Positions 1-64,000 of a stretch of DNA of 64,000 bases are shown in pieces; position 1 is the stretch's first letter, and the number at the start of each line of letters is the position of its first letter. Both the position numbers and the translations under genes were made by a program. Origin of the DNA: Bacillota bacterium. Lineage in GTDB: Bacteria > Bacillota > Dethiobacteria > DTU022. The notes beneath the pieces were generated by a model, which saw nothing but the letters and a program-made list of their open reading frames with translations, was not told where the DNA came from and did no database searches. The DNA is taken from the NCBI GenBank assembly GCA_011389985.1, contig JAABTH010000001.1, positions 4,158 through 68,157 on the forward strand, read 5' to 3'.

Positions 1-336
1 CGCGCTAAACATCATTACAACCCCTATGGCCACTCGGAGCTGATGTTCATCCCAGGCTCCGAACAGGTAAATTCCTATGGGAAGGCCTGCTGCCAATCCT
101 GCTACTGGAGTCAACCAGTCTTTCCAATTAAATTTGTCTCGTACGCTCCAAAAGACACGCAGATTCGTGATAAAAACGACAATGGAGACTACAATGGAAG
201 CTGAACTTGCGTTGCGGAAGAAGGGGAGCACTCCCATTGTAATTTGACCTGTGCCGAAACCGGTAATGCCGTGCACTATAGTCGCAATCAGAACAACAAG
301 AGCCGACCACAGTGTTACAATCCAATCTATGTCCAT
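1..336 (-). CDS. TauE/SafE-family (sulfite exporter-like) membrane protein, partial; N-terminal ~112 aa, gene continues past window start
   Basis: Minus-strand translation from ATG at ~336 reads MDIDWIVTLWSALVVLIATIVHGITGFGTGQITMGVLPFF..., hydrophobic with a TGFG-type motif typical of TauE/SafE permeases. GGATGGAGAA RBS upstream. Missing from the ORF track because no stop falls inside the window. Confidence 0.45.
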   Translation of the reverse strand, partial: MDIDWIVTLWSALVVLIATIVHGITGFGTGQITMGVLPFFRNASSASIVVSIVVFITNLRVFWSVRDKFNWKDWLTPVAGLAAGLPIGIYLFGAWDEHQLRVAIGVVMMFSA

Positions 337-350
337 ATTTGTTCTCCATC

Positions 351-1805
351 CTATACCGCGACGAACGTGTTCCGAAGTTCTGCGCGCAGCGGGTGGTGTT
401 TGGATAGATATGATTTCAGTGCCTCTACGCTTCGCTCATTGTGCTGTTGGCGGTTGCGCCCGTACTTGTCCGCGACGCCCTGTGTGGTAATAAAAGTCGT
501 GGGGTAATAGCGCCCGGGTTGCAGCTCTTCATCACCGATAAAAATTTGTTGCACGCGTTGCCCTGGAGGGTTCTCAATCTTGATGTAGGCGTTGAAACCA
601 AGACTGCGTTTGACGTAACCGCCCATTTGGTTGTACGGATCGCGGGCAAATGTTCGTTCCAGATTTTCCTCCAGCATCGCGACAATTTCCTCGCCCATCA
701 ACTCGACCGTTGAGATCGGCGGGTTCATTGGGGTCATGTTGTAGAGGTCATTCAACGTGACCTCCCCGGGAATTACCGGTGCGCCATAGCGCCATCCATT
801 CGAGAATGCCAATTGTGCGCCCGTGCTTTCCAGCAAAGACTGCAGTAGGAAATTATCCATTGTTGTTTCCAACGTAGTGCCTCGATTGAGGGCCGTTGCT
901 GTTTCACCTACAACTGTTGATAAGTCCTCTTGATAGGGCGCGATTGCTTGGTGCACGAGGTCATCAACTTCGGGATCAGGATTTATCTTGGCTTCTACCT
1001 CAATCAGTTGGTGGCGGTAGTCAACGACATGACCTTCTCCATCAATTTCTAGATCCAGGCGGCCCAGGAAAGATCCATGGCAGCCTGACTGTATGACCAA
1101 TGTTTTCTCTTGGATGGCTGGTTTAAAGAGCCGATTATGGGTGTGCCCACTCAGACACACATCAATACCTTGCACTTCCGACAATAGCTTCATGTCCTGA
1201 GAAAATCCGAGGTGTGAGATGAGGACGATCAGGTCTACCTTCTCCTTGGTGCGAAGATCATTAATAATGGAAGGGAGTTCTTCTCGCCCAAGGGTGAATT
1301 CCAGACCTTTGCTGAAGGAGGGCGGCATGGTTTTGTCTATAATGTTGGAGGCAATGCCCACCAGGCCGATCCGTAACCCGCCGATTTCCTTCAAGCTGTA
1401 CGGTGGGAAAAACCGCTTTTTTGTCGTTTGATCGTAAACATTGATCGCAAGCATCGGATAGCTGAGCTCCGTTGCGCGCTGTTTGAAGATCTCGGGACCA
1501 TAAGCAAACTCCCAGTGGGCTGTCATCGCGTCGAGACCCAATGTATTTAGAACAGGGATCAATGCCTGACCCTGTGTTTTTAGGGCGGGATAAGTGCCGT
1601 GGAGAGTATCGCCGCAATCGCAAAAGAGTACATGTCCCTTGTTCGCAGCCCGAATTTGTTTTACGAGTGTGGCAATGCGGGCATATCCTCCCGCAGGGCG
1701 ATAGACTGCCTGACCACCTTGCCAGAACATCTCCTGGTGTAGATTAAAATAGGCATGGCTGTCATTTAGTTGAATGATTGTGAGTGAACTTCTGTGTTTT
1801 TTCAT
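351..1805 (-). CDS. bifunctional metallophosphatase/5'-nucleotidase family protein (calcineurin-like phosphoesterase N-domain plus 5'-nucleotidase C-domain)
   Basis: 484-aa ORF with N-terminal DSH and GDxxHG-type metallophosphoesterase motifs and a C-terminal 5'-nucleotidase-like domain. No signal peptide. The stop lies 14 nt before the next minus-strand start. Confidence 0.8.
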   Translation of the reverse strand: MKKHRSSLTIIQLNDSHAYFNLHQEMFWQGGQAVYRPAGGYARIATLVKQIRAANKGHVLFCDCGDTLHGTYPALKTQGQALIPVLNTLGLDAMTAHWEFAYGPEIFKQRATELSYPMLAINVYDQTTKKRFFPPYSLKEIGGLRIGLVGIASNIIDKTMPPSFSKGLEFTLGREELPSIINDLRTKEKVDLIVLISHLGFSQDMKLLSEVQGIDVCLSGHTHNRLFKPAIQEKTLVIQSGCHGSFLGRLDLEIDGEGHVVDYRHQLIEVEAKINPDPEVDDLVHQAIAPYQEDLSTVVGETATALNRGTTLETTMDNFLLQSLLESTGAQLAFSNGWRYGAPVIPGEVTLNDLYNMTPMNPPISTVELMGEEIVAMLEENLERTFARDPYNQMGGYVKRSLGFNAYIKIENPPGQRVQQIFIGDEELQPGRYYPTTFITTQGVADKYGRNRQQHNERSVEALKSYLSKHHPLRAELRNTFVAV

Positions 1806-2065
1806 AGAAAAAGGCCTCCATTCATTTTATTCCATCAGCGGTTGAAACATCATGATATATGGATCCCTGATCAGTTTAGCCATAACCCCGTTGTTATTGA
1901 TCTTCTTTATACATGCAGGGTTTCTTCTATTAATACTGGGGTGAGCATAAAGCTGCCCAGTGCGCAAGCATCAACTTGGTTCAAATCCCTTCGTTTTTCT
2001 GCATTAATAATGAGGCCATCATTTGCTGATTGCGAATGATGACCTCAATGTCGAAAAATCCAGTA

Positions 2066-2149
2066 TTATCTTCGATATCGACTATAACCAAACCCACCAA
2101 ATAATACAATTACGACAATCACAATGATTACAATTGTGGTAGTACTCAT
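2066..2149 (-). CDS. 27-aa hydrophobic peptide (MSTTTIVIIVIVVIVLFGGFGYSRYRR)
   Basis: Strong RBS AAGGGGAGA 7 nt upstream of the ATG. Single TM-like segment. Below the 60-aa ORF-track cutoff. Confidence 0.25.
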   Translation of the reverse strand: MSTTTIVIIVIVVIVLFGGFGYSRYRR

Positions 2150-2345
2150 TTGATTATCTCCCCTTTTTGTATCGTGATTAGACGTCATTATGAAATTTGC
2201 TGAGAAATCTATTAGCAATTTTTCACTATTTTTGATCTTTACGCAGCGATGTGACGGTGTAGATTTTGGCTGTGCCCTACAACCGTGACTCCCTCGGTCA
2301 GCCGTTTATTTTTGGAATTGCTGATCGAGGGTTGCTATTTATTTT

Positions 2346-2612
2346 CTATTCACCACTACGGCTCCCGCTCCGTCCTACCAGGAACACAAGCAGGATAATG
2401 ACCACAAGCAGTAGTATACCCAGGATCCAGATAGTGGTGCCTTCAAAAAAGCCACTACCTTCTTCAGTTATTTGTATTTCAACATCAGGAACTTCAGGAA
2501 GGGGATCGTCATCCTGGCCTAAGGCGATTCCGGGAATTAACATAAGCAATATAAGAGCCACAATAATTATGGCTGTAAAACGCAGATTACCACGCAATAA
2601 TGAGGCGGACAT
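2346..2612 (-). CDS. small membrane/secreted protein of unknown function
   Basis: 88-aa ORF with an N-terminal signal/TM segment, an acidic middle and a C-terminal TM helix. Consensus RBS AAAGGAGA 8 nt upstream of the ATG. Confidence 0.45.
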   Translation of the reverse strand: MSASLLRGNLRFTAIIIVALILLMLIPGIALGQDDDPLPEVPDVEIQITEEGSGFFEGTTIWILGILLLVVIILLVFLVGRSGSRSGE

Positions 2613-2781
2613 AATTTATGTCTCCTTTCTTTTGGTAAACGTTGCTCAGTCTTAAAGCATGTGCCGATAATGCTGATAATAGAATAGTTATGAAGATAAT
2701 TGTTGTGATTTCAATTGCAACTCCTGCTATTGTGGTAAAGCCCAACAATCCGGAACTAATAGCAATGGCCAAAAATTTCAA
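2587..2781 (-). CDS. small hydrophobic membrane protein (hypothetical)
   Basis: 64-aa ORF with a TTG start and two predicted TM segments. Weak RBS. Its end overlaps the start of the next small gene. Confidence 0.25.
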   Translation of the reverse strand: MKFLAIAISSGLLGFTTIAGVAIEITTIIFITILLSALSAHALRLSNVYQKKGDINYVRLIIAW

Positions 2782-3077
2782 TGCTCATCTTGGCATTACT
2801 GATTCTCTCCTTTCAGCATTGAATATTATGATTCATCAAAGGTAACGTAAAGTAGATCCGTTACTTAAGGATAAGATATCCTACATTAATAGTATTAAAC
2901 AGAATGCTTATAAATCTATTAGCAAATTGCTCAATTTTAAGAGTATATGGGGACTTTGCTTATAGAATTCTGCGCATCCTTATTGATACTATAAATAATA
3001 AGATAAAATTTAATTTTACCATAATTATACAGTTTTTGTCAGAGACAATAACTGTTAAGAAAAGGAGGCTTACTCTT

Positions 3078-3221
3078 ATGCTGCCAGAAGGCGGTTTACT
3101 AATCGGAATAATCACTGTAATATTTGGGATTATCGTCATGATTTTCCCCAAGATCATTAACTATATCATCGGTATCTATCTTATCATTATCGGAATCCTG
3201 GGTATTTTGCAATCTATGTAA
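3078..3221 (+). CDS. DUF3096-like small membrane protein
   Basis: C-terminal IFPKIINYIIGIYLIIIGILGILQSM matches the DUF3096 pattern. AAGGAGG RBS ~10 nt upstream of the internal ATG. The longer track ORF 2904..3221 has no RBS. Confidence 0.5.
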   Translation: MLPEGGLLIGIITVIFGIIVMIFPKIINYIIGIYLIIIGILGILQSM

Positions 3222-3311
3222 CGATAACGATAATGCTTATGCGAGCCGGTGGATCTGCTCATGATCATAAAGTAGTTAACTTTTAGCAACGAAATAGGAG
3301 GAGGCGATATC

Positions 3312-3512
3312 GTGAACGAAGATATGGTCCAAGGAAAGTGGAACGAGCTGAAAGGCGAGGCCAAAAAAAAATGGGGAAAACTGACTGATAATGACCTGAT
3401 GATACAATCAGGGCACAAGGAAAAAATAGTCGGAACTCTACAGACGAAATACGGATATTCGAAAGAAAAGGCAGAGGAAGAATACAAGTCATTTCTTGAC
3501 AAGCATAAATAG
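3312..3512 (+). CDS. csbD: CsbD-family general stress protein
   Basis: 66-aa ORF with KGEAKKKWGKLTDNDL...GHKEKIVGTLQTKYGYSKEKAEEEY, the CsbD signature. AGGAGGAGG RBS before a GTG start. Confidence 0.75.
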   Translation: MNEDMVQGKWNELKGEAKKKWGKLTDNDLMIQSGHKEKIVGTLQTKYGYSKEKAEEEYKSFLDKHK

Positions 3513-3661
3513 CTGTTTAATGATAAGCCCTGTCTTCCTGAAAGTGCCTGATCAATGCCGCCTTGGCAGTAAGTTCATCTTCATTCAGACGAGGGATGCC
3601 AAGTATGCTGTAGAGCACATTTTCTCCGGTTCAGTATAAGCTTTCCTTAAAGTTGTAGTTT

Positions 3662-3701
3662 TCCTGCATATGGTATATACTGTGATATATATTATATGCA
3701 G
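3662..3701. promoter_or_regulatory. 9-bp inverted repeat CCTGCATAT-N22-ATATGCAGG spanning the putative vapB promoter -10 and overlapping the vapB RBS; candidate VapB autoregulation operator
   Basis: A perfect inverted repeat seen directly in the sequence. The right arm overlaps the GGAG Shine-Dalgarno 12 nt before the vapB ATG. Confidence 0.4.
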
Positions 3702-3714
3702 GAGTGTGATCATT

Positions 3715-3942
3715 ATGGATAGTGCTAAGCTTTTTTACAACGGCCGCAGCCAGGCGGTGCGCTTGCCCCGGGAATATCGCTTCGAGGGCGAAGAAGTGTA
3801 CATTAAAAAAATTGGCAGTGCGGTTGTTTTGATGCCTAAAAAGAAGGTTTGGGAAGTGCATGAAGCCGGGTTGGATTACTTCAGCGATGATTATATGGAA
3901 AATAGGAAACAACCTGACCTGAAAAAGAGGGATGACTTATGA
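3715..3942 (+). CDS. vapB: type II antitoxin VapB (AbrB/MazE/SpoVT swapped-hairpin family)
   Basis: [41 protein letters not shown] is a typical SpoVT/AbrB-type antitoxin N-domain. Its stop overlaps the vapC start (ATGA). Confidence 0.75.
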
Positions 3943-4343
3943 TCAGGTATCTGCTTGATACGAATATATGTATTTACCTGATTAAAGAAAAAGACCCTGC
4001 TTTGAAGCTGAAACTTTATAAAAAAGGGATTGGATGCTGCGCCATATCTGCCATTACCCTAGCGGAGTTAGCTTATGGGATAGAAAAAAGCAGTAAGGTG
4101 GAGCAAAATAAATTGGCGCTAGGTTTATTTCTTGCCCCTTTTGAGCTATTGTCTTTTCCAACGGATGCCGCCTTAACCTACGGAAGTATAAGGCAGCAAC
4201 TTGAACAGCGTGGGGAAATAATTGGGGGTTATGATCTGCTTATTGCAGCTCATGCTTTATCGGAAAGTTTAACTTTAGTGACCAATAATGTAGCTGAGTT
4301 TTCAAGGGTGGATGGCCTGCCTGTCGAAAACTGGAGTAACTGA
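3939..4343 (+). CDS. vapC: type II toxin VapC (PIN-domain ribonuclease)
   Basis: 134-aa ORF beginning [16 protein letters not shown], with the conserved PIN acidic residues D7 and E42 and the PIN fold pattern. Translationally coupled to vapB. Confidence 0.85.
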
Positions 4344-4352
4344 AACTATTAG

Positions 4353-4379
4353 AACACAGAGGGACGGTTCTTATGTGTT
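4353..4379 (+). repeat. REP-like palindromic element copy A (AACACAGAGGGACGGTTCTTATGTGTT)
   Basis: Member of a 6-copy family with consensus AACACAGGGGGACGGTTCTTTTGTGTT. A 6-bp stem AACACA/TGTGTT encloses a ~15-nt loop. Sits 10 nt after the vapC stop. Confidence 0.6.
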
Positions 4380-4860
4380 ATTAATTATGTAATTCTACAT
4401 AAACCAGCCTTCTGCAGGCACCAGGGACACAATAGTTATTTCTACGAGTTTCTGTCTGAGGTCATGCCCGCTTGGGAGGAAAAGCCCTTAAACTGAAGAA
4501 TTACAGATTATCGTTTTAAATGGCTAATCCTTGAGGATCAGAGGTTGAATGCCCCTGCCAAAAGAGATGTAGCACATTTTGCTGCCACCAATTTTAATTG
4601 ATTTTTCCTGCAGGTTGCCTAGCAATCTATTAAACATTTTCCATCACCCTTTAATATTTTGTAATGAGCACAGTTATAGTTAATTCGTTATTCTATTTGT
4701 ACGTTTTGCCTGCGTTTAAACGATCTTTAGAATTCAGGTGGGCCTCGTAAAAGTTTTGAAACCACTAGATGGGAAAAATGGTAAGATAGATTAAATGGGT
4801 GGTGCCGGCAGATGCCATCATCCGGTTGAAGAGCGAGGCGGGTTTTTTTGAAAGCAGTAG

Positions 4861-5520
4861 TTGTCAGGGGAAATAGAGGTAAAAAGCGCATTAAACAAGC
4901 TGAAGCGTACAGTGCCATACGGATGGGATCTTAATATCTACCGGGGTTGCCAGCACGGATGTCGTTACTGCTACACCCTCTATTCTCACCAATACCTTGG
5001 AACGGAGCAGTTTTCCAGAGAAATATTTGTGAAAAACAACATTGCCGAAAAGCTTGAAAAAGAGCTACAGGCACCGGGCTGGAAAGGCGACGTAATTAAC
5101 ATCGGCGGTGTAACCGACAGCTACCAACCGGCAGAGGCCGAGTACAGGCTGATGCCGCAAATACTGAAACTACTGACTAAATATAAAAACCCGGCCATTA
5201 TTTCGACTAAATCAGACCTGGTTTTAAGGGATTATGATCTAATTGATGAGTTGTCGAGGCTTACCTATATCAATATAGCGGCAACAATCACCACCGTTGA
5301 TGAGGCGGTTAGAGAAAAAACCGAGCCGAAAGCCGCAACTACTGCAAAGCGTTTTTCCTTGCTGAAATAGTTTAAAAAACAAATGCTTCCACCGGCTTGC
5401 ATTTAATGCCGGTTATACCTTTACTGACCGATTCTGCAGAAAATATAATTATTGTTGACTATCAATTCGTTTTATTCTCCCAGTGGAAACTCATGTAAAA
5501 GTTTTTCCAGTTCGTTAAGC
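4861..5520 (+). pseudogene. SplB-like radical SAM protein (spore-photoproduct-lyase / DNA repair photolyase family), frameshifted and truncated
   Basis: N-terminal [31 protein letters not shown] carries the CxxxCxxC radical-SAM motif. The ORF stops after 169 aa. The conserved continuation MPVIPLLTDSAEN appears in another frame at ~5407 and is followed quickly by a stop, so the gene is frameshifted and degenerate. Confidence 0.6.
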
Positions 5521-5695
5521 TTAAAAGTTTGGGCCCTGTCTGAGTTAGGCAGTTGAAAAGCGATACTGTCATCTTCGCAATAAACCCAAAGTCAAAAGCT
5601 GAGGTGGCTGTTTCGATCATTTGACTGAAACGGAAGCTATCCAAGGGTAACAGCGGATTGGCCAGGATGTAGTCGATGTTTTGAGTAATAAAAAA

Positions 5696-6418
5696 CTATT
5701 TTAATAGCAATGATGCAATAATTGTCATACTTACCATCACTACATTGCTGATACTATGCATGATCATCGGGTAATAGACACTCCCGGATTTTTCATAGCA
5801 GTCCCCATAAAATATCCCCAGGGTGATTGATAAAAAAACCTGGTAAAGGCTAAAGTCAGCTTCAAAGGGAGCAAATGAAAACCTGACATGCGCCAAACCA
5901 AATATGATGGCCGCAATGATATTTGCATAACTTAACTTCTTCTTTAAAAATCTGCCCCGTATAACAAGCGCCAGCATTGTGATGGCAAAAGCTCTGAAAA
6001 TTAGTTCTTCAGACGGGCCCGACAACACTAGCTGGAAGCTTAATTGCCCTAAGATGTTAGTAAAAGTTAGTGGGTATTGAAATGGCTGGAACGTATTGGT
6101 CAGAAAGGCGATTATATGAGAAGCTAAAGAGCCTGCAGTAAAAATCAGGGCAAATAATAGAACATAATTCCTGCCCACTGCTTTATTGCCCCAACTAAAG
6201 CCAAAGTTTAGCGGCTTAAATTTGCTTATTACAGCAATAATGAGTAAGAAAATAAAAGCTTGCACCAGGTGATGAACTGCAATCCAGGCATATGATCCGT
6301 CCGGGTCGATTTTATGATAATTAACTAGATCGGCAATATTACCTGATAACCTGGGCACTCCCAGAAGGATAACTGCCAGGAACAAGATCCAGAGCGATTT
6401 CTTCAATATATGGCCCAT
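5696..6418 (-). CDS. CPBP-family intramembrane glutamic endopeptidase (CAAX protease / Abi-like)
   Basis: Multi-TM protein with EELIFR (motif 1, EExxxR), FGLAH (motif 2) and HSISN (motif 3). Start chosen at the internal ATG (MGHILKK), which has a GAGGTG RBS. Confidence 0.75.
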   Translation of the reverse strand: MGHILKKSLWILFLAVILLGVPRLSGNIADLVNYHKIDPDGSYAWIAVHHLVQAFIFLLIIAVISKFKPLNFGFSWGNKAVGRNYVLLFALIFTAGSLASHIIAFLTNTFQPFQYPLTFTNILGQLSFQLVLSGPSEELIFRAFAITMLALVIRGRFLKKKLSYANIIAAIIFGLAHVRFSFAPFEADFSLYQVFLSITLGIFYGDCYEKSGSVYYPMIMHSISNVVMVSMTIIASLLLK

Positions 6419-6561
6419 ATATGCACCTCGTATCCTGATATCAGTAGTTTTCAATTAAGCATTCTTAAAAGGTTGTTGTGTTTTAGATCTTATCAAATTA
6501 CTGCCTGCCACATAAGATAATATATATGAAGCAGTCATGTCAATGCTTGTTTCGATCTTAG

Positions 6562-6632
6562 AACACAAGGGGACTGTTTAAAGTGTTGCAATAAATTGAT
6601 TAAGTCATCTATGCTGGTTACGAGACAAGAGG
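6562..6632 (+). repeat. extended REP-like element copy B (degenerate core plus a ~45-nt shared tail)
   Basis: Core AACACAAGGGGACTGTTTAAAGTGTT followed by GCAATAAATTGATTAAGTCATCTATGCTGGTTACGAGACAAGAGG. The tail is ~85% identical to the tail of copy C. Lies downstream of the encapsulin gene. Confidence 0.6.
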
Positions 6633-6963
6633 TAATCGAACAACAGTCTTTGGCATATAGGATGATCCTATGCTAAGAAGGGCAAAGTAAGAGACCAGTT
6701 CAGGCATTTACCATCTTGCGATAATTACCCTTAATTATTTCCAGGGCTGCAAATTTAAATATTACATTTTTATCATTTATCAGCAGATAAGTGACAAATC
6801 CGCGGCCGCTGTTGGTCTCAGGATGTATATCCGGAAACAGTGACGAAAAATCAGGGCCTGCCATGACAACCTGGTTAAACTTAAAATAGATTTATTATAA
6901 ATGAGTGTAAATTCGCCAGCATAGAAAAAGGCTGCCGGCATATTGCCAGCAGCCCTATCTCCT

Positions 6964-7755
6964 TTAGATAGTAAATTTAACTATCAGGGCCGGGTCGAGA
7001 ACCCTGAAAGTGAAAGATTCTGTAATATGCAGCCTGACTTCCTTTGCATCATGGTCCTGATAGCCGATCGAAAAATCGATGCCCAGGTTTAATTCCAGGT
7101 CTTCGTGATCAAAAGGCAATAGTAAGGCGCCTTCTAAGGCGGGTGAGAACAGAATATCACCTTCGATTAATTCTGTTATCTGCTTGTAGAGAGGGTAAGC
7201 CCCAGCTTCATGGTTGATTTGATGCCAAACTTTTTCTCCGGCAACCAGGGAGAGCGGCGTAGGTACAAAGTTATCCTGTAGAGTAAGAACACCATCTGTG
7301 AGAGCATCCATTATTGAAGAAGCGTCCTGTCCGAATTCCAGGTTCTTGTCGGCCATTTCAACTAGACCTTCAATATTACCTTTTGCATAGCCATTAAATA
7401 TAGCATTCTCTTCAAACAGGGCTGCTTTCCGGGTTGCTTCTTCCAGCGGACCCAGATCTACATCCCGGGCGCCCCGGGTTAAATTGTCCATCTCCCAGCG
7501 GTTAAGGACAAATTCACATCTGGTTTCAACTAAAGGCTGGACTTTATACAGGCCAGTACAGAGCTCTTCCGATTCTTTCTCCAGAACCGTCAGCCGCCCT
7601 TCAGGTATTACAGTATGGTTCAATCCCTTGGGGCCTTCCACATGTACGATTTTACGGGCGGTAAGAATGCTTTTCAAAACTTCTTTTGCTCTTTCATCTA
7701 TCCCATGCCAGGCTTCTTCCGTTAAAGGAGCCAGTTGGCGTTTAAGAAAATCCAT
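6964..7755 (-). CDS. family 1 encapsulin nanocompartment shell protein (HK97 fold, linocin M18-like)
   Basis: 263 aa. MDFLKRQLAPLTEEAWHGIDERAKEVLKS...DNLTRGARDVDLGPLEEATRKAALFEE...SIGYQDHDAKEVRLHITESFTFRVLDP aligns along its length with T. maritima-type encapsulin ([30 protein letters not shown]...[26 protein letters not shown]). Confidence 0.9.
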   Translation of the reverse strand: MDFLKRQLAPLTEEAWHGIDERAKEVLKSILTARKIVHVEGPKGLNHTVIPEGRLTVLEKESEELCTGLYKVQPLVETRCEFVLNRWEMDNLTRGARDVDLGPLEEATRKAALFEENAIFNGYAKGNIEGLVEMADKNLEFGQDASSIMDALTDGVLTLQDNFVPTPLSLVAGEKVWHQINHEAGAYPLYKQITELIEGDILFSPALEGALLLPFDHEDLELNLGIDFSIGYQDHDAKEVRLHITESFTFRVLDPALIVKFTI

Positions 7756-7769
7756 TGCAATTCCTCCTC

Positions 7770-8123
7770 TTATTTTTTCATGTTGCCCAGGTTCAGGCTC
7801 CCCGGGGTAACGGGGTTTTGATCATTGTCTTCATTGACCTCTTCAGAGTGGCCGATGGGCCCTTCTGTAAAAAGATTTTCTTGAAGCTCTTTCTCCCAAC
7901 CGGGCATATTTCTTCTAAGCCATTCCAAAACCATGCAGACATGCTCAATCTCTTCGTCGCGGTTATGCTTCAGAACTTCTTTAAGGGTATCATCATCGGT
8001 GGTGTCTATTCTCTGGTGATACCAGATTACCGCTTCTACTTCTTCCTTGAGGCTGTGAAGGGCACGAACGAAATCTCTTGCTTCAGTGCTCAGCTGTTCT
8101 GTTGGTTCTATATAGTTGGACAC
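7770..8123 (-). CDS. encapsulated ferritin-like protein (EncFtn) with C-terminal encapsulin targeting peptide
   Basis: 117 aa. EARDFVRALHSLKEEVEAVIWYHQRI...EEIEHVCMVLEWL carries an ExxH di-iron ferritin-like motif. The C-terminus TPGSLNLGNMKK fits the encapsulin cargo-loading peptide consensus (GSLxhGxhK). Sits immediately upstream of the shell gene. Confidence 0.8.
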   Translation of the reverse strand: MSNYIEPTEQLSTEARDFVRALHSLKEEVEAVIWYHQRIDTTDDDTLKEVLKHNRDEEIEHVCMVLEWLRRNMPGWEKELQENLFTEGPIGHSEEVNEDNDQNPVTPGSLNLGNMKK

Positions 8124-8225
8124 TTGAGTACCTCCTTATGTAAGTGATTTATACTCATATAATAAGCATATATCAGCAGTGTAATTAGGTCAAGCTAAAG
8201 GCAGAATATAGAGAATATTTTGGCC
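8124..8225 (-). promoter_or_regulatory. putative sigma-A promoter and RBS region of the EncFtn-encapsulin operon
   Basis: On the minus strand: TTGACC-N17-TATGCT, then AGGAGG, then the GTG start of EncFtn. Confidence 0.3.
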
Positions 8226-8235
8226 ATACTTTAAC

Positions 8236-8306
8236 AACACAGGGGGACGGTTCTTTTGTGTTGCAATAAATTAATAAAGCCATCTATGCTGGTTATGAGA
8301 TAAGGA
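8236..8306 (+). repeat. extended REP-like element copy C (core plus ~45-nt shared tail)
   Basis: Core AACACAGGGGGACGGTTCTTTTGTGTT followed by GCAATAAATTAATAAAGCCATCTATGCTGGTTATGAGATAAGGAG. Direct-repeat partner of copy B, upstream of the encapsulin operon promoter. Confidence 0.6.
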
Positions 8307-8711
8307 GTAGAGCTTTGAGTGATTGCACCATATAACCCTATAAGACATTATACAAACTCGCATTGCTGCCCAAAAGAGAATAAGTGCCTCGAAAATAGCG
8401 AACGGAAAAAGTTCTGCAGGCATCAGATAATCGAATAAAAGCCAGCGGGAAGCAACAAATCTGATTATAGTGAAGGCAAAGGTAGCGGACAATTGGTATT
8501 GATGCAAGTACAGTTCCGCCAGCAGCTAAAACACTTGTAAAAGCTTTATTACTCGTCAGAGAAACATCCTTGCACCTGCACGTTTATCAAGGTTTAAAAA
8601 CCATTATACTCTTTTTCATTTCCCGGCTTCCTAACTAAGGTTTAATCACTTTAATTCCGGGGATACCAAAATATCTTTGAATAGATCTAATATGTACAAG
8701 AGAATCGGATT

Positions 8712-9545
8712 TTAATAATCGCTTTCTGTTTGTGGTTTCATATAAATTAGATCACTGCTATTAACTTCAGGATGGTGATAGCGCATGACCCTAATCTTTC
8801 CTGTGCCAAGCTGAATCGCCTCCTGGGGGCACCACTGAATACAGGCAAAGCAGCTCAAGCAGTTGTTACCCCAGACCGGTTGACTATTATTTATGGTAAC
8901 ATTGTTAACCGGGCAGACTTTGCTGCAGGTTTCGCAACCCGAGCAGCGATCATTAACAGTAAAGGCCAGTGATTCCCATCCGTGCCTGACGGCATGCAGC
9001 AAAAGCGAGCTTACTGGCTTGATCACTTTAAAAAAGAGGCCGCGTAAGAGTAAAACTGAAATCAAAGTTTCAATTTCGACAGGTATAATTTGACGGTTGT
9101 TAATTACCGCTGCTATCTTGCTAACTCGAATTTTCCCCTCAGTAAGAGCTTTTTCCCTGTCAGCATTAGAAAAGCTGATATTGCCGACGGCATTATGAGG
9201 CATCATCACCGCAAAACCGGCATGTATTTTATAGCCCTTTACAGCCAGTTCATGCTGCAATTTCTCCAAACACTTCAAAGGACTAATACCATAGGTGCAG
9301 AGTGCAAAGAGGTATTTATTTTCCAACCCTTCAAATTTCGTGATAAACTCTTCTATAATCTTAGGCGTTTTAAAATCATAAACGGGAAAAACCAAGCCTA
9401 TAGCTTCGGCTTGGCTATTAATCGTTTTAGCTTTAATTAAAGGGGCCAATGGTTTAAGCCGTGCGCCGGTTATTAAGGCAAGATCTCTGGCTAAAGCAAG
9501 CGAATTGCCTGTTCCTGAAAACCAGTATATCTCCATGTTGCTCAA
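8712..9545 (-). CDS. EFR1-family ferredoxin (flavodoxin-like N-domain fused to a 2x[4Fe-4S] ferredoxin domain)
   Basis: N-terminus MEIYWFSGTGNS matches the flavodoxin-like nucleotide loop. The C-terminus carries CSGCETCSKVCP and CLSCFACIQWCP ferredoxin motifs. Confidence 0.55.
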   Translation of the reverse strand: MSNMEIYWFSGTGNSLALARDLALITGARLKPLAPLIKAKTINSQAEAIGLVFPVYDFKTPKIIEEFITKFEGLENKYLFALCTYGISPLKCLEKLQHELAVKGYKIHAGFAVMMPHNAVGNISFSNADREKALTEGKIRVSKIAAVINNRQIIPVEIETLISVLLLRGLFFKVIKPVSSLLLHAVRHGWESLAFTVNDRCSGCETCSKVCPVNNVTINNSQPVWGNNCLSCFACIQWCPQEAIQLGTGKIRVMRYHHPEVNSSDLIYMKPQTESDY

Positions 9546-9782
9546 AGGTAGTCATCCTTTCGTCGAGCCAGTTTATTCAGGTAAGCTTGATTTAATGCCC
9601 AGATAAGCAGGGCAAAGAGGGCAGCGGCAGAAATACCCTGGATTATTCGGACAACTTGTTTCTTGCTGGATAAGGGTGCGAAATTTAAGTTGCCTGATAT
9701 AAAGGCTTTGCTTAACACCAAGAGTTTATATAGTGACAGAATAAAAATAGTATGACATATCTTTAAGTCTCCGGTTTAATCA

Positions 9783-11453
9783 TTACACTTCTATATCCCG
9801 GTATCGGTTTGGAGCGATTCTGATTAGGATAAGATAAAGCATCGCTCCAATTGCCAGCGAAACAGCGGCAACGGCAAGGTACACAGCAAGGTCTGCACCG
9901 GATACCTGGTAAACGAGCCAACCGGCCAAAAATAATAGGGTATAGATCACTCCACCGGCAAGCATAGCTAAAAGAACATTAATATTCTGTTTGATCGCTT
10001 TTTGGGGGTTATCCCAGTTCAGGTAGGGCCTGAGCAGATCGATCAGCAAACTGACAACAATAGCCGGTAGGCCGGCTAGCAGGCCGATTACGATAACCAA
10101 GAGCAGTTCTGCCAGCCCCAGGGGCAGGAGAACAAAGCTGACCAGCAAAACAAGAGGGATACTTAATGCAGACATCATGTAGCCGTATAATATTTTACCG
10201 TTAACCTGCTCTTTAGCGCTGACGGGGATAACCTGGGAAATCCAGAATTGACTGCCTTCACGCGAGTAGGAACTAGAAGCAGCAGGTGTGAATAGTGCCA
10301 TAACTGCAATAAAGCCAGCCAGTGCGCTAACCTGAACCAGGCGGGGAATTTCGCTGCGTAGCGAGTCGATCAAAGTGGTCAGGGCTCCACCGCTGATCAG
10401 TGGAACAACCAGAATCACCGGGACAATTACCAGGATCGCAAGGCTATTAAATAGATAAACAGGGGTGCGCAAAAGATATTTTATTTCACGCATGGCAATT
10501 GCTACTGCCGGTGTTGATGAGGAGTTTAGCTTTTGCGCCATTACATCCTTAGAAAGAGCTTTGCCCTTGCTGACTTCATTACCACCAATTAGCCCGCGGT
10601 AAAAAAGCTTCTGCCCGGCCATAAATACAAGCGCAGCTCCAGCCAGGTTCAGCAGCAGGAAATAGAGGAACCAGATTAATTTCGCGGGGCCTGCTGATGA
10701 CAGGGCGCGTACCGCAAGTAAGGCGGGCGGGTAGATACGGGTTATGTGCATCAGCAGCCCCTCACTTTTTAGCAGCAGGTCCTCGATGTAGGCTATTTCT
10801 TCTCCCTCGGGGATGCCGGTCAGGAAGTAGTTAAGCAGGAAGATGAGCAGCAAAAAGAAGACCATGCCGATTATTCTTAAGGTGTCGCGTTTTCTGCTTA
10901 GATTTGTTAGGCTCATCAACGCAAGGGTAAAAAGTGTGGCCACTCCTAAGGGAATGATTGGTGTGAGCAGGAACACCAGTAGAGCAATGATCCAGTAAAG
11001 AAGACCTGCTCCGCTGCCAATACCAAAAACCCAGATTGCCGGAATCAGAAATGGCGCTATGGTCAGGTATTCATAAACAATGATTAGGGCAAATTTTGAA
11101 CCCATAATCGTGCCCGGCTGCAGGGGCAGGGGTACCAGGATGCTTAGATCTCTGGAAAAGAAAAAGACAGAAAGAACAGCAGTCAGGCCAAAAAAAAGCA
11201 CCAACATGGAAGAAATCATTAAACCTGTTGCCAGCACAATTTCAGGCTGACCAAGTTCAGCTGTAATTTGGTAAGCTCCCTGAAGCAGCCTCAGATAGAG
11301 GAAGAATATAGGGCCCAGGCTGAAGAGAACCAGGGCGACGATACCAACTGCACCGAGAAATTTTTTCAAATCATGCTTCATGTACCAACGCAGGGCTGAA
11401 AGCCCAAGATTTATTCTTAACTGGATCAGAATCAATTTAAAAATGTTCATCAT
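9783..11453 (-). CDS. ABC transporter permease (large polytopic membrane subunit, ABC-2/exporter-like)
   Basis: 556-aa hydrophobic protein with >10 predicted TM helices. The downstream ATPase gene's stop overlaps its start codon (ATGA). Confidence 0.55.
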   Translation of the reverse strand: MMNIFKLILIQLRINLGLSALRWYMKHDLKKFLGAVGIVALVLFSLGPIFFLYLRLLQGAYQITAELGQPEIVLATGLMISSMLVLFFGLTAVLSVFFFSRDLSILVPLPLQPGTIMGSKFALIIVYEYLTIAPFLIPAIWVFGIGSGAGLLYWIIALLVFLLTPIIPLGVATLFTLALMSLTNLSRKRDTLRIIGMVFFLLLIFLLNYFLTGIPEGEEIAYIEDLLLKSEGLLMHITRIYPPALLAVRALSSAGPAKLIWFLYFLLLNLAGAALVFMAGQKLFYRGLIGGNEVSKGKALSKDVMAQKLNSSSTPAVAIAMREIKYLLRTPVYLFNSLAILVIVPVILVVPLISGGALTTLIDSLRSEIPRLVQVSALAGFIAVMALFTPAASSSYSREGSQFWISQVIPVSAKEQVNGKILYGYMMSALSIPLVLLVSFVLLPLGLAELLLVIVIGLLAGLPAIVVSLLIDLLRPYLNWDNPQKAIKQNINVLLAMLAGGVIYTLLFLAGWLVYQVSGADLAVYLAVAAVSLAIGAMLYLILIRIAPNRYRDIEV

Positions 11454-12172
11454 TCAGTCAACTCCAGGAAGATATTTTCAAGGTTTTCCCGGTTGGCGGC
11501 CATTGTCTTAAGCTCATCCATAGTGCCGCAGGCAATAAGGCGGCCCTTATTTATTATGCCAATCCGGTCGCATAACTTTTCAGCCACTTCGAGAACGTGG
11601 GTGGAGAAAAAGACTGTTTTGCCTGCATTACAGTGTTCGCGCATGTATTTTTTCAGGTTGTTCGATGAACGGGGATCAAGCCCAACCATCGGTTCATCAA
11701 GAATGAACAGGTCGGGTTCATGAAGCATGGCCCCGACTAAAACAATTTTTTGCCGCATTCCGTGGGAATATGATTGGATCAGGTCGCCTACAGCATCGCT
11801 CAGCGAAAAGAGATCAAGCAGATAGGTCAGCCTTTCGCGGCGCAGCTCCGCAGGAACAGAATAAACATCGCCCATAAAGTTCAAGTATTCAATTCCGGTC
11901 AGCTTTTCGTAAACTTCCGGGCTGTCGGGAACGAAACTGATTGCCCTTTTAACCTCCAGCGGGTTATCCATTATTGATATTCCATTAATGGCAACTGTTC
12001 CACTGTCCGGTTTGAGCAGCCCCACCATCATCTTGATCGTGGTTGTTTTTCCGGCCCCGTTAGGGCCCAGAAAACCGAAGATTTCACCATTATTAACGGT
12101 CAGGTTTAAATCATCGACAGCCTTGACCGTTCCCTTGTTGTAGCTTTTGGAAAGATTATTGATTACAATCAT
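11450..12172 (-). CDS. ABC transporter ATP-binding protein
   Basis: Walker A GPNGAGKTT, Q-loop, signature YSHGMRQK, Walker B LFILDEP, H-loop. 240 aa. Confidence 0.85.
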   Translation of the reverse strand: MIVINNLSKSYNKGTVKAVDDLNLTVNNGEIFGFLGPNGAGKTTTIKMMVGLLKPDSGTVAINGISIMDNPLEVKRAISFVPDSPEVYEKLTGIEYLNFMGDVYSVPAELRRERLTYLLDLFSLSDAVGDLIQSYSHGMRQKIVLVGAMLHEPDLFILDEPMVGLDPRSSNNLKKYMREHCNAGKTVFFSTHVLEVAEKLCDRIGIINKGRLIACGTMDELKTMAANRENLENIFLELTE

Positions 12173-12202
12173 ATTGGTACCTCCACAAATTTCATTTGAC
12201 GA

Positions 12203-12604
12203 TTAATAGAAATAAAGTGTGGCTGCCAGAATAATCAGGCCGATTGCCGAAGCGGCGATATCAATCAAGATTACACCACGGCCCCGATCTTTACGCAGCA
12301 TAGCCGCAACTGTCTTCTGGAATTTTTGGTAATTTAGCAGCAAAATCAGAGCTTTAACCGCGGTCAGAGAAAATAGGACGGTCAGGTAAATAGAGTTTGT
12401 AATATCTAAGGTAAAGTGCATATACCAGGTCAGAGCAACTAAGGCCAGGCCGAGCAGGGCAATAACCACTATGTAGGGTGGGCGTTTTTCTGAGTAAAAT
12501 TTTTCGATAAAGCTATTTTCATCCCAGGGCAGAATGTGCATGTAAAAAGGTTTAAGAAAGGCTGCCAAACCGAAGATTATGCCGAGTACTTTAAAGTAGT
12601 TCAT
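12203..12604 (-). CDS. membrane protein of unknown function (paralog 1 of a tandem pair)
   Basis: 133 aa with 4 predicted TM helices. Shares MNYF(K/Q)VL.IIFGL and ~35% identity with the adjacent ORF 12626..13027. Confidence 0.5.
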   Translation of the reverse strand: MNYFKVLGIIFGLAAFLKPFYMHILPWDENSFIEKFYSEKRPPYIVVIALLGLALVALTWYMHFTLDITNSIYLTVLFSLTAVKALILLLNYQKFQKTVAAMLRKDRGRGVILIDIAASAIGLIILAATLYFY

Positions 12605-12625
12605 AACTTTTACCTCCCAGTAAAA

Positions 12626-13027
12626 TTAGTAAAGTAGAAATCCGATTAAAAGTGATGCTATTCCCAAGATTAGAGCAAATAAGTTGATCAGGGCCAGGGT
12701 TTTGCGATCTTTTTCCAGCACCCTCACTACAAAGGCCCGGAATTGTTTGTAGTTGAAAAGCACTTGTGACATTTTAACCAAAGTCAGGGTCACAAACAGG
12801 GTGATAACAATGGAATAGGGAATATCTGCAGTGAAGTGCTTATACCAGGTGAAGGCCACCAGGCCAAGACCGAAAAGCCCGATATACCAGACCCAGCGGG
12901 GTTGTTTTTCCGTGTAAGCAGTATTTAGCTCAAAAGTGTTCCATTGCTTCGGGAAAAACTGAATCGCCGGTCGGGTTAGGATCAGGATCAAACCAAAAAT
13001 AATGCTTAAAACCTGAAAGTAGTTCAT
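12626..13027 (-). CDS. membrane protein of unknown function (paralog 2 of a tandem pair)
   Basis: 133 aa with the same architecture as 12203..12604. Its start overlaps the tetR stop (ATGA). Confidence 0.5.
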   Translation of the reverse strand: MNYFQVLSIIFGLILILTRPAIQFFPKQWNTFELNTAYTEKQPRWVWYIGLFGLGLVAFTWYKHFTADIPYSIVITLFVTLTLVKMSQVLFNYKQFRAFVVRVLEKDRKTLALINLFALILGIASLLIGFLLY

Positions 13028-13683
13028 TTTAAATCCTCCTTGTTGCTGTTTTTTTGCAAGCCTTTTTTCAGGAATGCTGACAGCTTGAGAGTCTCCTCTT
13101 TTAAAGCCCTGCTGTCATCAGCCATGAACTCTTCAAAGTCAGGATAGAGATCCATGAAATGCAACAGGTTAAATTTTAAAATACGAATGACAAAATCCCT
13201 GTCGAAATAATCCCTGATTTCACCCGCTTTAATCGCTTCATCAACCATGGCTATTACGTAATCTTCAAAGGCTCTGTTTAGATCTCCAAACAGTCTTTCT
13301 TTAAGCGGCCCTTCAGCCATGTTTTGCAGGTGAACGCTCAGCTGGTGCTGACGGTAATGCTGCATGGCAAAATCGACGGAGGCCAGCATTTGAAATTCCA
13401 GATTTTCAAAGAAGTTCATTTCTTCAAACGGTTTGCCCAATTCGGCCAGGGCCTGCTTTAGAAAGATCGCTTTCATCTTCAGGATCTGGTCGATCAGGTA
13501 TAAGTAGAGGTCTTCCTTGTTGGCAAAATAATGGTACATGCTGCCCTTCGAAATGCCGGCCCTGGCAATGATGTTGTTAAGAGACGCCGCTTCAAAATCC
13601 TTTTCGGCATACTCGTCGAGCGCGGCATCAATGATCCTGTTCTGTTCCTCCGTTGTTAAATTGAGAAAACCTTGTTTGACCAA
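13024..13683 (-). CDS. TetR/AcrR-family transcriptional regulator
   Basis: The N-terminal HTH (LNNIIARAGISKGSMYHYFANKEDLY) is a canonical TetR_N domain. TTG start with a GGAGG RBS. First gene of the operon tetR / 2x membrane protein / ABC ATPase / permease. Confidence 0.8.
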   Translation of the reverse strand: MVKQGFLNLTTEEQNRIIDAALDEYAEKDFEAASLNNIIARAGISKGSMYHYFANKEDLYLYLIDQILKMKAIFLKQALAELGKPFEEMNFFENLEFQMLASVDFAMQHYRQHQLSVHLQNMAEGPLKERLFGDLNRAFEDYVIAMVDEAIKAGEIRDYFDRDFVIRILKFNLLHFMDLYPDFEEFMADDSRALKEETLKLSAFLKKGLQKNSNKEDLK

Positions 13684-13695
13684 TAGATTACCTCC

Positions 13696-13727
13696 TTAGA
13701 CCAGGCAGTCTAGACCGCCTGGTCTAA
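13696..13727. promoter_or_regulatory. 32-nt near-perfect palindrome TTAGACCAGGC-N10-GCCTGGTCTAA; candidate TetR operator, or RBS-sequestering hairpin
   Basis: 11-bp perfect inverted-repeat arms, seen directly. On the coding (minus) strand it lies between a TTGCTT-N17-TATCCT promoter-like sequence and the tetR start, and one arm abuts the GGAGG Shine-Dalgarno. Confidence 0.5.
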
Positions 13728-14131
13728 GGATAACATTTCACTTCCAAAAAAGCAATAGCTTTTTAAAAAAATATCGTACGAAATATATTGCCATAGATTG
13801 CTACAATTGGGATAACACGAGGTGATGGTTCTGAGTGACCTCCTTAAGATGACAGAAATTAAGTACGGTTAAAGCAGACACATTTTTCATTAATCTATTA
13901 TAGAGAGGCTTGAAGGCAGACTCTCAAACGCTATTTGTGGTTTTCAATTGTATTAAATGTATACCAACCTTTTAATATAGAAATTCCAGTTTTTAGAAAG
14001 CATCTAAATGGTATTTTGCATCCGTTAAGATTAAAAATGAGAAATCTCATAATTTTGACAGCTTCAGCAAAATTTTGATATGATCATAAAAAGATAAAAG
14101 TTCACAATACAATGCCTGGGAGGTGAATATA

Positions 14132-14380
14132 TTGGGAATCCTGGCTTGGATTATTGTTGGAGCTATCGCTGGTCTGCTCGCTAACCTAATTATTGGTGGC
14201 GGGTTTGGATTGATTGGTAATATCCTGCTTGGAATAGTCGGAGCTCTGGTAGGCGGTTGGCTTTCCACCTCTATTTTGAGTTTGCCTTATGATGTTACTG
14301 GTATTAACTTAATTTCAATTCTGGTGGCAACTGGAGGAGCTGTTGTTGTATTATTTGTAGTTAATTTATTAAGACGATAA
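14132..14380 (+). CDS. GlsB/YeaQ/YmgE-family stress-response membrane protein (transglycosylase-associated protein)
   Basis: LGILAWIIVGAIAGLLANLIIGGGFGLIGNILLGIVGALVGGW matches the family signature. GGGAGG RBS 9 nt before the TTG start. A TTGACA-N18-TATGAT promoter sits at ~14056. Confidence 0.7.
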   Translation: MGILAWIIVGAIAGLLANLIIGGGFGLIGNILLGIVGALVGGWLSTSILSLPYDVTGINLISILVATGGAVVVLFVVNLLRR

Positions 14381-14414
14381 GTATAAATAGAGATGAGTGA
14401 AAAGAGAGGTAAAA

Positions 14415-14585
14415 ATGATAGCTAAAATATTAGGAGCTACAAAAAATTTGGGGATGCTGTTGCTTGGTATCTGGCTGATACTAAACGGGCTTTTGCAGTT
14501 GTTCGATTTTGCAATTCCCGGAGGAGGAACCATCATGGCCCTACTGGCCCTCGCAGCCGGAGTTTTAATTTTACTTGGCAAGTAG
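14415..14585 (+). CDS. small two-TM membrane protein (hypothetical)
   Basis: MIAKILGATKNLGMLLLGIWLILNGLLQLFDFAIPGGGTIMALLALAAGVLILLGK. GAGAGGT RBS before the ATG. Confidence 0.4.
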   Translation: MIAKILGATKNLGMLLLGIWLILNGLLQLFDFAIPGGGTIMALLALAAGVLILLGK

Positions 14586-14688
14586 AGTCTTTAATCAGTA
14601 GAGCCTTGAATCAATAAACGTAAAAAAGTGAGGATTCTATATGATAGAAGTTGATGACCAAAGTTAGGCAGGAAAGAAGAGTGCATAA

Positions 14689-15951
14689 TTGAGAATCTCT
14701 TATTTTTTATACGTTTTATTAGTTATATTGACACTATCTGGTAGTGCCTGTAACGGGTTGGAAGAAAGTACTCTGGAGACTGAGCCGGATAATAATATTA
14801 CCGGGGAAATAGATCCAGAACCTGAACGGGGAGCAGATAGTTTAGATGATTTAACTGTTGAAGAGCTGCCTGTTGCTGACCAAATTGAAAACCGGTTTGA
14901 ACCGGAATTTGTTTTTCAGGGAGCGGAATTTATCCGACCCTTACTGCTGACAGAAGCCGGAGATGAAAGCGGACGATTATTTGTAGTTGAACAGGCCGGG
15001 TTAATCTATGTAATGGCGGGAATAGACACACAGGAAAAAGTGCTTTTCCTTGATATTAGTGATTCGATTGACGACAGTGGTAATGAAATGGGACTTTTAG
15101 GGTTGGCTTTTCACCCTGATTATGTTAATAATGGCTATTTTTTTGTTAACTACACAGACAGAGAGGGAACAGTGGTAGCACGTTTTACGTCTGTAGGAAG
15201 TGATGCAAATCCAGAAAGTCATGAGACTGTTCTTAGTTTTAACCAACCATATAGCAATCATAATGGAGGACATATTGAATTCGGGCCGGATGGATTTCTT
15301 TACATAGCTACAGGCGATGGAGGTAGCGGTGGTGATCCACAGGGACATGCGCAGAATCGCCAGACTCTTTATGGCAATATCCTGCGCATTGATATTGATA
15401 ATCAGGGACCGCTGGGTAGCTATTCTATCCCGCCGGATAACCCCTTTGTTGGGAATCGTGATGATTTTCGTGAAGAAATATATGCCTATGGTTTGAGAAA
15501 TCCCTGGCGTTTCAGCTTTGATCCATTAACCGGTCAGCTATGGGCAGCTGATGTGGGGCAAAATGCAGTAGAAGAAATAAATGTTATTGAAAAGGGTAAA
15601 AATTATGGTTGGAATATCATGGAAGGAAGCCAGTGTTATGATCCGCCCAATAATTGCGACACTGCCGGTCTTGAAATGCCTGTATTTGAGTACTCCCATT
15701 CCCTTGGGCGTTCGATAACCGGCGGTTATGTATACCGGGGAACGGAACATCCATTACTAAAAGGCGCATATATATATGCTGATTTTATTACTGGCCTGAT
15801 CTGGGCTTTATGGTACCAAGATGGAGAAGTAAAAGCAAATTATGTTCTTGCTGATACTGGGTTAAACATATCTTCATTTGGTGTGGGTGAGCATAATGAA
15901 CTTTATTTCACTGCTTTCGATGGTTATGTATACAAATTAGTTTATAACTAA
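14689..15951 (+). CDS. PQQ-dependent sugar dehydrogenase (soluble glucose/sorbosone dehydrogenase family) lipoprotein
   Basis: GLLGLAFHPDY, HNGGHIEFGPDGFLYIATGDGG and YAYGLRNPWRFSFD motifs of the GSDH beta-propeller. N-terminal signal with lipobox LSGSAC. Confidence 0.8.
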   Translation: MRISYFLYVLLVILTLSGSACNGLEESTLETEPDNNITGEIDPEPERGADSLDDLTVEELPVADQIENRFEPEFVFQGAEFIRPLLLTEAGDESGRLFVVEQAGLIYVMAGIDTQEKVLFLDISDSIDDSGNEMGLLGLAFHPDYVNNGYFFVNYTDREGTVVARFTSVGSDANPESHETVLSFNQPYSNHNGGHIEFGPDGFLYIATGDGGSGGDPQGHAQNRQTLYGNILRIDIDNQGPLGSYSIPPDNPFVGNRDDFREEIYAYGLRNPWRFSFDPLTGQLWAADVGQNAVEEINVIEKGKNYGWNIMEGSQCYDPPNNCDTAGLEMPVFEYSHSLGRSITGGYVYRGTEHPLLKGAYIYADFITGLIWALWYQDGEVKANYVLADTGLNISSFGVGEHNELYFTAFDGYVYKLVYN

Positions 15952-16358
15952 ACATGCCACAGAAACATTTATATAGTAAATATGCATTTATGAAAGCGAA
16001 GATGGCTGACTAACATCTTCAAACAGTGATATAAAGAAACATTCGTCCTTTTAGTGGAAGTATTGAAAAGAAAAGTCAGGAGAAACTGCCTCAAAACAGA
16101 TAGTTATTTTTATTGGTTTAACTTTGGAATATTGTCCTCAAAACAAATGATAAGTTTAGATTTTGCTAGTTCAAATGATGCAAACGTGGTTATAACTTCA
16201 TAAGATCTGGTATTTCAAAACCTGATTCCCATCGATGATTTCGAGAGTTATAAAAAAAACTTTACAAAGATGAAATCATTTGCGATAATCGTTATTAGTT
16301 TTATATGTAGTGGAATAGAACAAACAGGTAACTGGATATTGTAAAGGAGACCGATATA

Positions 16359-16520
16359 ATGAAGGCAAAAGAAAGTAACAGCCAAACTACTTCAAACAAG
16401 AAAGGGATGACAAGAATAGGAGCCACCAATTATTATCCCTGCACAAACATTGCTGTCAGGCATATTTGTATGCAACATTGCCGAAAATGCTTTTTTGAAA
16501 TTGCATATTGCCAAAAATAA
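16359..16520 (+). CDS. 53-aa Cys-rich small protein: polar N-terminal half, C-terminal half with 5 Cys (YYPCTNIAVRHICMQHCRKCFFEIAYCQK)
   Basis: Strong RBS AAAGGAG 8 nt before the ATG. Isolated in a ~1 kb region with no other ORF >60 aa. Below the ORF-track length cutoff. No similarity recognised. Confidence 0.35.
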   Translation: MKAKESNSQTTSNKKGMTRIGATNYYPCTNIAVRHICMQHCRKCFFEIAYCQK

Positions 16521-16855
16521 TTTAGTACTAGCAATTTATAGTTTCATGCCAATACAGATTTTATTATAATTACGGTTCTGGTCTTGACAGAAGTGATTTC
16601 GCTGTTGGATGTAGCCGTTTTATGATGATTACTTCGCCAGTGGTTTAATCGCACCGGGTTCACTTGTTTCAGAAGTGCGCAGAGCTCTGAGTTCAGGGTT
16701 TAGGCAGGGCTTTGACTCAGGTTAAATACGGCCGGGATGTAGCAACTAATAGTAACAATGCATTGAATATGTTTTAATTTAGTTTAGGCAAAGTGCATTT
16801 GGTAGTTAACTATATAAAATAATTTACCAACAAAAAAAGTGTGATCGTAAATTAA

Positions 16856-16907
16856 GAACAAGGGATGGGAATCAATAATGATCGCCATCCCTTGTTCTCT
16901 TTGTTTG
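16856..16907. terminator. strong intrinsic terminator hairpin (13-bp perfect stem GAACAAGGGATGG/CCATCCCTTGTTC, 16-nt loop) with a T-rich tail; likely bidirectional
   Basis: Seen directly. Followed on the plus strand by TCTTTGTTTG. On the minus strand it lies just downstream of the LapA-like gene's stop at 16943. Confidence 0.6.
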
Positions 16908-16942
16908 AAAACTTTATTTATGTTTACTACGTCTCTTGAAGG

Positions 16943-17464
16943 TTAATCTCTTTCGCTGTTCTCTTCGCGTTCTTTTTGCTGCTTTAATAATTCCTCTTCT
17001 AATCTTTTCTTTTCAGCTTCTAACTCGGTTTGTTCTTGCACTGCGGATTCTTCACGTTCTTTTTGTTGTCTGTTTAGCTCTTCTTCAAGTTTTTTCTTTT
17101 CAGCTTCTAACTCTGCCTGCGCTTTTGCAGCAGCTTCTTCACGTTCTTTCTGCATTTTGTTTAACTCGTTTTCAAGCTTTTTGTTTTCATTCTCTAGAGT
17201 TTTTATTTGTTGTTGCAGCTCTTTTTTGAGACCGCGTTCAGCCTGAGAGCCCATGTACTTTTGAATACTGCGAAATATACCAAAAAAGATCATAACCAGA
17301 ACTCCAGCAGCAGCAGAACCAAGGATCACCATAGACAAGGTGAGGTTTGACTGGTCTAAAAGATAGTTTAATGTGACAGCTTCGGTATTGATTATAGCTA
17401 CAACAGCGATAACTATTGCAAGAATTAAAGCTAACGCAAGAAATATCATTCTCATTTTTATCAT
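16943..17464 (-). CDS. LapA-family (DUF1049) membrane protein with a C-terminal repetitive coiled-coil region
   Basis: N-terminal double-TM LapA-like domain. The C-terminus carries ~30-aa repeats (ELEAEKKKLEEELNRQQKEREE...) encoded by ~90-nt tandem DNA repeats. Confidence 0.6.
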   Translation of the reverse strand: MIKMRMIFLALALILAIVIAVVAIINTEAVTLNYLLDQSNLTLSMVILGSAAAGVLVMIFFGIFRSIQKYMGSQAERGLKKELQQQIKTLENENKKLENELNKMQKEREEAAAKAQAELEAEKKKLEEELNRQQKEREESAVQEQTELEAEKKRLEEELLKQQKEREENSERD

Positions 17465-17533
17465 TCCTTTCTATTTATCTGTGGTCATATAGTAATTATA
17501 GTATATCACAAAATACATGTTTAACACAGCAGT

Positions 17534-17560
17534 AACACAGGGGGACGGTTCTTTTGTGTT
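17534..17560 (+). repeat. REP-like element copy D (exact consensus AACACAGGGGGACGGTTCTTTTGTGTT)
   Basis: 44 nt upstream of the RAYT start. A partial duplicate stub AACACAG lies at 17523-17529. Confidence 0.65.
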
Positions 17561-17603
17561 GCTTTCTGCTTTCTTTTTTGTTATTGTTAGTCAGGGTGAT
17601 CAC

Positions 17604-18359
17604 ATGCCAAGAAACGTAAGGGTAAAAAGCAGTTCCGGTATATACCATATAATCCTCAGGGGGATCAATAAACAACGTATTTTCGAAGATGATGAAGATA
17701 GCCGTTATTTTCTGAAAAAACTAAAAACCTATAAAGAAATAAGCGAGTATGAAGTATATGCTTACTGCTTGATGAATAATCATGTTCATCTTTTGCTAAA
17801 AGAAGGTGAAGAAAGTGTAGGGACAGTATTTCGTAGGATAGGGGCAAGCTATGTCTACTGGTATAATCAGAAATATAACAGAACCGGTCATCTATTTCAG
17901 GACCGTTTTAGAAGTGAACCGGTAGAAACTGATCAGTATTTTCTTACAGTTATGAGATACATACATCAGAATCCGATTAAAGCTGGAATTGTAGAGAAGA
18001 TAGAGGACTATCTGTGGAGTAGTTACCGGGAGTATAGCCAAAAACCGGTGATATGTGATACTAAATTTGTTTTAAATATGTTCTCTAAAGTTTCGAAAGA
18101 TGCTTTAGACTTATGGGTTAAGTTTATTAATGAAAAGAACAATGACCAATGTTTGGAGTATGATGGTGGAAGATTGAATGATGATGAGGCCACAGAACTG
18201 ATTAAAACTGTTGCCAAAATAAAAACCCCTACAGATATTCAGGCTTATGAAAAGCAAAAAAGGAATATGTTAATTAAATTGCTAAAGCAAAAGGGTTTAT
18301 CTATTAGGCAAATTGAAAGATTAACCGGTATAAGCTTTGGGATTATTAGGGGAGCATAA
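17604..18359 (+). CDS. REP-associated tyrosine transposase (RAYT; IS200/IS605-like Y1 HUH transposase with C-terminal HTH)
   Basis: IYHIILRGINKQRIF...YEVYAYCLMNNHVHLLL carries the HuH motif (HVH) of Y1 transposases, and there is a C-terminal HTH (LSIRQIERLTGISFGIIRGA). Flanked by inverted REP copies D and E. Start placed at the internal ATG, because the track ORF runs through the REP. Confidence 0.75.
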   Translation: MPRNVRVKSSSGIYHIILRGINKQRIFEDDEDSRYFLKKLKTYKEISEYEVYAYCLMNNHVHLLLKEGEESVGTVFRRIGASYVYWYNQKYNRTGHLFQDRFRSEPVETDQYFLTVMRYIHQNPIKAGIVEKIEDYLWSSYREYSQKPVICDTKFVLNMFSKVSKDALDLWVKFINEKNNDQCLEYDGGRLNDDEATELIKTVAKIKTPTDIQAYEKQKRNMLIKLLKQKGLSIRQIERLTGISFGIIRGA

Positions 18360-18383
18360 ATGATGACGGTTGCATTGTATTTC

Positions 18384-18410
18384 AACACAAAAGAACCGTC
18401 CCTCTGTGTT
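18384..18410 (-). repeat. REP-like element copy E (reverse orientation: AACACAAAAGAACCGTCCCTCTGTGTT)
   Basis: 25 nt downstream of the RAYT stop. One mismatch to the reverse complement of the consensus. Confidence 0.65.
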
Positions 18411-18443
18411 CTCCCTGTAGTTTGAACGAAGGGATATTTAACA

Positions 18444-19067
18444 TTGAGCAAAAAGAATAGTAGTTTATTATTCAATTCAATAGCGCCTGTATATGGATTA
18501 TTTTATGATGCGCAGAAAAAGCGGTTTGCTGAAGTTATAGAAGGGGTAGAGAAAGAGCTGGATTTGTCATCTTTTGAAACTATCATTGATATTGGATGCG
18601 GAACAGGCGCGTTATGTTCAGTTTTAAATGATAAGGGTCTGTCAGTGACCGGTATCGACCCGGCCGATAAGATGTTAGAAATAGCCAGAAATAAACAGGA
18701 GAACAAAGATATTAGTTTTATTCAGGCCGATGTTCTTGAAGGGTTGCCTTTTGATGACAAAAGTTTTGATATTGCCATCGCCAGTTATGTGGCTCATGGA
18801 TTAAAGGCTGAGGAAAGAAAGCGAATGTATGCTGAAATGAGTCGTGTTACAAATCAGTGGGTGGTAATATATGATTATAATGATGAAAGGTCATTATTGA
18901 TTACAATTATTGAATGGTTGGAAGGCGGTGACTACTTCCACTTCATTAAATATGCCGAACCTGAAATGAGAGATTGTGTTTCAGAGATGAAAAGCTGTTT
19001 TTCGGAGGTAAAAGTAATCAATGTGGATACAAGAGCAGCCTGGTATATCTGTAAACCTTATGCGTGA
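18444..19067 (+). CDS. class I SAM-dependent methyltransferase
   Basis: Motif I IIDIGCGTGALCSVL, an acidic motif II, and a post-I D/E pattern. 207 aa. Lies between REP copies E and F. Confidence 0.75.
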   Translation: MSKKNSSLLFNSIAPVYGLFYDAQKKRFAEVIEGVEKELDLSSFETIIDIGCGTGALCSVLNDKGLSVTGIDPADKMLEIARNKQENKDISFIQADVLEGLPFDDKSFDIAIASYVAHGLKAEERKRMYAEMSRVTNQWVVIYDYNDERSLLITIIEWLEGGDYFHFIKYAEPEMRDCVSEMKSCFSEVKVINVDTRAAWYICKPYA

Positions 19068-19133
19068 TGGAATCTCAGGAAGCATAAAAGATCACAAAAT
19101 CGCCCACCTGTGCAATTTGCCCGGTGTCAATTT

Positions 19134-19160
19134 AACACAAAAGAACCGTCCCCTTGTGTT
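19134..19160 (-). repeat. REP-like element copy F (reverse orientation: AACACAAAAGAACCGTCCCCTTGTGTT)
   Basis: Followed by a partial duplicate (GCCCTTGTGTT) at ~19161-19171. Confidence 0.65.
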
Positions 19161-19198
19161 GCCCTTGTGTTATGTTTTATGAAATGAGGTCTTAGTGT

Positions 19199-20167
19199 GT
19201 GAATAAAGAATACCATATAGTACCGGCAAAGCCGGAACATCTAGCTGCATTACCCTTGATTGAATCTGCTGCTGCTGAAGTTTTTCCAGAGGGCATGATT
19301 TCTGATGATGCTAAGAATTATGTTCTGTCATTGGATGAGTTTGAAAATGCGCTGGCCAAAAATCAACTTTGGGTAGCTGCAACTTCAGATAATCAGCCTG
19401 TTGGTTTTGCTATGGCTTCTGTAAATGGCGAATCTGCAATGCTGGCAGAAATTGATGTAGATCCGGAACATCAACAGAAAGGCCTTGGCAAGACCCTGGT
19501 GCAAATTGTGCTAGAGTGGGCCCGCAGCGAAGGTATTAAGCGCATATCGCTTACCACATTTAACAATGTTCCATGGAATGCTCCTTTTTACGAAAAAATG
19601 GGTTTTCGGCGTTTGTCCCGGAATGAATTGACTGCAAACCTTGTTGCCATTTTGGACAAGGAAGATGAGCTTGGTCTTAAAGACAGGGTGGCGATGCAAA
19701 TTGAATTGTCGGCTTCTGCAATGAAAGAACAATTGATTGCCCCCTGTGGAATGAACTGTGGCCTGTGTATAGCTTACCAGGCGAACAAGTTTGATCTTGA
19801 TAAAAAGGGTTTTAGAAGAAAGTATTGTCCCGGTTGTCTGCCACGCGGCAAAAATTGCACATATATGAAAGACAAGTGCGAATTAGTCGGCAAAGGGCTG
19901 GTTCGGTTTTGTTATGAATGCAAAGATTTTCCCTGTAAACGCCTAAAAGGGCTCGATAAACGCTACAGAACCAAATATCATATGAGTATGATTGAAAACC
20001 TTAAGTGCATCAGCGAACATGGCATGAAGCTTTTCCTCGAACGAGAAGAAACGAAGTGGCGCTGCCCCAAATGTAGAGCTACTATTTGCTGCCATAACGG
20101 TCTTTGTCTAAGTTGTGATCTGCATAAATTGCGTCAGAACCGGAAATATCGCTGGGGAGAGCATTAA
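19199..20167 (+). CDS. GNAT-family N-acetyltransferase fused to a C-terminal Cys-rich DUF3795 domain
   Basis: Residues ~60-160 carry the GNAT acetyl-CoA motif (QQKGLGKTLVQIVLEWARSEG). Residues ~180-322 carry CGMNCGLC...YCPGC...C...CYEC...C...CPKC, characteristic of DUF3795. GTG start. Confidence 0.7.
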   Translation: MNKEYHIVPAKPEHLAALPLIESAAAEVFPEGMISDDAKNYVLSLDEFENALAKNQLWVAATSDNQPVGFAMASVNGESAMLAEIDVDPEHQQKGLGKTLVQIVLEWARSEGIKRISLTTFNNVPWNAPFYEKMGFRRLSRNELTANLVAILDKEDELGLKDRVAMQIELSASAMKEQLIAPCGMNCGLCIAYQANKFDLDKKGFRRKYCPGCLPRGKNCTYMKDKCELVGKGLVRFCYECKDFPCKRLKGLDKRYRTKYHMSMIENLKCISEHGMKLFLEREETKWRCPKCRATICCHNGLCLSCDLHKLRQNRKYRWGEH

Positions 20168-20300
20168 TCTGAATAGATGAGACATGCTGCTTAAGCAGAC
20201 TTGGATAAAAGGCAATCTACCGGACTGAACGGAAAAAATTAGAGGGTAGCTGCTAAAACACAAGTAGCCACCCCCTCTGACTAAAGATCCTGAAAACGCT

Positions 20301-20678
20301 CTATTCTTCGCTGTAGGAACCGGAACCGGCTTCCGATTTGTGGCTTTCAACTTTGGATAATATTTCAGGGACCATTTCAACGATTTTTTCCAGCGAACCT
20401 CTGCTGGTAAGTGGAACGACGCTTAATTCATCATTTTTAATTACCAGGATGGCATTGGGAGCAATTTTACATCCCGCACCACCACCACCGCCGCTTCCAT
20501 CGTTACCTTTATTATCTTTGCCCGATCCTTCTCCTCCGCCAACACCAAAGCTCACTGTGATTATCGGAACCATGGTGATACTGCCTACCTGAAAAGGTTC
20601 TCCTATTACAGTTTCCGTGCGGATAAACTTTTCCAGTTTATCAAAGAGAGTGTTAAATACTTCGCTGCCACTGGTCAT
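20301..20678 (-). CDS. ytfJ: sporulation protein YtfJ / GerW family
   Basis: VGSITMVPIITVSFGVGGGEGSG...GGGGGAG gly-rich core typical of GerW/YtfJ. Perfect RBS AAAGGAGG. Confidence 0.8.
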   Translation of the reverse strand: MTSGSEVFNTLFDKLEKFIRTETVIGEPFQVGSITMVPIITVSFGVGGGEGSGKDNKGNDGSGGGGGAGCKIAPNAILVIKNDELSVVPLTSRGSLEKIVEMVPEILSKVESHKSEAGSGSYSEE

Positions 20679-20767
20679 GCTTTCTTCCTCCTTTTTACTT
20701 TCTAATCATTAATACAGGATTATTTAACGAAAGTTGCATCACATAAAAATTATATCTCTGGCAAATA

Positions 20768-21439
20768 TCAGGCAGTCGATGTTGCCTTGTTATTTTCAAC
20801 TTTGCTGAACAGCGGCCTGATCCGGTTTATAAATAAGAACCAGCCTATTTTTATAAGAATGAGACCTAACCTGATTTTTCCTCTAATCATTGTTTCAAAT
20901 TCATAATATTCTTCTCCCCAGACTGGTTCAATATCAATAAAAGTATTCTTGCAGCAATTGCTAAGTGTGTTGGTTATGGCTGCCAGCCAACCGGTTTGGT
21001 GTGGTTCTTCAAAGCCGATTTTGCCCTTAATGGTAAGCAGATCTGGTTCCAGGATTTTTGATAGATCTTTAATTAAAGCTATTCCTCTAAGCTTAAAATC
21101 TGTGTCAATGACTGGTAAGAGCGAGAGGAAATTCTTTTTTTTACTCTCTTTTTTTTCTTTATCTAACTTATTTTTTTTGCCTGATTTTTTAGGGTTAAAT
21201 TTCAAAGGTATACCGAAAAGAATTAATCTGGCTTGTAACTCTGTGCTTTCATGTTTATCCCAGGTTCCATTTAATATGAAGGCAGGAGAGCATCTCAAAT
21301 TAAAATTAATCCAGGGGCGATTTTCATAACCACCTTTAAGATTGTATCTAAAAGGAACCAGCAAAACAAAGATTACGATAATAATAATCAGTACTAAAAT
21401 GATGCCAAGTATATTGAGCAGAATAAAGATTAAGTTCAA
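20768..21439 (-). CDS. ytfI: DUF2953-family sporulation membrane protein (YtfI-like)
   Basis: N-terminal TM helix followed by a Lys-rich linker. Gene order with ytfJ matches the B. subtilis ytfI-ytfJ pair. Confidence 0.6.
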   Translation of the reverse strand: MNLIFILLNILGIILVLIIIIVIFVLLVPFRYNLKGGYENRPWINFNLRCSPAFILNGTWDKHESTELQARLILFGIPLKFNPKKSGKKNKLDKEKKESKKKNFLSLLPVIDTDFKLRGIALIKDLSKILEPDLLTIKGKIGFEEPHQTGWLAAITNTLSNCCKNTFIDIEPVWGEEYYEFETMIRGKIRLGLILIKIGWFLFINRIRPLFSKVENNKATSTA

Positions 21440-21455
21440 AATGATTTACTCTCCT

Positions 21456-21905
21456 TTAGGCCTGGCCCGGGATAAACTTTGAAAGCAAAGGGTTTCTTTT
21501 TCTTAAACTATTTCCGGCCGCCCTGGTAATAGTAGAAACGGTCTTTTTTACAGAACGGGTAACAGTGTGGTTGACCGGGTTATATGAAATAAAGCTAAAA
21601 GTGTGTTGTAAAATATGTTTCTGTAAGCGCCATGCCTCATTAAGAGGAACGCTATTTTCAGCGGTTTTAACGCTGGCCAGGTGTGTTTTTATCGCAACCA
21701 TGCGAGAAGATTCCAGCTCTGGCGGTATATCAACAGTCGGCTGATGTTTCAGATCCCAATCCATCAATTTAAGCTGATTCAGGAAACGGCGGCAAGACGG
21801 GCAGGTTGTCAAATGTTCTTCAAGAATGATCATATTCAGAAACTCAAGTTCCCCGTCTATGTATTGCTGAAATAAATCATGAAAATTTTCATGCATCGGT
21901 TTCAT
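21456..21905 (-). CDS. anti-sigma factor (zf-HC2 / ZAS-type)
   Basis: EEHLTTCPSCRRF is the HxxxCxxC zinc-binding anti-sigma motif. Its start overlaps the stop of the upstream ECF sigma gene (ATGA). Confidence 0.6.
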   Translation of the reverse strand: MKPMHENFHDLFQQYIDGELEFLNMIILEEHLTTCPSCRRFLNQLKLMDWDLKHQPTVDIPPELESSRMVAIKTHLASVKTAENSVPLNEAWRLQKHILQHTFSFISYNPVNHTVTRSVKKTVSTITRAAGNSLRKRNPLLSKFIPGQA

Positions 21906-22534
21906 ACCTCCAATAGCTCACATGCCTGCATTTTATTGCGTAAAATTTTTCTCGCCCGGTAAACATTACTCTTTACCGTCCCTAGCGGCTGCTGCAGTGC
22001 GGAAGCAATTTCGTCATAACTCATATCTTCATGATAGCGTAAGGTCAATGCCAGCCTGAATGTTTCCGGCAGTTCGGCAATCATCTTTTCAATTATTTTA
22101 CGGGTGTCATTGTAGATTACCTGTTCTTCAGTATTAGCCGTGGCTGTCAGGTATGATTCAGGGGTTATTGTATTTTCTTCCGACCAGTTGCCATCAAGAG
22201 ATGTTTCCGGTAAGCCTGTTTTTTTACTGTGATTGATCATTGTATTAATCGCTATTGTCTTCAGCCAGGGCTGAAGAGGCCTGGTTTCGTCAAAAGTATT
22301 TAAACCGCGAAATATTTTGACATAAACCTCCTGCATCATATCAAGAGCTTCTTCTTTGTTTCGGGTGTAGTTATAGCAAATACGATAAAGATATGCTTCG
22401 TGTCGGCTGATCAACTGGTTGTATGCATATTCATCATTATTTTTACAGCGTTTAATCAGATTGGCCTCGACTGCATTAACCAGTTTGTCCGCCTCCAAAG
22501 AGTGAAAATATCCCTTATGGTTAATATACTCCAA
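21902..22534 (-). CDS. RNA polymerase ECF sigma factor (sigma-70 family, group 4)
   Basis: sigma-70 region 2 (EEALDMMQEVYVKIFRGLNTF) and region 4 HTH (MSYDEIASALQQPLGTVKSNVYRARKIL). Confidence 0.85.
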   Translation of the reverse strand: MEYINHKGYFHSLEADKLVNAVEANLIKRCKNNDEYAYNQLISRHEAYLYRICYNYTRNKEEALDMMQEVYVKIFRGLNTFDETRPLQPWLKTIAINTMINHSKKTGLPETSLDGNWSEENTITPESYLTATANTEEQVIYNDTRKIIEKMIAELPETFRLALTLRYHEDMSYDEIASALQQPLGTVKSNVYRARKILRNKMQACELLEV

Positions 22535-22649
22535 AAATCAGAAATAGTTGCAGCTTAAAGGTGAAAATTTTATATCTTTGTTTTAAAGTGAAGAGCTTTA
22601 TCAAATAGCTTCGCACAGGATCTAAGAAAAGGTTGATAGCTATTGAACG

Positions 22650-23714
22650 GTGGAAGATATGGCTAATTGTATCATAGCGCATTTAAACGATGGAATGTTT
22701 ATGGAAGAACAGCTCCTGTCAGCTGGGGCTGTTAAAATTATGCAGCATCGGCAATTTTCTCACCATGAAGCGCTGCCGGGCTGGGCTTACGGTTTTTATG
22801 AAAAATATCTAAACGGGCATCGTATTATCATGCATGGAGGGGCGAATCGCCTGGGCCATTCAAGCAAGCTTTTTATTATGCCTGATGAACAACTTGGGTT
22901 TTTCTTTGCATCAAATGTATTTAATCCGCAGGTTCGGGACAGGTTGACCTCAGAGTTTATGAATCACTTTTTTCCTCCAGCAGCGGAAACTGTAGCTCCG
23001 GTGAGCATAGCTGTTGATCCTGAGCACGACAAACAATATGCCGGTTACTACTACTCTACAAGGCGGGCCAGAAATTCTGTTGAAAAGATTATGCTGCTTC
23101 TCGGACAGTTAAAGGTTGAAGTAGATGACGATAAATTGCAGGTTATATATCCTCAGGGTTCTTTAGTACCGGATGAAAACTGGGTTAAGATTAAACCAGG
23201 TTTGTTTCAGAATAAAACCGGCGATACCTTGATGGCTTTCAGGGAAGATGAAGCAGGCAATGTAACGCACATGTTTATCGGAACAGAGGCTTATGAAAGA
23301 CTGCCCTGGCATGCAATTCCCGTTGTTCATGCTGGATATTTCGCAATAACGGTTATCCTTATATTATCAATATTTTTCAGACGGCCGATTACGCAATCCA
23401 GATTAATGAAGAGAAGTGTATTGGCTGCGCGTTTGTTAGCAGGCATAAATATAGCATTTCTGGCCGGAGTGATTATCATATTCTTAAACTACCAGGTTGA
23501 GCTGGCCTACGGCATGCCTGCTCCCGCAAAAGCTTTATTTTTTGTTCCTTTTGTTTCCATAGTTCTGACTGCACCTGTACTTTATTATTGCCTGATAGCC
23601 TGGCTTGATAAGCAGAAGAGCTTTGCTTACCCTTTATACTATACTTTTTTCAGCATTGGCGCAGTTGGCTTTTTACTCTTTCTTAAATACTGGAATCTGA
23701 TCGGCATAAATTAA
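22650..23714 (+). pseudogene. 5'-truncated serine hydrolase (beta-lactamase/PBP-like family) remnant retaining only the C-terminal part of the catalytic domain plus a C-terminal polytopic membrane extension
   Basis: The ORF begins inside the conserved region (ANCIIAHLNDG...GWAYGFYEKYLNGHRIIMHGGANRLGHSSKLFIMPDEQLGFFFASNVF). The ~230 N-terminal residues carrying the SxxK and YxN motifs are absent. An in-frame stop lies 6 nt upstream, and only 115 nt separate it from the divergent sigma gene. Confidence 0.55.
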
Positions 23715-23717
23715 AGG

Positions 23718-24143
23718 TTAATATTCAATTACAGGTATTTCAGTTTCAGCCCCTGCAGCAACAAATTTAACAGGAAGGCCGGGATCATCAAGCATGGCCA
23801 GGTCATAAGGGTAGGTAAGGGCTTGACTTACAAAGTCATCTTCACCGGGTTCGGTAAAATAGGCAGTTACAATCAGTTTTCCCTCTTCTTCTTTAATCTC
23901 AGTTATTTCAACTTCATAGCCTCCGGTTGGTTTCTCGCCGTAAGTAACGAGCAGGTATAAGATATCTTCATGTATGAAGGTCTGGCCTCCGAAACTATCA
24001 ATAGCTGCATCTATCCTGGCTTGAACTTCGGCTGGTAGCTCATCTGTTAGGGTTACCTCTTCAGGTTCGTCTGGCCCTCCACATGCAAAAACAAACAACA
24101 TGGTAACAGTCAAAATCATAAAAAATACAGTTTTTCTGATCAT
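23718..24143 (-). CDS. PrcB_C-domain lipoprotein (protease-complex subunit PrcB family)
   Basis: Signal peptide with lipobox VFACGG. YLLVTYGEKPTGGYEVEITEIKEEEGKLIV matches the PrcB C-terminal domain. Confidence 0.55.
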   Translation of the reverse strand: MIRKTVFFMILTVTMLFVFACGGPDEPEEVTLTDELPAEVQARIDAAIDSFGGQTFIHEDILYLLVTYGEKPTGGYEVEITEIKEEEGKLIVTAYFTEPGEDDFVSQALTYPYDLAMLDDPGLPVKFVAAGAETEIPVIEY

Positions 24144-24490
24144 TTTCTTACCCCCTATAGTATTTCCAACTGCACTAAATTTGATTCTGTAATAGAGACA
24201 AACAGTTAGGGTTATTAGTTCAATTCAGATTCCTTTTTAGCTGCAGTTTCAGTTAGGCATTCTCCTGGATTCAACATTCACATAAAGATTGCTGAAGTTT
24301 AGCATTTTAAAAGCCATATTTGAAGCCATGCAAGCTGCGATTCAGCGCAAACCCATTAATAAAATCATTGATATTTATATCATTTACTGGAAATGAAAAT
24401 TAATCAGATGTAGAATAAACTTGGCTATATGTACTAAAGCCTATGTTGCAGCACAACCGAGATCATCTCTACGCAGAGGAGAACCTAAAA

Positions 24491-24706
24491 ATGAATAAGA
24501 CAACAGTGGGTATGGCGGCAGCAGCTTTAATATTAATTGTAATAGCTTTTATTCAGGGCGGCTTCTCAATGGTTAGCAGAGGCTTTATTATAGCCGGTGA
24601 AAAATTTATCGGGATCTTTCTTATTCTGATAATTGCTTTTATAGTGGCCGGTTTTGTTTCAATACTGGTTCCTCAGAAATTAGTATCAAGGTGGCTGGGA
24701 AAATAA
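24491..24706 (+). CDS. small two-TM membrane protein (hypothetical)
   Basis: MNKTTVGMAAAALILIVIAFIQ... with a GAGGAGAA RBS. Confidence 0.35.
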   Translation: MNKTTVGMAAAALILIVIAFIQGGFSMVSRGFIIAGEKFIGIFLILIIAFIVAGFVSILVPQKLVSRWLGK

Positions 24707-24745
24707 TATACGCAGTATTTTCAGAGAGAGGCAGGTTGATGTAAT

Positions 24746-26152
24746 TTGACTGTGACAATTGATCAGGCTGAAATAATTGTAATTGGTTCGGGGTTTGCCG
24801 GTCTTGCCGCTGCTATTGAGGCTGCAGAAGCAGGCAGGTCGGTTATTGTTTTGGAGAAAATGATGGCTTTCGGGGGCAACTCGGCCATCAGCGATGGTGG
24901 AATTGCTGCTCCTGAAACAGATTATCAAGCTAATGCCGGTATAGTTGATTCTCCCGACTTAATGTATAGTGATATGCTGGCTGCCGGGGAAGGGTTAAAT
25001 TATCCTGAGCTGGCCAGAGTTGTAGCAGATAATGCTAAAGATGCATTTTTGTGGTCCAGAGACAGTCTTGGAGTTAAATATATGAATAGGGTAGATATAT
25101 TTGGCGGTCATTCAGTGCCGAGATGTTATACCCCGGAATTGATATCAGGATTATCGCTGATTAAGAATCAGCTTGCCCGGCTTTCAGAACTGAAGGTAAC
25201 TCTTTACCTTGGAGCTTTTGTTTATAAATTGCTTCAGGATAGTAAAAATAATTTGACCGGTGTGCAAATTATCGACAATTATCGGTTCAACAAATCTAAT
25301 GCAGGCAGTTGTAAAAATATCAGAGCAACAAAGGCAATAATTATTTCTTCAGGTGGTTTCGGCAGTGATGTTTCATTCAGGCAAGCACAGGATCCCCGTC
25401 TGGGTGATTTTGTTCAGAGTACAAACAAGTTATTTGCCACAGCCGAAGTTCTTAAAGAATGCCTGAGAATTGGCGCTAATCCTGTGCAGCTATCGAGAAT
25501 TCAGCTGGGCCCCTGGGCCTCTCCTGACGAAAAAGGTTTTGGGGCAGGCCCTTTATTCGGAGATTATGTAGTGATGCCTTACGGCATAATAATCGATCCG
25601 GCTACCGGAAATCGATTTGTTAATGAGCTCTGTGATCGTCGGAAACTGGCAGATGCCTTGCTCAGCAGGGAGAAACCTGTTGTCGGTATAGCTGATTCTG
25701 CCGGGGTAGAGGTTGCCGGTTGGGATTTAACAAGGCCATTGAAAAAAGGGGTTGTGAAAACTTATCAAACACTCGATGATCTCGCCCGGAACTATCAGAT
25801 TAACCCGGCCATGTTGAAGGAATCGGTTGCAACTTATAATGATGCTGTTAATAAAGGTTTTGACAGTTATTATCATAAGCAGATTCTTAAGGAGGCAAAA
25901 CCTTTGGAAAAAGCTCCTTATTATGCTATGCGAATGTGGCCAAAGGTTCACTATACTATGGGTGGCATCCAAATTGATACAACGGCGCGGGTAATAGACC
26001 GGGAGATGCACCCTATTAAAGGTTTGTTCGCAGCTGGTGAAGTAACCGGTGGCATTCACGGAGCCAGCCGGCTGGGCAGCTGTGCAATTACTGAATGCCT
26101 TGTATTTGGAAGAATAGCTGGAAGAGCAGCAGCAGAGGATGTGAGCTTCTAA
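24746..26152 (+). CDS. FAD-dependent oxidoreductase of the fumarate reductase / flavocytochrome c flavoprotein (FAD_binding_2) family
   Basis: N-terminal Rossmann IVIGSGFAGLAAAIEAAEAG, and C-terminal GLFAAGEVTGGIHGASRLGS, typical of the soluble fumarate/urocanate reductase-type flavoproteins. No heme or FMN-binding domain present. Confidence 0.8.
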   Translation: MTVTIDQAEIIVIGSGFAGLAAAIEAAEAGRSVIVLEKMMAFGGNSAISDGGIAAPETDYQANAGIVDSPDLMYSDMLAAGEGLNYPELARVVADNAKDAFLWSRDSLGVKYMNRVDIFGGHSVPRCYTPELISGLSLIKNQLARLSELKVTLYLGAFVYKLLQDSKNNLTGVQIIDNYRFNKSNAGSCKNIRATKAIIISSGGFGSDVSFRQAQDPRLGDFVQSTNKLFATAEVLKECLRIGANPVQLSRIQLGPWASPDEKGFGAGPLFGDYVVMPYGIIIDPATGNRFVNELCDRRKLADALLSREKPVVGIADSAGVEVAGWDLTRPLKKGVVKTYQTLDDLARNYQINPAMLKESVATYNDAVNKGFDSYYHKQILKEAKPLEKAPYYAMRMWPKVHYTMGGIQIDTTARVIDREMHPIKGLFAAGEVTGGIHGASRLGSCAITECLVFGRIAGRAAAEDVSF

Positions 26153-26228
26153 CAGTAGATTATTCTTCATCCGCTCTGGTTGAATTTGTTTCAATAATAC
26201 TCAGGAAAGAAGGAGGTTTTAAAACAAA

Positions 26229-26891
26229 ATGCAAGCTTTAAATAATATCATCACTAGGCGCAGTTATCGCGTATTCAAAGATGATCCTATCTTAAAATCT
26301 GATCTGAATAAAATCATTGAGGTTGCAAGCAACAGCCCGTCTTATACCAATACCCAGCCCTGGGAATTGGCTGTTGTTACCGGCAAAAATAAGGATAAAC
26401 TTACCGGAGAGTTGCTGGAGTTGGCGAAAATGAATGCGCCAACCAGCCCAGATATCCCCAAACCGGAAAGCTGGCCGTCTGTTCTGGAAGCACGATCAAG
26501 GGAACATGGAAAACGTAGGCTTGAAATCCTGGGAATAGAAAGATCTGATAAAGAAGGCAGGGAAAAGTTGAGATTGATGAATTACGAATTTTATGGTGCC
26601 CCATGTGCGCTGTTTTTCTTTATGGATGGTTCCCTGGGAGAATGGTCGGTTTACGACATGGGTCTGTTCACTCAAAACCTGATTTTGGCTGCTCACTCTC
26701 TTGGAATTGGAAGCTGCATTCAGGCTTCAGTTGTCGATTATGCAAAAGAAATCAAGAGATTCCTTAATATATCTGAGTCCAGTAAACTACTCGCTTGTGT
26801 ATCAATGGGCTATCCTGATCCTGATGCTAAACTGAATTTATATCGCAGCATCAAGAAAAAACCAGAGCAGTTTGTACAATGGTATGAGTAA
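26229..26891 (+). CDS. nitroreductase-family protein (FMN-dependent)
   Basis: IITRRSYRVFKDDPI...NTQPWELAVV is the N-terminal nitroreductase signature. GGAGG RBS. Confidence 0.8.
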   Translation: MQALNNIITRRSYRVFKDDPILKSDLNKIIEVASNSPSYTNTQPWELAVVTGKNKDKLTGELLELAKMNAPTSPDIPKPESWPSVLEARSREHGKRRLEILGIERSDKEGREKLRLMNYEFYGAPCALFFFMDGSLGEWSVYDMGLFTQNLILAAHSLGIGSCIQASVVDYAKEIKRFLNISESSKLLACVSMGYPDPDAKLNLYRSIKKKPEQFVQWYE

Positions 26892-26982
26892 TGTAAACAC
26901 AGTCTTCCGGGGTATATTTTATAGAAGGTAAAATAAAATCATTGAGAGCCTTATGAAATATTTATATTAGTTAAGGAATAAG

Positions 26983-28038
26983 ATGAAAAACATTGAGCTA
27001 ATTATACTAAAGACTATGCTGGCAACTTATATTTTTATGGCCCTGGTGCTTGCCGGGTTAAATTTTGGTTATGCTAATCAGGCTCCAGAAAACATTGCCG
27101 TCCTGATCACCTGGAGCTGGCACTTTTATGAGAACTGGGTTAAAACAATATTTATTGCAGTTGGCGGTTACCTGACCCTGCGCATCATTGGCGATTCTAA
27201 AAAAAACAGCCTTCGTAGGAAAAATCTTTGGGGTTTTTTAATAGTTGCTTTAATTATCCATATAGCCGGACCTTTTCTGTTTAAGAATCCTGAACTCTAC
27301 TATTTTGCGATGCCTCTGCCGTGGACCACAATGCCATTACAGCTTTTAATTCCCGAATCATCTTTTTATCAGAGTTTCGTTTCGTACCATGGAGCATTGG
27401 GAATATCGGCAACTCTTGTCTTTTACCTGTTGGTTACTCTTGTAGTTTTTACCGGAACCATTATTAAAGGCAGAAGATGGCAGTGCTCAACTCTTTGTCT
27501 CTTCAATGGTTTTGCTTCAGAGGTTTTTGCCCCGGCATTTCCTCTGGTGGGAAAACCGAAAAAGGCCGGACCAGTTATGCTTAAAACGTTTTTCATAATA
27601 CGCTGGGTATTTCTGGTGATTTCAATATTATTTACAGGTTATTGGCTGTTACTAATTGCCGGAGTTCCCATTATGAGCCATATTGACATGTTAAGTCAGC
27701 TTGAAACTTATAAATACCTGGCCTTTGAACTCCTGACGGCGATGTTGTTCTGGGTTGTTTTTACCGGGAGAGGCTACTGCTATTACTGTCCTTTAGGCAC
27801 CATAACAGGGTTGATTGGCCGGGCTGCCGGTCAGCGCATAGTCACTGATATCACAAAATGCATCAACTGCAGCAAATGCAATTGGGCCTGTCCCATGGCT
27901 ATTGATATCAATAAGCAGGCTGTGGAGGGCAAAGCAGTTAATGATCTTAACTGTGTCGGCTGTGGCCACTGCATTGATGCATGCCCAACTGGCACACTCG
28001 CCTATACCACAAGGTTTTCAAGTTCCCGGCCGGGGTGA
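26983..28038 (+). CDS. polytopic membrane protein with a C-terminal 4Fe-4S ferredoxin-type domain (NapH/MauN-like polyferredoxin)
   Basis: ~6 TM helices, GRGYCYYCPLG, then CINCSKCNWACP and CVGCGHCIDACP cluster motifs. Confidence 0.65.
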   Translation: MKNIELIILKTMLATYIFMALVLAGLNFGYANQAPENIAVLITWSWHFYENWVKTIFIAVGGYLTLRIIGDSKKNSLRRKNLWGFLIVALIIHIAGPFLFKNPELYYFAMPLPWTTMPLQLLIPESSFYQSFVSYHGALGISATLVFYLLVTLVVFTGTIIKGRRWQCSTLCLFNGFASEVFAPAFPLVGKPKKAGPVMLKTFFIIRWVFLVISILFTGYWLLLIAGVPIMSHIDMLSQLETYKYLAFELLTAMLFWVVFTGRGYCYYCPLGTITGLIGRAAGQRIVTDITKCINCSKCNWACPMAIDINKQAVEGKAVNDLNCVGCGHCIDACPTGTLAYTTRFSSSRPG

Positions 28039-28124
28039 CAAATAAAAGGAACTATTCGGTTATATGCACAGTCTTATTTCATGATAGTAAATATATTTTG
28101 AGTCCCAAGAGGGAGGATGTTACT

Positions 28125-29090
28125 ATGTTTGTAAAAAGAAATATTCTAATTGCGATTGCTGTCCTATTAACGTGCTTAATTATACTGGTTTTTACCACCC
28201 TTAATATAGGCAGTACAGTAACAAATAGTGATGGGTATGTCTCAACTGTCCGAACCAATAATATTGAACCTGATAATTGGTCTCATCTGGGGTTACAGCT
28301 ACACTATGCCTCTGGAAATGAAGAAATTGCCAAGAAGTTTCTTGAGAATATCGCGCAGTTGTTACAATCCAAAGGTATAAGTAATGTGGTCATTTTGCCT
28401 CCTTTAATTGATTTGCAGGAGATAGATGCAGATTTAGAGGGAGTTTTTATATTTCATTTTGATTTCAAATCGAGTGGATGGCAATTAACACGTCAGGGTA
28501 AATTATTGACTGCGGCTGAATTTGTTTCCTTTAAGAAAGGTTCACTGGTAACGATGAACATAGGCGCCACTACTTCAGCTGCCGGCCGCGGCTGGTTTAA
28601 CCGGGCTCATTTTAATAGTGAGCTTATCGGTGCATCTGCAGAGTACTGGGTGCAGGAAGCATTAAGAGGTTTTAACCTTGTTGACAATCAAGGCGCATCC
28701 GAGTCGAATATAAATTATCTTGAGAGTAATATTGATGATATCCCACCGGTTTTATCAGGTTTGATTATTGGTGATGGTAATCTGCAGGCCTATATTAAGC
28801 AGAGTGGTAACTATGTTCTCAGTTATCTCACAGCCAATAGAGATTTAGAAAGCATGCTGGAAAGTGAACTAACAGATCAGCACAACATGAAAGTTGTCAT
28901 GCCCTGGGTAGATGCTACAGGTGGTCGCCGCTTGATTGAATTAATATCTGAAGATGGTTCACAGGAGGTCAGGATCTATTATTCAGATACTGCAAAAATT
29001 CCCTATACGGGAGGTTTTACTAGCTCAATATCCAGTGATAGTGTGCAAGAAGAATTTTTAGTTACCATAATATCACTTAACTATGAATAA
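28125..29090 (+). CDS. membrane-anchored/secreted protein of unknown function
   Basis: Start at the internal ATG (MFVKRNILIAIAVLLTCLIILVF), which has a GAGGGAGG RBS. The track ORF start at 27981 overlaps the upstream gene and lacks an RBS. No recognised domains. Confidence 0.5.
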   Translation: MFVKRNILIAIAVLLTCLIILVFTTLNIGSTVTNSDGYVSTVRTNNIEPDNWSHLGLQLHYASGNEEIAKKFLENIAQLLQSKGISNVVILPPLIDLQEIDADLEGVFIFHFDFKSSGWQLTRQGKLLTAAEFVSFKKGSLVTMNIGATTSAAGRGWFNRAHFNSELIGASAEYWVQEALRGFNLVDNQGASESNINYLESNIDDIPPVLSGLIIGDGNLQAYIKQSGNYVLSYLTANRDLESMLESELTDQHNMKVVMPWVDATGGRRLIELISEDGSQEVRIYYSDTAKIPYTGGFTSSISSDSVQEEFLVTIISLNYE

Positions 29091-29206
29091 ACTTAGCACC
29101 TCATATCAGAGCATTGGCCAGTCTGCATATAATTATTACCTTGCCCGAAACGACTAGTCAATTGTAATATTTCTACGAGATTATTTAAATTGTATATTCA
29201 TATGCC

Positions 29207-29237
29207 CTTGACATGATATCAAAATATGATACTATAT
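29207..29237 (+). promoter_or_regulatory. sigma-A-type promoter TTGACA-N16-TGaTACTAT (extended -10) upstream of hicB
   Basis: Near-consensus -35 plus a TG-extended -10, seen directly, ~75 nt upstream of the hicB start. Confidence 0.5.
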
Positions 29238-29313
29238 AGATAGGCTAATTAATTGCAATAGATATGAGAGATAGAGGAGATGCTTTAGGAAATTTACTGA
29301 AGCAGGGTGAAGG

Positions 29314-29643
29314 ATGATGAAATATAAAGGCTATTATTCCAAAATAGAATTTGATGAAGAGACTGAACTTTTCAGAGGCGAAGTAATAAATATTAGGGAT
29401 GCTATAACTTTTAAGGGAACAACTGTAGAAGATTTGAAAAAGGCTTTTCATGATTCAGTTGATAAATATCTGGATCTTTGTGCTGAGAAGGGAGAATCTC
29501 CTGCGAGGCAATATTCCGGTAGGTTTGTTGTCCGAAGCAAACCCCAATTACATATGCGCATTGCTGTTGCCGCCAAAGAGAAGAGAGTAAGTATAAATGC
29601 ACTTGTAAATGAGTTGTTAGCAAGTGCACTGGATGTAAAGTAA
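29314..29643 (+). CDS. hicB: HicB-family antitoxin (HicB_lk_antitox N-domain plus RHH C-terminus); no cognate hicA detected
   Basis: MMKYKGYYSKIEFDEETELFRGEVINIRDAITFKGTTVEDLKKAFHDSVDKYLDLCAEKGESP is the HicB fold signature. The C-terminal ribbon-helix-helix reads SINALVNELLASAL. Confidence 0.75.
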   Translation: MMKYKGYYSKIEFDEETELFRGEVINIRDAITFKGTTVEDLKKAFHDSVDKYLDLCAEKGESPARQYSGRFVVRSKPQLHMRIAVAAKEKRVSINALVNELLASALDVK

Positions 29644-29789
29644 ACCCTTAAGAAAAAAAAGATCACTCAGGGTTGTTGTGTAGAGATAGAAGATGAGAAT
29701 TTCTGTCCAGAGCTGTTCATGAATGTATTAAGATTAATGATAAATATATGCAGGAGTTTATTAAATCAGCTTAAAAAGGAGGGATTATT

Positions 29790-30107
29790 TTGAAAAAGTT
29801 AATGACATATCTTTTCCTTTTAATGTTAGTGATTGGTGTAGGATCAATTATTGGCTGTGACACAACAGAAGATGTGCAAGTTGAAGATATTAGAGAACAA
29901 ATTGAAGAAACACTTAATACTATCGAAGGAGAGATAGAAGCAATAGAGGTTGAAGAAAATATAGAAGAGATTAGTGAAGATGTTGAACAGAGATTAGCAG
30001 AAATTGAAAAGCAAATTGAAGATATTGAGATGGAAGAAATTGATTATGGTATCGAACAAAGGATAGAAGATATAGAGAGAAGAGTCGAAGATATCCGGAT
30101 GAGATAA
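29790..30107 (+). CDS. highly acidic coiled-coil lipoprotein (hypothetical)
   Basis: Signal peptide with lipobox IIGC. ~35% Glu/Asp with repetitive IE..IE heptads. AAAAAGGAGGGA RBS and TTG start. Confidence 0.5.
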   Translation: MKKLMTYLFLLMLVIGVGSIIGCDTTEDVQVEDIREQIEETLNTIEGEIEAIEVEENIEEISEDVEQRLAEIEKQIEDIEMEEIDYGIEQRIEDIERRVEDIRMR

Positions 30108-30152
30108 GTACTCTGTATCGTTTAATATCAACCCTTATAGGAGGTTTAACAA

Positions 30153-30377
30153 ATGGATGAAGAAAGAATGACCAACCTGGCAAAAGTAATCGAGGTGGTC
30201 GGAGTATCAAACGAAAGCTGGGAAGATGCAGCTTTAAATGCAGTAAAAGAAGCTTCTAAAACATTAGATAATATAACCGGCGTTGAAGTAATTACTTATA
30301 ATGGAATTGTTAAAGACGGTAAGGTAACAGTCTTCAAGGCTGTTGTAAAAATAGCCTTTGGTCTTACAGACCGATAA
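30153..30377 (+). CDS. dodecin-family flavin-binding protein
   Basis: 74-aa ORF with KVIEVVGVSNESWEDAALNAVKEASKTLDNITGVEVI...DGKVTVFKAVVKIAF, which matches the dodecin fold signature. Confidence 0.7.
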   Translation: MDEERMTNLAKVIEVVGVSNESWEDAALNAVKEASKTLDNITGVEVITYNGIVKDGKVTVFKAVVKIAFGLTDR

Positions 30378-30536
30378 ACAGTAACGTTAGAAACCCGGTT
30401 ATTTAAATTGCATTTAATGCAAATTTCAATAAAGAACTTAACTAAGTCCGGGATGACATCAAATCCCGGACTTAGATGTAAGTAGATTAAGAACTAAAAG
30501 GTGCTTACAACTAAATTATATGGGGAGGATTTAAAA

Positions 30537-30989
30537 ATGAATATTTTAGTATGCACAGATGGATCAGAGCATAGTCAAAAAGCTGTTGAAAAAGCATCGC
30601 TAATTGCTGAAGGGCCAAATGTCGATGAAGTGGCTATTATTAATGTTTTTGAGGATAAATTAGATTTATCTTTTTTACCACTTGGGGCAAAAGTTACAGA
30701 AGAGGATATGGAAAATTTTGAAAGACTTCGGGAAGAAAACCAGAACGAAAGAAACAAAATCATGAAAGATGCCTTGAAGGTGTTTGAAGAAAAAAGTATC
30801 AAAGCACGAACTATATTAGAAGAAGGCCGCCCTGCCGATACGATCGTAAAAGTAGCGACCGATGAAGGTTTCGATCTGATTGTTCTCGGTAGCAGGGGAT
30901 TAAATAGTCTGAAAAAAATATACCTCGGTAGCGTAAGCAGTGCAGTAATTCAGGAAGCCCAAAATTCCAGTGTAATGGTAGTGAAGTAA
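30537..30989 (+). CDS. universal stress protein (UspA family)
   Basis: MNILVCTDGSEHSQKAV...LIVLGSRGLNSLKKIYLGSVSSAVIQEAQNSSVMVV, with the C-terminal ATP-binding G-x2-G-x9-GS motif. GGGGAGG RBS. Confidence 0.8.
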   Translation: MNILVCTDGSEHSQKAVEKASLIAEGPNVDEVAIINVFEDKLDLSFLPLGAKVTEEDMENFERLREENQNERNKIMKDALKVFEEKSIKARTILEEGRPADTIVKVATDEGFDLIVLGSRGLNSLKKIYLGSVSSAVIQEAQNSSVMVVK

Positions 30990-31026
30990 ACTCCAAACTC
31001 TTTTTATTTATACGACAAATTGTAAA

Positions 31027-31059
31027 GTAGCGGCTCCCACTATCATGAGGAGCCGCTAC
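31027..31059. terminator. 11-bp perfect hairpin GTAGCGGCTCC-N11-GGAGCCGCTAC downstream of usp (weak U-tract)
   Basis: Seen directly, 38 nt after the usp stop. Lacks a strong T-run, so termination efficiency is uncertain. Confidence 0.35.
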
Positions 31060-31534
31060 TAAGGGCAGTTAATATTAGCTAAAATCATATGTTTGTTAAC
31101 GGTTATAGCTTTATGCTTGTCTAAGTTGCTACTGCCCATATTTTAAACCGGTGTCTGGCAGCCTCTGGACATCATTTGCCGGAATGAGGCGCCAAGACCT
31201 CCGGGAATAATTTGCTTAAAAGGCATAGTTACAAACATTTGGCCTTACCTCTAATCATTATTAACGCCAGTTGAGTGTTTGTGAGCTTTATTATAGAATC
31301 TCTTTGTGGCATTAAGATGTGATAAATATTAAGTTATTGTAAAATATTTTTGATGGCTGTAAAAGTGGGATGAGTGTGCCTTTGATTAAATCAAACAGTA
31401 ATAATGTTTTCCGCGGTCTTTTGTGTTATTATTTGCTGAGTGCCGGGTTTTTATAGAATTATTGACTAAAAGGGCATCAATCTAAACCGATTTTTAAATA
31501 GACTGGCTATGTCAACTGAGAACCTGTAAAGGGT

Positions 31535-32548
31535 ATGATCCAGGTGTTTTATACATTGTTGCAAGTTTTTCGTGAACTGTTTAGCAATGCATTTCAAACC
31601 AGCATAATGTTATTTAAAATTATTGTACCGATCAGTATCTTAACCCGGCTGCTTCAGCAGTGGGGTATTGTTGATTACTTCGGAATCATCCTAAGTCCGG
31701 TTATGGAGTTGGTAGGGTTACCGGGGCGAATAGGTTTGGTCTGGGCTACAGCAATGATAACCAACCTATATGGAGGTATGGTGGTTTTTGCTTCTCTGGC
31801 GCCAGGACTTGATCTGACTGTTGCTCAGGTTTCAGTTTTGGGAACGATGATTCTTGTCGCTCACTCACTACCGGTGGAAGGTCTGATAGCTCAAAAAGCA
31901 GGAGTGCGTCTCAGGGCTACATTATTAATACGGGTAATGGGAGCTCTACTCATCGGCTGGATTCTGCATCTTGTATATCAAATGACCGGAGTTTTACAGC
32001 AGACAAACCAGGCTTTGTGGAATCCACCTGTAGTAGGGCATACGTGGAGCTCATGGGTTATTGCCGAACTGCGAAATATGTTCTATATCTTTTTAATCAT
32101 CTTAACTTTGACGGCAGTGCTGATGTTACTAAAAAGGCTGGGGATAAGCGATTTAATGACCAGACTGCTTGCTCCTGTTTTAAAAACGCTCGGTATAAGC
32201 CGGGAGGCTGCACCGATTACGATTATCGGGATAACTCTGGGTTTGAGTTATGGAGGCGGCCTTATTATTCAGGAGGCAAGATCTGGAAAATTGTCCAAAG
32301 CAGACCTATTCGCTTCAATTACACTAATGGGTTTATGCCATAGCATTTTTGAAGATACGCTGTTGATGATGGTGCTTGGCGCTCATATATCCGGTATTAT
32401 CTGGGCAAGACTGGTCTTTTCGCTATTGGTAATATATCTGCTGGTAAAATTGATCCGGAAAATTCCCGGAGACATAGTTGATCGTTACCTGATGCGCAGC
32501 GTCGGAGGAATAGAAAGCAAAGAGGTATCGCAAGAGCAGAGTTATTAG
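31535..32548 (+). CDS. nucleoside-recognition (Gate) domain membrane protein (SpmA/SpmB / YjiH-like transporter-like)
   Basis: Two Gate-like hydrophobic repeats (GLPGRIGLVWATAMITNLYGGMVVF...; ...IIGITLGLSYGGGLIIQEA), 337 aa. Confidence 0.6.
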   Translation: MIQVFYTLLQVFRELFSNAFQTSIMLFKIIVPISILTRLLQQWGIVDYFGIILSPVMELVGLPGRIGLVWATAMITNLYGGMVVFASLAPGLDLTVAQVSVLGTMILVAHSLPVEGLIAQKAGVRLRATLLIRVMGALLIGWILHLVYQMTGVLQQTNQALWNPPVVGHTWSSWVIAELRNMFYIFLIILTLTAVLMLLKRLGISDLMTRLLAPVLKTLGISREAAPITIIGITLGLSYGGGLIIQEARSGKLSKADLFASITLMGLCHSIFEDTLLMMVLGAHISGIIWARLVFSLLVIYLLVKLIRKIPGDIVDRYLMRSVGGIESKEVSQEQSY

Positions 32549-32588
32549 TGGTTTTTTATATTAATTAATGATAAGGAAAGGATCTAAG

Positions 32589-32894
32589 ATGACCAATAAA
32601 GAAAACTACCGTGCTTATCTGCAGAAGCAGCTGGATGGATGGGTTGAAGAAGTTAATGCTTTAAGGAAAAAGGTTGGTGCTGCCGGATCTGAAGCGATGA
32701 AGAACATGCCTGAGCAAATTAAGATTCTCGAAAATAAAATTGATCAAGGCACGGCAAAACTAAAAGAACTGGCCGAAACAAATGAAGATGCCTGGGAATC
32801 TGTGAAAGATGGTTTTGAATCAGCCTGGAAATCTTTATCGGCAGGTTTTAAGGATGCCGCGACAAAATTTAAGTGGGAAAGGGACAAAGATTGA
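32589..32894 (+). CDS. hypothetical coiled-coil protein (phasin-like helical protein)
   Basis: MTNKENYRAYLQKQLDGWVEEVNALRKK... is all alpha-helical. AAGGAAAGGA RBS before the internal ATG. Confidence 0.4.
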   Translation: MTNKENYRAYLQKQLDGWVEEVNALRKKVGAAGSEAMKNMPEQIKILENKIDQGTAKLKELAETNEDAWESVKDGFESAWKSLSAGFKDAATKFKWERDKD

Positions 32895-33124
32895 ACAAAG
32901 TGGCACTTCCAATAGTTGCTATTAAAACTTATATTTGTTATTATCTTAAAGTGAATAAAGAAAAGTAAGGGCTAAGTATACCAAGTAAAGCTTGCTCAAT
33001 TTGAAACCTGGTCTGCTTTTGTTTCTCAAGTTTAAAATTGATTAATAAAAAAGCTTATTTAAGCCCTCCACTAACTAAACTAGAAAATGGCTAACAAGAT
33101 ACTTATATGGGGTGCTAAAGCAAA

Positions 33125-33709
33125 ATGGTATTTGCAATAGTTTTAGGTTCAGTTGCTATCTTACTATTTATGATTACAGAATATGTAAGCTATAAAGGCA
33201 TTGATTTTAAACTTCTAAGGTTATTACAACTCTTTACTTTAATATTTGCGGTTTTAGCTCACGTTATTGTATTAATCGGCCCGCATAGTCCCAGAACATA
33301 TATTGCGATCATTCCCGGCATAGTTACCATTATAATTGCCGGTTATTTATTATATCGTTCTTTATGGGTAGAACTGCCCGGTAATCCTCATTATGGGCAC
33401 ACTCTTAATACTTCAAACAGCTTATGCCAAAAAGGCACATATGCTTTGATGAGGCACCCCGGCCTGTGGTGGTACGGGTTATTTTTAATTGGTCTATACT
33501 TGTTGACTGGATCACAATGGCTGTTAGTTGCTGCACCAATCTGGTGGATATTAGATCTCTTTCTCGTTCTTGTTGAAGATCTATACCTTTATCCACGGAT
33601 ATTTAAAGATTACGATGTTTACAAAAAAAAAGTGCCTATGCTCTTTCCAAAGCTGGCTAACCTGAAAGATTGCTTGCGAACATGGAATACTTTTAGACGA
33701 AAAAGTTAA
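33125..33709 (+). CDS. isoprenylcysteine carboxyl methyltransferase (ICMT/PEMT) family membrane methyltransferase
   Basis: GTYALMRHPGLWWYG (RHPxY) and VEDLYLYPRIFKDYDVYKKKVPMLFP (EE..L...FG..Y..Y...VP-like) motifs. ~5 TM helices. Confidence 0.65.
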   Translation: MVFAIVLGSVAILLFMITEYVSYKGIDFKLLRLLQLFTLIFAVLAHVIVLIGPHSPRTYIAIIPGIVTIIIAGYLLYRSLWVELPGNPHYGHTLNTSNSLCQKGTYALMRHPGLWWYGLFLIGLYLLTGSQWLLVAAPIWWILDLFLVLVEDLYLYPRIFKDYDVYKKKVPMLFPKLANLKDCLRTWNTFRRKS

Positions 33710-33790
33710 AACAAGAGAATAAACCTGATTTTCTATCAATATTTTTAAATTCATCAATCATAGTCTATCTATACTAAAGGGGGATCTTCA

Positions 33791-35401
33791 TTGATGGAAT
33801 TAACAGCGAGGAAGTTATTGCAGGAAGGAAGGCCTAATGATATATATCCTTTGTATTGTGGTTTTCTTGATCTTACAGTGGAAGAGATTATGGATATTCA
33901 AAAGCGCCTTTTAAAAGAACAGATTACTATGCTGGAAAAGTCGGAAATTGGCCAGGCAATTTTGCCCGGAACATGGCCAAGGAATATCGAGGATTTTAAA
34001 AACAAAATTCCGTTAACGACTTATGATGATTATGCATCATTCTTATCTAAAAAAAATGAAGATGCATTACCAGACAAGCCTCACTGCTGGGTTCGTACTT
34101 CCGGACGTTCCGGTTACAATGAAGTTAAGTGGATGCCCTATACAAAACGTTACTGGTCAAAAGCAGCACATAATGCTTTTGCCAGCATGATTATCGGTTC
34201 TTCAAAAAATAAAGGAGAGTTTTTATTGGAGCAAGGTGATAAAATACTTTATGCTCTTGCCCCGAGGCCTTATACTTCAGGTGAAATAATGGTTTATGGT
34301 ATGCTGCATCACTTTCCATTTCAATTTTTACCTGAACCGGAAGAAGCTGAAAAGATGGATTTTTTTGAGCGAATTGAAAAAGGGTTCAGCCTCAGTTTGG
34401 ATGAAGGGCTAGATATTTTCTATGGTTTGGCCAGTATTTTGCTTGCGGTAGGAAAGCAGTTCTCTGGAGGTTCAAATACCGGTAAAAGAAATATGCTTTC
34501 GATGCTTAAGAGGCCTAAAGCATTGAGCCGACTGCTGAAAGGTTATATTCGTAGTAAAAAAAATAAACGAGAACTCTTACCCTGTGATATCTGGGATCCT
34601 AAAATCTTAGGGATGGCCGGTATGGATTGTGATATCTTCAGAGATAAAGTTAAATATTACTGGGGCAAAAACCCTCTTGAAGGTTATGGTTTAACTGAGG
34701 GGGGCATCGCTGCGATTCAGACTTGGGCCCGGGATGGTATGGTCTTTTTCCCCGATATGAATTTTCTTGAATTTATTTCATTTGAAGAGCATTTGAAGTT
34801 AAAAGCAGATCCTACTTATAAGCCCGATACTCTCTTATTGGATCAGGTCCAGGAAGGTGAAGTATATGAATTGATTATTTCTAATTTTTATGGGTCCCCA
34901 TTGGTTCGTTACCGGGTTGGAGATCTGATTAAGATTGTTGCTCTTCAAGATGAAAAGTGGGGGATCAAGATGCCTCATATGCGATTTTTCAGCCGGGCTG
35001 ATGATTTAATTGATATCGCCGGTTTTACGCGGCTTACTGAAAATATAATATGGAAAGCTATCGAAAAAAGTGAAGTTTCTTACAACGATTGGGTGGTTCG
35101 TAAAGAAACAGCAGAAGAAAAAACTTTCGTGCATTTTTATATTGATTCCAGTTCGGTTATGGATAAAGAACTTGCCGAAGGTCTTATCCATCGCAAATTA
35201 TGTGAACTCGATTCGGATTATGCTCAATTAGAACAAATGGTTGGGCTTAAGCCGGTCAAGGTGACCTACTTGGAAGAGGGAGTTTTTCAGCGTTATTTAC
35301 AAGAACGAATAGCCGAAGGGGCTGATATTGCCCACCTGAAACCGCCGCGACTGAATCCTTCTTTAGCGGTGATGGAAAAACTGCAAAATAGGTCAGGGTA
35401 A
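33791..35401 (+). CDS. GH3-family (auxin-responsive GH3-like) acyl-acid amido synthetase / adenylating enzyme
   Basis: TSGRSGYNEVKWMPYT (the TSGTSxGxxK P-loop analogue) and EGYGLTEGG (YGxSE) motifs of GH3/ANL-superfamily adenylating enzymes. 536 aa. Confidence 0.7.
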   Translation: MMELTARKLLQEGRPNDIYPLYCGFLDLTVEEIMDIQKRLLKEQITMLEKSEIGQAILPGTWPRNIEDFKNKIPLTTYDDYASFLSKKNEDALPDKPHCWVRTSGRSGYNEVKWMPYTKRYWSKAAHNAFASMIIGSSKNKGEFLLEQGDKILYALAPRPYTSGEIMVYGMLHHFPFQFLPEPEEAEKMDFFERIEKGFSLSLDEGLDIFYGLASILLAVGKQFSGGSNTGKRNMLSMLKRPKALSRLLKGYIRSKKNKRELLPCDIWDPKILGMAGMDCDIFRDKVKYYWGKNPLEGYGLTEGGIAAIQTWARDGMVFFPDMNFLEFISFEEHLKLKADPTYKPDTLLLDQVQEGEVYELIISNFYGSPLVRYRVGDLIKIVALQDEKWGIKMPHMRFFSRADDLIDIAGFTRLTENIIWKAIEKSEVSYNDWVVRKETAEEKTFVHFYIDSSSVMDKELAEGLIHRKLCELDSDYAQLEQMVGLKPVKVTYLEEGVFQRYLQERIAEGADIAHLKPPRLNPSLAVMEKLQNRSG

Positions 35402-35423
35402 ACTTAGATAAGAAAGGCATAAT

Positions 35424-37925
35424 ATGAATCTCTTTATCATTCCTGCAATTACTTTAACTGTATATTTAATTATGACAGCAGTTATCCTCCGTCAGAGAGG
35501 GTATAAAGTATTAAGCCGATCTTTTGCTTTTTACTTTTTAGCGCTGGCTTTTTGGCAATTTTGTGCTCTAATGGTTAGGGTTTACAGTCTGTCGGAACAG
35601 CCGGAAATGGTCTTGTTCTGGTATCAAATGACTGTGCCTGCTATACCGGCTTGCTTTATACTTATTTTTATAATTATTAATGCTTTTCGCAGGGATTCAA
35701 GTAGAAATTGGCTCTGCCTGTTGGGCTATTACCTGATTGCTGCTTTCATAGGCATGGCCTTCTTTTCGGGAGATTGGTTCATGCAGGGAGTCACCCTGCA
35801 TGATTCCGGTATATATGTTCCTAGTTTCGGGCCTTTAATTCTGTTGACTGCGGTTGTCGTGATAATCTATCTGGCTGTATCACTTTATGACTTATGGAAT
35901 GACTATAATAAGCTGCTGGAGCCAACTATACGGTCCCGGGTACATTACCTGATTATATGCATTTTCTTGATCATCTTTGCTATAGCTTCCAATTTCATAT
36001 TTGATTTTCAGGGGCATCCGGTGGATCACTTGTTTTTACTTGTGCAGGCTTTACTGCTAAACTATGCTATCTATGATCGGAATATTCTGGATTTACCTTT
36101 AGTTGTGCGCATGAATCTTTCATTTTTATTTGTATCATTAATGACGGTTTTAGCTCTAATAATTGCACTACTTGCTTTTATACTAAACATGCATACTTTA
36201 GTCAGTTATTTTGCTGTAGTATATTCAGCTGTTATAGCTCTTTTATTAATTGTTGTTTTCCTGTTTTTGCGTTCCCGTTTTGAAATATTTTTTGATCTGC
36301 TCTTTTATCCTGAAAGAGCCAGAATCTATCTTGCTGTTAATGAATTGATCAGAATGTCTGCTGAAGAAACAAAGATAGAGGATGTTTTTGAAAAGATTGG
36401 TTTAATTTGTAAAAAAAGTTTGAGTGTTAAAGATGTTTTTTTCTTTTTAAAAGATACAGATGGAAATTATTATATTGAGAAGTCATCTTCTAATCCTATT
36501 CCAACAAGCGCTTCTTTGCATCAGGAAAATCCGATTATAAAAATGTTGGAAAATGAGCAGTCATCCATTTTATTATCAGATGCGCTGCTGAAACCTCAAC
36601 TACAAGGGCTCTGGAAGGAAGAGCTTGAGGTTATCAATACTTATGATATTAAATCATTTTTTCCTTTAATCACAAAATCTAAGGTCTTTGGCATAATGTG
36701 TTTAACGTCAAGGATAACCAATCGTCCATATACCCAGCATTTTATGCAGATGGCACAATATTTTGCCCAACAATGCGCAATATTAATTAATAATACTATT
36801 TTATATGATGAAGTGAAAAAAGCAGCTATTATTGATCCCCTGACTGGTGCTTACAATCGAAGGATGTTAGAGGACTCATATACTTTAGATGGTTATGAAG
36901 AGGATCTGTCGGTGGGTATGATTATTACCGATGTTAATAATTTTAAGCATATCAATGATCAATATGGCCATCAGGCCGGCGATTTAGTTTTACGGGAATT
37001 AACTGATGTTATGAAAAACAGTGTTCGGGATCAGGATTTGGTCGTAAGGTTTGGAGGGGATGAGTTTATAGTACTGATGCCGGGAGCCGAACCATATATT
37101 ACCAAGAAAGTGGTTAGCAGGATTGAACGCAACCTGGAAAAGTGGAATAAGAAACAAAAATATACCAACGGAGAAGAGGTATCTTTAAAAATAGGCACTT
37201 ACACTGCTGCAGGTGAAAGCATGGATAAGCTTGTATATGAAGCAGACCAAAAGTTACTGGTGGCAAATCATGATCATAAACAGCAGCAGCTTGCCAAGCT
37301 GCTTAATGAATCAGTAAGAGACCGCAAAACGCTTACTGAACAAGCCGTACTGGCTTTGGCAAAATCTACAGAGCTGGGTGATCCTTACACCAGTGGTCAT
37401 TCTGAGCGGGTCATGGCTTATGCGCTGAAGATAGCAGAAAAATTGGGTTTAGTTGGCCCTCAAATAGAAGCGCTCCGTCATGCTGCTATACTTCATGATA
37501 TTGGTAAAATAGGTATACATAAGAACGTTTTACTTAAAGAAGGCCCTTTAAATAAAGAGGAATGGGAACTGATGAAGCTTCATCCGGTGATGGGCGCCCA
37601 GATTCTTGCCAAGGTTAAGCAGTTTGAAGATATGGCCGATATAGTTCGTCATCACCATGAGAGATATGATGGTGATCTTAACGCTTCGCCTCCTGCTTAT
37701 CCGGATGGATTAAAAGGAGAAGATATTCCATTGCTAACCCGCATTATAACTGTCGCGGATGCTTTTGACGCAATGATTTCATCAAGGCCTTACCGCCCGG
37801 CAATCTCGCTTGATAAAGTAAAAGAAATATTTGAGAACGAGGCCGGTAAACAGTTTGATCGGAATGTAACTATCGCTTTGTTTTCCTGCTTAGAAAGTGA
37901 AGATTTTATAGAAGAAAAAATTTAA
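35424..37925 (+). CDS. membrane sensor with GGDEF (diguanylate cyclase) and HD-GYP (c-di-GMP phosphodiesterase-like) domains
   Basis: An N-terminal ~8-TM sensor region, then GGDEF (RFGGDEFIVLM), then an HD domain (AILHDIGKI...HHERYDGD...YPDGL, a degenerate GYP). Confidence 0.8.
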   Translation: MNLFIIPAITLTVYLIMTAVILRQRGYKVLSRSFAFYFLALAFWQFCALMVRVYSLSEQPEMVLFWYQMTVPAIPACFILIFIIINAFRRDSSRNWLCLLGYYLIAAFIGMAFFSGDWFMQGVTLHDSGIYVPSFGPLILLTAVVVIIYLAVSLYDLWNDYNKLLEPTIRSRVHYLIICIFLIIFAIASNFIFDFQGHPVDHLFLLVQALLLNYAIYDRNILDLPLVVRMNLSFLFVSLMTVLALIIALLAFILNMHTLVSYFAVVYSAVIALLLIVVFLFLRSRFEIFFDLLFYPERARIYLAVNELIRMSAEETKIEDVFEKIGLICKKSLSVKDVFFFLKDTDGNYYIEKSSSNPIPTSASLHQENPIIKMLENEQSSILLSDALLKPQLQGLWKEELEVINTYDIKSFFPLITKSKVFGIMCLTSRITNRPYTQHFMQMAQYFAQQCAILINNTILYDEVKKAAIIDPLTGAYNRRMLEDSYTLDGYEEDLSVGMIITDVNNFKHINDQYGHQAGDLVLRELTDVMKNSVRDQDLVVRFGGDEFIVLMPGAEPYITKKVVSRIERNLEKWNKKQKYTNGEEVSLKIGTYTAAGESMDKLVYEADQKLLVANHDHKQQQLAKLLNESVRDRKTLTEQAVLALAKSTELGDPYTSGHSERVMAYALKIAEKLGLVGPQIEALRHAAILHDIGKIGIHKNVLLKEGPLNKEEWELMKLHPVMGAQILAKVKQFEDMADIVRHHHERYDGDLNASPPAYPDGLKGEDIPLLTRIITVADAFDAMISSRPYRPAISLDKVKEIFENEAGKQFDRNVTIALFSCLESEDFIEEKI

Positions 37926-38100
37926 TTTATTGGTTTTTCAACAATTTTTACTACAGAACTATAATTTTGTCTGCTTAGAGGAAAAAGGTAATATCAAAGT
38001 TGTAATGTTTGAAAATATCCATTTAAAATAGTCAGAATAAAAGCATCCTGTTTTTAGTATATAGCGCATGTTATAATAAACAAAAAGGTTAAATTATAAA

Positions 38101-39201
38101 ATGAACAAAACGGCTGAGCTATTCATTAAAACAGTTTCAAAATATAACCCCATTGCTATTTATATTCCCGGTTCTCCGGATCCCGATGCAATTGCTTCGG
38201 CATATGCCATAAAACAGATCCTCAATAAACTCAATCTAGATTCTGATATTTTTGCGGAAAAAAGATTGTCTCTTTCACAAAATCAGGCTTTTATCGACAG
38301 GTTGAAGATTCCTGTTTATTTTGGTAAAGATATCAATGTAAAAAAGTATCAGGGCTACATTGTCCCTGATTTTCAGAATAACCGGATTGAAAATGTAAGT
38401 GATAAGATTCCCTGCATAGCGCATATTGATCATCATGGCAATTCAGAAAATGCAATTGAAGCCGAGTTTTCGTTGATCAAAACGGATGTTGGTTCCACAA
38501 GCACTATGGTAGCCTTGATTATGAAGTATTCAAACCTTAATTTTTCCAGTGATGAAAAAGGTTCGATAGCTACTGCACTCACCTTTGGCATTCAAACAGA
38601 CACGGATAAATATCAAAATGTTACCGCCATGGATCTGGAAGCTTTAATATTCCTAGCAGAAAATGCCGACAGTCAGATATTGCAGGAGATTAACAGTATG
38701 CCAATTTCGCCGAAAACACTTCAATACTTCAAAAAGGCGAAGGAAAATGAGGTTGTCTACAAGGACTGGGCTTTTTACGGGATTGGTTTTATTAATGCAA
38801 GTAAAAGGGATTCAATCGCTATTATTGCCGATATGCTAATGAAAAACAGTGATCATAAAGTAGTTGCTGTTTTTGCTATTATAGAAAATCACAAAAGCAG
38901 GGAGACTTACCTCGATGTATCCCTTAGATCTGCCAGCAGCGCTGTTGATCTTAACAGGGTCATTAAAAAAATAACTCCGAACGGAGGAGGCAGGAAATAT
39001 AAAGGGGCTTACCAGGTTAAGCTTAACTATTTGAAAAATGTTCCAGATAAAGATATGTTATGGCAGGTTGTTCAAGCGGCAACTGTTGAAACATTGCGTA
39101 TAAGCAGAGATACCTTTTATATCTCAGGCATAGAAAAACTTTATGGCAACGTCAAAAACAAGGTTCTATCACTCATTAATAAAGGGAAAGAAGAGTTCTA
39201 A
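38101..39201 (+). CDS. DHH/DHHA1-family phosphoesterase (NrnA-like nanoRNase / pAp phosphatase)
   Basis: Motifs DPDAIAS, AHIDHHGN (DHH) and a GGG-containing DHHA1 region (TPNGGGRKYKGAYQV). Confidence 0.75.
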   Translation: MNKTAELFIKTVSKYNPIAIYIPGSPDPDAIASAYAIKQILNKLNLDSDIFAEKRLSLSQNQAFIDRLKIPVYFGKDINVKKYQGYIVPDFQNNRIENVSDKIPCIAHIDHHGNSENAIEAEFSLIKTDVGSTSTMVALIMKYSNLNFSSDEKGSIATALTFGIQTDTDKYQNVTAMDLEALIFLAENADSQILQEINSMPISPKTLQYFKKAKENEVVYKDWAFYGIGFINASKRDSIAIIADMLMKNSDHKVVAVFAIIENHKSRETYLDVSLRSASSAVDLNRVIKKITPNGGGRKYKGAYQVKLNYLKNVPDKDMLWQVVQAATVETLRISRDTFYISGIEKLYGNVKNKVLSLINKGKEEF

Positions 39202-39277
39202 TTAGTCCTGGAAGCTGCCGGCCGGTTAAACGAGTTTTTCTTAAGCCGGATGCAATTTCAGACTGCTGAGGTGGGGA

Positions 39278-39772
39278 ATGCTAAACATTCGTCCTATTGA
39301 AAGTAATGACTGGCCTGCTGCATGGCAGATTATTGAGCCTGTATTTCGTTCAGGTGAAAGTTATGCCTTTTCGCCTGATATTACCGAAGAGGAAGCTTAC
39401 AAAGTCTGGATTGATATACCGGAGATCACATTTGTTGCACTGGACAGCAGAAATAGTGTTTTGGGTACATACTATATCAAACCGAATCAGCCTGCTCTTG
39501 GCGCTCATGTTTGTAACTGTGGATATATTGTTGCAGCGGATGCCCGCGGAAGAGGTATCGCTTCTGCCATGTGCGAACATTCATTACAAGAAGCAGTCGC
39601 ACGAGGTTTCAGGGCAATGCAATACAACCTGGTTGTTTCAACCAACGAGAGTGCAGTGCATTTATGGAAGAAGCACGGTTTTAATATTGCAGGGACTTTG
39701 CAGAACTCATTCAGGCATTTGCGATTTGGTTATGTTGATTCTTATGTGATGTATCAAGAGCTGGTAAAATAA
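39278..39772 (+). CDS. GNAT-family N-acetyltransferase
   Basis: Acetyl-CoA binding motif ARGRGIASAMCEHSLQEAVARGF. 164 aa. Confidence 0.8.
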   Translation: MLNIRPIESNDWPAAWQIIEPVFRSGESYAFSPDITEEEAYKVWIDIPEITFVALDSRNSVLGTYYIKPNQPALGAHVCNCGYIVAADARGRGIASAMCEHSLQEAVARGFRAMQYNLVVSTNESAVHLWKKHGFNIAGTLQNSFRHLRFGYVDSYVMYQELVK

Positions 39773-39780
39773 TTAAACTA

Positions 39781-40062
39781 CTATTTGCCTCCATCACTGG
39801 TACAGTAATAAGTATTCTTGAGTTCATAATTCTTGAATACTTCACAACTTCCGCATTTACATCCCTTTTCTTCATTAATACACTGGCTTTTTTCATAAGC
39901 ACAAAACAGGGTTTCAGCATGAAGTTTGTCATCATCCATTTTATCAACTAAAAGAATAATATTGCCTGGCATGGCCATTAGCTTACAGGCAAAAGTATAA
40001 CTGGGGCAACTTTTACACTTACACTTAAGCAGATTCTCCTTCGTTTTTTCTACTTTGGACAT
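39781..40062 (-). CDS. DUF2769-family Cys-rich small protein
   Basis: KENLLKCKCKSCPSY...LFCAYEKSQCINEEKGCKCGSCEVFKNYEL...YYC matches the DUF2769 pattern (CxCxxCP ... CxCxxC). Confidence 0.55.
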   Translation of the reverse strand: MSKVEKTKENLLKCKCKSCPSYTFACKLMAMPGNIILLVDKMDDDKLHAETLFCAYEKSQCINEEKGCKCGSCEVFKNYELKNTYYCTSDGGK

Positions 40063-40310
40063 ATGTAAACCTCCAAGTCTTTAACATCTATTTTGAATTT
40101 CCTGATTCTAATGTACAATTGGCGTCTTAAAATGTCAATCAGTTTATTTTTACGTCATTATCAGCATGACGGAATTATTATTGATTCAAAGGAGATTAAT
40201 TTAAAGCAGTAGAATAATACATATTAATATTAATTTGTTTTTTTATTCATTAAAGTAAAGTTACGCTAAGATTGACATTTACCAGGCAAGGTAAAGAAAG
40301 AGGTAAATTC

Positions 40311-41426
40311 ATGAGAAAAAGATTTGGGTGCCTGTTAATGATTGTTTTGATAATGTTAATCGCCGGATGTTCTGAAAGGCCACATGAAGAGCTGCCGCCC
40401 GAGTTAGAAGTAGTTGAAGATAAACCTGATCGGATTGAAGAAACTATTGCAAACATGAGCCTGCGTCAGAAAATAGCCGGATTAATTATAATCGGCCTAG
40501 AAGGTACTTCAGTGAATACACGGATTAAACAAATGTGGGCGGAATATCCTTTCGGTGGGGTGATTCTTTATGAACGAAATTATATCCGGGATGATTGGTT
40601 AAAAGATTTTATTTCTGAACTGAGCGATTTATCCAAACCTGAATATCCCCTGTTAATATGTATTGATGAAGAAGGCGGGGCTATAACGCGCTTGCCCGGT
40701 GAAACCTTTCCGGCTGCTGCAGAACTGGCTTTAATGAGTGAAGAAGAAGCTTACCACGTAGGGCAGGCTATGGCTAAAAAACTTACCGACTTTGGTATAA
40801 ACGTGAACTTTGCTCCTGTTCTAGATGTTAATATTGATCCACGTAATAGTATAATCGGCAGTCGATCATTTGGCAATGATCCGGATCTTGTCAGCGCTTA
40901 CGGAATTGCTCTATTTAAAGGCATGGAATCAGGAGGTGTTGTCCCTGTTGGCAAGCATTTCCCCGGGCATGGATCGACATTGGCTGATTCACACGTTGAG
41001 CTGCCGGTGCTGGAGAAAAACAGGGATGAACTTTTTGCTTTTGAATTAATCCCTTTTATGAAGGCAGTTGAAGCAGGTATACCAATGATAATGACCGCTC
41101 ATATTGTTGTCAATGGTATTGATGATAAACCAACAACTATGTCAAAAACTATGATCGATATATTACGTAATGATCTTGGGTTTGAGGGCGTTATTATTAC
41201 TGATGATCTTGAAATGGGAGCGTTAACTGAGAATTACAGCTGGAAAGAGATTGTAGTTGAAACATTTATGGCAGGAGCAGACCTGTTGTTGATTGGTCAT
41301 GACTATGATTTACAGGTTGAAGCGGTCGATATACTGGAAGAAGCTTTCGAGGCAGGTTTAATCAGTGATGAAAGGTTAAAGAGTTCTTTGCGCCGGGTGA
41401 TGGAAATGCAGGATGAATCATTTTAA
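40311..41426 (+). CDS. nagZ: glycoside hydrolase family 3 N-terminal domain lipoprotein (beta-N-acetylhexosaminidase, NagZ-like)
   Basis: Lipobox LIAGCS. ICIDEEGGAITRL and KHFPGHGSTLADSHVELPVL match the GH3 catalytic region (the D in the KHFPGHG context). Confidence 0.8.
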   Translation: MRKRFGCLLMIVLIMLIAGCSERPHEELPPELEVVEDKPDRIEETIANMSLRQKIAGLIIIGLEGTSVNTRIKQMWAEYPFGGVILYERNYIRDDWLKDFISELSDLSKPEYPLLICIDEEGGAITRLPGETFPAAAELALMSEEEAYHVGQAMAKKLTDFGINVNFAPVLDVNIDPRNSIIGSRSFGNDPDLVSAYGIALFKGMESGGVVPVGKHFPGHGSTLADSHVELPVLEKNRDELFAFELIPFMKAVEAGIPMIMTAHIVVNGIDDKPTTMSKTMIDILRNDLGFEGVIITDDLEMGALTENYSWKEIVVETFMAGADLLLIGHDYDLQVEAVDILEEAFEAGLISDERLKSSLRRVMEMQDESF

Positions 41427-41517
41427 TGCAGGAACTTTGCTAAATTTGAAAGAAAGAAATAATTAATAATTAAATAGTAAAAATTGTCCTCAATTGAATG
41501 GAGATGATCTGAGTATT

Positions 41518-41970
41518 ATGGTTACCGCAACCCAAATAGAGAAAGACTACAGATACAAGAGAACTTACCTTCACAATCTGGCGATGGCGATAGGCGCTAT
41601 TGCTGTAGTTTATTTTATTGTCATGTTCTATATTACAATAAAATTAGCCGGGGCTTTTATACCTTCAGTTCACTTACTAATCATTGCGATGATTGTTATA
41701 ATGGTTTTTATCGTAACCATTTCAGTAAAGCCACCTGTATACGTGAAAATTTCTGGCGGAGAACTCAAAGTGAGGCAAATGTATATCGGGAGCTGGAAAA
41801 AATTAATTCTAAGCGAGTTAAAAACCGTTCGTAATAAAGATGAAATAATTTATTTGGTATCCGGTAACAATAATTACAGGGAAGTTCAGATTAAACCTGA
41901 GCTTCTGCACTCCAATGATGCGAAAGAGTTGCATGGTTTGCTTGATGATATCGTAGCAAACAACAGGTAA
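41518..41970 (+). CDS. membrane protein of unknown function
   Basis: Two predicted TM helices followed by a soluble C-terminal domain. No recognisable motifs. Confidence 0.4.
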   Translation: MVTATQIEKDYRYKRTYLHNLAMAIGAIAVVYFIVMFYITIKLAGAFIPSVHLLIIAMIVIMVFIVTISVKPPVYVKISGGELKVRQMYIGSWKKLILSELKTVRNKDEIIYLVSGNNNYREVQIKPELLHSNDAKELHGLLDDIVANNR

Positions 41971-42092
41971 AATAGAGAAAAAGAAGATACTCCAGGGTCA
42001 GCATAATCCTTAAGGGTGACATAATAATGGTATAAGTCGTATCGACTAACGATACGACCTATACTAATTTATGTTTTTAAAGCCAGCTTATA

Positions 42093-42833
42093 TCAGAAGG
42101 AGAATTCTGCCACTACAGTTGCTCTTACTGTTACTTCATCGGGATTAATTGGTGTTGATGCAGAATCCATGGCCATTTCTTCCTGGATCATATCGTCCTG
42201 TAGCCGGTAGGGAATATAGTCTGCTCTTTCTTCACGAATGCTGTAAAGACCGGATACTTTTTCACCACTACCTTTCGCGATAGCATCTGCTTTTTTAGCA
42301 GCCTGTTCAGTTGCTGTTTGCAGGGCCAGCATCAACATTTCCTGTGGGTCATTTAGCTCAAAGCTGATATAGTTGATGTTGTTAGCTCCTGCACGGACAG
42401 CAGCGTCAATTAATTCACCAATATTTTCAAGCTTTGTTGTGGATATAATAATTTCATTAACAGCCTGAAATGTTTGCAGTTCTTCTTCAGCGGCCGGACG
42501 TTCTTCAAACCATTCCCGGTAACTATACAGCCTGTACGAACCTGTAATGATATCTTCTTCTGCCAATCCGAAATCAAGCAAAGCTTCATGAACAGCTGCA
42601 GCCCTTTGGGCATTTTCTTCAACAGCATCTTCAGCCCGTTTGCTGCGGGTTTCAATAGCCAAACTAACTTTTGCCAGTTCAGGTGGCGCAGTTAATTCAG
42701 CTTCGCCATATGTTTGGATAACTTTTGGCGCATCAGCCGAACCTGTAGTTGACTGATTTCCTCCACAGCCACTGATTACCAATGCTATTATTACTACAAA
42801 AAGAGAAACATACATTACTTTCCTGATACTCAT
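42093..42833 (-). CDS. SIMPL-domain (DUF541, BP26/OMP28-like) lipoprotein
   Basis: Lipobox ISGCGG. The SIMPL-domain pattern runs through ...VSGLYSIRE...NPDEVTVRATVVAEFSF. GGGGAGG RBS 9 nt before the chosen ATG. Confidence 0.7.
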   Translation of the reverse strand: MSIRKVMYVSLFVVIIALVISGCGGNQSTTGSADAPKVIQTYGEAELTAPPELAKVSLAIETRSKRAEDAVEENAQRAAAVHEALLDFGLAEEDIITGSYRLYSYREWFEERPAAEEELQTFQAVNEIIISTTKLENIGELIDAAVRAGANNINYISFELNDPQEMLMLALQTATEQAAKKADAIAKGSGEKVSGLYSIREERADYIPYRLQDDMIQEEMAMDSASTPINPDEVTVRATVVAEFSF

Positions 42834-43083
42834 TGTTATAATCCTCCCCGAATTTAATCCAATTAACTGTCCCACAATTAATATAGCACCAAATAGTAAA
42901 TATGTAAATAACAGTTAATACTGTGCATTGTAGAATTTTTTGTCATTCTATTCACCTTCTTATTAAATTGACAAATTATTAGCTGTTATGGTTCCTGGAA
43001 GGTTAAAAGCACTAAAAATAAAAGATTATTGCGCTGCAAGTAATATAATGGTAACTTGTGAAAAAGATACTTTCTCCCAGATG

Positions 43084-43112
43084 TTGACATTGGGATGATT
43101 TCATAGTATACT
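43084..43112 (+). promoter_or_regulatory. consensus sigma-A promoter TTGACA-N17-TATACT
   Basis: Seen directly, ~45 nt upstream of the Cys-rich ORF at 43159. Confidence 0.5.
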
Positions 43113-43158
43113 ATATCTATAGTAATAATCATATAAAGGGTTTAGGAGGTTGAGCAGC

Positions 43159-43473
43159 ATGATGGAAGCCAATAGTCATGAAAAAGTTTGTCCCATGTGT
43201 AATAAGGTTTTTTATCCTGAAGATAAGGTTGTTCATAAAACCTTTTGCGGAGATGAATTAGTTTGTGCACCTATCGATGAGAAACATCAAAGTAAAGAAT
43301 GCCGGGTTTATGATTTCTGTTCAGATGAATGTGTGGAAGCTTATGCTAAAAATACTCCGGAGTGCTCATATGAGCCAGGCTGGAAAAAGCTTATGGAGAG
43401 AATTAACAAGGTTAGCAAAACCAGCGGAGTTGCAGGAGCAAGGCCGCATAATATACGTGCAGTATGTAAGTAA
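43159..43473 (+). CDS. Cys-rich zinc-ribbon-like small protein (hypothetical)
   Basis: VCPMCNKVFYPEDKVVHKTFCGDELVCAP...CRVYDFCSDECVEAY...CSYEPGW shows several CxxC-like pairs. GGAGG RBS 9 nt before ATGATG. Confidence 0.45.
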   Translation: MMEANSHEKVCPMCNKVFYPEDKVVHKTFCGDELVCAPIDEKHQSKECRVYDFCSDECVEAYAKNTPECSYEPGWKKLMERINKVSKTSGVAGARPHNIRAVCK

Positions 43474-43547
43474 AAATTTATGCATAAAACCAGTATGGGG
43501 CAGAGATATCATTTATCTTTCTGCCCTATACTGGTTTTTAAATTTTG

Positions 43548-44252
43548 CTACCGGCTAACTTCAGCTTCGTTAGTGTACCCCCGGCTTTCCCAGTACCCTT
43601 TATATTCCAGGTCGGCCGATATCTCTATTTCAGTAACCCATCGGGCCCATTTATAGCCCAATTTATCTTCAGCAATTACTATAAAAGGAAAGCCCAGTGA
43701 ATCCGGTAATGTTATACCGTTACTTGAATAGGCCAGGAGCATATCCCGGTCTTTAATAGTTTCAAGGGACAATGAGGTTGTGTAGCCATCAACACAATGA
43801 AAAATTGCAATCTCGCCACTTCTAAGCACACCCGCATCCTCTAAAAGGTCTGTTATCCGCACACCTTCCCACAAAACTGTTGCATCCCATCCTTCAACAC
43901 AGTAAAGCGTAATCAGCCGTTGGTAACTATCTTTTTCCAGAACCTGATCATAGCTGTATGATAAAGGCTTTTCAACCAGGCCTGTAATCAATAGGTTATA
44001 GCTTTCAAGATCAACCTGTTGTATGCCTGATATGGAATTATCCCTGGGGCCGACAGACGGGTCAAGCCGGGCTCCTTCGTAATCCTTTATTTCCATTTCT
44101 TTGTAGCGGTTTTCGGTCGCCAGGGAAACTAAGTCAGGCTCTTGATCGGAGCTGCTATCAGACAGCCGGCTTCCAGTGATGCCCAGGTATAGGACAACAG
44201 CGGCCAGGATTATGCCTGTTATATAAATTAACTTTTTTTGCATTTTTCTCAC
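43548..44252 (-). CDS. molybdopterin-dependent oxidoreductase domain protein (sulfite-oxidase-fold Mo-binding, YedY/MsrP-like), membrane-anchored
   Basis: LYCVEGWD...GYKWARWVTEIEI...YKGYWESRGY matches the Oxidored_molyb domain. N-terminal TM anchor. Confidence 0.65.
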   Translation of the reverse strand: MRKMQKKLIYITGIILAAVVLYLGITGSRLSDSSSDQEPDLVSLATENRYKEMEIKDYEGARLDPSVGPRDNSISGIQQVDLESYNLLITGLVEKPLSYSYDQVLEKDSYQRLITLYCVEGWDATVLWEGVRITDLLEDAGVLRSGEIAIFHCVDGYTTSLSLETIKDRDMLLAYSSNGITLPDSLGFPFIVIAEDKLGYKWARWVTEIEISADLEYKGYWESRGYTNEAEVSR

Positions 44253-44488
44253 CTTCTTAAGCTAGTCAGGTGCCTTTTAACAATATATTAACACAGAATC
44301 AGGTGAAACCAATAACTTATCTGTCTTATGATTATGAAAATAGAGAGGGTTAGGTAAAAGCGAATAATGCTTCGGTCTATTTATGCCGTAACATTTGCTG
44401 CGATCTAGCCCTTCAAAGAGGATATAGATGGTTACGTTGTAGCATTTAGTTCATGATGATATAATCCTACAGGGATATTATTGTATAT

Positions 44489-46303
44489 ATGGGGGATTAC
44501 CTATTGAAACCTGAAAATATAAGGAATTTTTGTATTATAGCCCACATCGACCATGGCAAATCGACTCTGGCCGACAGACTGCTTGAGGCGACCGGAACCC
44601 TTACTGCCAGGCAGATGAAGGAGCAGGTCTTAGACCAGATGGATCTGGAAAGAGAACGGGGCATAACCATAAAACTGCAGGCGGTGCGCCTGGCTTACAG
44701 GGCATTGGACGGAGAGGATTATATTCTTAACCTTATTGATACTCCGGGGCATGTTGATTTTACTTATGAGGTATCAAGAAGCCTTGCAGCCTGTGAAGGG
44801 GCTATTTTGGTTGTAGATGCCGTACAGGGTATCGAAGCGCAAACTCTGGCTAATACCTACCTGGCTTTGGAACAGGATCTGGCTATTGTACCGGTTATCA
44901 ATAAAATTGATCTGGATAGTGCAGACCCCGATCGAGTTAAAAAAGAGCTGGCTGAGGTGATCGGGATTGAAGCAGAGGGTGCTTTAGAGGTTTCGGCAAA
45001 AAAAGGGATTGGTATAAATGAAGTTCTTGAAGCTGTGGTTAGGATGGTACCGCCTCCGGCTGCATGCGATCCTGAAGCGCCCCTGAAGGCGCTTGTATTT
45101 GATTCGCACTATGATAAATACCGTGGAGTAATCGCCTACATCAGGGTAATGGAAGGCCATATCAGCAAGGGTGAAAAGATTAAATTTATGAATACGGGGA
45201 AAATTTTCGAAGTAACAGAAACCGGTGTTTTTCGGCCGGGAATGGAACCGACCACAGGTCTTGCTGCCGGAGAAGTAGGCTACCTGATGGCATCAGTCAA
45301 AAATGTCGGTGACGCCCGGGTAGGTGACACAATTACTGCTGCGGAAAAACCTGCGGCTCAGGCTCTGCCGGGCTACCGTAAAGTTGTCTCAATGGTTTTC
45401 TGTGGTCTGTTTCCTCAGGACAGCAATGATTTTGTAGCCCTTCGTGAAGCAATTGAGAGGCTAAAACTTAATGACTCGGCTCTCACTTATGAACCTGAGA
45501 AGTCAACTGCCCTGGGCCTTGGTTTCCGCTGCGGGTTCCTGGGATTGCTGCACATGGATATTGTCAGGGAAAGGCTCGAACGGGAATACGGTCTTGATCT
45601 GATTGTTTCGGCTCCGAGTGTTGTCTACAGGGTTCATCTAAGAAACAGTGATGTAATCGAAGTCGATAATCCCGCCCTGATGCCAGCTACTGACGAGAGG
45701 GTGGCTATTGAAGAACCTTATGTGGATGCTTCAATCTTAATACCTGCAGAGTATATGGGGGCAGTTATGGAGCTTTGCCAGGAGAAAAGAGGCGAATTTC
45801 GCAATTCCGAATACCTGGAATCCGGAAGAGTAAAGGTTTCATACTTGTTGCCCCTGGCAGAAATTATCTATGATTTCTTTGATTTACTCAAGTCACGCAC
45901 CAGGGGCTATGCGTCGCTTGATTATCAGCTGCATGGATACAGAGAATCAAAACTGGTTCTGATGGATATTCTTGTTAATACTGAAAAAGTTGATGCCCTC
46001 TCTTTCATAATCCACGAAGAGAAAGCTTACCCGAGAGGCAGGGAAATGGTCGAAAAGCTGAAAGATATAATACCGAGGCAGATGTTTGATGTGCCTGTTC
46101 AGGCTGCTGTTGAAAACAAGATTATTGCCCGGGAGACAATAAAGGCTTTGCGTAAGAATGTTACAGAAAAACTTTACGGCGGCGACATTACCCGTAAACG
46201 AAAACTTCTGGAAAAGCAAAAAGAGGGTAAGAAAAAGATGAAGAAAATTGGGCGGGTTGATATTCCTCAGGAAGCTTTCACAGCTGTTCTAAAGGTAAAA
46301 TAA
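44489..46303 (+). CDS. lepA: translation elongation factor 4 (LepA)
   Basis: [20 protein letters not shown], the G-domain motifs, and the unique LepA C-terminal domain. 604 aa. Confidence 0.95.
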
Positions 46304-46495
46304 AATTATTTAAATTAAAATAATGAGTAGAATTTGAATAGCAAAACTGATGAAATGGTGTTTGTGATAAAATAGTTTCTGTTCTGCATTCTGTTCGACA
46401 TAGTGCAGACATATGAAGAAATCTATGATAGTATGTATTTGTCCGGTCGCTGATAAAATTAATAATGGCCGGGCAATATTTTTGTGAGGATATAG

Positions 46496-47434
46496 ATGAT
46501 CGAACCGACAGATAGTAAAAAAACTGTATTGGCTGATATTTCTTTGGTCTTTGTGGCCCTTTTCTGGGGCTCTAATTTTGTGATCATGAAGCATGCTTTT
46601 GAGGTTATAGAACCTTTTACCTACCTGGGTATTCGCTTCCTTCTTGCTGCTGCCCTATTGGCAATAATTTTTTGGAAAAGGTTAAAAAAAGCCCCAATCG
46701 GTGATTACTGGGCGGGCTGTGTAATCGGCATATTATTATTTACCGGTTATGTTTTTCAGACTATTGGCCTGTTGTATAGCACTCCGGCTAATACCGGTTT
46801 TATCACAGGGATTGCCGTGGTCATAGTCCCCTTTCTTTATTTTATAGTTACGAAGCGTTCTCCCGGTTGGTGGGCATTTCTTGGTGGAGGTTTAGCCGCA
46901 ATTGGTCTTTACCTTATGTCGGCTAATGAATCAATGGGTCTTAGTTTTGGTGATGGGCTCACTCTGATCGGAGCATTCCTGTTTGCCGGTCACCTTATTG
47001 CAATAGCAATGTATGTGAAACAACGTGATCCCATAGTTCTGGCAGTAACCCAGATAGCAGTGACAGGCTTGGCCAGCTTTGTTGTTGCCCTTTTTGTAGA
47101 GCCGGCATCCGGCATGTTCAGTCATTCAATGGCTATCTGGGGAGCTATACTATATGCAGTTATATTCTGTACAATTGGCGCTTTTGTTACGCAGACCATC
47201 GCCCAACGTTACACCCCGCCTATGCATGCCGTTTTGATACTTTCAACAGAGGCAATATTTGCCGGGTTATTCTCATTCCTCTTCTGGGGTGAAATATTTA
47301 CAGCTCAAAAACTTAGCGGGGCGGCATTAATTCTTGCCGGTATTTTGATCACTGAACTCAGGCCGGTTTTGGCCTCAAAAATAGCTGCTTACCAGGCATC
47401 TTCCACCAGGAGAGGCATCCCACCGGTGGAATAA
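46496..47434 (+). CDS. DMT-superfamily transporter (EamA-like, 10 TM)
   Basis: Two EamA repeats. GAGGATATAG RBS. Confidence 0.8.
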   Translation: MIEPTDSKKTVLADISLVFVALFWGSNFVIMKHAFEVIEPFTYLGIRFLLAAALLAIIFWKRLKKAPIGDYWAGCVIGILLFTGYVFQTIGLLYSTPANTGFITGIAVVIVPFLYFIVTKRSPGWWAFLGGGLAAIGLYLMSANESMGLSFGDGLTLIGAFLFAGHLIAIAMYVKQRDPIVLAVTQIAVTGLASFVVALFVEPASGMFSHSMAIWGAILYAVIFCTIGAFVTQTIAQRYTPPMHAVLILSTEAIFAGLFSFLFWGEIFTAQKLSGAALILAGILITELRPVLASKIAAYQASSTRRGIPPVE

Positions 47435-47444
47435 AATTGTTCTC

Positions 47445-48788
47445 ATGTTTTCTAAAGGGGGTTCAGCTTTGACCGCTTTGGGGAATAAAGGGTACCTTTA
47501 TAACAGTGTGAATTTAAAAATTCGCTGGATTATGTGGTTTTCGTTGATCCTTCTTCATTTGGTTACTTCGTTTCATCGTGTTTCTTTTAATGTAGTCGCC
47601 GATCTTTTAACCGCTGAATTTAATCTAACCGGGGCCGGTCTCGGTAACCTGGCTGCAGCTTATACATACATGTATGTTCTGATGCAAATACCGGGCGGCA
47701 TTCTGGTTGATCGACTGGGCCCAAGACGCATAGCCCTTTTAACCGGGCTGGCGATGGCAAGTGGTTCAATCGTAATCGGGTTTGCTCCAAGCGCTGATTT
47801 TGTTTTTCTGGGCCGCATGCTGATTGGTTTCGGGGGCTCAGTTGTTTTGATCAACATTTTTAAATTCCAGGCTTCATGGTTCCGTGCGGCTGAATTTGCT
47901 ACCATGTCGGGTTTTGCCCTGCTCATAAGCACAAGTGGCGCACTGTTGGCAGCTACTCCGCTGGCCGTGGCGGTAAATGCATATGGGTGGCGTACATCTT
48001 TTATTGCTTTCGGGCTGATGACAATAGTGGTGGCATTTTTCTGCCTATTTATTGTTCGTAACAGCCCCGGAGAAAACCAGGATAACATTGCTTCCGGTAT
48101 TGATAATGATTCAGTCCAAAATGAACCAATAAAAATAAACCTGCAGGCAATTAAAACTGTTTTATCAAACCGCAAGTTATGGATTCCCTTCCTGATAAAT
48201 CTTGGCACCTACAGCGGTTTTGTTGTTTTTGCCGGAACATGGGGGGTTTCATACCTTGTTCATGTGTACGGTATCGGTATTGAAAGAGCATCGGGTTTTA
48301 TGGTGGCCGCTTACATCGGTTACATGGTAGGAGCGCCGTCTGCCGGGGCAATATCTGATCGAATCGGCTCCCGGAAAACACCTGCCGTGGTATTGATCGG
48401 CTTAGCTGCCCTTTTCTGGTTAGCCCTTGCTGCCTGGCCGGGCGGCTTGCTTCCTTTGTGGCTGATCTACGTTTTATGTGTGCTCCTGGGTTTGGGGAGC
48501 GCAGCAACTGTGCTCAGTTTCCCCATGGCCCGTGAAGTTAGTATTCCCGGATATACGGGCCTGGTGACGGCTGCAGTGAACCTTGGAGTTTTCCTCGGTA
48601 TGGCAATATTACAACCTTTTTTCGGTTACATTTTAGATCAGGGCTGGCAGGGTTTAATAATTGATGGCGCCCGCATTTATCCGTTGGAAGCTTACCGGAT
48701 TGGTTTTATTGTTACTTTTATTTTTGCCGCCCTGTCGTTTGTTGCAACTCTTTTTTACCGGGAAAGCAGAATGGGAGAGAAAGCTTAA
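47445..48788 (+). CDS. MFS transporter
   Basis: 12-TM MFS with a G-x-LaD-r-x-G-rr-like loop (LVDRLGPRRIALLTG). True start uncertain; possibly the internal Met at ~47532. Confidence 0.75.
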   Translation: MFSKGGSALTALGNKGYLYNSVNLKIRWIMWFSLILLHLVTSFHRVSFNVVADLLTAEFNLTGAGLGNLAAAYTYMYVLMQIPGGILVDRLGPRRIALLTGLAMASGSIVIGFAPSADFVFLGRMLIGFGGSVVLINIFKFQASWFRAAEFATMSGFALLISTSGALLAATPLAVAVNAYGWRTSFIAFGLMTIVVAFFCLFIVRNSPGENQDNIASGIDNDSVQNEPIKINLQAIKTVLSNRKLWIPFLINLGTYSGFVVFAGTWGVSYLVHVYGIGIERASGFMVAAYIGYMVGAPSAGAISDRIGSRKTPAVVLIGLAALFWLALAAWPGGLLPLWLIYVLCVLLGLGSAATVLSFPMAREVSIPGYTGLVTAAVNLGVFLGMAILQPFFGYILDQGWQGLIIDGARIYPLEAYRIGFIVTFIFAALSFVATLFYRESRMGEKA

Positions 48789-49786
48789 TGAAGAAAATGA
48801 CATCCAGGGAAAGAATTCTGGCTGCGCTTGCCCTGAATGAACCTGATCAGATCCCTTTTGCAGACGATGTGGATCCTGCTGTCAGGGCTATGGTTATGGA
48901 GTCTGAACAATACAGCGATATCAAATTTTGCCGTAAACTGGGTCTTGATGCAATTGATTACCGGGGCAAAGAGTACTGGTCGCCCCTGTTTTATAAGACT
49001 GTAATTAAAAACGGATACGAATTTCAGCTTGACGGCATGATCAAAAGGGAACGTGACCTCAATTTAATGATTTTTCCTGATTCATCGGATGCAAGCCTGT
49101 ATGATCCGATTAAACGTTATGTTGATAAATATGCTGGGGAAGATCTGGCAATTTTTCTCTACATGGCCTGGGGCATGGATTGTGTGATCAGTTCAATGGG
49201 TTTTGAGGCATTTTCAGAAGCTTTATATGACAACAGAAAACTTGTCGAGAATATTCTCGACCGTTATACAGAGTGGAACAGTGCTATAGTCGATCGCTTA
49301 AATTCAGTGGGAATTGATTTCATCATAACCTATAATAACATTGCTTTTAACAGCGGGCCGTTATTTTCTCCCCAGGTTCTACGAGAGATATTTTTGCCGA
49401 AAATAAAATTGGTTGCAGATGCCTGTAAAATCCCCTGGGTATTTCACAGTGATGGTAACATCAGTCCGATTTTGGAAGACTTGCTTACCCTGCGCATGAA
49501 CGGTATCCACCCGGTTGATCCTTTAAGTATGGATTTGCGTAAAATCAAAAAGCGCTATGGTGAGCGGGTATGCCTTTGGGGTAATGTTGACCTGTCATAT
49601 GCACTGACAAGAGGTACCACTGCTGAAGCGGAGGCAGAAGTAATAAGATGCATTAAATCGGCCGGCCCGGGTGGAGGATACATTTTGGGAAGTGCCAACT
49701 GCCTGCCCGGCTACGTTAAGAAAGATAATGTGCTGGCCATGGCCGGGGCTGTAAAAAAATATGGCAAATACCCGCTTAAGCTCTAA
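48788..49786 (+). CDS. uroporphyrinogen decarboxylase (URO-D) family protein (MtaA/MtbA/MtqA-like methylcobamide methyltransferase family)
   Basis: URO-D fold pattern throughout. Start overlaps the MFS stop (ATGA). GGGAGAGAAAG RBS. Confidence 0.7.
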   Translation: MKKMTSRERILAALALNEPDQIPFADDVDPAVRAMVMESEQYSDIKFCRKLGLDAIDYRGKEYWSPLFYKTVIKNGYEFQLDGMIKRERDLNLMIFPDSSDASLYDPIKRYVDKYAGEDLAIFLYMAWGMDCVISSMGFEAFSEALYDNRKLVENILDRYTEWNSAIVDRLNSVGIDFIITYNNIAFNSGPLFSPQVLREIFLPKIKLVADACKIPWVFHSDGNISPILEDLLTLRMNGIHPVDPLSMDLRKIKKRYGERVCLWGNVDLSYALTRGTTAEAEAEVIRCIKSAGPGGGYILGSANCLPGYVKKDNVLAMAGAVKKYGKYPLKL

Positions 49787-49819
49787 ATGTTATAATTGTA
49801 AAAAGGGGAGGCGGTTTGG

Positions 49820-50938
49820 GTGGAAAGGAAAATCAGGGAATATGCTCTGGAGATAGGTTTTGATGAAGTAGGCTTTACAACCGCTGATCCATTTCCTCAG
49901 CTCATTAGCGCTCTAGAAGAGAGAAAAGAAGGTTACAGCTGGATTAGTGAAAGACTGCTGCAGCTTGCTCATGTGGCTGATCCCCATTTTGTTCTCCCCT
50001 CGGCCAAATCGATTGTTGTCCTTTTATATGATTACTACAAGCAGGCTTATCCGGAAGAGCTTCTCGGCCGGATCGGCAAGGCTTACCAGTCAAGACTGTA
50101 TCCCGGGAAAAAGCGCTTATTCGGAAGCCGCCTACGCCTGATCAGGGAGTTTCTTGAAGAGAAGGGAATGGAAGTGGGTATAAGACCGGCTATGCCGGAA
50201 CGTCAGGCAGCGGTAAGGGCAGGGGTAGGCAGGTTTGGCTGCAATACTTTTGTTTATGCCCCTGGCAGGGGTAGTTATATCGGGATCGTGGCAATGGCCG
50301 TCAGCGCCGAATTAGATCCAACAAGTGCAGATGCCGAATCAGGATGCCCCGATGATTGCCGCCGCTGCATCGAGGCCTGCCCAACAGGTGCGCTCTATGC
50401 TCCCTTTAAAATGGATCCCCTTCGCTGTATTGCTTTCAACACTTACGGCGCCGGAAATTTCCCCGGCGCACCTGAAGATATTCCCAATGATATCCGTGAA
50501 AAAATGGGCTCATGGATCTATGGTTGCGATCTCTGTCAGGATGCATGCCCAAAAAATCAAAAACGCCTAAACCAGGAGCTGCTACCTGATGTATACCTTG
50601 AGGAGGCAGCACCCGGGTTTGCGCCCGAGGTTCTCCTCGGTATGGATGATCGCTATTTCAGGGAGAAAGTGCAACAACTTCTTTATGGTTATATCTGGGA
50701 GAAGAAGTTTATCCAGCGCAATGCTGCCATTGCTCTTGGCAACCGCGGAGATGATGCTTATATTGGACTGATAGCGGATGCTCTTAAAGATCCCGAAGAT
50801 ATAGTTCGTCGCTACAGCGCCTGGGCTTTGGGACGTATAGGCGGGCTTAAAAGTAGGAAAGTTTTGGATGTGGCTCTGAAAAGAGAAGATCTACCGGCTG
50901 TGAAAGAAGAGATTAAAGAAGCACTTGGTAAAAGCTGA
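49820..50938 (+). CDS. QueG-like 4Fe-4S / HEAT-repeat protein (epoxyqueuosine reductase family; related to reductive dehalogenase-type cobalamin enzymes)
   Basis: CPDDCRRCIEACP and CDLCQDACP ferredoxin motifs, followed by C-terminal HEAT/PBS-lyase-like repeats (RRYSAWALGRIGG). Confidence 0.5.
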   Translation: MERKIREYALEIGFDEVGFTTADPFPQLISALEERKEGYSWISERLLQLAHVADPHFVLPSAKSIVVLLYDYYKQAYPEELLGRIGKAYQSRLYPGKKRLFGSRLRLIREFLEEKGMEVGIRPAMPERQAAVRAGVGRFGCNTFVYAPGRGSYIGIVAMAVSAELDPTSADAESGCPDDCRRCIEACPTGALYAPFKMDPLRCIAFNTYGAGNFPGAPEDIPNDIREKMGSWIYGCDLCQDACPKNQKRLNQELLPDVYLEEAAPGFAPEVLLGMDDRYFREKVQQLLYGYIWEKKFIQRNAAIALGNRGDDAYIGLIADALKDPEDIVRRYSAWALGRIGGLKSRKVLDVALKREDLPAVKEEIKEALGKS

Positions 50939-50988
50939 ACGGGATGATGTAAAGTTTTAAGCGAGAGATTAAAACAGGGAGGCTTAAT

Positions 50989-51807
50989 ATGGATAAGTTG
51001 ATCGTAACGGTTGCGCCAACAGGAAATGTGCCTACCAGGAAAACAAATCCTTACCTGCCGGTAACTCCCGAAGAGATTGCAGAGGATCTATACCGCTGTT
51101 ACAAAGCCGGTGCATCTGTTGCCCATATTCATGCCCGGGATGAACAAGGTAAACCTTCAGCCGACCCGGATCTGTTTCAGGCAATTACAGAACTAATCCG
51201 TGAAAAATGCGACATCATTATTCAGTTATCTACCGGTGCGCGTGCCGGCAAAAGCGCTGATGAACGCAGCGCCTGCATAGCCCTAAAGCCTGAAATGGCC
51301 AGCCTTTCAACCGGATCAACAAATTTTGCCCGTTCGGTTAATTATAACCCGCCGGCGTTGATCAAAGAGCTTGCCGGGCGAATGGAGAATCATGGCGTTA
51401 AGCCTGAAATAGAGGTTTTCGATCTTTCAGCCCTTGAGTATGCCATCTATCTGGTCGAAAAAAAGATCCTGAAAGGGCCCATGCACATTAATCTTGTTCT
51501 GGGTGTGCCCGGATCTATCAGCGGAAGCCCCCGCAATTTATTTTTTCTGGTGGAAAGTTTGCCTGCCGGTTGCACGTGGTCTGTGACAAGCATAGGCAGT
51601 AGCCACCGGCAATTGAGTGCCCTTGCTCTTATTCTGGGCGGGCATGTTCGCACCGGTCTTGAAGATGTTCTGGAACTGGAAGCCGGAAAGCCTGCTTCAA
51701 ATCTTAAACTGGTTGAAAGAATCGTTGCTTTGGCCCGTTTTTACGGTCGTGAGCCTGCTACACCGGCAGAGGCCCGCTCTATTCTCGGTTTACCTGCACT
51801 TTTCTGA
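50989..51807 (+). CDS. BKACE-family enzyme (3-keto-5-aminohexanoate cleavage enzyme-like, DUF849)
   Basis: LIVTVAPTGNVPT...HIHARDEQGKP...IIIQLSTG...INLVLGVPG matches the Kce/BKACE TIM-barrel signature. Confidence 0.7.
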   Translation: MDKLIVTVAPTGNVPTRKTNPYLPVTPEEIAEDLYRCYKAGASVAHIHARDEQGKPSADPDLFQAITELIREKCDIIIQLSTGARAGKSADERSACIALKPEMASLSTGSTNFARSVNYNPPALIKELAGRMENHGVKPEIEVFDLSALEYAIYLVEKKILKGPMHINLVLGVPGSISGSPRNLFFLVESLPAGCTWSVTSIGSSHRQLSALALILGGHVRTGLEDVLELEAGKPASNLKLVERIVALARFYGREPATPAEARSILGLPALF

Positions 51808-51833
51808 GATTTCCAAGAATTCCTGAGATATTG

Positions 51834-51863
51834 TTGACACAACAGGCACTGGTAAGATAATAT
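51834..51863 (+). promoter_or_regulatory. sigma-A-type promoter TTGACA-N17-ATAATA for the hisC-like gene leader
   Basis: Seen directly, ~120 nt upstream of the start codon. Confidence 0.45.
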
Positions 51864-51912
51864 TGGTATTAAGAAAAGCAGAATTAGTAACATTTTTTAA
51901 ACCTGCTGCTCA

Positions 51913-51970
51913 TAGCTAACAGATATGAGGGAGCACCGGGGTATTATCCCGCGTGCTCTTAATTTATTTT
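51913..51970 (+). promoter_or_regulatory. leader attenuator: TAG-N4-CAG-N4-GAG triplet array abutting a strong intrinsic terminator (10-bp bulged stem, 7-nt loop) and U-tract, 13 nt before the RBS of the hisC-like gene; candidate HutP-type antitermination site
   Basis: Seen directly: cat-TAG-ctaa-CAG-atat-GAG-ggag, then GAGCACCGGG-gtattat-CCCGcGTGCTC, then TTAATTTATTTT. The third NAG overlaps the 5' arm of the hairpin. Confidence 0.5.
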
Positions 51971-51983
51971 CGGAGGGGAAAAG

Positions 51984-53087
51984 ATGCAAATAATCAGTAA
52001 GCGTGCGAACCTGGATACAATTAAGGCTTATGTGCCCGGTAAACCTGTTGAAGAGGTGGAACGTGAACTGGGTGTAAAAGTTGAAGCAAAACTGGCCTCT
52101 AATGAAAATACTCTGGGGCCTTCTCCCCTGGCCGTTCGAGCAATTATTGAATCAGCCGATCATGTGAACCTATATCCTGATGGAAGCTGTCACTATCTGC
52201 GCAATGCGTTGGCCAGTAAAATTGGAGTTGATCCCGGCCAGCTAATGGTCACGAATGGAGCTGACGAGGCTCTCTCACTGATTGCCCGCACTTACATTAA
52301 CCCCGGCGAAGAAACAGTAATGCCTGATCCAAGCTTTCCCCAATATGAATTTGCAACAAGGGTGATGGACGGCAAACCACAGGTGGTTCCTCTTAGAAAA
52401 GATTTCAGCTATGATTTAGATGCGATGCTTTCTGCAGTTAATGAACATACTCGCATATTCTATTTATGCAGCCCAAATAACCCGACAGGAACCATTCTGA
52501 CAAAACCTGAACTTGAGAAAGCGCTTGATCAATTACCCGGGAACGTTTTGGTTGTGCTTGATGAAGCCTATTATGAATATGTGACCGAACCTGATTATTT
52601 CAATGCGCTGGATTATATCAGGAGCGGATATCCTGTTATAGCGCTTCGAACATTCTCCAAGATTTATGGCCTGGCAGGCTTGCGGGTGGGCTACGCTATA
52701 GCTGACGAAATGATAATAAAAGATCTGAATTCCGTGCGTGAACCCTTCAATGTGAACCGTGTTGCCCAGGTTGCTGCAGCTGCTGCGCTCGAAGATGATC
52801 AGCACGTTACGAGGAGCCTTGAAACAGTTGAAAGAGGAAAAGAATTACTTTTCGGCGAGCTTAAGTCGCTTGGTTTTTACTGTTACCCCACTCAGACCAA
52901 CTTTATTTTTGTTGATTTCAGACAGCCAACAGATCAGCTCTTTCAGGAACTGCTTAGAAAAGGCATTATTATAAGACCGGGCGGTATCTATGGTTATCCT
53001 GAACATGCCCGGGTGACAATTGGTACGGATATGGAAAACAAAAAGTTCCTGGAGAAACTGAAAGAAATTGTGAGCGCAAAGGTTTGA
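51984..53087 (+). CDS. hisC: histidinol-phosphate/aromatic aminotransferase family protein (class II PLP aminotransferase, HisC-like)
   Basis: LASNENTLGPSP at the N-terminus. PLP-lysine context FSKIYGLAGLRVGY. 367 aa. Confidence 0.8.
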   Translation: MQIISKRANLDTIKAYVPGKPVEEVERELGVKVEAKLASNENTLGPSPLAVRAIIESADHVNLYPDGSCHYLRNALASKIGVDPGQLMVTNGADEALSLIARTYINPGEETVMPDPSFPQYEFATRVMDGKPQVVPLRKDFSYDLDAMLSAVNEHTRIFYLCSPNNPTGTILTKPELEKALDQLPGNVLVVLDEAYYEYVTEPDYFNALDYIRSGYPVIALRTFSKIYGLAGLRVGYAIADEMIIKDLNSVREPFNVNRVAQVAAAAALEDDQHVTRSLETVERGKELLFGELKSLGFYCYPTQTNFIFVDFRQPTDQLFQELLRKGIIIRPGGIYGYPEHARVTIGTDMENKKFLEKLKEIVSAKV

Positions 53088-53105
53088 GGAAGGTGAGATG
53101 TTAAG

Positions 53106-55127
53106 ATGCTCCATCCGTTATTCTATCCCCGGGCAGTCGCCGTTATCGGCTCTGCCGCTGAAGGTAAAATTGGCCATACCCTGATCAGCCAGCTGGTTGA
53201 AGGTGGTTTCAGCAACGTTTTTGCTGTAAACCCCAAATCACAGGGAGTCGGTACAGTACCCGGTTTTGAATCGGTAAGTGTTATTGGCAGCCCGGTAGAC
53301 CTGGCTGTTATAGCTTCACCTGCATCAACTGTCAGCGCAATTCTTGAAGATTGCGGAAAAGCCGGCGTTAAGGCGGCGATTGTAATTACTGCCGGATTTT
53401 CTGAAACCGGCAACATCGATGGCGAAATCGAGCTTAAAGCTATTGCAGACAGATATAAAATTCGCTTTGCCGGTCCTAACTGTGCAGGCATAATCAATAA
53501 CCACCACAATCTTTCTCTGACCCTTGAAACAGTACCGCCACTGGGCAAAACAGCCCTTGTTTCTCAAAGTGGCGCTCTTGGTGGTTTAATTCTCTCCTGG
53601 GCTGAAGAACAGGGCCTGGGGTTTTCAAAATTTATCAGCTACGGCAATGCTGCTGATATAAATGAGACAGATCTTCTGGAATATCTGATCAACGACAGCG
53701 AAACTGAAGTTGTGGCTTTATATGTGGAAAGTGTAAAAGACGGGCGTCGTTTTTATGAAGTTGCTTCCCGGTTAACAAAGACAAAACCGCTTGTCGTGAT
53801 CAAATCAGGACGAACTGAATCAGGCAGAAGGGCTGCTCAGTCGCATACCGGTTCAATGGCCGGCTCAGATGCTGTTTTTGACAGTGTGTTGCTTGATTGT
53901 GGCGCTATGAGAGTTTATAACGTGGAGGAAATGTTTGACCTCTGTAAGGGATTGACATCCCTCCCCCCCTTGAAAGGGAAGCGTCTAGCAGTTGTGACAA
54001 ATTCAGGAGGTCCAGGGGTGATGGCTGCAGACCATGCTGAATCTATCGGTTTGGATCTAGCCGAACCGGGCAAAAGACTCCGTGAAAAGCTTTCAGTTTT
54101 TCTGCCTCCCCAGTGTGCCCTGAAAAACCCTATTGATTTAACCGTTGAGGGAACTGAAGAAGGATACAGAAAAGCGCTTATGGCTGTACTGGAAGAATAT
54201 GATGCTGCTGTCGCAGTTTACGTGGGCACCCCCAGTCTTGCCTCGGGGCCGATTGCCGCAGGGGTATGCCAGGTAGCAATGGATACAGAAAAACCGGTTG
54301 TTCCCACTTTTATGGCGGGCAATACAGTAACAGAAGCATTAAAGCGTTTTAAGGAGTGCGGACTGCCAAATTATGCAACAGGAGAAAGGGCAGTTTCAGT
54401 GTTGGCTAAAATGGCGGAATATGAGAATGGAAAGCAGAAAGAGGCAGCCCTTTTAAAATATGACGGACCGGTGACAGGTCTGCCCGCCCGGGGACAATTG
54501 CTCGAGCCTGAAGCGATGACTTTGTTAAAGGAAAACGATCTGCCCGTGCCGCGGTTTTTATTTGCATTAAACCCGGATGATGCAGTTGGCGCTGCAGCGG
54601 AGATAGGCTATCCTGTTGTTATGAAAGTTGTTTCTCCTGATATCCTGCACAAGTCGGAATATGGCGGGGTAATAATAAATATTATGGGTGCTAAAGAGGT
54701 TGAGGCTGCTTTTGAAAAGATAGAAGATGGTGCAGCCGGGAAAGATTTTCGAGGCGTTGTAATTTATCCTATGATTAAAGATGCGAGGGAAGTAATACTG
54801 GGGCTCTATCGCGATCCGCAGTTTGGCCCGGTTGTTGCTTTCGGCATGGGCGGTATATACACGGAAATCATTGGAGATATTGCTTTAAGGCTTGCCCCGC
54901 TGACCCAAAAGAGAGCAGCCGGGATGATCAGGGAAATAAAAACTTTACCTTTGCTGGAAGGTATGCGCGGGCAGAAGGCAGTCAATTTCGATCTGCTCGA
55001 AAGAATGCTTGTCAGCTTTTCTTTATTACCCTTTAAGTATCCGGATATTACAGAAATGGATCTCAATCCTGTATTCCTGAAAGAGGATGATATATTTGTC
55101 GGGGATGTGCGGATAATCCGAGCCTGA
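53106..55127 (+). CDS. ADP-forming acyl-CoA synthetase (acetate--CoA ligase (ADP-forming) family, fused alpha/beta subunits)
   Basis: N-terminal CoA-binding and succinyl-CoA-synthetase-like domains (AVIGSAAEGKIGHTL...), then a C-terminal ATP-grasp domain. 673 aa. Confidence 0.8.
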   Translation: MLHPLFYPRAVAVIGSAAEGKIGHTLISQLVEGGFSNVFAVNPKSQGVGTVPGFESVSVIGSPVDLAVIASPASTVSAILEDCGKAGVKAAIVITAGFSETGNIDGEIELKAIADRYKIRFAGPNCAGIINNHHNLSLTLETVPPLGKTALVSQSGALGGLILSWAEEQGLGFSKFISYGNAADINETDLLEYLINDSETEVVALYVESVKDGRRFYEVASRLTKTKPLVVIKSGRTESGRRAAQSHTGSMAGSDAVFDSVLLDCGAMRVYNVEEMFDLCKGLTSLPPLKGKRLAVVTNSGGPGVMAADHAESIGLDLAEPGKRLREKLSVFLPPQCALKNPIDLTVEGTEEGYRKALMAVLEEYDAAVAVYVGTPSLASGPIAAGVCQVAMDTEKPVVPTFMAGNTVTEALKRFKECGLPNYATGERAVSVLAKMAEYENGKQKEAALLKYDGPVTGLPARGQLLEPEAMTLLKENDLPVPRFLFALNPDDAVGAAAEIGYPVVMKVVSPDILHKSEYGGVIINIMGAKEVEAAFEKIEDGAAGKDFRGVVIYPMIKDAREVILGLYRDPQFGPVVAFGMGGIYTEIIGDIALRLAPLTQKRAAGMIREIKTLPLLEGMRGQKAVNFDLLERMLVSFSLLPFKYPDITEMDLNPVFLKEDDIFVGDVRIIRA

Positions 55128-55229
55128 AAACCGGATATATTTGACATTGATTTCAGCGGTATTTATAGTAAAATAAAGTTGTGTTTAATTTCACAACAGC
55201 GTTTAAACCGCTCTCGGAGGATATAATAT

Positions 55230-55676
55230 TTGAGTACTTTAGGTAGTATTGCTATAGGTATCGCCATTGCCGAAGCTGGTGAAGAGGCAGAAACGTTAAT
55301 TAGCGAGGCGCGAAAACTGGGCTATAAGGCTATCCGCAGCCAGGTAGGTTCAATGTCAATGGATAAGGTTATTGCCGCTATTGAGACAGCTTCGCGCCGA
55401 GAAGGGATAATTTCCGACACATATCACCAGGAACATGCTCTTTACCATGCTATAATTGATGCTTTGCTCGGAGTTTGCCGGGGCCAGCTTGAATTGGGTA
55501 ACATTGTAAGGACCGTAGGGTTAAGCTATTCGGTGGTGTGTGGACCGATCAAGTCTGACTGCAACAGGGAAGAAAATTGGATCATGGTAGTTTTATACGG
55601 AACGATTGGAGCTCCGATTAAAGGTTTTGAGCATGAGGCAATTGGCCTCGGCACTTACCATATAGACACCAGATAA
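55230..55676 (+). CDS. hutP: HutP-family RNA-binding antiterminator protein
   Basis: 148 aa. VGSMSMDKVIAAIETASRREGII...HALYHAIIDALLGVCRGQ...VRTVGL...LYGTIGAPIKGFEHEAIGLGTYHI aligns closely with B. subtilis HutP (VGSMDAHKVIAAIETASKKSGVI...HALYHATMEALHGVTRGE...LRTVGL...LYGTIGAPIKGLEHETFGVGINHI). TTG start with a GGAGG RBS. A TTGACA-N17-TATAGT promoter lies at ~55143. Confidence 0.8.
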   Translation: MSTLGSIAIGIAIAEAGEEAETLISEARKLGYKAIRSQVGSMSMDKVIAAIETASRREGIISDTYHQEHALYHAIIDALLGVCRGQLELGNIVRTVGLSYSVVCGPIKSDCNREENWIMVVLYGTIGAPIKGFEHEAIGLGTYHIDTR

Positions 55677-55690
55677 AAGTCAGGCAATAT

Positions 55691-55806
55691 CAGATTGCAG
55701 GTGTCAGCCCGGCCTTGCAGTAACAAACCAAATAGTTAATGCTTTTTACAGGCACATTAGACAACAGACAAGAGAGTGTTCTAGATTCTGGCGCTCTTTT
55801 TTTGTT
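55691..55806 (+). promoter_or_regulatory. hutP-iorA intergenic leader with two NAG-N4-NAG-N4-NAG arrays (CAG-attg-CAG-gtgt-CAG at 55691-55707; TAG-acaa-CAG-acaa-GAG at 55758-55774), an imperfect hairpin (55770-55798) and T-run (55796-55806); candidate HutP-dependent terminator/antiterminator
   Basis: Triplet spacing seen directly. The second array overlaps the 5' arm of the hairpin. The stem is imperfect (7 bp with one mismatch), so terminator strength is uncertain. Confidence 0.45.
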
Positions 55807-55843
55807 TAGAATTAATACAGAAAATTGTACAGGAGGTGCTGAT

Positions 55844-57721
55844 TTGAGCTTAAAATTTATATCCGGCAATGAAGCGATTGCGTACGGTTCACTCCGGGCC
55901 GGAGTTAAGGTTGTTTCAGGTTATCCCGGAACCCCTTCGTCAGAAGTAATTACAAGTTTGTTGAAGAATAAACCGGAAGGTGTATATGTTGAATGGAGCA
56001 GTAATGAAAAGGTAGCTTTTGAAATTGCAGCGGCTGCTTCCTGGGCGGGACAGCGTGCTTTATGCACCATGAAAATGTCCGGTCTGAACGTGGCCTATGA
56101 TTCACTGGCTTCTGTTGCTTATTCCGGCTGCAGCGGTGCTCTGGTAGTATATGTTGCTGATGATCCCGGTGTTAGTGCAGGGATGTGCGAGCAGGACTCA
56201 AGAGGTTTTGCCCTGATGTCGGATATGCCCATGCTTGAGCCTGCCTCGGTTGAAGAAGCTTACAGCTTAACCCGGTTTGCCTTTGAGCTGTCAGAGTCAA
56301 CCGGGACCCCTGTTTTTATCAGGATGGTAACGGCTACTGCTCTTTCATATGGTGGAATGGATCTAGAGGACCCTCCTGTGTTCCCGGAGCGCGAACCGAA
56401 ACTGATAAAAGATATTGCCAAGTATACAAAAGCCGGTTCAGCAATCTGCCTCGATCAGCACAGTGATGTAATTGAGCGCTTGAGTGAAGCAGGAGAGATC
56501 ATCAGGGGAAAAAAGATAAACAGGTTATCGCTTTCTCCTAAAGCCGGCGGCCTTGGCATTATTGTTGCCGGAGCTGTTTTCCCCTACCTGGAAGAAGGTT
56601 TAAGGCTGGTTGAAGAACATGGTTTCAAAATCGGTCCCGTTTCAACTTTAAAAGTGACAGCGACTGTGCCTTTTCCTGCTGAAGAGGTTAGAAGCTTAAT
56701 CAAGCATTGTTCATCCCTGCTTATTTTGGAAGAGCTCGAGCCCCACCTGGAAAAAGATCTTTATATCGAGGCTCATAAGTTTGGTTTTTCCGGAAAGATA
56801 ATCGGCAAACTTGACGGCACCCTGAGCCGAATTGGTGATTATTCCGCTGAACAAGTGGTTAAAGGGATCGCGGCAGCGTTTACTCTTAATTTACCCGCCG
56901 GTATTTTCGGAGATGAATATAAAGGTGAGAAACTTACTGCTTCAAGGCCTATTACCACCTGTGCCGGCTGCCCACACCGCGGAACATTCTTGGCAATCAA
57001 TAAAGCTATAAAAGAGCTTAAATTTAAAAAAGATGAAGTGGTGGTCACCGGTGACATCGGCTGCACCATTCTTGGCATGAACCCGCCATTTAACACGGTA
57101 TGGACAGAGATATCGATGGGTGCAAGCATCGGATTTGCCCAGGGCTATTATCACAGCGGGGTAAAAACCCCGGTTATCGCCACCATAGGTGATTCTACAT
57201 TTTTCCATGCAGGCATACCATCTCTGGTAAATGCTATTCAGCACCAGGTTCCATTAACGCTGATTATAATGGATAACGGCTGGACCAGTATGACCGGAAT
57301 GCAGGTCAGCCCGGGTACTGATGAAAAGTTTCAGCAGCCAGGCAATCAGCGTCTTGATCTGGCTAAAATATTGCCGGCTCTGGGTATCGATCATTTTAAA
57401 ATGATTAATCCATACGAACTTGAAGAGTCTACTGCGGCAATTCGCGAAGCGATGACTCTTCCCGGTGTAAAGGTAATTCTATCCCGCCAGGAATGTGCAA
57501 TTCAGGCTATGCGTCAGGGTAAACGTTACGGGAAAAGCACGGTTATTGAAGATAACTGTAATAAATGCAAGCTGTGCATTACTGTTACCGGCTGCCCGGC
57601 AATTTCTCTCGGAGAGGAATCGATCGTTATAGATCCGGCTTTATGCTATGGCTGCGGTCTTTGCAGCCAGGTGTGCAATCGCGAAGCGATTGAAAGGGGG
57701 CCTGTAAAAGATGTATTATGA
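55844..57721 (+). CDS. iorA: indolepyruvate:ferredoxin oxidoreductase subunit alpha (IorA; TPP enzyme with 2x[4Fe-4S])
   Basis: ISGNEAIAYGSLRAGVKVVSGYPGTPSSEV at the N-terminus, a TPP-binding GDIGC/GDSTFFH region, and C-terminal CNKCKLCITVTGCP / CYGCGLCSQVC. Start placed at a TTG with a GGAGG RBS 7 nt upstream; the track ORF starts earlier, inside the leader. Confidence 0.85.
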   Translation: MSLKFISGNEAIAYGSLRAGVKVVSGYPGTPSSEVITSLLKNKPEGVYVEWSSNEKVAFEIAAAASWAGQRALCTMKMSGLNVAYDSLASVAYSGCSGALVVYVADDPGVSAGMCEQDSRGFALMSDMPMLEPASVEEAYSLTRFAFELSESTGTPVFIRMVTATALSYGGMDLEDPPVFPEREPKLIKDIAKYTKAGSAICLDQHSDVIERLSEAGEIIRGKKINRLSLSPKAGGLGIIVAGAVFPYLEEGLRLVEEHGFKIGPVSTLKVTATVPFPAEEVRSLIKHCSSLLILEELEPHLEKDLYIEAHKFGFSGKIIGKLDGTLSRIGDYSAEQVVKGIAAAFTLNLPAGIFGDEYKGEKLTASRPITTCAGCPHRGTFLAINKAIKELKFKKDEVVVTGDIGCTILGMNPPFNTVWTEISMGASIGFAQGYYHSGVKTPVIATIGDSTFFHAGIPSLVNAIQHQVPLTLIIMDNGWTSMTGMQVSPGTDEKFQQPGNQRLDLAKILPALGIDHFKMINPYELEESTAAIREAMTLPGVKVILSRQECAIQAMRQGKRYGKSTVIEDNCNKCKLCITVTGCPAISLGEESIVIDPALCYGCGLCSQVCNREAIERGPVKDVL

Positions 57722-58307
57722 TATTTATCTGGTTGGCGTAGGCGGCCAGGGTATACTTACAATCGGTGAAATTATTGCCGAAGCGGCCTTAAAACTTGAT
57801 ATTCCTGCCAATTTTTACCCGACCAAGGGGATGGCTCAGCGGGGTGGTTTTGTTAAAGCTCAGCTGCGTCTGGGTAGTTACAATGTGGGTCCAAGTATCG
57901 CTGAAAAAGGAGCTAACCTGGTTATTGCCATGGAGCTTTCCGAATCGCTGAAAGCACTGCGTTACTTTAAACCGGATGGTGATTTTGCCCTTTACAGTTC
58001 GGTCTGGTCTCCTACGGCTGTAATGCTTGGAAAAGCGCCATATCCGGCAGTAGAAGAAGTTTTAGCAGAGATTAACAAAACAGGTGGAAGGACTATCCAC
58101 ATCAAACCTGAAGAAAGACCGCAATTTGAAGGACAGCCCGTCCCTGAAAATGTTTATGTTTTAGGAGCTGTATGTCGCCATTCTTCATTGGGCCGGTTTA
58201 TCGACCCTGAGGAAATCAGGGCTACCATAAAGACCAGGTGGAAAAAGGGAATAGAAAGAAATCTATATACTTTTGATGCCGGGTTTAATCTTAACAATCA
58301 AGATTAA
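57711..58307 (+). CDS. iorB: indolepyruvate:ferredoxin oxidoreductase subunit beta (IorB)
   Basis: MYYDIYLVGVGGQGILTIGEIIAEAA is the pyruvate/ketoisovalerate oxidoreductase gamma-like signature. Overlaps the iorA stop (ATGA). Confidence 0.85.
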   Translation: MYYDIYLVGVGGQGILTIGEIIAEAALKLDIPANFYPTKGMAQRGGFVKAQLRLGSYNVGPSIAEKGANLVIAMELSESLKALRYFKPDGDFALYSSVWSPTAVMLGKAPYPAVEEVLAEINKTGGRTIHIKPEERPQFEGQPVPENVYVLGAVCRHSSLGRFIDPEEIRATIKTRWKKGIERNLYTFDAGFNLNNQD

Positions 58308-58367
58308 TATGCGTCCTCTTATGATAAAATAGTAATAATTATTCATTGTGATGTTGATAATTCGGAG

Positions 58368-59810
58368 GTGTTCAAAATAACCGCGTATCGTTCAAATTAT
58401 AGTCAACAGTTATCCCCGAAGTTAAGCTGGTTCTGCGAAAGCCAGATCGAAGAGATTCACAGCGCTACAATTGATGTTCTTGAGAGAGTTGGTGTAAGGG
58501 TTGATCATGATCAAGCCCTCAGACTTTTAAAAGATGCAGGGTGTATAGTAAAAGACCGCGTGGCCAGAATTCCGGGCTGGCTCGTCGATGAAGCAATCAA
58601 ACTTGCTCCTTCAAAAGTCAATATTTACAGCCGTGAGGGCGAACCGGCGATGAGCCTGGAAAAGAATTGCACTTATTATGGCACTGGTTCAGATTTGCCC
58701 TTTCACCTTGATCTTGAAACGGGAGAAAGGCGGGGATCTGTTAAACAAGATATCATTAATGCTGCAGCTATTATGGAAAATCTTCCTAATTTTGATTTTG
58801 TGATGAGCTACGCCATACCAGGCGATGTAGAGGCTGCAAGAGGCTGCCTGCACCAATTTGCAGCGCTCACCCTACATACGGCCAAGCCAGTTATCTTTAC
58901 CGCTTTGAGTGAAGAGCACACCAGGACAATTATCGAAATGGCCGCTGCCGCGGCCGGTTCTTATGACAACCTGCGGGCTAAACCTTATATTATTATCTAC
59001 GATGAACCAATTTCACCCCTGGTCCATACTTATGATGGTATTGCTAAAATGTTTGCCTGCATAGAACATGGCATACCGGTTATTTATACACCCGGTGTTG
59101 TTGCCGGAGGAACCTGCCCGGTAACAAAGGCCGGCACAATTGTGCAGATGAACGCGGAATCTCTTTCCGGCCTTGTTATAGCCCAGCTTAAGCAAAAGGG
59201 CGCTGCCGTTATTATTGGCGGTGGGGCAACCCCGATGGATATGAAAACTACGGCGACGCTTTATGGCTCACCGGAGGCGGCGATGAACTATGCTGCTATG
59301 ACAGAGCTTGCTCAGTATTACAGGTTACCCAATTTCACTGAGGCGGGCTGCTGCAATGCTCCTGTGCCCGACGCCCAGGCCGGGATGGAAGCGGCAATTG
59401 GTCTTTTGCTTAACCAGCTGTGCGGCGCCAACCTGGTTCACGACGTGGGCTACCTTGATTGTGGAAAAACCGGATCACTGCCTTTCCTGGTAATGTGTGA
59501 TGATTTTATCAGCGCTGTTCGGTATATCGGGGCAGGAACCCCGATCAACAGCGATACAATCGGCGTCGATACCATTGTAGAGGTTGGCCCGGCAGGCCAT
59601 TATCTTGGTGAAGATCATACCATGAAACATTTTCGTAATGAGATCTGGATGCCTGCAGTATTTAACAGAATGATGTATGAAGTCTGGGAGCAGCTGGGCA
59701 GTAAAGACTGTTTGGATCTGGCCCGGGAAAAGGTAATCAATATTCTAAAGGATGAGCCGACTAATGAACTATCGCCGGCTATATCCAGGCAGATTATAAG
59801 CTTGTTGTAA
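58368..59810 (+). CDS. MttB-superfamily methyltransferase (trimethylamine methyltransferase family, non-pyrrolysine member; quaternary-amine:corrinoid methyltransferase-like)
   Basis: 480 aa, continuous with no in-frame TAG. Conserved MttB-family N-terminal region (QIEEIHSATIDVLERVGVRVDHDQALRLLKDAGC). Start codon uncertain: the GTG at 58368 abuts the GGAGG. Confidence 0.8.
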   Translation: MFKITAYRSNYSQQLSPKLSWFCESQIEEIHSATIDVLERVGVRVDHDQALRLLKDAGCIVKDRVARIPGWLVDEAIKLAPSKVNIYSREGEPAMSLEKNCTYYGTGSDLPFHLDLETGERRGSVKQDIINAAAIMENLPNFDFVMSYAIPGDVEAARGCLHQFAALTLHTAKPVIFTALSEEHTRTIIEMAAAAAGSYDNLRAKPYIIIYDEPISPLVHTYDGIAKMFACIEHGIPVIYTPGVVAGGTCPVTKAGTIVQMNAESLSGLVIAQLKQKGAAVIIGGGATPMDMKTTATLYGSPEAAMNYAAMTELAQYYRLPNFTEAGCCNAPVPDAQAGMEAAIGLLLNQLCGANLVHDVGYLDCGKTGSLPFLVMCDDFISAVRYIGAGTPINSDTIGVDTIVEVGPAGHYLGEDHTMKHFRNEIWMPAVFNRMMYEVWEQLGSKDCLDLAREKVINILKDEPTNELSPAISRQIISLL

Positions 59811-60509
59811 GAATTAAGGTGAACCTTAATAAGAGACTGAACAAGTGGATTACTTTTCGGGAAGATTTATTTCCCCTCTAAGAAGGAGATCCGGGTGGAT
59901 TAGAACCTGACGAACATGTACATCGCTAGCAGGATTATAATCCGACAGCATTCTCAAGACAAAAGAAGTATTGGAGGGTTTTTGGTATGCAACCATTTAC
60001 ACACAAGCAATCTTTCTTTGGATATGTTATGTTGGCGACATTTTTAACATTTTAATAGCACCTTGAGGACAAGAGTTAGAGCAAAGCCCACAGCCTATAC
60101 ATAAATCTTGGTTAAATGCAACTTCTTTCTAGAAATAATAATTAATCATGGCAAGAAAAAAATGAACATTTAGCTGCTCAAATTAACAACCCTATGCTAT
60201 AGGCTGCTACATACACATTAAGATTTAACTGTATTTAATGGAGCAATGCATTCTTTTGAAAGGGAATATGAGGAACGCCTGAGTCAAGCGAAGAGAATCA
60301 TACAATTATTCACAAGATTATTCAACGCAATTATTGAAACATAAGCATTATTGTTAACTATACAAGCAAAATAGATTTAACTATGCCTGACCGTATCAAG
60401 GATAAAAGTTATGCAAATCGTATAAATGTTATGCATTTTCGGATAGCCCCTACCACTATTAATGATATAGAGTTTAAAATATTAGTGATGCATAAATTTT
60501 ATGCGAATA

Positions 60510-62222
60510 CTATTCAGGTTTAGTAATATCAAGCTTTTTCATCCTATAATCCAGGCTTTGTCTTATTATACCTAATTCTTTAGATGTTTTAGTCAAATGC
60601 CAGTTGTTTTTCAACAAGCTTTTTCGAAGTATCCTTGCTTCAAACGTATTTAGCATTTTGGGCAATGATTGAGTTGAATTTGTGCGAGAACTCAAATCGT
60701 CTTGTTGGACGAGACTGTCTATAAAGAAGTCTGGTAAATGTTCAACGCCTAATTGCTTTCCATCAGCTTTTATCATTGCAGATTGTATGGTGTGTTCAAG
60801 TTCACGTATATTCCCCGGCCATTGATATTTAATTAATGTCTGTTGAAGTTCATTCACCAAAAATTCAATTTTCTTACCTAACAGCTTTTTATGTTTATTG
60901 ATGAAATAATAAGAGAGATAAATAATATCCTTATCGCGTTCTCTTAAAGGCGGTATTTGAATAATCGCTCCAGCAATTCTATAATAGAAATCTTCTCGTA
61001 GAATATTTCTTTCGATTAATTCCGCAGGGTTTTTATTAGTAGCACAGATTAATCTACAATTAACTGGTATTGTATTTAACCCCCCGATTTTCCTAATAAG
61101 CTTTTCTTCAACCGCCCGAAGAAGTTTAGTTTGTAGCGTGATTGGGAGTGAATTGACTTCATCTAAAAACAAGGTCCCCTTCTTGGCTGCTTCAAATAAA
61201 CCAATTCGATCTACTGCACCAGTATAGGAACCCTTAACAGTACCAAAGAGTGTACTTTCAAGTAAATTTTCAGGGATAGCGGCACAGTTAATAGCAATAA
61301 ATGGTTCGTTTTGATTCTGACCAAAGTTATGGATACTCTGGGCAAAAAGCTCTTTTCCTGTTCCCGTTTCACCTACAATTAGTACATTGGTCTGCATTAA
61401 AGCAACATTCTGGGCTTCTTTAATTAGACCTTTCATCTTCTTGCTTTCTGATTTTATATTATCAAATGTATACTTTGTGCCATTTCTGTTTATCGGTCTT
61501 TCGCTTTGACTACTATCATTTGAGAATAATTGTCTTTTTAAATCAATGGTTTCGTGTAGCAGGTTTCTTAATGACGTTTCATTTTTACTGACAGTATAGA
61601 CGGCAATGGTCTTGCCGTTTTTATAAATTGGATATGTGCTATATGAAAGATATTTAGCTTCGCCATTAGTAAATGCATGTGCCTTATAAGCATTAAATAT
61701 CGGTTTGCCGGAATTAAACACCTCTCTGTGCTCAGACAGCTCTGGATTATTGTATCCATATGCATCCCAGAGATATTTTCTTAGTATATTTTTTGCTTTT
61801 AATCCTTCCAATTCTTCTTGAGACTTATTATATAGAACTAATCTGCCATTATGGTCGCTGATAATGACACCCTCATAGATGTTATCAATAATCTCTTCCA
61901 GGCAATAAAGCCTAACACTATCATTGCAAAAATCTACCATGCTGTTAAAAATAATAATCTGGTATTCGTTTTCTTCAGATTGGCATAGCTTTAACTTTAC
62001 CTCATATACTTTATCTCTTATAGTATGTAAGGTCTCGCCATCTTTTTTCAAGGATTTTAGATCAATATCAATCACAGATGATAGTGAATTACCATATATA
62101 ACTTCCCTGGTGCATAACGGTTTTATTTTTCGATCAGCAAAAATAATTTGATCACTTTCATCTAATACTATGCAACCATCTATATATTCTTCCAGTAATT
62201 CAATTAAAAACAACCCTTCCAT
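60510..62222 (-). CDS. sigma-54-dependent transcriptional activator (bacterial enhancer-binding protein) with N-terminal PAS domains and C-terminal Fis-type HTH
   Basis: AAA+ sigma-54 interaction domain (VLIVGETGTGKELFAQSIH; the GAFTGA-type loop reads GSYTGA; ...), then C-terminal HTH LTKTSKELGIIRQSLDYRMKKL. Transcribed divergently from hutU. Confidence 0.85.
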   Translation of the reverse strand: MEGLFLIELLEEYIDGCIVLDESDQIIFADRKIKPLCTREVIYGNSLSSVIDIDLKSLKKDGETLHTIRDKVYEVKLKLCQSEENEYQIIIFNSMVDFCNDSVRLYCLEEIIDNIYEGVIISDHNGRLVLYNKSQEELEGLKAKNILRKYLWDAYGYNNPELSEHREVFNSGKPIFNAYKAHAFTNGEAKYLSYSTYPIYKNGKTIAVYTVSKNETSLRNLLHETIDLKRQLFSNDSSQSERPINRNGTKYTFDNIKSESKKMKGLIKEAQNVALMQTNVLIVGETGTGKELFAQSIHNFGQNQNEPFIAINCAAIPENLLESTLFGTVKGSYTGAVDRIGLFEAAKKGTLFLDEVNSLPITLQTKLLRAVEEKLIRKIGGLNTIPVNCRLICATNKNPAELIERNILREDFYYRIAGAIIQIPPLRERDKDIIYLSYYFINKHKKLLGKKIEFLVNELQQTLIKYQWPGNIRELEHTIQSAMIKADGKQLGVEHLPDFFIDSLVQQDDLSSRTNSTQSLPKMLNTFEARILRKSLLKNNWHLTKTSKELGIIRQSLDYRMKKLDITKPE

Positions 62223-62366
62223 TTATTCACATCCCCAGTCAAATCTTTTGGATATTAAAGCTTACTTCTTCTTCCTGATAATATTTCCTTTTCTAACTAC
62301 CAACTGATAACTAAAATTTAATCTGCATTATAAAAAAAATACAGGCCAAACTTTTATATAACAACT

Positions 62367-62381
62367 TGGCATGATAGTTGC
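62367..62381 (+). promoter_or_regulatory. sigma-54 (-24/-12) promoter TGGCAT-N5-TTGC upstream of hutU
   Basis: TTGGCATGATAGTTGC is seen directly, ~40 nt upstream of the hutU start and adjacent to the divergent sigma-54 activator gene. Confidence 0.65.
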
Positions 62382-62421
62382 GTTGTAGTATCAAGTAATT
62401 ATTGTTGAGGAGGTAATCAAA

Positions 62422-64000
62422 TTGACAAAACCGGAAATCTATTATTCTGTTAAGGCAGAGCGGGGAGCGAACCTACGTTGCAAAGGTTGGAAACAGGAGA
62501 CCATCCTGCGCATGCTCGAAAATAACATGGAAAACGCAGAAAAACCGGAAGAATTGGTTATATATGGAGGCATCGGCAAGTGTGCCCGAAACTGGGAATC
62601 ATATCACGCCATAGTTAAAGCCTTAAAAGATCTGGAAAATGACGAGACACTGGTCATGCAGTCAGGAATGCCTGTAGCAGTTTTTAAAACGCACAGGCTA
62701 GCCCCGACAGTTGTGATGGCCAACACTAATATAATGAAAGCAACCTGGCCTATTTTTTACGAATTGCAGGACAAAAATTTAACAATGTTTGCCCAGTACA
62801 CAGCTGCTCCCTGGGAATATATTGGCACCCAGGGAGTAATTCAGGGAACTTTTGAAACCCTTTCAGCGGTGGCCAGAAAATGCTATGATGACTCGCTCGT
62901 TGGTAAAATTTTATTGACGGCAGGTGCTGGTGGGATGGGTGGCAATCAAACCAGGGCGATGACCATGCATGGAGGTGTAGCTATACTGTGTGATGCTAAC
63001 AGGGAGATTATCGAAAGACGTATAAGTAAAAAATTTATGGATGTTTTGGTAGGTTCACTGGACGAAGCGATTATAATGGCGAAAGAGTTTGCTGCGAAAA
63101 AAGAAACTATTGGCATCGGCGTTGTTGGCAACGCTGCTGATATTTTTGAAGAGGCTCTAGCAAAGGGGTTTAGCCCGGATATCGTTACAGAGATGTGCCC
63201 CTGTCACGATCCTCTTTCTTATATCCCATCCGGTTTTACCCCCCAGGAAGCTGACCGACTGAGAATTGAAAACAGGGAACTTTATCTTAAAAAAGCACAG
63301 GAGACTATGATCAGGCAGCTTAGGGCAATGAATGAGTTCTATGAAAGGGAAATCCCCACTTTCGAATATGGAACCAGTATCCGCAAAGAATGTCGTGACG
63401 CAGGGATGCCGGAAGAAGAGGCAATGATAATACCTGGTTTTGTCGCCGAATATATCCGGCCCTTATTCTGTGAAGGGCGTGGCCCTTTCCGCTGGACTTG
63501 TATATCAGGTGAAGCGAGTGATTTAAGCAAACTTGATGATCTTTGCCTTGAGATGTTTGAAGATGATCTTTTAGTAACAAGATGGATCGGGCTTGCCAGG
63601 CAGCATATTCCGATTGAAGCCTTGCCGGCAAGGATTTGTTATCTTGGTTTCGGGCAGCGTAAGAGATTTGCCCTTGCAGTAAATGCTTTGATTAGAACAG
63701 GCGAAGTGAAAGGCCCTGTGGCTTTTTCAAGAGATAATCTAGATTCCGGCTCTATAGTTAACCCTACTTTCGAATCAGAGAATATGCCGGACGGTAGTGA
63801 CCTTATATCGGACTGGCCAATGTTAAACGGGCTGTTAAATGCTATTGGGATGTCTGATTTAATAGCAATACAGGCTAATTACTCGATGGGCGAAGCGGTG
63901 CATACAGGGGTTACTATGATTGCCGATGGCACGGATGAAGCGGATCTCAGGCTTTCCGTTTGCATGACTGTAGACTCGGGTATCGGAGTTGTCCGGCATG
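62422..64000 (+). CDS. hutU: urocanate hydratase (HutU), partial; continues beyond window end
   Basis: LRCKGWKQETILRMLENNMENAEKPEELVIYGGIGKCARNWESYHAIVKALKDLENDETLVMQSGMPVAVFKTH...GAGGMGGNQ aligns with HutU along the whole visible length. TTG start with a GAGGAGG RBS. Missing from the ORF track because it has no stop inside the window. Confidence 0.9.
   Translation, partial: MTKPEIYYSVKAERGANLRCKGWKQETILRMLENNMENAEKPEELVIYGGIGKCARNWESYHAIVKALKDLENDETLVMQSGMPVAVFKTHRLAPTVVMANTNIMKATWPIFYELQDKNLTMFAQYTAAPWEYIGTQGVIQGTFETLSAVARKCYDDSLVGKILLTAGAGGMGGNQTRAMTMHGGVAILCDANREIIERRISKKFMDVLVGSLDEAIIMAKEFAAKKETIGIGVVGNAADIFEEALAKGFSPDIVTEMCPCHDPLSYIPSGFTPQEADRLRIENRELYLKKAQETMIRQLRAMNEFYEREIPTFEYGTSIRKECRDAGMPEEEAMIIPGFVAEYIRPLFCEGRGPFRWTCISGEASDLSKLDDLCLEMFEDDLLVTRWIGLARQHIPIEALPARICYLGFGQRKRFALAVNALIRTGEVKGPVAFSRDNLDSGSIVNPTFESENMPDGSDLISDWPMLNGLLNAIGMSDLIAIQANYSMGEAVHTGVTMIADGTDEADLRLSVCMTVDSGIGVVRH

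Follow-up and report, generated by a model that had tools for sequence, protein, structure and literature searches.

A single-copy RAYT-class Y1 HUH transposase gene flanked by inverted hairpins with a widely conserved loop

The 64-kb stretch of DNA analysed here (the window), from an uncultured anaerobic Bacillota bacterium, contains one gene for a RAYT-class Y1 HUH transposase, flanked by inverted copies of a DNA hairpin. Together they probably constitute a REPtron-like TIRYT/TIRtron unit, that is, a single-copy domesticated RAYT-class transposase with its cognate DNA hairpins. In this arrangement copies D and E would flank the gene, F would be an additional right-hand copy, and the others would be solo elements (A and C) or decayed (B). 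The features are as follows.

4353-4379, + strand: copy A (AACACAGAGGGACGGTTCTTATGTGTT), solo, 2 mismatches to the consensus, 43.1 bits
6562-6587, + strand: relic copy B, 1-nt deletion, stem broken, invisible to the covariance model
6583-6634, + strand: 3' flank of copy B, 52 nt, 87% identity to the copy C flank
8236-8262, + strand: copy C, solo, exact consensus, 45.7 bits
8258-8309, + strand: 3' flank of copy C, common to B
17522-17533, + strand: stub before copy D (TAACACAGCAGT), repeating part of the 5' stem arm in direct orientation
17534-17560, + strand: copy D, gene-proximal upstream (left), found by the 27-mer scan and the covariance model
17559-17587, + strand: weak promoter-like element (TTGCTT, 17 nt, TATTGT), its -35 overlapping the 3' arm of hairpin D
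17604-18359, + strand: RAYT/TIRYT-class Y1 HUH gene, 251 aa
18384-18410, - strand: copy E, gene-proximal downstream, inverted relative to D, 46.5 bits
18411-18418, - strand: stub adjoining copy E
18444-19067, + strand: class I SAM methyltransferase gene, between co-oriented E and F
19134-19160, - strand: copy F, extra right-hand copy beyond the methyltransferase gene, 47.4 bits
19161-19172, - strand: stub adjoining copy F

The protein, one residue shorter than the 252 aa of an earlier note on this DNA, matches Pfam Y1_Tnp and is of the RAYT class, as that note had proposed. The HUH motif is HVH (residues 60-62), and the catalytic Tyr119 lies within YIHQNP, a Y-x3-NP rather than a Y-x3-Q context. 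Neither HUH nor Y-x3-NP varies within the family, which argues that nuclease activity has been kept. NCBIfam NF047646 (REP_Tyr_transpos) is matched at 81.7 bits, just 1.7 bits over its cutoff of 80. The sole PDB sequence match, 4ER8 (TnpAREP), is also the best fold match to the AF2 model (pLDDT 88.5; TM 0.70 on the target), with the IS608 and ISDra2 TnpA proteins ranking below it. A WSS motif follows the catalytic helix, and a helical C-terminal domain ends in an HTH-like segment, GLSIRQIERLTGIS, assigned as such from sub-threshold Pfam matches. An ordinary IS200/IS605 TnpA identity is ruled out by the Y-x3-NP context, the NF047646 pass, 4ER8 as best match, and the absence of tnpB from the neighbourhood of the gene.

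A 27-mer scan of both strands, allowing up to 3 mismatches, finds five intact hairpin copies in the window (0.00 expected from dinucleotide shuffles). These score 43–47 bits (E <= 1e-9) with a covariance model trained on 111 unrelated hairpin instances; no other site in the window exceeds 11.8 bits, and the model detects no sixth hairpin. The six-copy family described earlier is thus five intact copies, the sixth (6562) being only a decayed relic. This copy, AACACAAGGGGACTGTT-TAAAGTGTT, is degenerate and is counted solely because its 52-nt 3' flank is common to copy C; the copy C flank in turn resembles the DNA beside copy E, around the 3' end of the RAYT gene. The remaining layout was described correctly to within 1 nt: copy D ends 43 nt upstream of the start codon (ATG at 17604), copy E, which is inverted, begins 24 nt downstream of the stop codon (18359), and copy A begins 9 nt downstream of that of vapC. 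The EncFtn/encapsulin operon lies between B and C, and the methyltransferase gene between E and F, each pair being in direct orientation. The reported palindrome stubs also exist, and with those at 17522-17533 and 19161-19172 the D/F inverted repeat grows to 39 nt, 87% complementary. Partial 5' copies ahead of full hairpins are also seen in many other loci.

The inverted flanks, taken earlier as a hallmark of the class, are conserved in the family. At 26 of 80 metagenomic homologue loci (41–73% identity), the same GGGACGGTTC core flanks the gene on either side, oriented as in the window. In those 26, the upstream '+' core lies 44–165 nt before the ATG (mostly 50–66, ~55) and the downstream '-' core 7–84 nt past the stop (mostly 8–35). 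Stems are alike within one locus and unlike between loci. A GGGAC-box repeat is present in the flanks of 56 of 71 full-length loci, and variant loops at the remaining homologue loci include GGGGACGGGGTT, GGGGACAGGTAC and GGGGACTGTCCCC.

The family is large, single-copy, chromosomally fixed ("domesticated") and rare on plasmids and phages. It comprises at least 6,108 homologues; among 120 matches listed (59–100% identity), the named ones are all Bacillota, and group 1 RAYTs with ~12 copies of flanking 16-mers are reported from Clostridia (PMC5581495), so the view that such systems come almost entirely from Proteobacteria is outdated. Some of the listed matches are already annotated as 'REP-associated tyrosine transposase' or 'RayT'. 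The host was reasonably described as a Gram-positive anaerobe, since the window LepA shares 97% identity with its counterparts in Dethiobacteria/Bacillota MAGs. Identical proteins occur in one fixed context in sets of 13 and 24 contigs. Viral contigs give 1 motif match in 2.9 M, and 33 of 72,556 plasmid records carry a homologue, all below 60% identity; one distant plasmid homologue is flanked by plain GGGGTCAGGCC inverted repeats.

These distributions bear on a first alternative, an autonomous IS200/IS605-type insertion sequence whose gene and two hairpin ends are mobile together, the other copies being scars or solo ends. In its favour, IS200 and IS608 have a comparable Y1_Tnp domain and subterminal hairpins, and the D/F inverted repeat encloses the gene together with the methyltransferase. 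Related contig L202 has a second hairpin with a decayed RAYT gene remnant (5' part) behind it, and L086 contains paired elements, so whole units have on occasion been duplicated. This alternative is nevertheless very unlikely. First, Y-x3-NP is a class 2 context, as opposed to Y-x3-Q (PMC6006769), and the ends are inverted, unlike the same-strand ends of IS608. Second, there is one gene copy in the window and one in the 2.63-Mb replicon of Acetoanaerobium noterae. Third, identical proteins keep the same genomic context throughout, plasmids seldom carry the family and phage contigs almost never do, and tnpB is absent nearby.

The conserved part of the repeat is its loop. The outer stem is variable and covarying, the inner stem ACA/TGT is conserved, and the near-invariant 11-nt loop, GGGGACGGTTC in the window, carries a GGGGAC box. 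The 6-bp stem proposed earlier is backed by covariation in other genomes: across 111 distinct instances the outer-stem pairs vary among GC, CG, AU and UA, pairing holds in 83% of cells versus 70% in shuffles, and the covariation score is 0.43 versus 0.20 shuffled (0/500 shuffles as high), a signal lost when the partner column is shifted. The hairpin lacks a GT[AG]G foot, so the palindrome is not a canonical REP. Neither is it specific to one genome, the same loop being present in many Bacillota, Prevotella/Bacteroidota and Coriobacteriia genomes. Loop type tracks protein relatedness (common to 48 of 56 nearest neighbours versus 38% by chance), a pattern for which co-inheritance of gene and flank alone could account. 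Hairpin cores show an intergenic bias, with 45% in long open frames versus 87.5% of all bases.

Folding is strand-asymmetric: the G-rich strand reaches -11 to -13.6 kcal/mol versus -3.5 to -7 for the opposite strand (copy D, -13.6 versus -3.5). The G-rich strand of copy D forms a ~14-bp stem (14–15 bp) with G.T wobbles, followed by a T-rich tract, and was flagged as terminator-like. The promoter-like element matches consensus at 3/6 (-35) and 4/6 (-10) positions and falls under the threshold of a consensus promoter scan, which did not pick it up; an RBS-like GGGTGA lies at 17594-17599. At homologous loci, TTGACA, 17 nt and TAnnnT occur at the matching offset, overlapping the hairpin 3' arm.

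In a second alternative, the hairpins would serve the host chiefly in cis-regulation (as intrinsic terminators or insulators encoded by the G-rich strand, and as operators), and the Y1 protein would be a domesticated DNA-binding regulator that has ceased to mobilise DNA. The terminator-like stem and T-rich tract, the TGTGTCGTTTTTT-type terminal tails at many copies, the overlap of the -35 by the gene-proximal hairpin, and the single-copy gene in a fixed position all fit this explanation, as do A. noterae copies 0–30 nt past the stop codons of co-oriented operons. However, window hairpins B and C are antisense to adjoining transcription units, '+' hairpins of Metallumcola stand among '-' strand genes, the catalytic HUH and Tyr are invariant family-wide, and MITE-like doublets with one deletion junction, together with tandem partial copies, need a copying process. 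A mainly regulatory explanation is thus unlikely, though somewhat less so than the insertion sequence; regulatory and transposase-linked roles are not mutually exclusive.

Extra copies are intergenic, mostly near the gene, and occur as singlets, inverted doublets in the gene-flanking orientation, and tandem partial copies. Close hairpin pairs are 50 '+-' versus 1 '-+'. In 300 kb read from A. noterae, all 34 cores lie within one 81-kb stretch with the gene at its end, and at least eight MITE-like doublets of ~107 nt consist of the left hairpin, the last ~26 gene codons and the right hairpin, with one deletion junction in common.

A third possibility is cargo shuffling, in which same-strand hairpins act as IS608-like ends and the intervening DNA is excised and reinserted, giving an integron-like accessory array 5' of the gene. 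It would explain why co-oriented pairs enclose accessory genes (encapsulin, methyltransferase), why the four window copies upstream of the gene are all '+' with none found by the covariance model in the 45 kb downstream, why Metallumcola has 8 co-oriented hairpins in 10 kb upstream, between toxin-antitoxin-type modules, and Paramaledivibacter 4 upstream, why the A. noterae cores are confined as described, and why synteny with L202 stops inside hairpin F (window position 19151). Against it, the conserved encapsulin block (6923-8219) reaches neither B nor C and occurs in related genome L237 without any hairpin; A. noterae intervals are ordinary operons of 0.1–20 kb, with doublets at many sites; adjoining solo copies in a broad sample are not co-oriented (18 same versus 25 opposite); the upstream excess in +/-4-kb flanks is weak (9 versus 3); and no cassette was found in two hairpin-bounded contexts. 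Cargo shuffling is accordingly as improbable as the insertion sequence.

The REPtron-like unit favoured here may be inactive in this genome, as copy B is decayed, and in a related species, where methyltransferase and RAYT gene are syntenic, copy E is decayed and copy F truncated. No filled/empty site pair turned up that would directly show movement of any copy here; the earlier description of the system as active-looking is not supported. If it works as E. coli TnpAREP and IS608 TnpA do, the enzyme would bind the hairpin's G-rich strand in single-stranded form, recognise the loop box, and cut and rejoin nearby. Such reactions could make and spread gene-less hairpin elements, the counterpart of REPINs. 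It is plausible that the C-terminal HTH-like domain, or hairpin binding itself, represses the gene's own promoter.

Flanking-repeat systems of this kind have already been published as TIRYT/TIRtron (PMC3733652; PMC6006769), and the novelty suggested earlier was overstated. TIRYT genes have inverted repeats at a fixed distance with GGGGWSAS in common, lacking GTAG, and with dimers and clusters (Di Nocera, De Gregorio & Rocco 2013, PMC3733652). The present family matches this class: its inverted repeats stand at roughly constant distance without GTAG, form dimers and clusters at moderate copy number, and carry the box GGGG[AT][CG]A[CG] at 7/8 in the window (GGGGACGG) and 8/8 in relatives (GGGGACAG or GGGGTCAG). 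Compared by published features, it probably belongs to TnpAY1 subclass 2.1, subgroup 2.1.2, which has C-terminal HTH domains (Quentin et al. 2018, PMC6006769) and shares the HTH-like extension and the WSS motif after the catalytic helix. Automatic and manual searches by Quentin et al. gave no REP-like structures for subclass 2.1 (PMC6006769), whereas the repeats here do form hairpins, with stems that covary and a loop that contains the box. The range over Bacillota, Bacteroidota and Coriobacteriia and the near-invariant loop are likewise not in PMC3733652 or PMC6006769.

Like E. coli TnpAREP (RayT/YafM, 4ER8), the protein combines HUH with Y-x3-NP and is encoded by a single-copy chromosomal gene with inverted palindromic flanks. 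Unlike it, the protein is ~100 aa longer, with the helical/HTH C-terminal domain; the candidate recognition element lies in the loop rather than in a GT[AG]G at the hairpin foot; and copies number tens near the gene, versus hundreds dispersed for E. coli REP/BIME. Pseudomonas REPIN-RAYT systems (Bertels & Rainey 2011) share the gene-less doublets oriented as the gene-flanking pair (50:1 here) and a single-copy, vertically inherited gene, but A. noterae doublets still contain some 3'-terminal sequence of the gene, copies are clustered locally and not spread over the genome, and the repeat is common across phyla rather than lineage-specific.

The Y1 HUH fold and subterminal hairpins are shared with IS200, IS608 and ISDra2. 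The IS200 left-end hairpin is a terminator ahead of the transposase promoter, a layout also seen here, where hairpin D and its T tract precede the promoter. IS200/IS605 elements are class 1 (Y-x3-Q), with same-strand ends, multi-copy and mobile, and often with tnpB, none of which applies here. Integron attC sites are also imperfect hairpins with strand-asymmetric folding, and in some genomes the arrays here likewise place same-orientation sites between accessory or toxin-antitoxin modules beside a recombinase gene. However, the enzyme is an HUH Y1 protein and not a tyrosine recombinase, R'/R'' core sites are lacking, spacing is irregular, and the one cassette-boundary test for an integron-like array, on the encapsulin block, was negative. 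RAYT/TIRYT is a known but barely studied class, here with a hairpin loop conserved across several bacterial phyla.

The five intact hairpins, the relic sixth copy, the transposase-like gene and other genes of interest are arranged in the window as follows, the hairpins being lettered A to F in map order.

3670–4343: MazE/AbrB-type antitoxin and PIN-domain (VapC-like) toxin pair, directly upstream of hairpin A
4353 (+): hairpin A, intact
4861–5370: radical-SAM ORF, probably truncated, of 169 aa only and covering ~130 of 166 profile positions; ~480 nt of non-coding DNA lie between it and hairpin A
6562 (+): hairpin B, relic
8236 (+): hairpin C, intact
12203–13027: two adjoining paralogous 133-aa membrane ORFs, beside an ABC transporter and a 219-aa ORF that we take to be a TetR-type regulator
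16943–17464 (−): coiled-coil gene containing two tandem 87-nt units (16962–17135, 72% identical) that encode a repeated E/K-rich segment in translation; its counterpart in the near-identical contig L121 has a LapA_dom Pfam match
17534 (+): hairpin D, intact
17604–18359 (+): RAYT-class Y1 HUH transposase-like gene
18384 (−): hairpin E, intact
19134 (−): hairpin F, intact
19199–20167: GNAT acetyltransferase fused to a Cys-rich DUF3795 domain, directly 3' of hairpin F
58368–59810 and 60510–62222: MttB-superfamily methyltransferase, below the trimethylamine-model cutoff, adjoining a PrdR-like sigma-54 regulator

The gene at 17604–18359 codes for a 251-residue protein (252 residues in the earlier note) that scores 55.2 bits against the Pfam Y1_Tnp model (cutoff 23) and narrowly passes NF047646 (REP_Tyr_transpos), the NCBIfam equivalog for 'REP-associated tyrosine transposase', at 81.7 bits against a cutoff of 80. 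Its HUH motif is H60-V-H62, and the catalytic tyrosine lies in the context Y119-IHQ-N123-P124, the Y-x3-NP signature of class 2 (TnpAREP-like) TnpAY1 proteins (PMC6006769). H60, H62, Y119 and N123 are invariant in alignments of both 13 and 41 sequences, and P124 is invariant among the 13 and at least 90% conserved among the 41. E. coli TnpAREP (4ER8) is the sole solved structure matched by sequence using phmmer; 4ER8_A is also the best Foldseek match (E 2.6e-8, target TM 0.70) of an AF2 model of the protein with a mean pLDDT of 88.5, with IS608 and ISDra2 behind. Residues ~150–251 make up an extra helical domain, modelled confidently at 153–250, which ends in a conserved GLSIRQIERLTG segment and has sub-threshold Pfam matches only (HTH_19, E 0.0024; HTH_3, 0.032; HTH_28, 0.084). 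Homologues number at least 6,108, and several of them are annotated as 'REP element-mobilizing transposase RayT' or as 'REP-associated tyrosine transposase'. No TnpB-sized or tnpB-like ORF was found beside the gene in the window, and the 64 kb contain no second copy of it. The Y-x3-NP motif, the passed NF047646 model, the 4ER8 fold and the D(+)/E(−) arrangement together bear out the proposal of a RAYT-class Y1 HUH gene with inverted flanking hairpins; the alternative named beside that proposal, an ordinary IS200/IS605 TnpA with a tnpB, is at odds with the Y-x3-NP motif and with the lack of a nearby tnpB.

Six hairpin copies had been claimed, and five of these stand as intact. Allowing up to three mismatches, the 27-mer occurs in the 64-kb window at 4353(+), 8236(+), 17534(+), 18384(−) and 19134(−), and nowhere in shuffled sequence. 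A covariance model trained on 111 instances, all from other genomes, scores these five at 43–47 bits and finds no other site above 11.8 bits in the 64 kb. The sixth, copy B at 6562(+), is degenerate and escapes the model; it has lost 1 nt, its stem is broken, and it is recognizable solely because the 52 nt on its 3' side match those 3' of copy C at 87% identity. The flanks of B and C resemble just the last ~45 nt next to copy E, and low-stringency tblastn detected no further gene fragments in the window. From the 3' end of D(+) to the ATG is 43 nt, and from the stop codon to the start of E(−) is 24 nt, so that the distances first reported were correct to within 1 nt. The palindrome stubs described in the earlier note are also present: they are small versions of the tandem partial copies known from other loci, and D with its stub pairs with F with its stub as a 39-nt inverted repeat. 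The host was reasonably described as a Gram-positive anaerobe; its LepA, encoded in the window, shares 97% identity with that of Dethiobacteria/Bacillota MAGs, and the organism is therefore an uncultured anaerobic member of the Bacillota.

Comparisons among homologues provide evidence that gene and hairpin belong together. In a survey of the flanks of 80 metagenomic loci (protein identity 41–73%), the conserved hairpin loop sequence, or core, is present on both sides of the gene in 26, in '+' orientation before the start (44–165 nt, mostly 50–66) and in '−' orientation after the stop (7–84 nt, mostly 8–35). Further loci have a core on one side, many of them on truncated contigs, and most of the rest have related hairpins with loops GGGGACGGGGTT or GGGGACAGGTAC or the fully palindromic GGGGACTGTCCCC. 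Stems are identical on the two sides of a gene and different between loci (ACACA, GTGACA, AAGCA, GGAGACA, GGATCA and others). A GGGAC-box repeat occurs in the flanks of 56 of the 71 full-length loci, with the box mostly 58–66 nt before the ATG, and loop type tracks protein relatedness, being the same in 48 of 56 nearest neighbors compared with 38% expected. The observation is confirmed, and its interpretation in the earlier note, as a RAYT-class gene with cognate flanking hairpins, was right in kind.

The hairpin itself is neither a canonical REP, as had been suggested, nor a repeat family specific to one genome. GTDB representative genomes contain the core pattern in at least 120 stretches; among the matches listed, hosts include Lachnospiraceae, Oscillospiraceae, Syntrophomonadaceae, Pelotomaculum, Alkaliphilus and Bacillus, and also Prevotella/Bacteroidota and Coriobacteriia, a breadth that argues against a genome-specific REP family. 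In an alignment of 111 distinct instances, GGGACGGTTC is invariant and the flanking ACA...TGT near-invariant, and the outer stem consists of three to four pairs that are variable yet complementary, with GC, CG, AU and UA all common. In this alignment 83% of cells are paired, compared with 70% in shuffles, and the covariation score is 0.43 against 0.20, a value reached by none of 500 shuffles; the signal is abolished when the partner column is slid. The hairpin is therefore real, and its conserved part is the loop. No GT[AG]G tetranucleotide is conserved at the hairpin foot, where the stem-flanking positions are variable. Thanks to G.T wobble pairs, a ~14-bp stem can form on the G-rich strand (−11 to −13.6 kcal/mol) and not on the complementary strand (−3.5 to −7). 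Cores are under-represented in long open frames, which hold 45% of them as against 87.5% of all bases. No Rfam family exceeds its gathering threshold in the window, with noise only around the locus, and the core 10-mer yields only primer coincidences in the searchable literature. Three other identities were rejected by eye: integron attC sites (the hairpin lacks R'/R'' cores and its outer stems vary), CRISPR repeats, and DnaA boxes (no likeness to TTATNCACA).

The upstream hairpin has a fixed relation to the promoter of the gene. At homologous loci, its 3' arm overlaps a TTGACA-like −35 element, a −10 element lies 17 nt further on, and a GAGGTG ribosome-binding site comes next; the window has a weak version (TTGCTT, 17 nt, TATTGT). 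Loci of Bacteroidota appearance keep the hairpin and have TAnnTTTG-type promoters. Five rumen metagenome loci (L187, L191, L194, L196 and L198) have RAYT homologues with such Bacteroidota-type motifs; GGGACGGTTC hairpins lie 80–95 nt upstream in L191 and L194, L187 has a variant GGGGACTGTCCCC hairpin, and no hairpin was found upstream of the homologue in L196 or L198. The retention of hairpins at L187, L191 and L194 despite TAnnTTTG promoters indicates that hairpins persist when the promoter type changes.

The gene has the profile of a single-copy, vertically inherited gene and not that of an insertion sequence. Identical proteins occur in one unvarying context in 13 and 24 contigs, and the LapA-RAYT-methyltransferase order is kept in a related species at 86% aa identity; in more distant relatives (74–78%) the gene is in other places. 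The motif is present in one of 2.9 million viral contigs. Among 72,556 plasmid records, 33 contain a homologue, none reaching 60% identity; three of these records contain full-length matches, two being replicons of 0.9 and 2.6 Mb, and no plasmid matches the hairpin of the window. RAYTs have been described as single-copy and vertically inherited (PMC5581495). An autonomous insertion sequence is an unlikely explanation of the locus, since the catalytic class is wrong, the ends are inverted, and the gene is single-copy at a fixed site. Whole units are nevertheless duplicated from time to time: the related species (L202) has a second hairpin with a decayed 5' part of the gene behind it. The alignment of the window to L202 (85% nt identity over LapA-RAYT-methyltransferase) stops at 19151, inside hairpin F (19134–19160, compared with L202 7530–7548), between the G's of the GGGG box; in L202 the counterpart of F keeps GGACGGTTCTTTTGTGTT and has lost its 5' arm, and copy E is decayed. 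This single case fits breakage or recombination at the hairpin, and truncation points of partial copies vary among other genomes. The description of the system as active-looking is not borne out: no evidence of activity was found.

In the 64-kb window and in a replicon of Acetoanaerobium noterae, hairpin copies are moderate in number and local rather than dispersed. In the window, all five copies and the relic lie within 15 kb; A to D share the '+' orientation, and no copy follows F in the remaining 45 kb. The A. noterae replicon NZ_CP154629.1 (loci L218–L220; 2.63 Mb, filed as a plasmid) has one homologue and ~32 BLAST-detectable places with its hairpin. In the 300 kb read, all 34 cores fall within 341,965–423,185, an 81-kb stretch ending at the gene; the 50 kb that follow, and two 50-kb samples taken far away, contain no core. 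Doublets of ~107 nt account for at least eight of the sites in this stretch, each joining the left hairpin to the right one through the last ~26 codons of the gene; seven of eight are oriented as the gene, and the doublets lie 0–30 nt after the stop codons of co-oriented operons. They are derivatives with an internal deletion that have multiplied, equivalent to REPINs or MITEs. Among GTDB loci, close core pairs are arranged 50 times '+ then −', as is the gene-flanking pair, once '− then +' and 40 times in tandem, and at other loci tandem partial copies (5' arm and loop) often precede a complete hairpin.

Two further genomes have hairpins accumulated upstream of the gene. In Metallumcola ferriviriculae CP121694 (L224, 62–9938), eight co-oriented hairpins occupy the 10 kb upstream and one lies downstream; they separate toxin-antitoxin-type modules (ParE, CopG, MNT, DUF4160/DUF2442, DUF4258) in a layout that resembles a cassette array. 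Paramaledivibacter has four hairpins upstream of the gene. Modules of related kinds also adjoin other homologues, HepT/MNT and Hol_Tox in C. aceticum and HepT/MNT in Maledivibacter. An upstream excess within ±4-kb flanks is not significant (9 vs 3). Solo copies lie on the G-rich strand in the window and the A. noterae region, where GC skew is positive; IS608-like targeting of a replication strand was rejected, as 104 solo events in unrelated genomes are split evenly between the strands relative to local GC skew (52 vs 52). The most intriguing puzzle is the local clustering of co-oriented copies, on the upstream side in all three genomes compared for it (Metallumcola, A. noterae and the window).

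By analogy with TnpAREP and IS608 TnpA, the enzyme would bind the G-rich strand as a single-stranded hairpin, read its GGGGAC box, and cut and religate nearby, which could generate singlets, doublets and tandem partial copies. The folding asymmetry and the invariant catalytic residues lend such binding and cleavage indirect support. On the same analogy, an occupied upstream copy would interfere with the overlapping −35 element and so provide autoregulation, and the folded G-rich strand with its T tract is terminator-like and would shield the gene from upstream transcription. IS200 has comparable terminator-like shielding from upstream transcription. A purely regulatory role of the hairpins, as terminator or operator, would explain part of this anatomy, and leaves unexplained the multiplied doublets, the invariant catalytic residues and the copies that are antisense to local transcription.

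A more far-reaching reading concerns the DNA between hairpins. The hairpins would be the long-missing DNA substrates of the HTH-bearing Y1 subclass (2.1.2/TIRYT), and besides multiplying the hairpins the enzyme would use same-strand pairs to cut out and reinsert the intervening DNA, building an integron-like array of accessory modules (toxin-antitoxin pairs, encapsulin operon, methyltransferases) 5' of its own gene, run by a single-strand HUH enzyme and not by a tyrosine recombinase. We regard this as very improbable. Mobilization between hairpins would explain why B and C, and E and F, bracket accessory genes, and would explain the upstream arrays; however, the encapsulin block that the window has in common with two related genomes spans 6923–8219, short of both hairpins, one of the two (L237) has no hairpin near the block, and broad samples give neither the strand-skew link described above nor a general co-orientation of neighboring solo copies (18 same vs 25 opposite). 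The operon (EncFtn and family-1 encapsulin) does occur as a 1.29-kb block in three different contexts among related genomes, in one of them (L234) ~750 nt from another RAYT homologue. Hairpin-bounded mobility of this cassette is unsupported, the block excluding the hairpins.

As a locus, this is an unremarkable representative of a large family, and its claimed novelty was overstated: the flanking-repeat class was described in 2013, and the gene is already named by NCBI annotation models. What the comparisons add is a usable definition of the DNA partner of a Y1 subclass in which, according to a systematic survey, REP-like structures are not found. This is a hairpin with covarying stems and a GGGGAC-box loop, near-invariant from Bacillota to Bacteroidota and Coriobacteriia, with a fixed position on the −35 element of the gene, strongly asymmetric folding of its strands, gene-less doublets and a marked pile-up beside the gene. 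Concrete oligonucleotides and mutants can now be defined with which the subclass could first be assayed in vitro.

IS200/IS605 elements have Y-x3-Q, end hairpins on the same strand, multiple copies and often tnpB, whereas the window has Y-x3-NP, inverted D and E, one gene copy and no adjoining tnpB. Integron cassettes are bounded exactly by their sites, in differing contexts, whereas the encapsulin block, the one cassette compared, excludes both hairpins. In Clostridia, Group 1 RAYTs have been described with flanking 16-mers of ~12 copies (Bertels et al., PMC5581495). The E. coli TnpAREP/REPtron consists of a gene between inverted palindromic repeats, and D(+)/E(−) are arranged in the same way. 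RAYT-like genes flanked by inverted repeats instead of GTAG REPs are termed TIRYTs and their units TIRtrons, many of whose repeats have GGGGWSAS in common, at much the same spacing from the gene, with some families dimerising and clustering (Di Nocera et al., PMC3733652). Of 26 TIRYTs, 20 belong to TnpAY1 subclass 2.1 (Quentin et al., PMC6006769), in which subgroup 2.1.2 has C-terminal Bac_DnaA_C/HTH-like domains such as HTH_23 and HTH_28, and for which neither automatic nor manual search gave REP-like sequences (PMC6006769). Among the papers retrieved by a literature search, only PMC3733652 and PMC6006769 mention TIRYT, and no title listed treats the subclass experimentally. The locus is a TIRYT/TIRtron member, probably of TnpAY1 subclass 2.1.2. 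Its GGGGACGG matches GGGGWSAS at 7 of 8 positions, and GGGGACAG of its relatives and GGGGTCAG of a distant plasmid member match at all 8. That plasmid member, a 30%-identical Y1 homologue on the Sporomusa termitida plasmid pSPTER (L240, 27760–28740), lies between plain inverted repeats, GGGGTCAGGCC and GGCCTGACCCC, that form no hairpin and match the published GGGGWSAS exactly. In the large branch that includes the window, the 'TIRs' of TIRtrons take the form of hairpins, with stems that covary and a loop that is conserved from phylum to phylum.

Follow-up and report, generated by a model that had tools for sequence, protein, structure and literature searches.

EncFtn is loaded into the encapsulin shell via a C-terminal peptide and oxidizes iron, which is kept inside. 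Two-gene operons of a family-1 encapsulin and EncFtn are known, e.g., from Rhodospirillum rubrum, Haliangium, and Pyrococcus (bioRxiv 10.1101/431494), and an enterobacterial DyP encapsulin operon is transposon-borne, being located between transposase genes and identical across species (PMC11623594). The operon analyzed here, from a 64-kb stretch of DNA (hereafter, the window), resembles the known EncFtn operons in that the cargo gene immediately precedes the shell gene, the two genes are full length, and the cargo carries a GSL-type C-terminal peptide. It differs from them in its flanking repeats alone, with no functional difference. The DyP operon sets a precedent for an encapsulin operon within a mobile element; in contrast to it, the window operon has no transposase at its borders, no identical copies elsewhere, and a native composition.

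A single RAYT copy per genome is a trait of REP-RAYT systems. These systems and their REP or REPIN repeats were reportedly described by Nunvar in 2010, by Bertels & Rainey in 2011, and by Ton-Hoang in 2012. A GTAG or CGTC tetranucleotide is conserved at the 5' foot of REP hairpins (PMC3733652). The window shares with REP/RAYT systems a short imperfect palindrome in many intergenic copies and a Y1 HUH gene between inverted REPs, an arrangement that the window has in common with at least ten other genomes. Unlike the classical systems, which are those of gamma-proteobacteria, the one described here belongs to Clostridia, its REPs in the window lack a constant GTAG/CGTC tag 5' of the hairpin, and two of the copies (B and C) bear a private 47-nt extension.

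The locus can also be compared with integrase-less remnants of tRNA islands (CIME-like). Both the window and the relatives L023/L024, there with tRNA-Arg fragments, have direct repeats of tens of nucleotides around a small module without a recombinase. Unlike in tRNA-targeted islands, however, the repeat in the window does not correspond to the end of a tRNA, an integrase was not found close by, and there is no known empty site.

Direct repeats around the operon

The repeat is a 73-nt unit present in two same-orientation copies, B (6562-6634) and C (8236-8309), with a start-to-start spacing of 1675 nt, and each copy consists of a 27-nt REP hairpin core followed by a 47-nt tail (Table 1). The two tails share 87% identity over 52 nt and the whole units 84% over 69 nt, which is far above chance (local-alignment z = 27.8; none of 200 shuffles scored as high), and nhmmer E-values were ~1e-11 to 1e-12 for the repeat and 1.8e-12 for tail B. 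Similarity past either end was not significant, as 138 and 102 of 500 shuffles reached the flank scores, indicating a discrete repeat. The core of copy B differs from the canonical one at 6 of 27 positions (deletion included), and both its hairpin and its loop are decayed.

Table 1 Coordinates of the repeats, operon elements, and REP-RAYT components in the window.
Feature	Position	Strand	Evidence or remark
REP copy A, tail-less	4353..4379	+	10 nt past VapC stop codon
REP copy B, decayed core AACACAAGGGGACTGTTTAAAGTGTT	6562..6587	+	21/27 matches to canonical core, one deletion; 5-bp stem
47-nt tail, copy B	6588..6634	+	87% identical to 8263-8309
Orphan DNA, 291 nt, between copy B and terminator	6635..6925	.	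Common to no relative
54-aa ORF in orphan stretch	6700-6864	-	Self-match only
Intrinsic terminator	6928..6956	-	13-bp stem, 8 GC pairs, then T-run
Family-1 encapsulin shell gene, 263 aa	6964..7755	-	PF04454 257 bits, E = 1.7e-76; NF041155 (equivalog) 254 bits, cut-off 100
EncFtn cargo gene, 117 aa, GTG start	7770..8123	-	PF22277 129 bits, E = 6e-38; TIGR04535 144 bits
Promoter and 5' UTR block	8124..8220	-	TTGACC-17-TATGCT at 8193..8165 (promoter scan); AAGGAGG ribosome-binding site
REP copy C, canonical core AACACAGGGGGACGGTTCTTTTGTGTT	8236..8262	+	Exact match to core consensus
47-nt tail, copy C	8263..8309	+	87% identical to tail B
REP copy D	17534..17560	+	43 nt upstream of RAYT start
RAYT gene (REP-associated tyrosine transposase), 251 aa	17604..18359	+	NF047646 81.7 bits (cut-off 80); PF01797 Y1_Tnp
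REP copy E, inverted	18384..18410	-	Just downstream of RAYT
REP copy F	19134..19160	-	Canonical core

The initial annotation of this DNA had described two direct repeats ~1.67 kb apart around a self-contained encapsulin operon, each with a REP-like palindrome and with a tail private to these two copies, and in these respects it was accurate. The REP label is correct because a matching RAYT with inverted REPs is located in the same window. The bracketing and the identity of the operon were also right, although its layout had to be amended: the genes are on the minus strand and are read from right to left, so that, in the direction of transcription, copy C precedes the promoter and copy B follows the terminator at a distance of 291 nt.

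None of the four other canonical REP cores in the window has the tail, and no further tail copy turned up when the remainder of the 64-kb window and 1.05 Mb of loci from relatives or with REPs (229 REP copies) were searched. Unitigs assembled from short reads of three sequencing runs, SRR29699978, SRR29699974, and SRR29700001, were unbranched through tail B and tail C and broke only at the core of REP C, indicating that these samples hold no other near-identical tail copies. Exact 20-mers of the tail had no match in genome_contigs or metagenome_contigs, and these negatives say little, as even the window's own tail copies are missing and the source genome is thus in neither collection.

Several candidate identities of the tail were rejected. 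No Rfam match was obtained at gathering thresholds across the whole window, or at E ≤ 1 within 6400-8750, which argues against a known RNA, and folding revealed no structure beyond the REP stem. Neither a coding sequence nor the 3' end of a gene is likely to be represented, given that all frames are interrupted in or just past the repeat and that similarity ends abruptly on both sides. A shortened, inverted EncFtn promoter (words TATGCT, TATGAG, and AAGGAG) was discarded because 145 and 845 of 1000 shuffles reached the respective scores, and an integron attC because the unit on direct reading lacks the R''/R' core sites (RYYYAAC / GTTRRRY) and its core is a RAYT-linked REP. Considered as a candidate outward promoter (TTGCAA-18-TATGCT), the tail has just 8 matching positions out of 12, and the promoter scan did not call it. 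Scanning viral_contigs with the tail returned a single 22-nt match, in a phage capsid-like ORF (L155, 6974-6995) with dissimilar flanks. We treat this match as chance; the chance expectation of ~0.01-0.2 rests on a guessed viral_contigs size of ~6e10 bases and not on a tool computation.

The operon and its borders in relatives

The encapsulin relatives are full-length with 82-89% identity, and none was found on viral contigs. The EncFtn gene precedes the shell gene with a gap of 14 nt, a gene order that is identical in all relatives, and its product ends in PGSLNLGNMKK, which is kept in relatives and is a putative targeting peptide judging from established knowledge of such cargo. Promoter and terminator both belong to the operon itself and are conserved. 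Sequences from 12 relatives can be aligned over the promoter and 5' UTR block, with homology ending at ~8220, only 15 nt short of the start of copy C, and the terminator is kept in most relatives, where the common DNA comes to its end. The initial annotation had called for a comparison of GC and codon usage with the flanks, and no foreign signal was detected: for the operon, GC is 0.457/0.458 (window mean 0.436 ± 0.041) and GC3 is 0.43/0.49 (window mean 0.412 ± 0.061), both typical of the window.

The locus was compared with relatives from soda lakes (80-86% nucleotide identity), which supplied 11 further genomic contexts of the operon. The DNA common to these relatives extends from ~8220 to ~6925, i.e., from promoter to terminator, and neither the tail nor a bracketing REP pair was detected at the operon borders in any of the 11. 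This common DNA does not end at the repeats. In the downstream direction, homology with the L007 region runs only through the terminator, to ~6874. We also asked whether the orphan stretch and its ORF are what is left of an integrase or another gene and rejected this, as the ORF matched only itself among 1.84 billion representative proteins and nothing was assigned by Pfam, NCBIfam, or PHROG. Neighboring genes are partly common to the relatives (Pyr_redox_2, rubrerythrin-like, GlsB, and a tRNA-Arg fragment), which is what ordinary synteny decay predicts.

Some of these observations bear on the possibility that the locus is an insertion scar, in which a 1.6-kb piece (the operon and the 291-nt orphan DNA) would have entered a pre-existing REP and tail site long ago, with the repeats decaying afterwards. 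The entry could have been by Campbell-type or site-specific recombination between this site and its match on a donor, either circular or linear, duplicating the site. We consider such an insertion rather unlikely, though several lines of evidence are consistent with it. As in integrative islands and CIMEs, direct repeats are found at both ends of a discrete unit, and copy C is located very close to the promoter block. No gene within 4 kb of the operon in the window is common to any relative, and GlsB, which adjoins the operon in L019-21 and L026, is 5.9 kb distant. In L023 and L024 the operon is bracketed by att-like direct repeats that are 41-nt 3' fragments of tRNA-Arg (in L023, a recognizable tRNA attB), and in L009, L018, and L023 the CCA end of such a fragment is exactly where homology stops; insertion scars around this operon thus do occur in the lineage. 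On the other hand, no integrase or recombinase domain was detected among the ORFs that were examined from 351 to 18359 (within about 8 kb), and the window contains no tRNA or tmRNA. The tail accompanies the operon in no relative, the composition is native, and the co-bracketed 291 nt have no homolog, so no donor is identifiable. An empty-site search via orthologs of the EFR1 ferredoxin yielded a best match of 76% identity with no neighbors common with the window.

Origin and present state of the repeat pair

On balance, the locus is probably an ordinary intact operon between two copies of a segment, a REP and its 3' flank, that was duplicated locally a single time long ago and is inert today. 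The order and mechanism of this duplication, as we infer them, would be the following. The segment would have consisted of a REP hairpin belonging to the resident REP-RAYT system and 47 nt of formerly unique 3' flank, and it would have been duplicated once, long ago and locally, possibly by aberrant RAYT activity or single-strand copying into a neighboring spacer, or by recombination or replication slip. Given that the tail is nowhere else among the DNA searched, a single old local duplication is the most likely source of copies B and C, two independent REP insertions being less likely. The copies may then have drifted to ~85% identity, with the hairpin of copy B being lost. The operon itself is transcribed from its own promoter on the minus strand, stopping at its own terminator.

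The initial annotation had gone further and proposed REP-mediated capture, mobilization, or excision of the cassette, for which our analyses provided no support. Excision today of a 1.67-kb circle, either with the same-strand REPs serving as IS200/IS605-like ends for a RAYT acting in trans or by recombination between the REPs, is extremely improbable. The REPs do have the same orientation, an apparently intact RAYT is 9.3 kb away, and hairpins on the same strand are the substrates of Y1 HUH transposases, as in IS608 (PMC6006769). However, a unit of this type has two intact and equivalent hairpin ends, and that of copy B is decayed. The longest perfect identity between B and C is 15 nt, which is below the length needed for efficient RecA recombination. 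An operon unit with the same ends was not found at other sites or genomes (11 other contexts), and the unitigs of the three runs reproduced the window's arrangement alone, with no deletion junction. The pair would accordingly seem to offer no usable substrate to RecA or to the RAYT at present, and it does not delimit the operon as known from relatives.

It is suggestive that the private 73-nt copies are exactly one operon apart, a geometry that a pure local-duplication model leaves unexplained. One could read the pair as a true mark of capture, in which the 1.6-kb cassette entered at a REP belonging to a domesticated RAYT system, through single-strand HUH chemistry or REP-guided recombination. 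We regard this as very unlikely, considering that the conserved borders are off the repeats and that the composition is native. Were it true, REP/RAYT systems would occasionally shuttle host operons, and the tRNA-Arg-bracketed operon in the sister lineage would show that the cassette is recurrently portable. Repeats delimiting a mobile nanocompartment cassette would be a first example of a host operon moved by REP/RAYT machinery, as well as a route for the spread of iron-storage compartments. The evidence instead favors a normal operon beside decayed REP debris, and the finding thus mostly illustrates the scatter of REPs through intergenic DNA.

REP elements and the RAYT gene

The window contains five canonical REPs and one decayed REP, all of them intergenic; the four canonical cores besides copy C (A, D, E, and F) compare with 0 expected by chance. 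The 27-nt core (AACACA...TGTGTT) forms a weak stem of 6-9 bp (-3.5 to -4.2 kcal/mol as DNA). The sequences at the 5' foot of the six hairpins are TTAG, TTAG, TAAC, CAGT, GGAG, and GGGC, with no GTAG/CGTC tetranucleotide, and a tag of this type may be elsewhere or may be different in this RAYT group. The RAYT gene is flanked by the inverted REPs D and E. Its homologs elsewhere, with 49-74% identity, are likewise flanked by inverted REPs in at least ten other Clostridia genomes, and the layout recurs in L004, L057, L064, L075, L080, L112, and others.

An alternative is that B and C are adjacent by chance, as two members of a low-copy REP-derived family (BIME- or MITE-like, a REP plus a 47-nt arm) with more copies elsewhere. 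Other genomes with this core often carry paired REPs separated by 4-72 nt, copies D, E, and F are also located in neighboring spacers of the window, and the visible part of the genome is 64 kb. We nonetheless find chance adjacency quite unlikely: a third copy is absent from these 64 kb and from the surroundings of the 229 REPs in other genomes, the unbranched unitigs argue against near-identical copies elsewhere, and a divergence of 13% is atypical of an active family. A single old duplication of the REP and its flank remains our preferred origin for the tails. The initial annotation had recognized that repeats which are ubiquitous REPs uncorrelated with the cassette would speak against its proposal, and this applies in part. 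The core is ubiquitous across Clostridia and shows no correlation with the presence of the operon, whereas the tail is not ubiquitous.

The Clostridia-wide REP core and its RAYT, together with the tRNA-Arg-bracketed operon in a relative, are possibly worth more than the main finding. In contrast to classical REPs, which are lineage-specific, the identical 27-nt core recurs here in many Clostridia families, unchanged in every letter and along with its RAYT.

REP-derived repeats around the encapsulin operon

The encapsulin gene and the gene for its encapsulated ferritin cargo (EncFtn) are both full length and form a two-gene operon, with profile scores far over the curated thresholds (PF04454, 257 bits and NF041155, 254 bits for encapsulin; PF22277, 129 bits and TIGR04535, 144 bits for EncFtn). 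The operon lies between two same-orientation 73-nt repeats, copy B and copy C, whose starts are 1675 nt apart. The core of copy C is AACACAGGGGGACGGTTCTTTTGTGTT, from which that of copy B departs by 6 differences, a 1-nt deletion among them, and the hairpin of copy B is decayed. The tails are 87% identical, and no stretch of perfect identity between the copies exceeds 15 nt. The similarity is far above chance (z = 27.8; nhmmer E about 1e-11 to 1e-12) and ends sharply on either side of the unit.

Species-representative genomes were scanned for the exact 27-nt core, AACACARRGGGACGGTTCTTTTGTGTT, which was found in at least 118 stretches (L035-L152), drawn from numerous Clostridia families and from a few non-Firmicute metagenome-assembled genomes (MAGs). 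The matches listed include Syntrophomonadaceae, Tissierellaceae, Clostridiaceae, Acutalibacteraceae and Lachnospiraceae, among others, as well as Desulfotomaculum, Acetobacterium, Tindallia and Alkaliphilus. Homologs of the window's REP-associated tyrosine transposase (RAYT; 49-74% amino acid identity) adjoin at least one core in 15 loci and lie between inverted cores in about 10; in L004-L006, from a relative of the source organism, the RAYT is 74% identical and is likewise placed between cores. Of the classical REP features, only a constant GTAG/CGTC tag at the foot of the hairpin is missing from the window cores. We conclude that the 27-nt core is a true REP. An identical core across a whole class is unusual, given that classical REPs are lineage-specific.

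The initial annotation had described direct repeats that bracket the operon, each with a REP-like palindrome and a tail missing from the other four REP copies. This description was confirmed by the repeat pair and its similarity beyond chance, by the RAYT gene between inverted cores at 17534(+) and 18384(-), and by the absence of the 47-nt tail from all four other canonical cores of the window (0/4).

Features of the window and of tRNA-Arg-bearing loci from other genomes or metagenomes
Feature	Position	Strand	Details
Copy B, 73-nt unit	6562-6634	plus	27-nt hairpin core + 47-nt tail
Copy C, 73-nt unit	8236-8309	plus	27-nt hairpin core + 47-nt tail
Further canonical cores (n = 4)	4353, 17534, 18384, 19134	+, +, -, -	none expected by chance
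RAYT ORF	17604-18359		NF047646, 81.7 bits (cut-off 80); PF01797
EncFtn	8123..7770	minus	117 aa; GTG start; AAGGAGG ribosome-binding site
Family-1 encapsulin	7755..6964	minus	263 aa
Sigma-70-like promoter site	8193..8165	minus	TTGACC-17-TATGCT; upstream of operon
Terminator	6956..6928	minus	13-bp stem, T-tailed; downstream of operon
tRNA-Arg features	L023 1666-1743, 5382-5422, 7074-7114; L024 104-144, 1796-1836		
tRNA-Arg 3' fragments	L009 6597-6637; L018 2357-2397		

A tail private to two copies

Profile searches with the tail returned copies B and C as the sole matches in the 64-kb window, with no third copy in about 330 kb of relatives' loci or in the full 1.05 Mb set with its 229 REP copies from other genomes. 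Exact tail 20-mers were also absent from the genome and metagenome collections, a result of little weight since the window's own copies are absent there too. Independent short-read unitigs from three runs reproduced the window sequence, breaking solely at the REP C core and running unbranched through both tails, which speaks against further near-identical copies of the tail in those populations. It is thus rather improbable that the tails belong to a repeat family as yet unseen.

Considered as a known RNA, the tail has no Rfam match and no stable fold; as coding sequence, it has no open frame; and its resemblance to the operon promoter is not significant. Tail C has one exact match of 22 nt, within a phage capsid-like ORF of another locus (L155 6974-6995; ...RQDAIYAGYESS...); similarity does not extend into its flanks, and the match is probably due to chance.

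The operon and its borders in relatives

Encapsulin homologs with 82-89% amino acid identity came from soda-lake metagenomes and MAGs, giving about 11 other operon contexts. In every relative, DNA similarity to the window is confined to the block between about 8220 and about 6925 (79-86% identity), that is, from just upstream of the -35 element through the terminator, and nothing else between positions 4000 and 12000 of the window has a counterpart in them at the DNA or protein level. The borders of this block do not coincide with the repeats: copy C starts 15 nt past the block, and 291 nt of DNA separate the terminator from copy B. No homolog of this 291-nt stretch was found anywhere, and a 54-aa ORF within it matched only itself among 1.84 billion representative proteins. 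The GC (0.457 and 0.458) and GC3 (0.43 and 0.49) of the two operon genes fall inside the distribution of 32 long ORFs of the window (0.436+-0.041 and 0.412+-0.061, respectively).

Upstream of the operon, region 8124-8220 is kept across 12 aligned relatives. It holds an AT-rich semi-palindrome, TTATTATATGAGTATAA, which overlaps the -10 element and the 5' UTR and could be a candidate operator for a metal or peroxide regulator.

Several relatives carry a Pyr_redox_2 and a rubrerythrin-like gene upstream of the operon, a GlsB/YeaQ gene abuts it in L013, L019-21 and L026, and L009, L018 and L023 have a tRNA-Arg fragment downstream. Such partly overlapping contexts look like ordinary synteny decay, not like the cassette hopping by itself. 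In the window the GlsB gene (14123-14380) is separated from the operon by 5.9 kb on the upstream side, although oriented relative to it as in L021/L026, which suggests an intervening block of about 5.8 kb in the window only. Orthologs of the neighboring EFR1-type ferredoxin, compared in search of an empty site, reach 76% identity at most and have no neighbors in common with the window.

The intervening block next to GlsB contains the EFR1 ferredoxin, an ABC transporter, two membrane proteins and a TetR regulator. The membrane proteins are tandem 133-aa paralogs (12203-12604 and 12626-13027) adjoining the TetR and ABC transporter genes; both start MNYF.VL.IIFGL and neither has a Pfam match. The GlsB gene is itself one of a pair of small GlsB/YeaQ (PF04226) membrane genes, the other at 14397-14585.

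Origin of the repeats

Flanking direct repeats were tested within 400 nt in 12 contexts and were significant in two, the window and L023/L024. In the latter, 41-nt tRNA-Arg 3' fragments lie on either side of the EncFtn-encapsulin operon, with an intact tRNA-Arg(ACG) 3.6 kb upstream. Across this sister clade the 41-nt fragment is found 150-195 nt downstream of the operon, and between-context homology stops exactly at its CCA end. In L023/L024 the fragments form att-like direct repeats, and a homology stop of this kind is the signature of an integrative island border. With this bracketed operon in a sister lineage, reading copies B and C as an insertion scar as well keeps some probability, if a low one.

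On the best-supported reading, the two operon genes are normal residents, and copies B and C both descend from a single old segment comprising a REP and 47 nt of its flank. One local duplication of this segment would have produced copies B and C, and is favored over two independent REP insertions because the tail is private and the ends are sharp; the 1.6 kb between the copies may or may not have come in with it.

The excision or mobilization potential initially proposed was not upheld, and present-day mobility is very improbable given the decayed hairpin of copy B and the 15-nt perfect identity, shorter than efficient RecA recombination requires. In addition, the operon has REP ends in none of the relatives, and no deletion junction was seen in the unitigs of the three runs.

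Neither part is of a new kind: REP/RAYT systems and family-1 EncFtn encapsulin operons are both known, and the present operon between REP-derived repeats is a new but rather ordinary case. For mobile encapsulin operons, enterobacteria provide a precedent (PMC11623594).

Near the other cores, a MazE-like antitoxin and PIN/VapC toxin pair (3670-4343) stops 10 nt short of REP copy A, the tail-less core at 4353, and is followed by a truncated radical-SAM ORF of 169 aa (4861-5370), whose Pfam match spans positions 2-131 of 166. A 173-aa ORF (16943-17464) directly upstream of the RAYT locus contains a tandem coiled-coil repeat of 87 nt (16962-17135) whose units are 72% identical.

Follow-up and report, generated by a model that had tools for sequence, protein, structure and literature searches.

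In the literature surveyed, HutP is the regulator of a single operon, the hut genes of Bacillus, and acts by a two-site mechanism. In Bacillus subtilis (hutP-terminator-hutHUIGM), three NAG triplets with 4-nt spacers immediately precede the GC-rich terminator arm, in the layout CCCA-UAG-aucu-UAG-acga-UAG-GGGGCU. This cluster (site I) is single-stranded, and HutP recognizes the A and G alone of each triplet (PMC2425495). A second cluster of three NAG triplets, 12 to 17 nt downstream and within the hairpin, is needed in vivo (PMC2425495), and antitermination follows from the binding of these two sites, which flank the GC-rich stem (PMC2425495; review PMC12591593). No papers on HutP outside the Bacillales were found in the literature searched, which is not proof of their absence.

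TRAP, which acts on the trp leader of B. subtilis, recognizes 11 triplets with 2- to 3-nt spacers, and its binding promotes termination by disrupting an antiterminator. As proposed below for HutP, an oligomeric protein there recognizes repeated (G/U)AG triplets and selects either the terminator or the antiterminator; the analogy between the two proteins has been pointed out (PMC2425495).

The DNA examined here is a stretch of 64,000 nt (the window) from contig JAABTH010000001.1 (assembly GCA_011389985.1) of a Bacillota bacterium, an anaerobic Clostridia-class MAG. It carries hutP, a leader upstream of a HisC-type aminotransferase gene and a further leader upstream of iorAB (Table 1). The first of these leaders is very probably a HutP-responsive transcription attenuator of an operon for the aminotransferase and an acyl-CoA synthetase.

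Table 1. Features of the hutP locus in the 64-kb window
Feature	Position	Strand	Details
Sigma-70-type promoter of the aminotransferase leader	51834..51861	+	TTGACA 51834-51839, 16-nt spacer, GATAAT 51856-51861
5' leader transcript, about 115 nt	51868..51983	+	start deduced from the -10 box
P1 5' strand, UGCUC	51907..51911	+	pairs with 51931-51935
HutP recognition array (predicted), UAG-cuaa-CAG-auau-GAG	51913..51929	+	TAG 51913-15, CAG 51920-22, GAG 51927-29
Intrinsic terminator	51930..51970	+	hairpin 51930-51959 and U-rich tail 51959-51970
P1 3' strand, GAGCA	51931..51935	+	also the bottom of the terminator 5' arm
Ribosome-binding site, GGAGG	51972..51976	+	7 nt before ATG 51984
Aminotransferase class I/II, HisC type, regulated gene 1 (predicted)	51984..53087	+	Pfam Aminotran_1_2, 5.9e-68
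Fused ADP-forming acyl-CoA synthetase, regulated gene 2 (predicted)	53106..55127	+	Pfam CoA_binding, Succ_CoA_lig, ATP-grasp_5
Separate hutP promoter	55141..55169	+	TTGACA, 17 nt, TATAGT; 11 of 12 positions
hutP, presumed trans-acting antiterminator	55230..55676	+	Pfam HutP, 2.4e-25
Second attenuator, iorAB leader	55751..55800	+	array UAG-acaa-CAG-acaa-GAG 55758-55774; terminator 55770-55800
P1 of the iorAB leader	55751-55 with 55776-80	+	GGCAC with GUGUU
iorA and iorB, under the second attenuator	55844..58307	+	Pfam matches

The near-consensus promoter that an earlier note on this DNA had placed at 51834 was found there. It agrees with the consensus at 11 of 12 positions and ranks among the top two promoter matches in the interval from 47 to 62 kb. 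In about 20 orthologous leaders, TTGACA and a TAnnAT box stand at the same alignment position. The transcript, A/U-rich in its 5' part, folds at -37 kcal/mol (z = -3.4 against shuffles, with none of 200 shuffles as good). Its array, the counterpart of B. subtilis site I, consists of three NAG triplets with 4-nt spacers and hence a 7-nt period, and abuts the terminator with 0 nt to the stem, confirming the earlier reading of TAG-ctaa-CAG-atat-GAG. The terminator hairpin (GGAGCACCGGGGU/AUCCCG-C-GUGCUCU, with one bulged C) has an energy of -19.3 kcal/mol, and 13 nt separate the end of its stem from the ribosome-binding site. A's break up the tail (UUAAUUUAUUUU), which makes for a U-tract of no more than moderate quality; terminator and GGAGG lie where the earlier note had placed them. 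A possible second NAG cluster further upstream (AAG, CAG and UAG at 51871-51887) is irregularly spaced and not conserved, and was dropped. The BKACE operon that precedes the leader ends with a stop codon at 51807, about 125 nt before the terminator.

The triplet motif alone proves nothing. The window holds 30 copies of AG-N5-AG-N5-AG, where 26.4 ± 5.1 are expected, and a loose scan for an array followed by a terminator (hairpin and U's) gave three matches in the window against 1.7 in shuffles. One of these three, at 4081, falls inside an ORF (3939-4343) and is spurious. Since the bare motif is no more frequent in the window than chance predicts, only a comparison with other genomes could decide the matter. 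Eighty hutP loci, from reference genomes and MAGs, were therefore taken from the 468 relatives seen via an alignment of HutP homologues. In 984 kb of these loci, the hutP strand has 109 array-plus-terminator matches and the opposite strand 3. The shared consensus, cuCA-NAG-N4-NAG-NNAU-NAG-GGAG, continues into the 5' arm of the terminator, and the leader in the window reads gcuCA-UAG-cuaa-CAG-auau-GAG-GGAGcacc.

A covariance model (R1) was trained on 59 elements from other genomes, with no window and no Bacillus sequences, the training set having been gathered with a NAG-N4 regular expression that fixes the AG positions. R1 found one match in the window (51899-51943; 45.5 bits, E = 3.9e-10), the next best score over the 128 kb of strand searched being 11 bits. 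In 522 kb of hisC-like control loci from metagenomes it found none. These control loci stem from a scan of metagenomes with the aminotransferase, aimed at orthologous leaders, in which the relatives had at most 55% identity and served as a negative control; none carried the element. R1 also matches the experimentally mapped site I of B. subtilis, UAG-aucu-UAG-acga-UAG (21.8 bits, E = 0.006), and other Bacillales at 18.5 to 35.7 bits (35.7 bits in Sediminibacillus), and in untrained loci it picks up leaders with a 5-nt spacer and Desulfosporosinus elements with one degenerate triplet. It is clear that the composite element is far beyond chance. The earlier note had named occurrence of the motif at chance frequency as grounds for rejecting its reading: this frequency applies to the bare motif in the window but not to the composite.

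The same data bear on an alternative, that the hairpin is a constitutive terminator of the BKACE operon, beside which a promoter-like site and an NAG array arose by chance. Its distance from the BKACE stop codon and the chance frequency of the bare motif would suit this explanation. It is effectively refuted by the R1 match from a model trained elsewhere, by the strand bias of 109 to 3 and by the joint conservation of promoter, array and terminator in orthologues where the upstream gene differs.

These orthologues were found in more than 20 Syntrophomonadaceae-type MAGs, where a leader 1.7 to 2.1 kb upstream of hutP aligns with that of the window from promoter to ribosome-binding site. The next gene there encodes histidine ammonia-lyase (hutH equivalog, 710 bits against a cut-off of 539), and the gene order is leader-hutH-hutP-MTTB-family gene. 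Like the window, these loci (L006, L009, L020, L053 and others) have the promoter, CUGCUGCUCA, UAG-N4-UAG-N4-GAG, GGAGCACCGGG and a terminator. Their HutP proteins are 51 to 58% and their MTTB neighbours 70 to 80% identical to those of the window. The leader in these MAGs drives both hutH and hutP itself, forming an autoregulated operon, whereas in the window the aminotransferase and acyl-CoA synthetase genes replace hutH and iorAB is inserted between hutP and the MTTB gene. No description of such loci was found in the literature searched, and they are unannotated. The terminator shows compensatory changes among 20 orthologues; for example, pair 35/57 is AU in 14 and GC in 5. The first base of the triplets varies, the aminotransferase type being mostly UAG-UAG-GAG and the iorA type having UAG or CAG, CAG or UAG, and GAG or AAG.

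The one syntenic MAG (L001), whose HutP is 95% identical, has the order aminotransferase-acyl-CoA synthetase-hutP-iorAB-MTTB as in the window; its sequence starts inside the terminator, so that the comparison covers only the 3' half of the leader and the ribosome-binding site. The shared gene order and terminator show that the arrangement is not unique to the window contig. In an unrelated Peptococcaceae MAG (L064), hutP and the element are followed by one operon for an IOR-like enzyme, an ADP-forming acyl-CoA synthetase and an aminotransferase, in that order. Desulfosporosinus, Sporomusa, Thermacetogenium-like MAGs and Bacillus have elements of the same RNA family directly downstream of hutP. 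It is common for relatives to have two or more attenuators at a hutP locus (L002, L035, L049, L050, L063, L069, L071 and L073).

Could the leader be read by something other than HutP, such as a TRAP-like protein, a metabolite riboswitch or a leader peptide? TRAP also recognizes (G/U)AG repeats, and a short ORF that starts with the AUG at 51925 runs across the terminator. TRAP needs 9 to 11 triplets with 2- to 3-nt spacers, a pattern not found in the leader, which has three triplets and 4-nt spacers; moreover, binding here is proposed to prevent termination, and the folds of the two proteins are unrelated. Rfam gave no match at gathering score in the whole 64-kb window and, over 51780-52000 at E values of 10 or less, only chance matches on the wrong strand with E above 2. 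As for a leader peptide, the AUG at 51925 has no ribosome-binding site and is not conserved, being lost where the third triplet is UAG, and this candidate was rejected. Finally, among the hutP loci and hisC-like control loci searched, the element was seen only in hutP loci. A reader other than HutP is thus very improbable.

The hutP product scores 164 bits against the NCBIfam HutP equivalog cut-off of 155, and aligns with the solved B. subtilis HutP (PDB 1wmq/1vea) at E = 4e-36. The HutP of the window would presumably bind the leader, and the claim of a HutP-dependent attenuator upstream of the aminotransferase gene gains support from the orthologous leaders, the R1 homology and the nearby hutP. 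The aminotransferase scores 344 bits with NCBIfam hisC, above the equivalog cut-off of 276.6. The acyl-CoA synthetase gene starts 18 nt after it, and its product lies below every NCBIfam equivalog cut-off. The subunits encoded by iorA and iorB score 570 bits (IOR_alpha) and 126 bits (IOR_beta), both under the equivalog cut-offs. The start of iorA is a TTG (55844) and not the position given by the ORF finder (55739).

In the iorA leader the last triplet lies 4 nt inside the stem, and R1 missed this leader because the register differs. An identical position of the array relative to the stem in both leaders, as had been asserted, is thus wrong. The identical order of triplets (UAG, CAG, GAG) is correct as an observation, but since the first base varies freely in orthologues it is a coincidence. 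In orthologues of the iorA leader (L001, L002 and L169) the three AG dinucleotides persist, together with a flanking helix (GGCAC/GUGCU, GGAGCAC/GUGCUUU). A CAG-N4-CAG-N4-CAG at 55691-55707 in the same leader was rejected as a site, as it is not conserved in L002 and L169. With attenuators of the aminotransferase type and in the hutP-iorAB leader, and with multiple attenuators common in relatives, the suggestion of a small HutP regulon with at least two attenuators is supported.

Comparison with B. subtilis shows what has been kept and what has changed. Both loci have a HutP-family protein above the equivalog cut-off, three NAG triplets with 4-nt spacers (site I) directly 5' of the GC-rich arm of a terminator, a match to one covariance model and a potential flanking helix. 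By these sequence likenesses the element is homologous to the hut attenuator and would work alike. In the window, unlike B. subtilis, the element lies in a promoter-proximal leader 3.2 kb upstream of hutP rather than between hutP and the genes it controls, a separate promoter serves hutP, the locus has two attenuators, and the targets are the aminotransferase and ADP-forming acyl-CoA synthetase genes and iorAB rather than hutHUIG.

Site II is also missing. No NAG occurs between 51934 and 51972, and no second array was found conserved in the more than 20 orthologous leaders, in agreement with the earlier remark that only one triplet set is evident. A single triplet set is the rule in the clade of the window; relatives in Desulfosporosinus carry another NAG cluster towards the tip of the hairpin. 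Without site II, binding to a lone NAG cluster may be too weak. The single site is a further reason to think that binding is coupled to read-through by something other than a two-site wrap.

A candidate for this coupling is a helix, P1, that frames the array. In every lineage the 4 to 7 nt just 5' of the array can pair with those just 3' of it: UGCUC/GAGCA in the window, CUACUC/GAGUAG in Thermacetogenium-like MAGs, UUUGCCU/AGGCAAA in a Sporomusaceae MAG, CCC/GGG in Sporomusa, AGCCC/GGGCU in B. subtilis and GGCAC/GUGCU in iorA-type leaders. In a gapless alignment of 59 non-window homologues, 83.9% of P1 cells are paired, against 38 to 64% when the partner is slid by 1 to 3 columns. Covariation scores 0.378, whereas the slid controls give at most 0.155, and none of 500 shuffles attains the observed value. 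P1 has only 5 bp, however, the independent compensatory events are few, perhaps from 5 to 8 lineages, and the regular expression used to gather the training set is a further caution here. One pair alternates between G-C (35 sequences) and A-U (15), and another among U-A (40), C-G (10) and U-G (8). The result was repeated on an independent sequence set. Single-sequence folding had suggested a different hairpin (CUCAUA/UAUGAG), which is lost in L015, L041 and L042, and P1 was preferred. No mention of a flanking helix was found in the HutP literature searched, which included PMC2425495 and PMC12591593.

The P1 hairpin alone has an energy of -4.4 kcal/mol and holds the triplets in its 19-nt loop. 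As its 3' strand is the base of the terminator 5' arm, the two structures are mutually exclusive. The terminator state of the leader (-31.3 kcal/mol) is energetically better than that with P1 forced and the loop open (-18.4 kcal/mol), so the RNA alone should terminate and the default would be OFF. In the HutP-RNA crystal, the RNA circles a triangle and the phosphate after nucleotide 21 touches the 5' end of nucleotide 1 (PMC2425495); the meeting of the two ends of the 21-mer is the geometry that a closing helix needs. From covariation, energies and this geometry, it appears on balance somewhat favoured that P1 is the device coupling HutP binding to read-through. If P1 is functional, the leader resembles the BglG/SacY-RAT and ANTAR systems, in which a protein also stabilizes a weak antiterminator hairpin overlapping the 5' arm of the terminator. 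The proteins and RNA motifs are unrelated, and the HutP hexamer is proposed to read single-stranded loop triplets, as against a structured RAT or dual hexaloops.

Alternatively, HutP may act here as in B. subtilis, binding the single-stranded triplets and melting the terminator stem sterically or from both ends. P1 would then be idle, and a degenerate second site, or another RNA bound by the opposite face of the hexamer, would supply the remainder. In favour of this rival are its standing as the mechanism in the literature (PMC2425495; review PMC12591593), an array that borders the GC-rich 5' arm just as it does in B. subtilis, and the apical NAG cluster of the Desulfosporosinus relatives. Against it stand the lack of a second site in the window and its orthologues, and the covariation of the flanking bases as a helix in all lineages, Bacillus included, which it leaves unexplained. 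Such action is rather unlikely here; the two-site mechanism implied by the earlier note does not fit a leader that lacks site II, and a flanking antiterminator helix is better supported as the coupling.

With P1 as the coupling device, the switch would work as follows. Transcription would start from the leader promoter, and by default the RNA would fold the terminator and stop 13 nt before the ribosome-binding site. When a HutP hexamer is loaded with its ligand, most likely L-histidine together with Mg2+, one of its faces would bind the NAG triplets, which would sit in the 19-nt loop of a weak hairpin whose stem, P1, borrows the base of the terminator 5' arm. By holding the loop in the closed triangular form, HutP would stabilize P1, the base of the terminator could then not form beside the U-tract, and the polymerase would read through. 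The iorAB leader downstream of hutP would work in the same way. The ligand would thereby switch on a transaminase, a 2-oxoacid:ferredoxin oxidoreductase and an ATP-yielding acyl-CoA synthetase jointly.

The signal is probably histidine. HutP of the window keeps the equivalents of Y69, H73, H77, R88, R98, T99, E137 and H138, which serve in Mg2+, histidine or RNA binding; H73, H77, H138, R88, R98 and Y69 are presumably the Mg2+ and histidine ligands. E81 is replaced by Asp, and the same Asp is found in relatives whose leader drives hutH. Because the ligand residues are kept and Asp at position 81 is common to these relatives, L-histidine is the most likely signal, and residue conservation gives indirect support to an antitermination that would depend on L-histidine and Mg2+.

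Alternatively, the switch may be real but its HutP sense another ligand (such as an aromatic amino acid or a histidine derivative or betaine), with the operons catabolizing that compound. A set of IOR-type oxidoreductase, aminotransferase and acyl-CoA synthetase is typical of aromatic amino-acid fermentation, no hutH was found in the 64-kb window, hutP is linked to an MTTB-family methyltransferase gene in about 30 loci, and position 81 is Asp instead of Glu. This is doubtful, given that the six presumed ligand residues are all retained, that this Asp is shared by relatives with a leader in front of a hutH above the equivalog cut-off and that the aminotransferase belongs to the HisC family, which recognizes imidazole.

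With histidine as the signal, the regulated enzymes would form a probable route from histidine via imidazole-pyruvate and imidazol-4-ylacetyl-CoA to imidazole-acetate and ATP; aromatic amino acids are a real alternative as substrates. For Thermococcus, a pathway of histidine catabolism via an aminotransferase and an imidazolylacetyl-CoA synthetase has been proposed, the oxidoreductase step being unassigned (PMC9986279). The enzyme logic of this archaeal pathway is that suggested for the window: transamination, oxidative decarboxylation by a ferredoxin oxidoreductase and ATP formation by an ADP-forming acyl-CoA synthetase. In contrast to the window, the archaeal enzymes are scattered and their regulation is not known to involve HutP (PMC9986279). 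A point against the catabolic reading is that the aminotransferase passes as a biosynthetic hisC equivalog. It would be strange for histidine to induce an enzyme of biosynthesis, and the catabolic reading hence rests on the operon partners only.

A more general proposal, tentative at this stage, is that from Bacillus to Clostridia HutP clamps the three-NAG loop of a P1 hairpin rather than wrapping two sites, and that in the window this switch has moved onto a new bacterial route of histidine fermentation comprising a HisC-type transaminase, an IorAB-type imidazole-pyruvate:ferredoxin oxidoreductase and an ADP-forming imidazolylacetyl-CoA synthetase.

Together with the roughly 80 related loci, the locus in the window indicates that HutP-type switches are widespread in anaerobic Firmicutes, often with several per locus, and that transporters and enzymes outside the Hut set are under their control. 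As a rule such a switch has one NAG cluster, enclosed by a covarying helix in competition with the terminator, and framing by P1 offers a simple and testable revision of the HutP mechanism, also in B. subtilis. In the organism studied here, the leader would control an unusual amino-acid fermentation operon and not the classical histidine-utilization genes. This operon suggests a probable ATP-yielding route for the anaerobic breakdown of histidine (or aromatic amino acids), with a candidate for each step. If this is true, IorAB would be a candidate for the imidazole keto-acid oxidoreductase step missing from the archaeal pathway (PMC9986279).

The enzyme set of the window recurs outside it. In L064, one of the hutP loci from other genomes and from MAGs that were fetched for comparison (Peptococcaceae MAG, 8001-14310), hutP is followed by a HutP element with its terminator and then, in this order, by genes encoding an IOR-like/POR enzyme, an ADP-forming ACS, a class I/II aminotransferase and a corrinoid protein. 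The enzymes are the same set as in the window, gathered into one operon, and the lineage is an independent one. In the MAG locus L002 (1290-2753), whose HutP is 85% identical to that of the window, a leader resembling the window leader (AAG-auaa-CAG-auau-UAG-GGAGCAU plus terminator) lies ahead of a gene for a UbiD-family decarboxylase, with a UbiX-like flavoprotein gene upstream. The decarboxylase would be a further non-Hut target.

The attenuator itself varies in layout. Four loci carry two complete array-terminator units within approximately 150 nt, before a single gene (see table). In five Desulfosporosinus hut attenuators (L024, L052, L060, L066 and L075; approximately 8478-8540), one NAG of the first cluster is replaced by UUG, and a second cluster, UAG-acga-AAG-uuua-UAG, occupies the apical terminator region, a layout resembling site II, the second NAG cluster of the B. 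subtilis hut terminator. A flanking helix, AGCCC/GGGCU, is also possible around UAG-N4-UAG-N4-UAG in the classical Bacillus hut attenuators (B. subtilis, L161 1650-1700; L162-L166); the HutP literature examined makes no mention of it. Since an extra NAG-N4-NAG-N4-NAG array precedes the hutP start codon by approximately 55 to 70 nt in Oceanobacillus and Lysinibacillus (L164, L165), there are hints that HutP may bind its own leader.

Features located in the window and in the comparison loci
Feature	Locus	Position
Tandem attenuator pair	L035	1550-1750
Tandem attenuator pair	L050	5937-6100
Tandem attenuator pair	L069	2227-2380
Tandem attenuator pair	L073	6135-6310
Extra NAG array upstream of hutP	L164	1130-1148
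Extra NAG array upstream of hutP	L165	1131-1149
Non-pyrrolysine MTTB-family methyltransferase gene	window	58368-59810

In the window, the stretch separating the hutP promoter (55141) from the start of hutP contains an inverted repeat, GTTGTGtttaatttCACAAC (55178-55197), that pairs perfectly over 6 bp and has a loop of 8 nt; it might serve as an operator or fold into a hairpin of the 5' UTR. The iorA leader has, in its early part, a second regular array, CAG-attg-CAG-gtgt-CAG (55691-55707), which is probably fortuitous as a HutP site because neither L002 nor L169 conserves it. If iorA began at ATG 55739, the start of the longest ORF, the attenuator would lie within the gene; iorA in fact begins at TTG 55844, behind GGAGG (55832-36). 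The NAG array and hairpin at 4081-4140 are a chance occurrence, enclosed in a small ORF (3939-4343) that from its sequence resembles a putative PIN/VapC-type toxin, with ORF 3670-3942 as a possible antitoxin partner.

A non-pyrrolysine MTTB-family methyltransferase is encoded directly 3' of hutP in approximately 30 MAG loci (L006, L008, L012, L020, L053, L055 and about 25 others), its products sharing 70 to 80% identity with the MTTB-family protein of the window; a BKACE gene often lies approximately 1 kb upstream. MtaA-like, QueG-like and MFS genes are found just upstream in the window too. Gene position links a histidine sensor, HutP, to a methylamine or betaine methyltransferase. Speculatively, a histidine betaine is one possible reason for this linkage.
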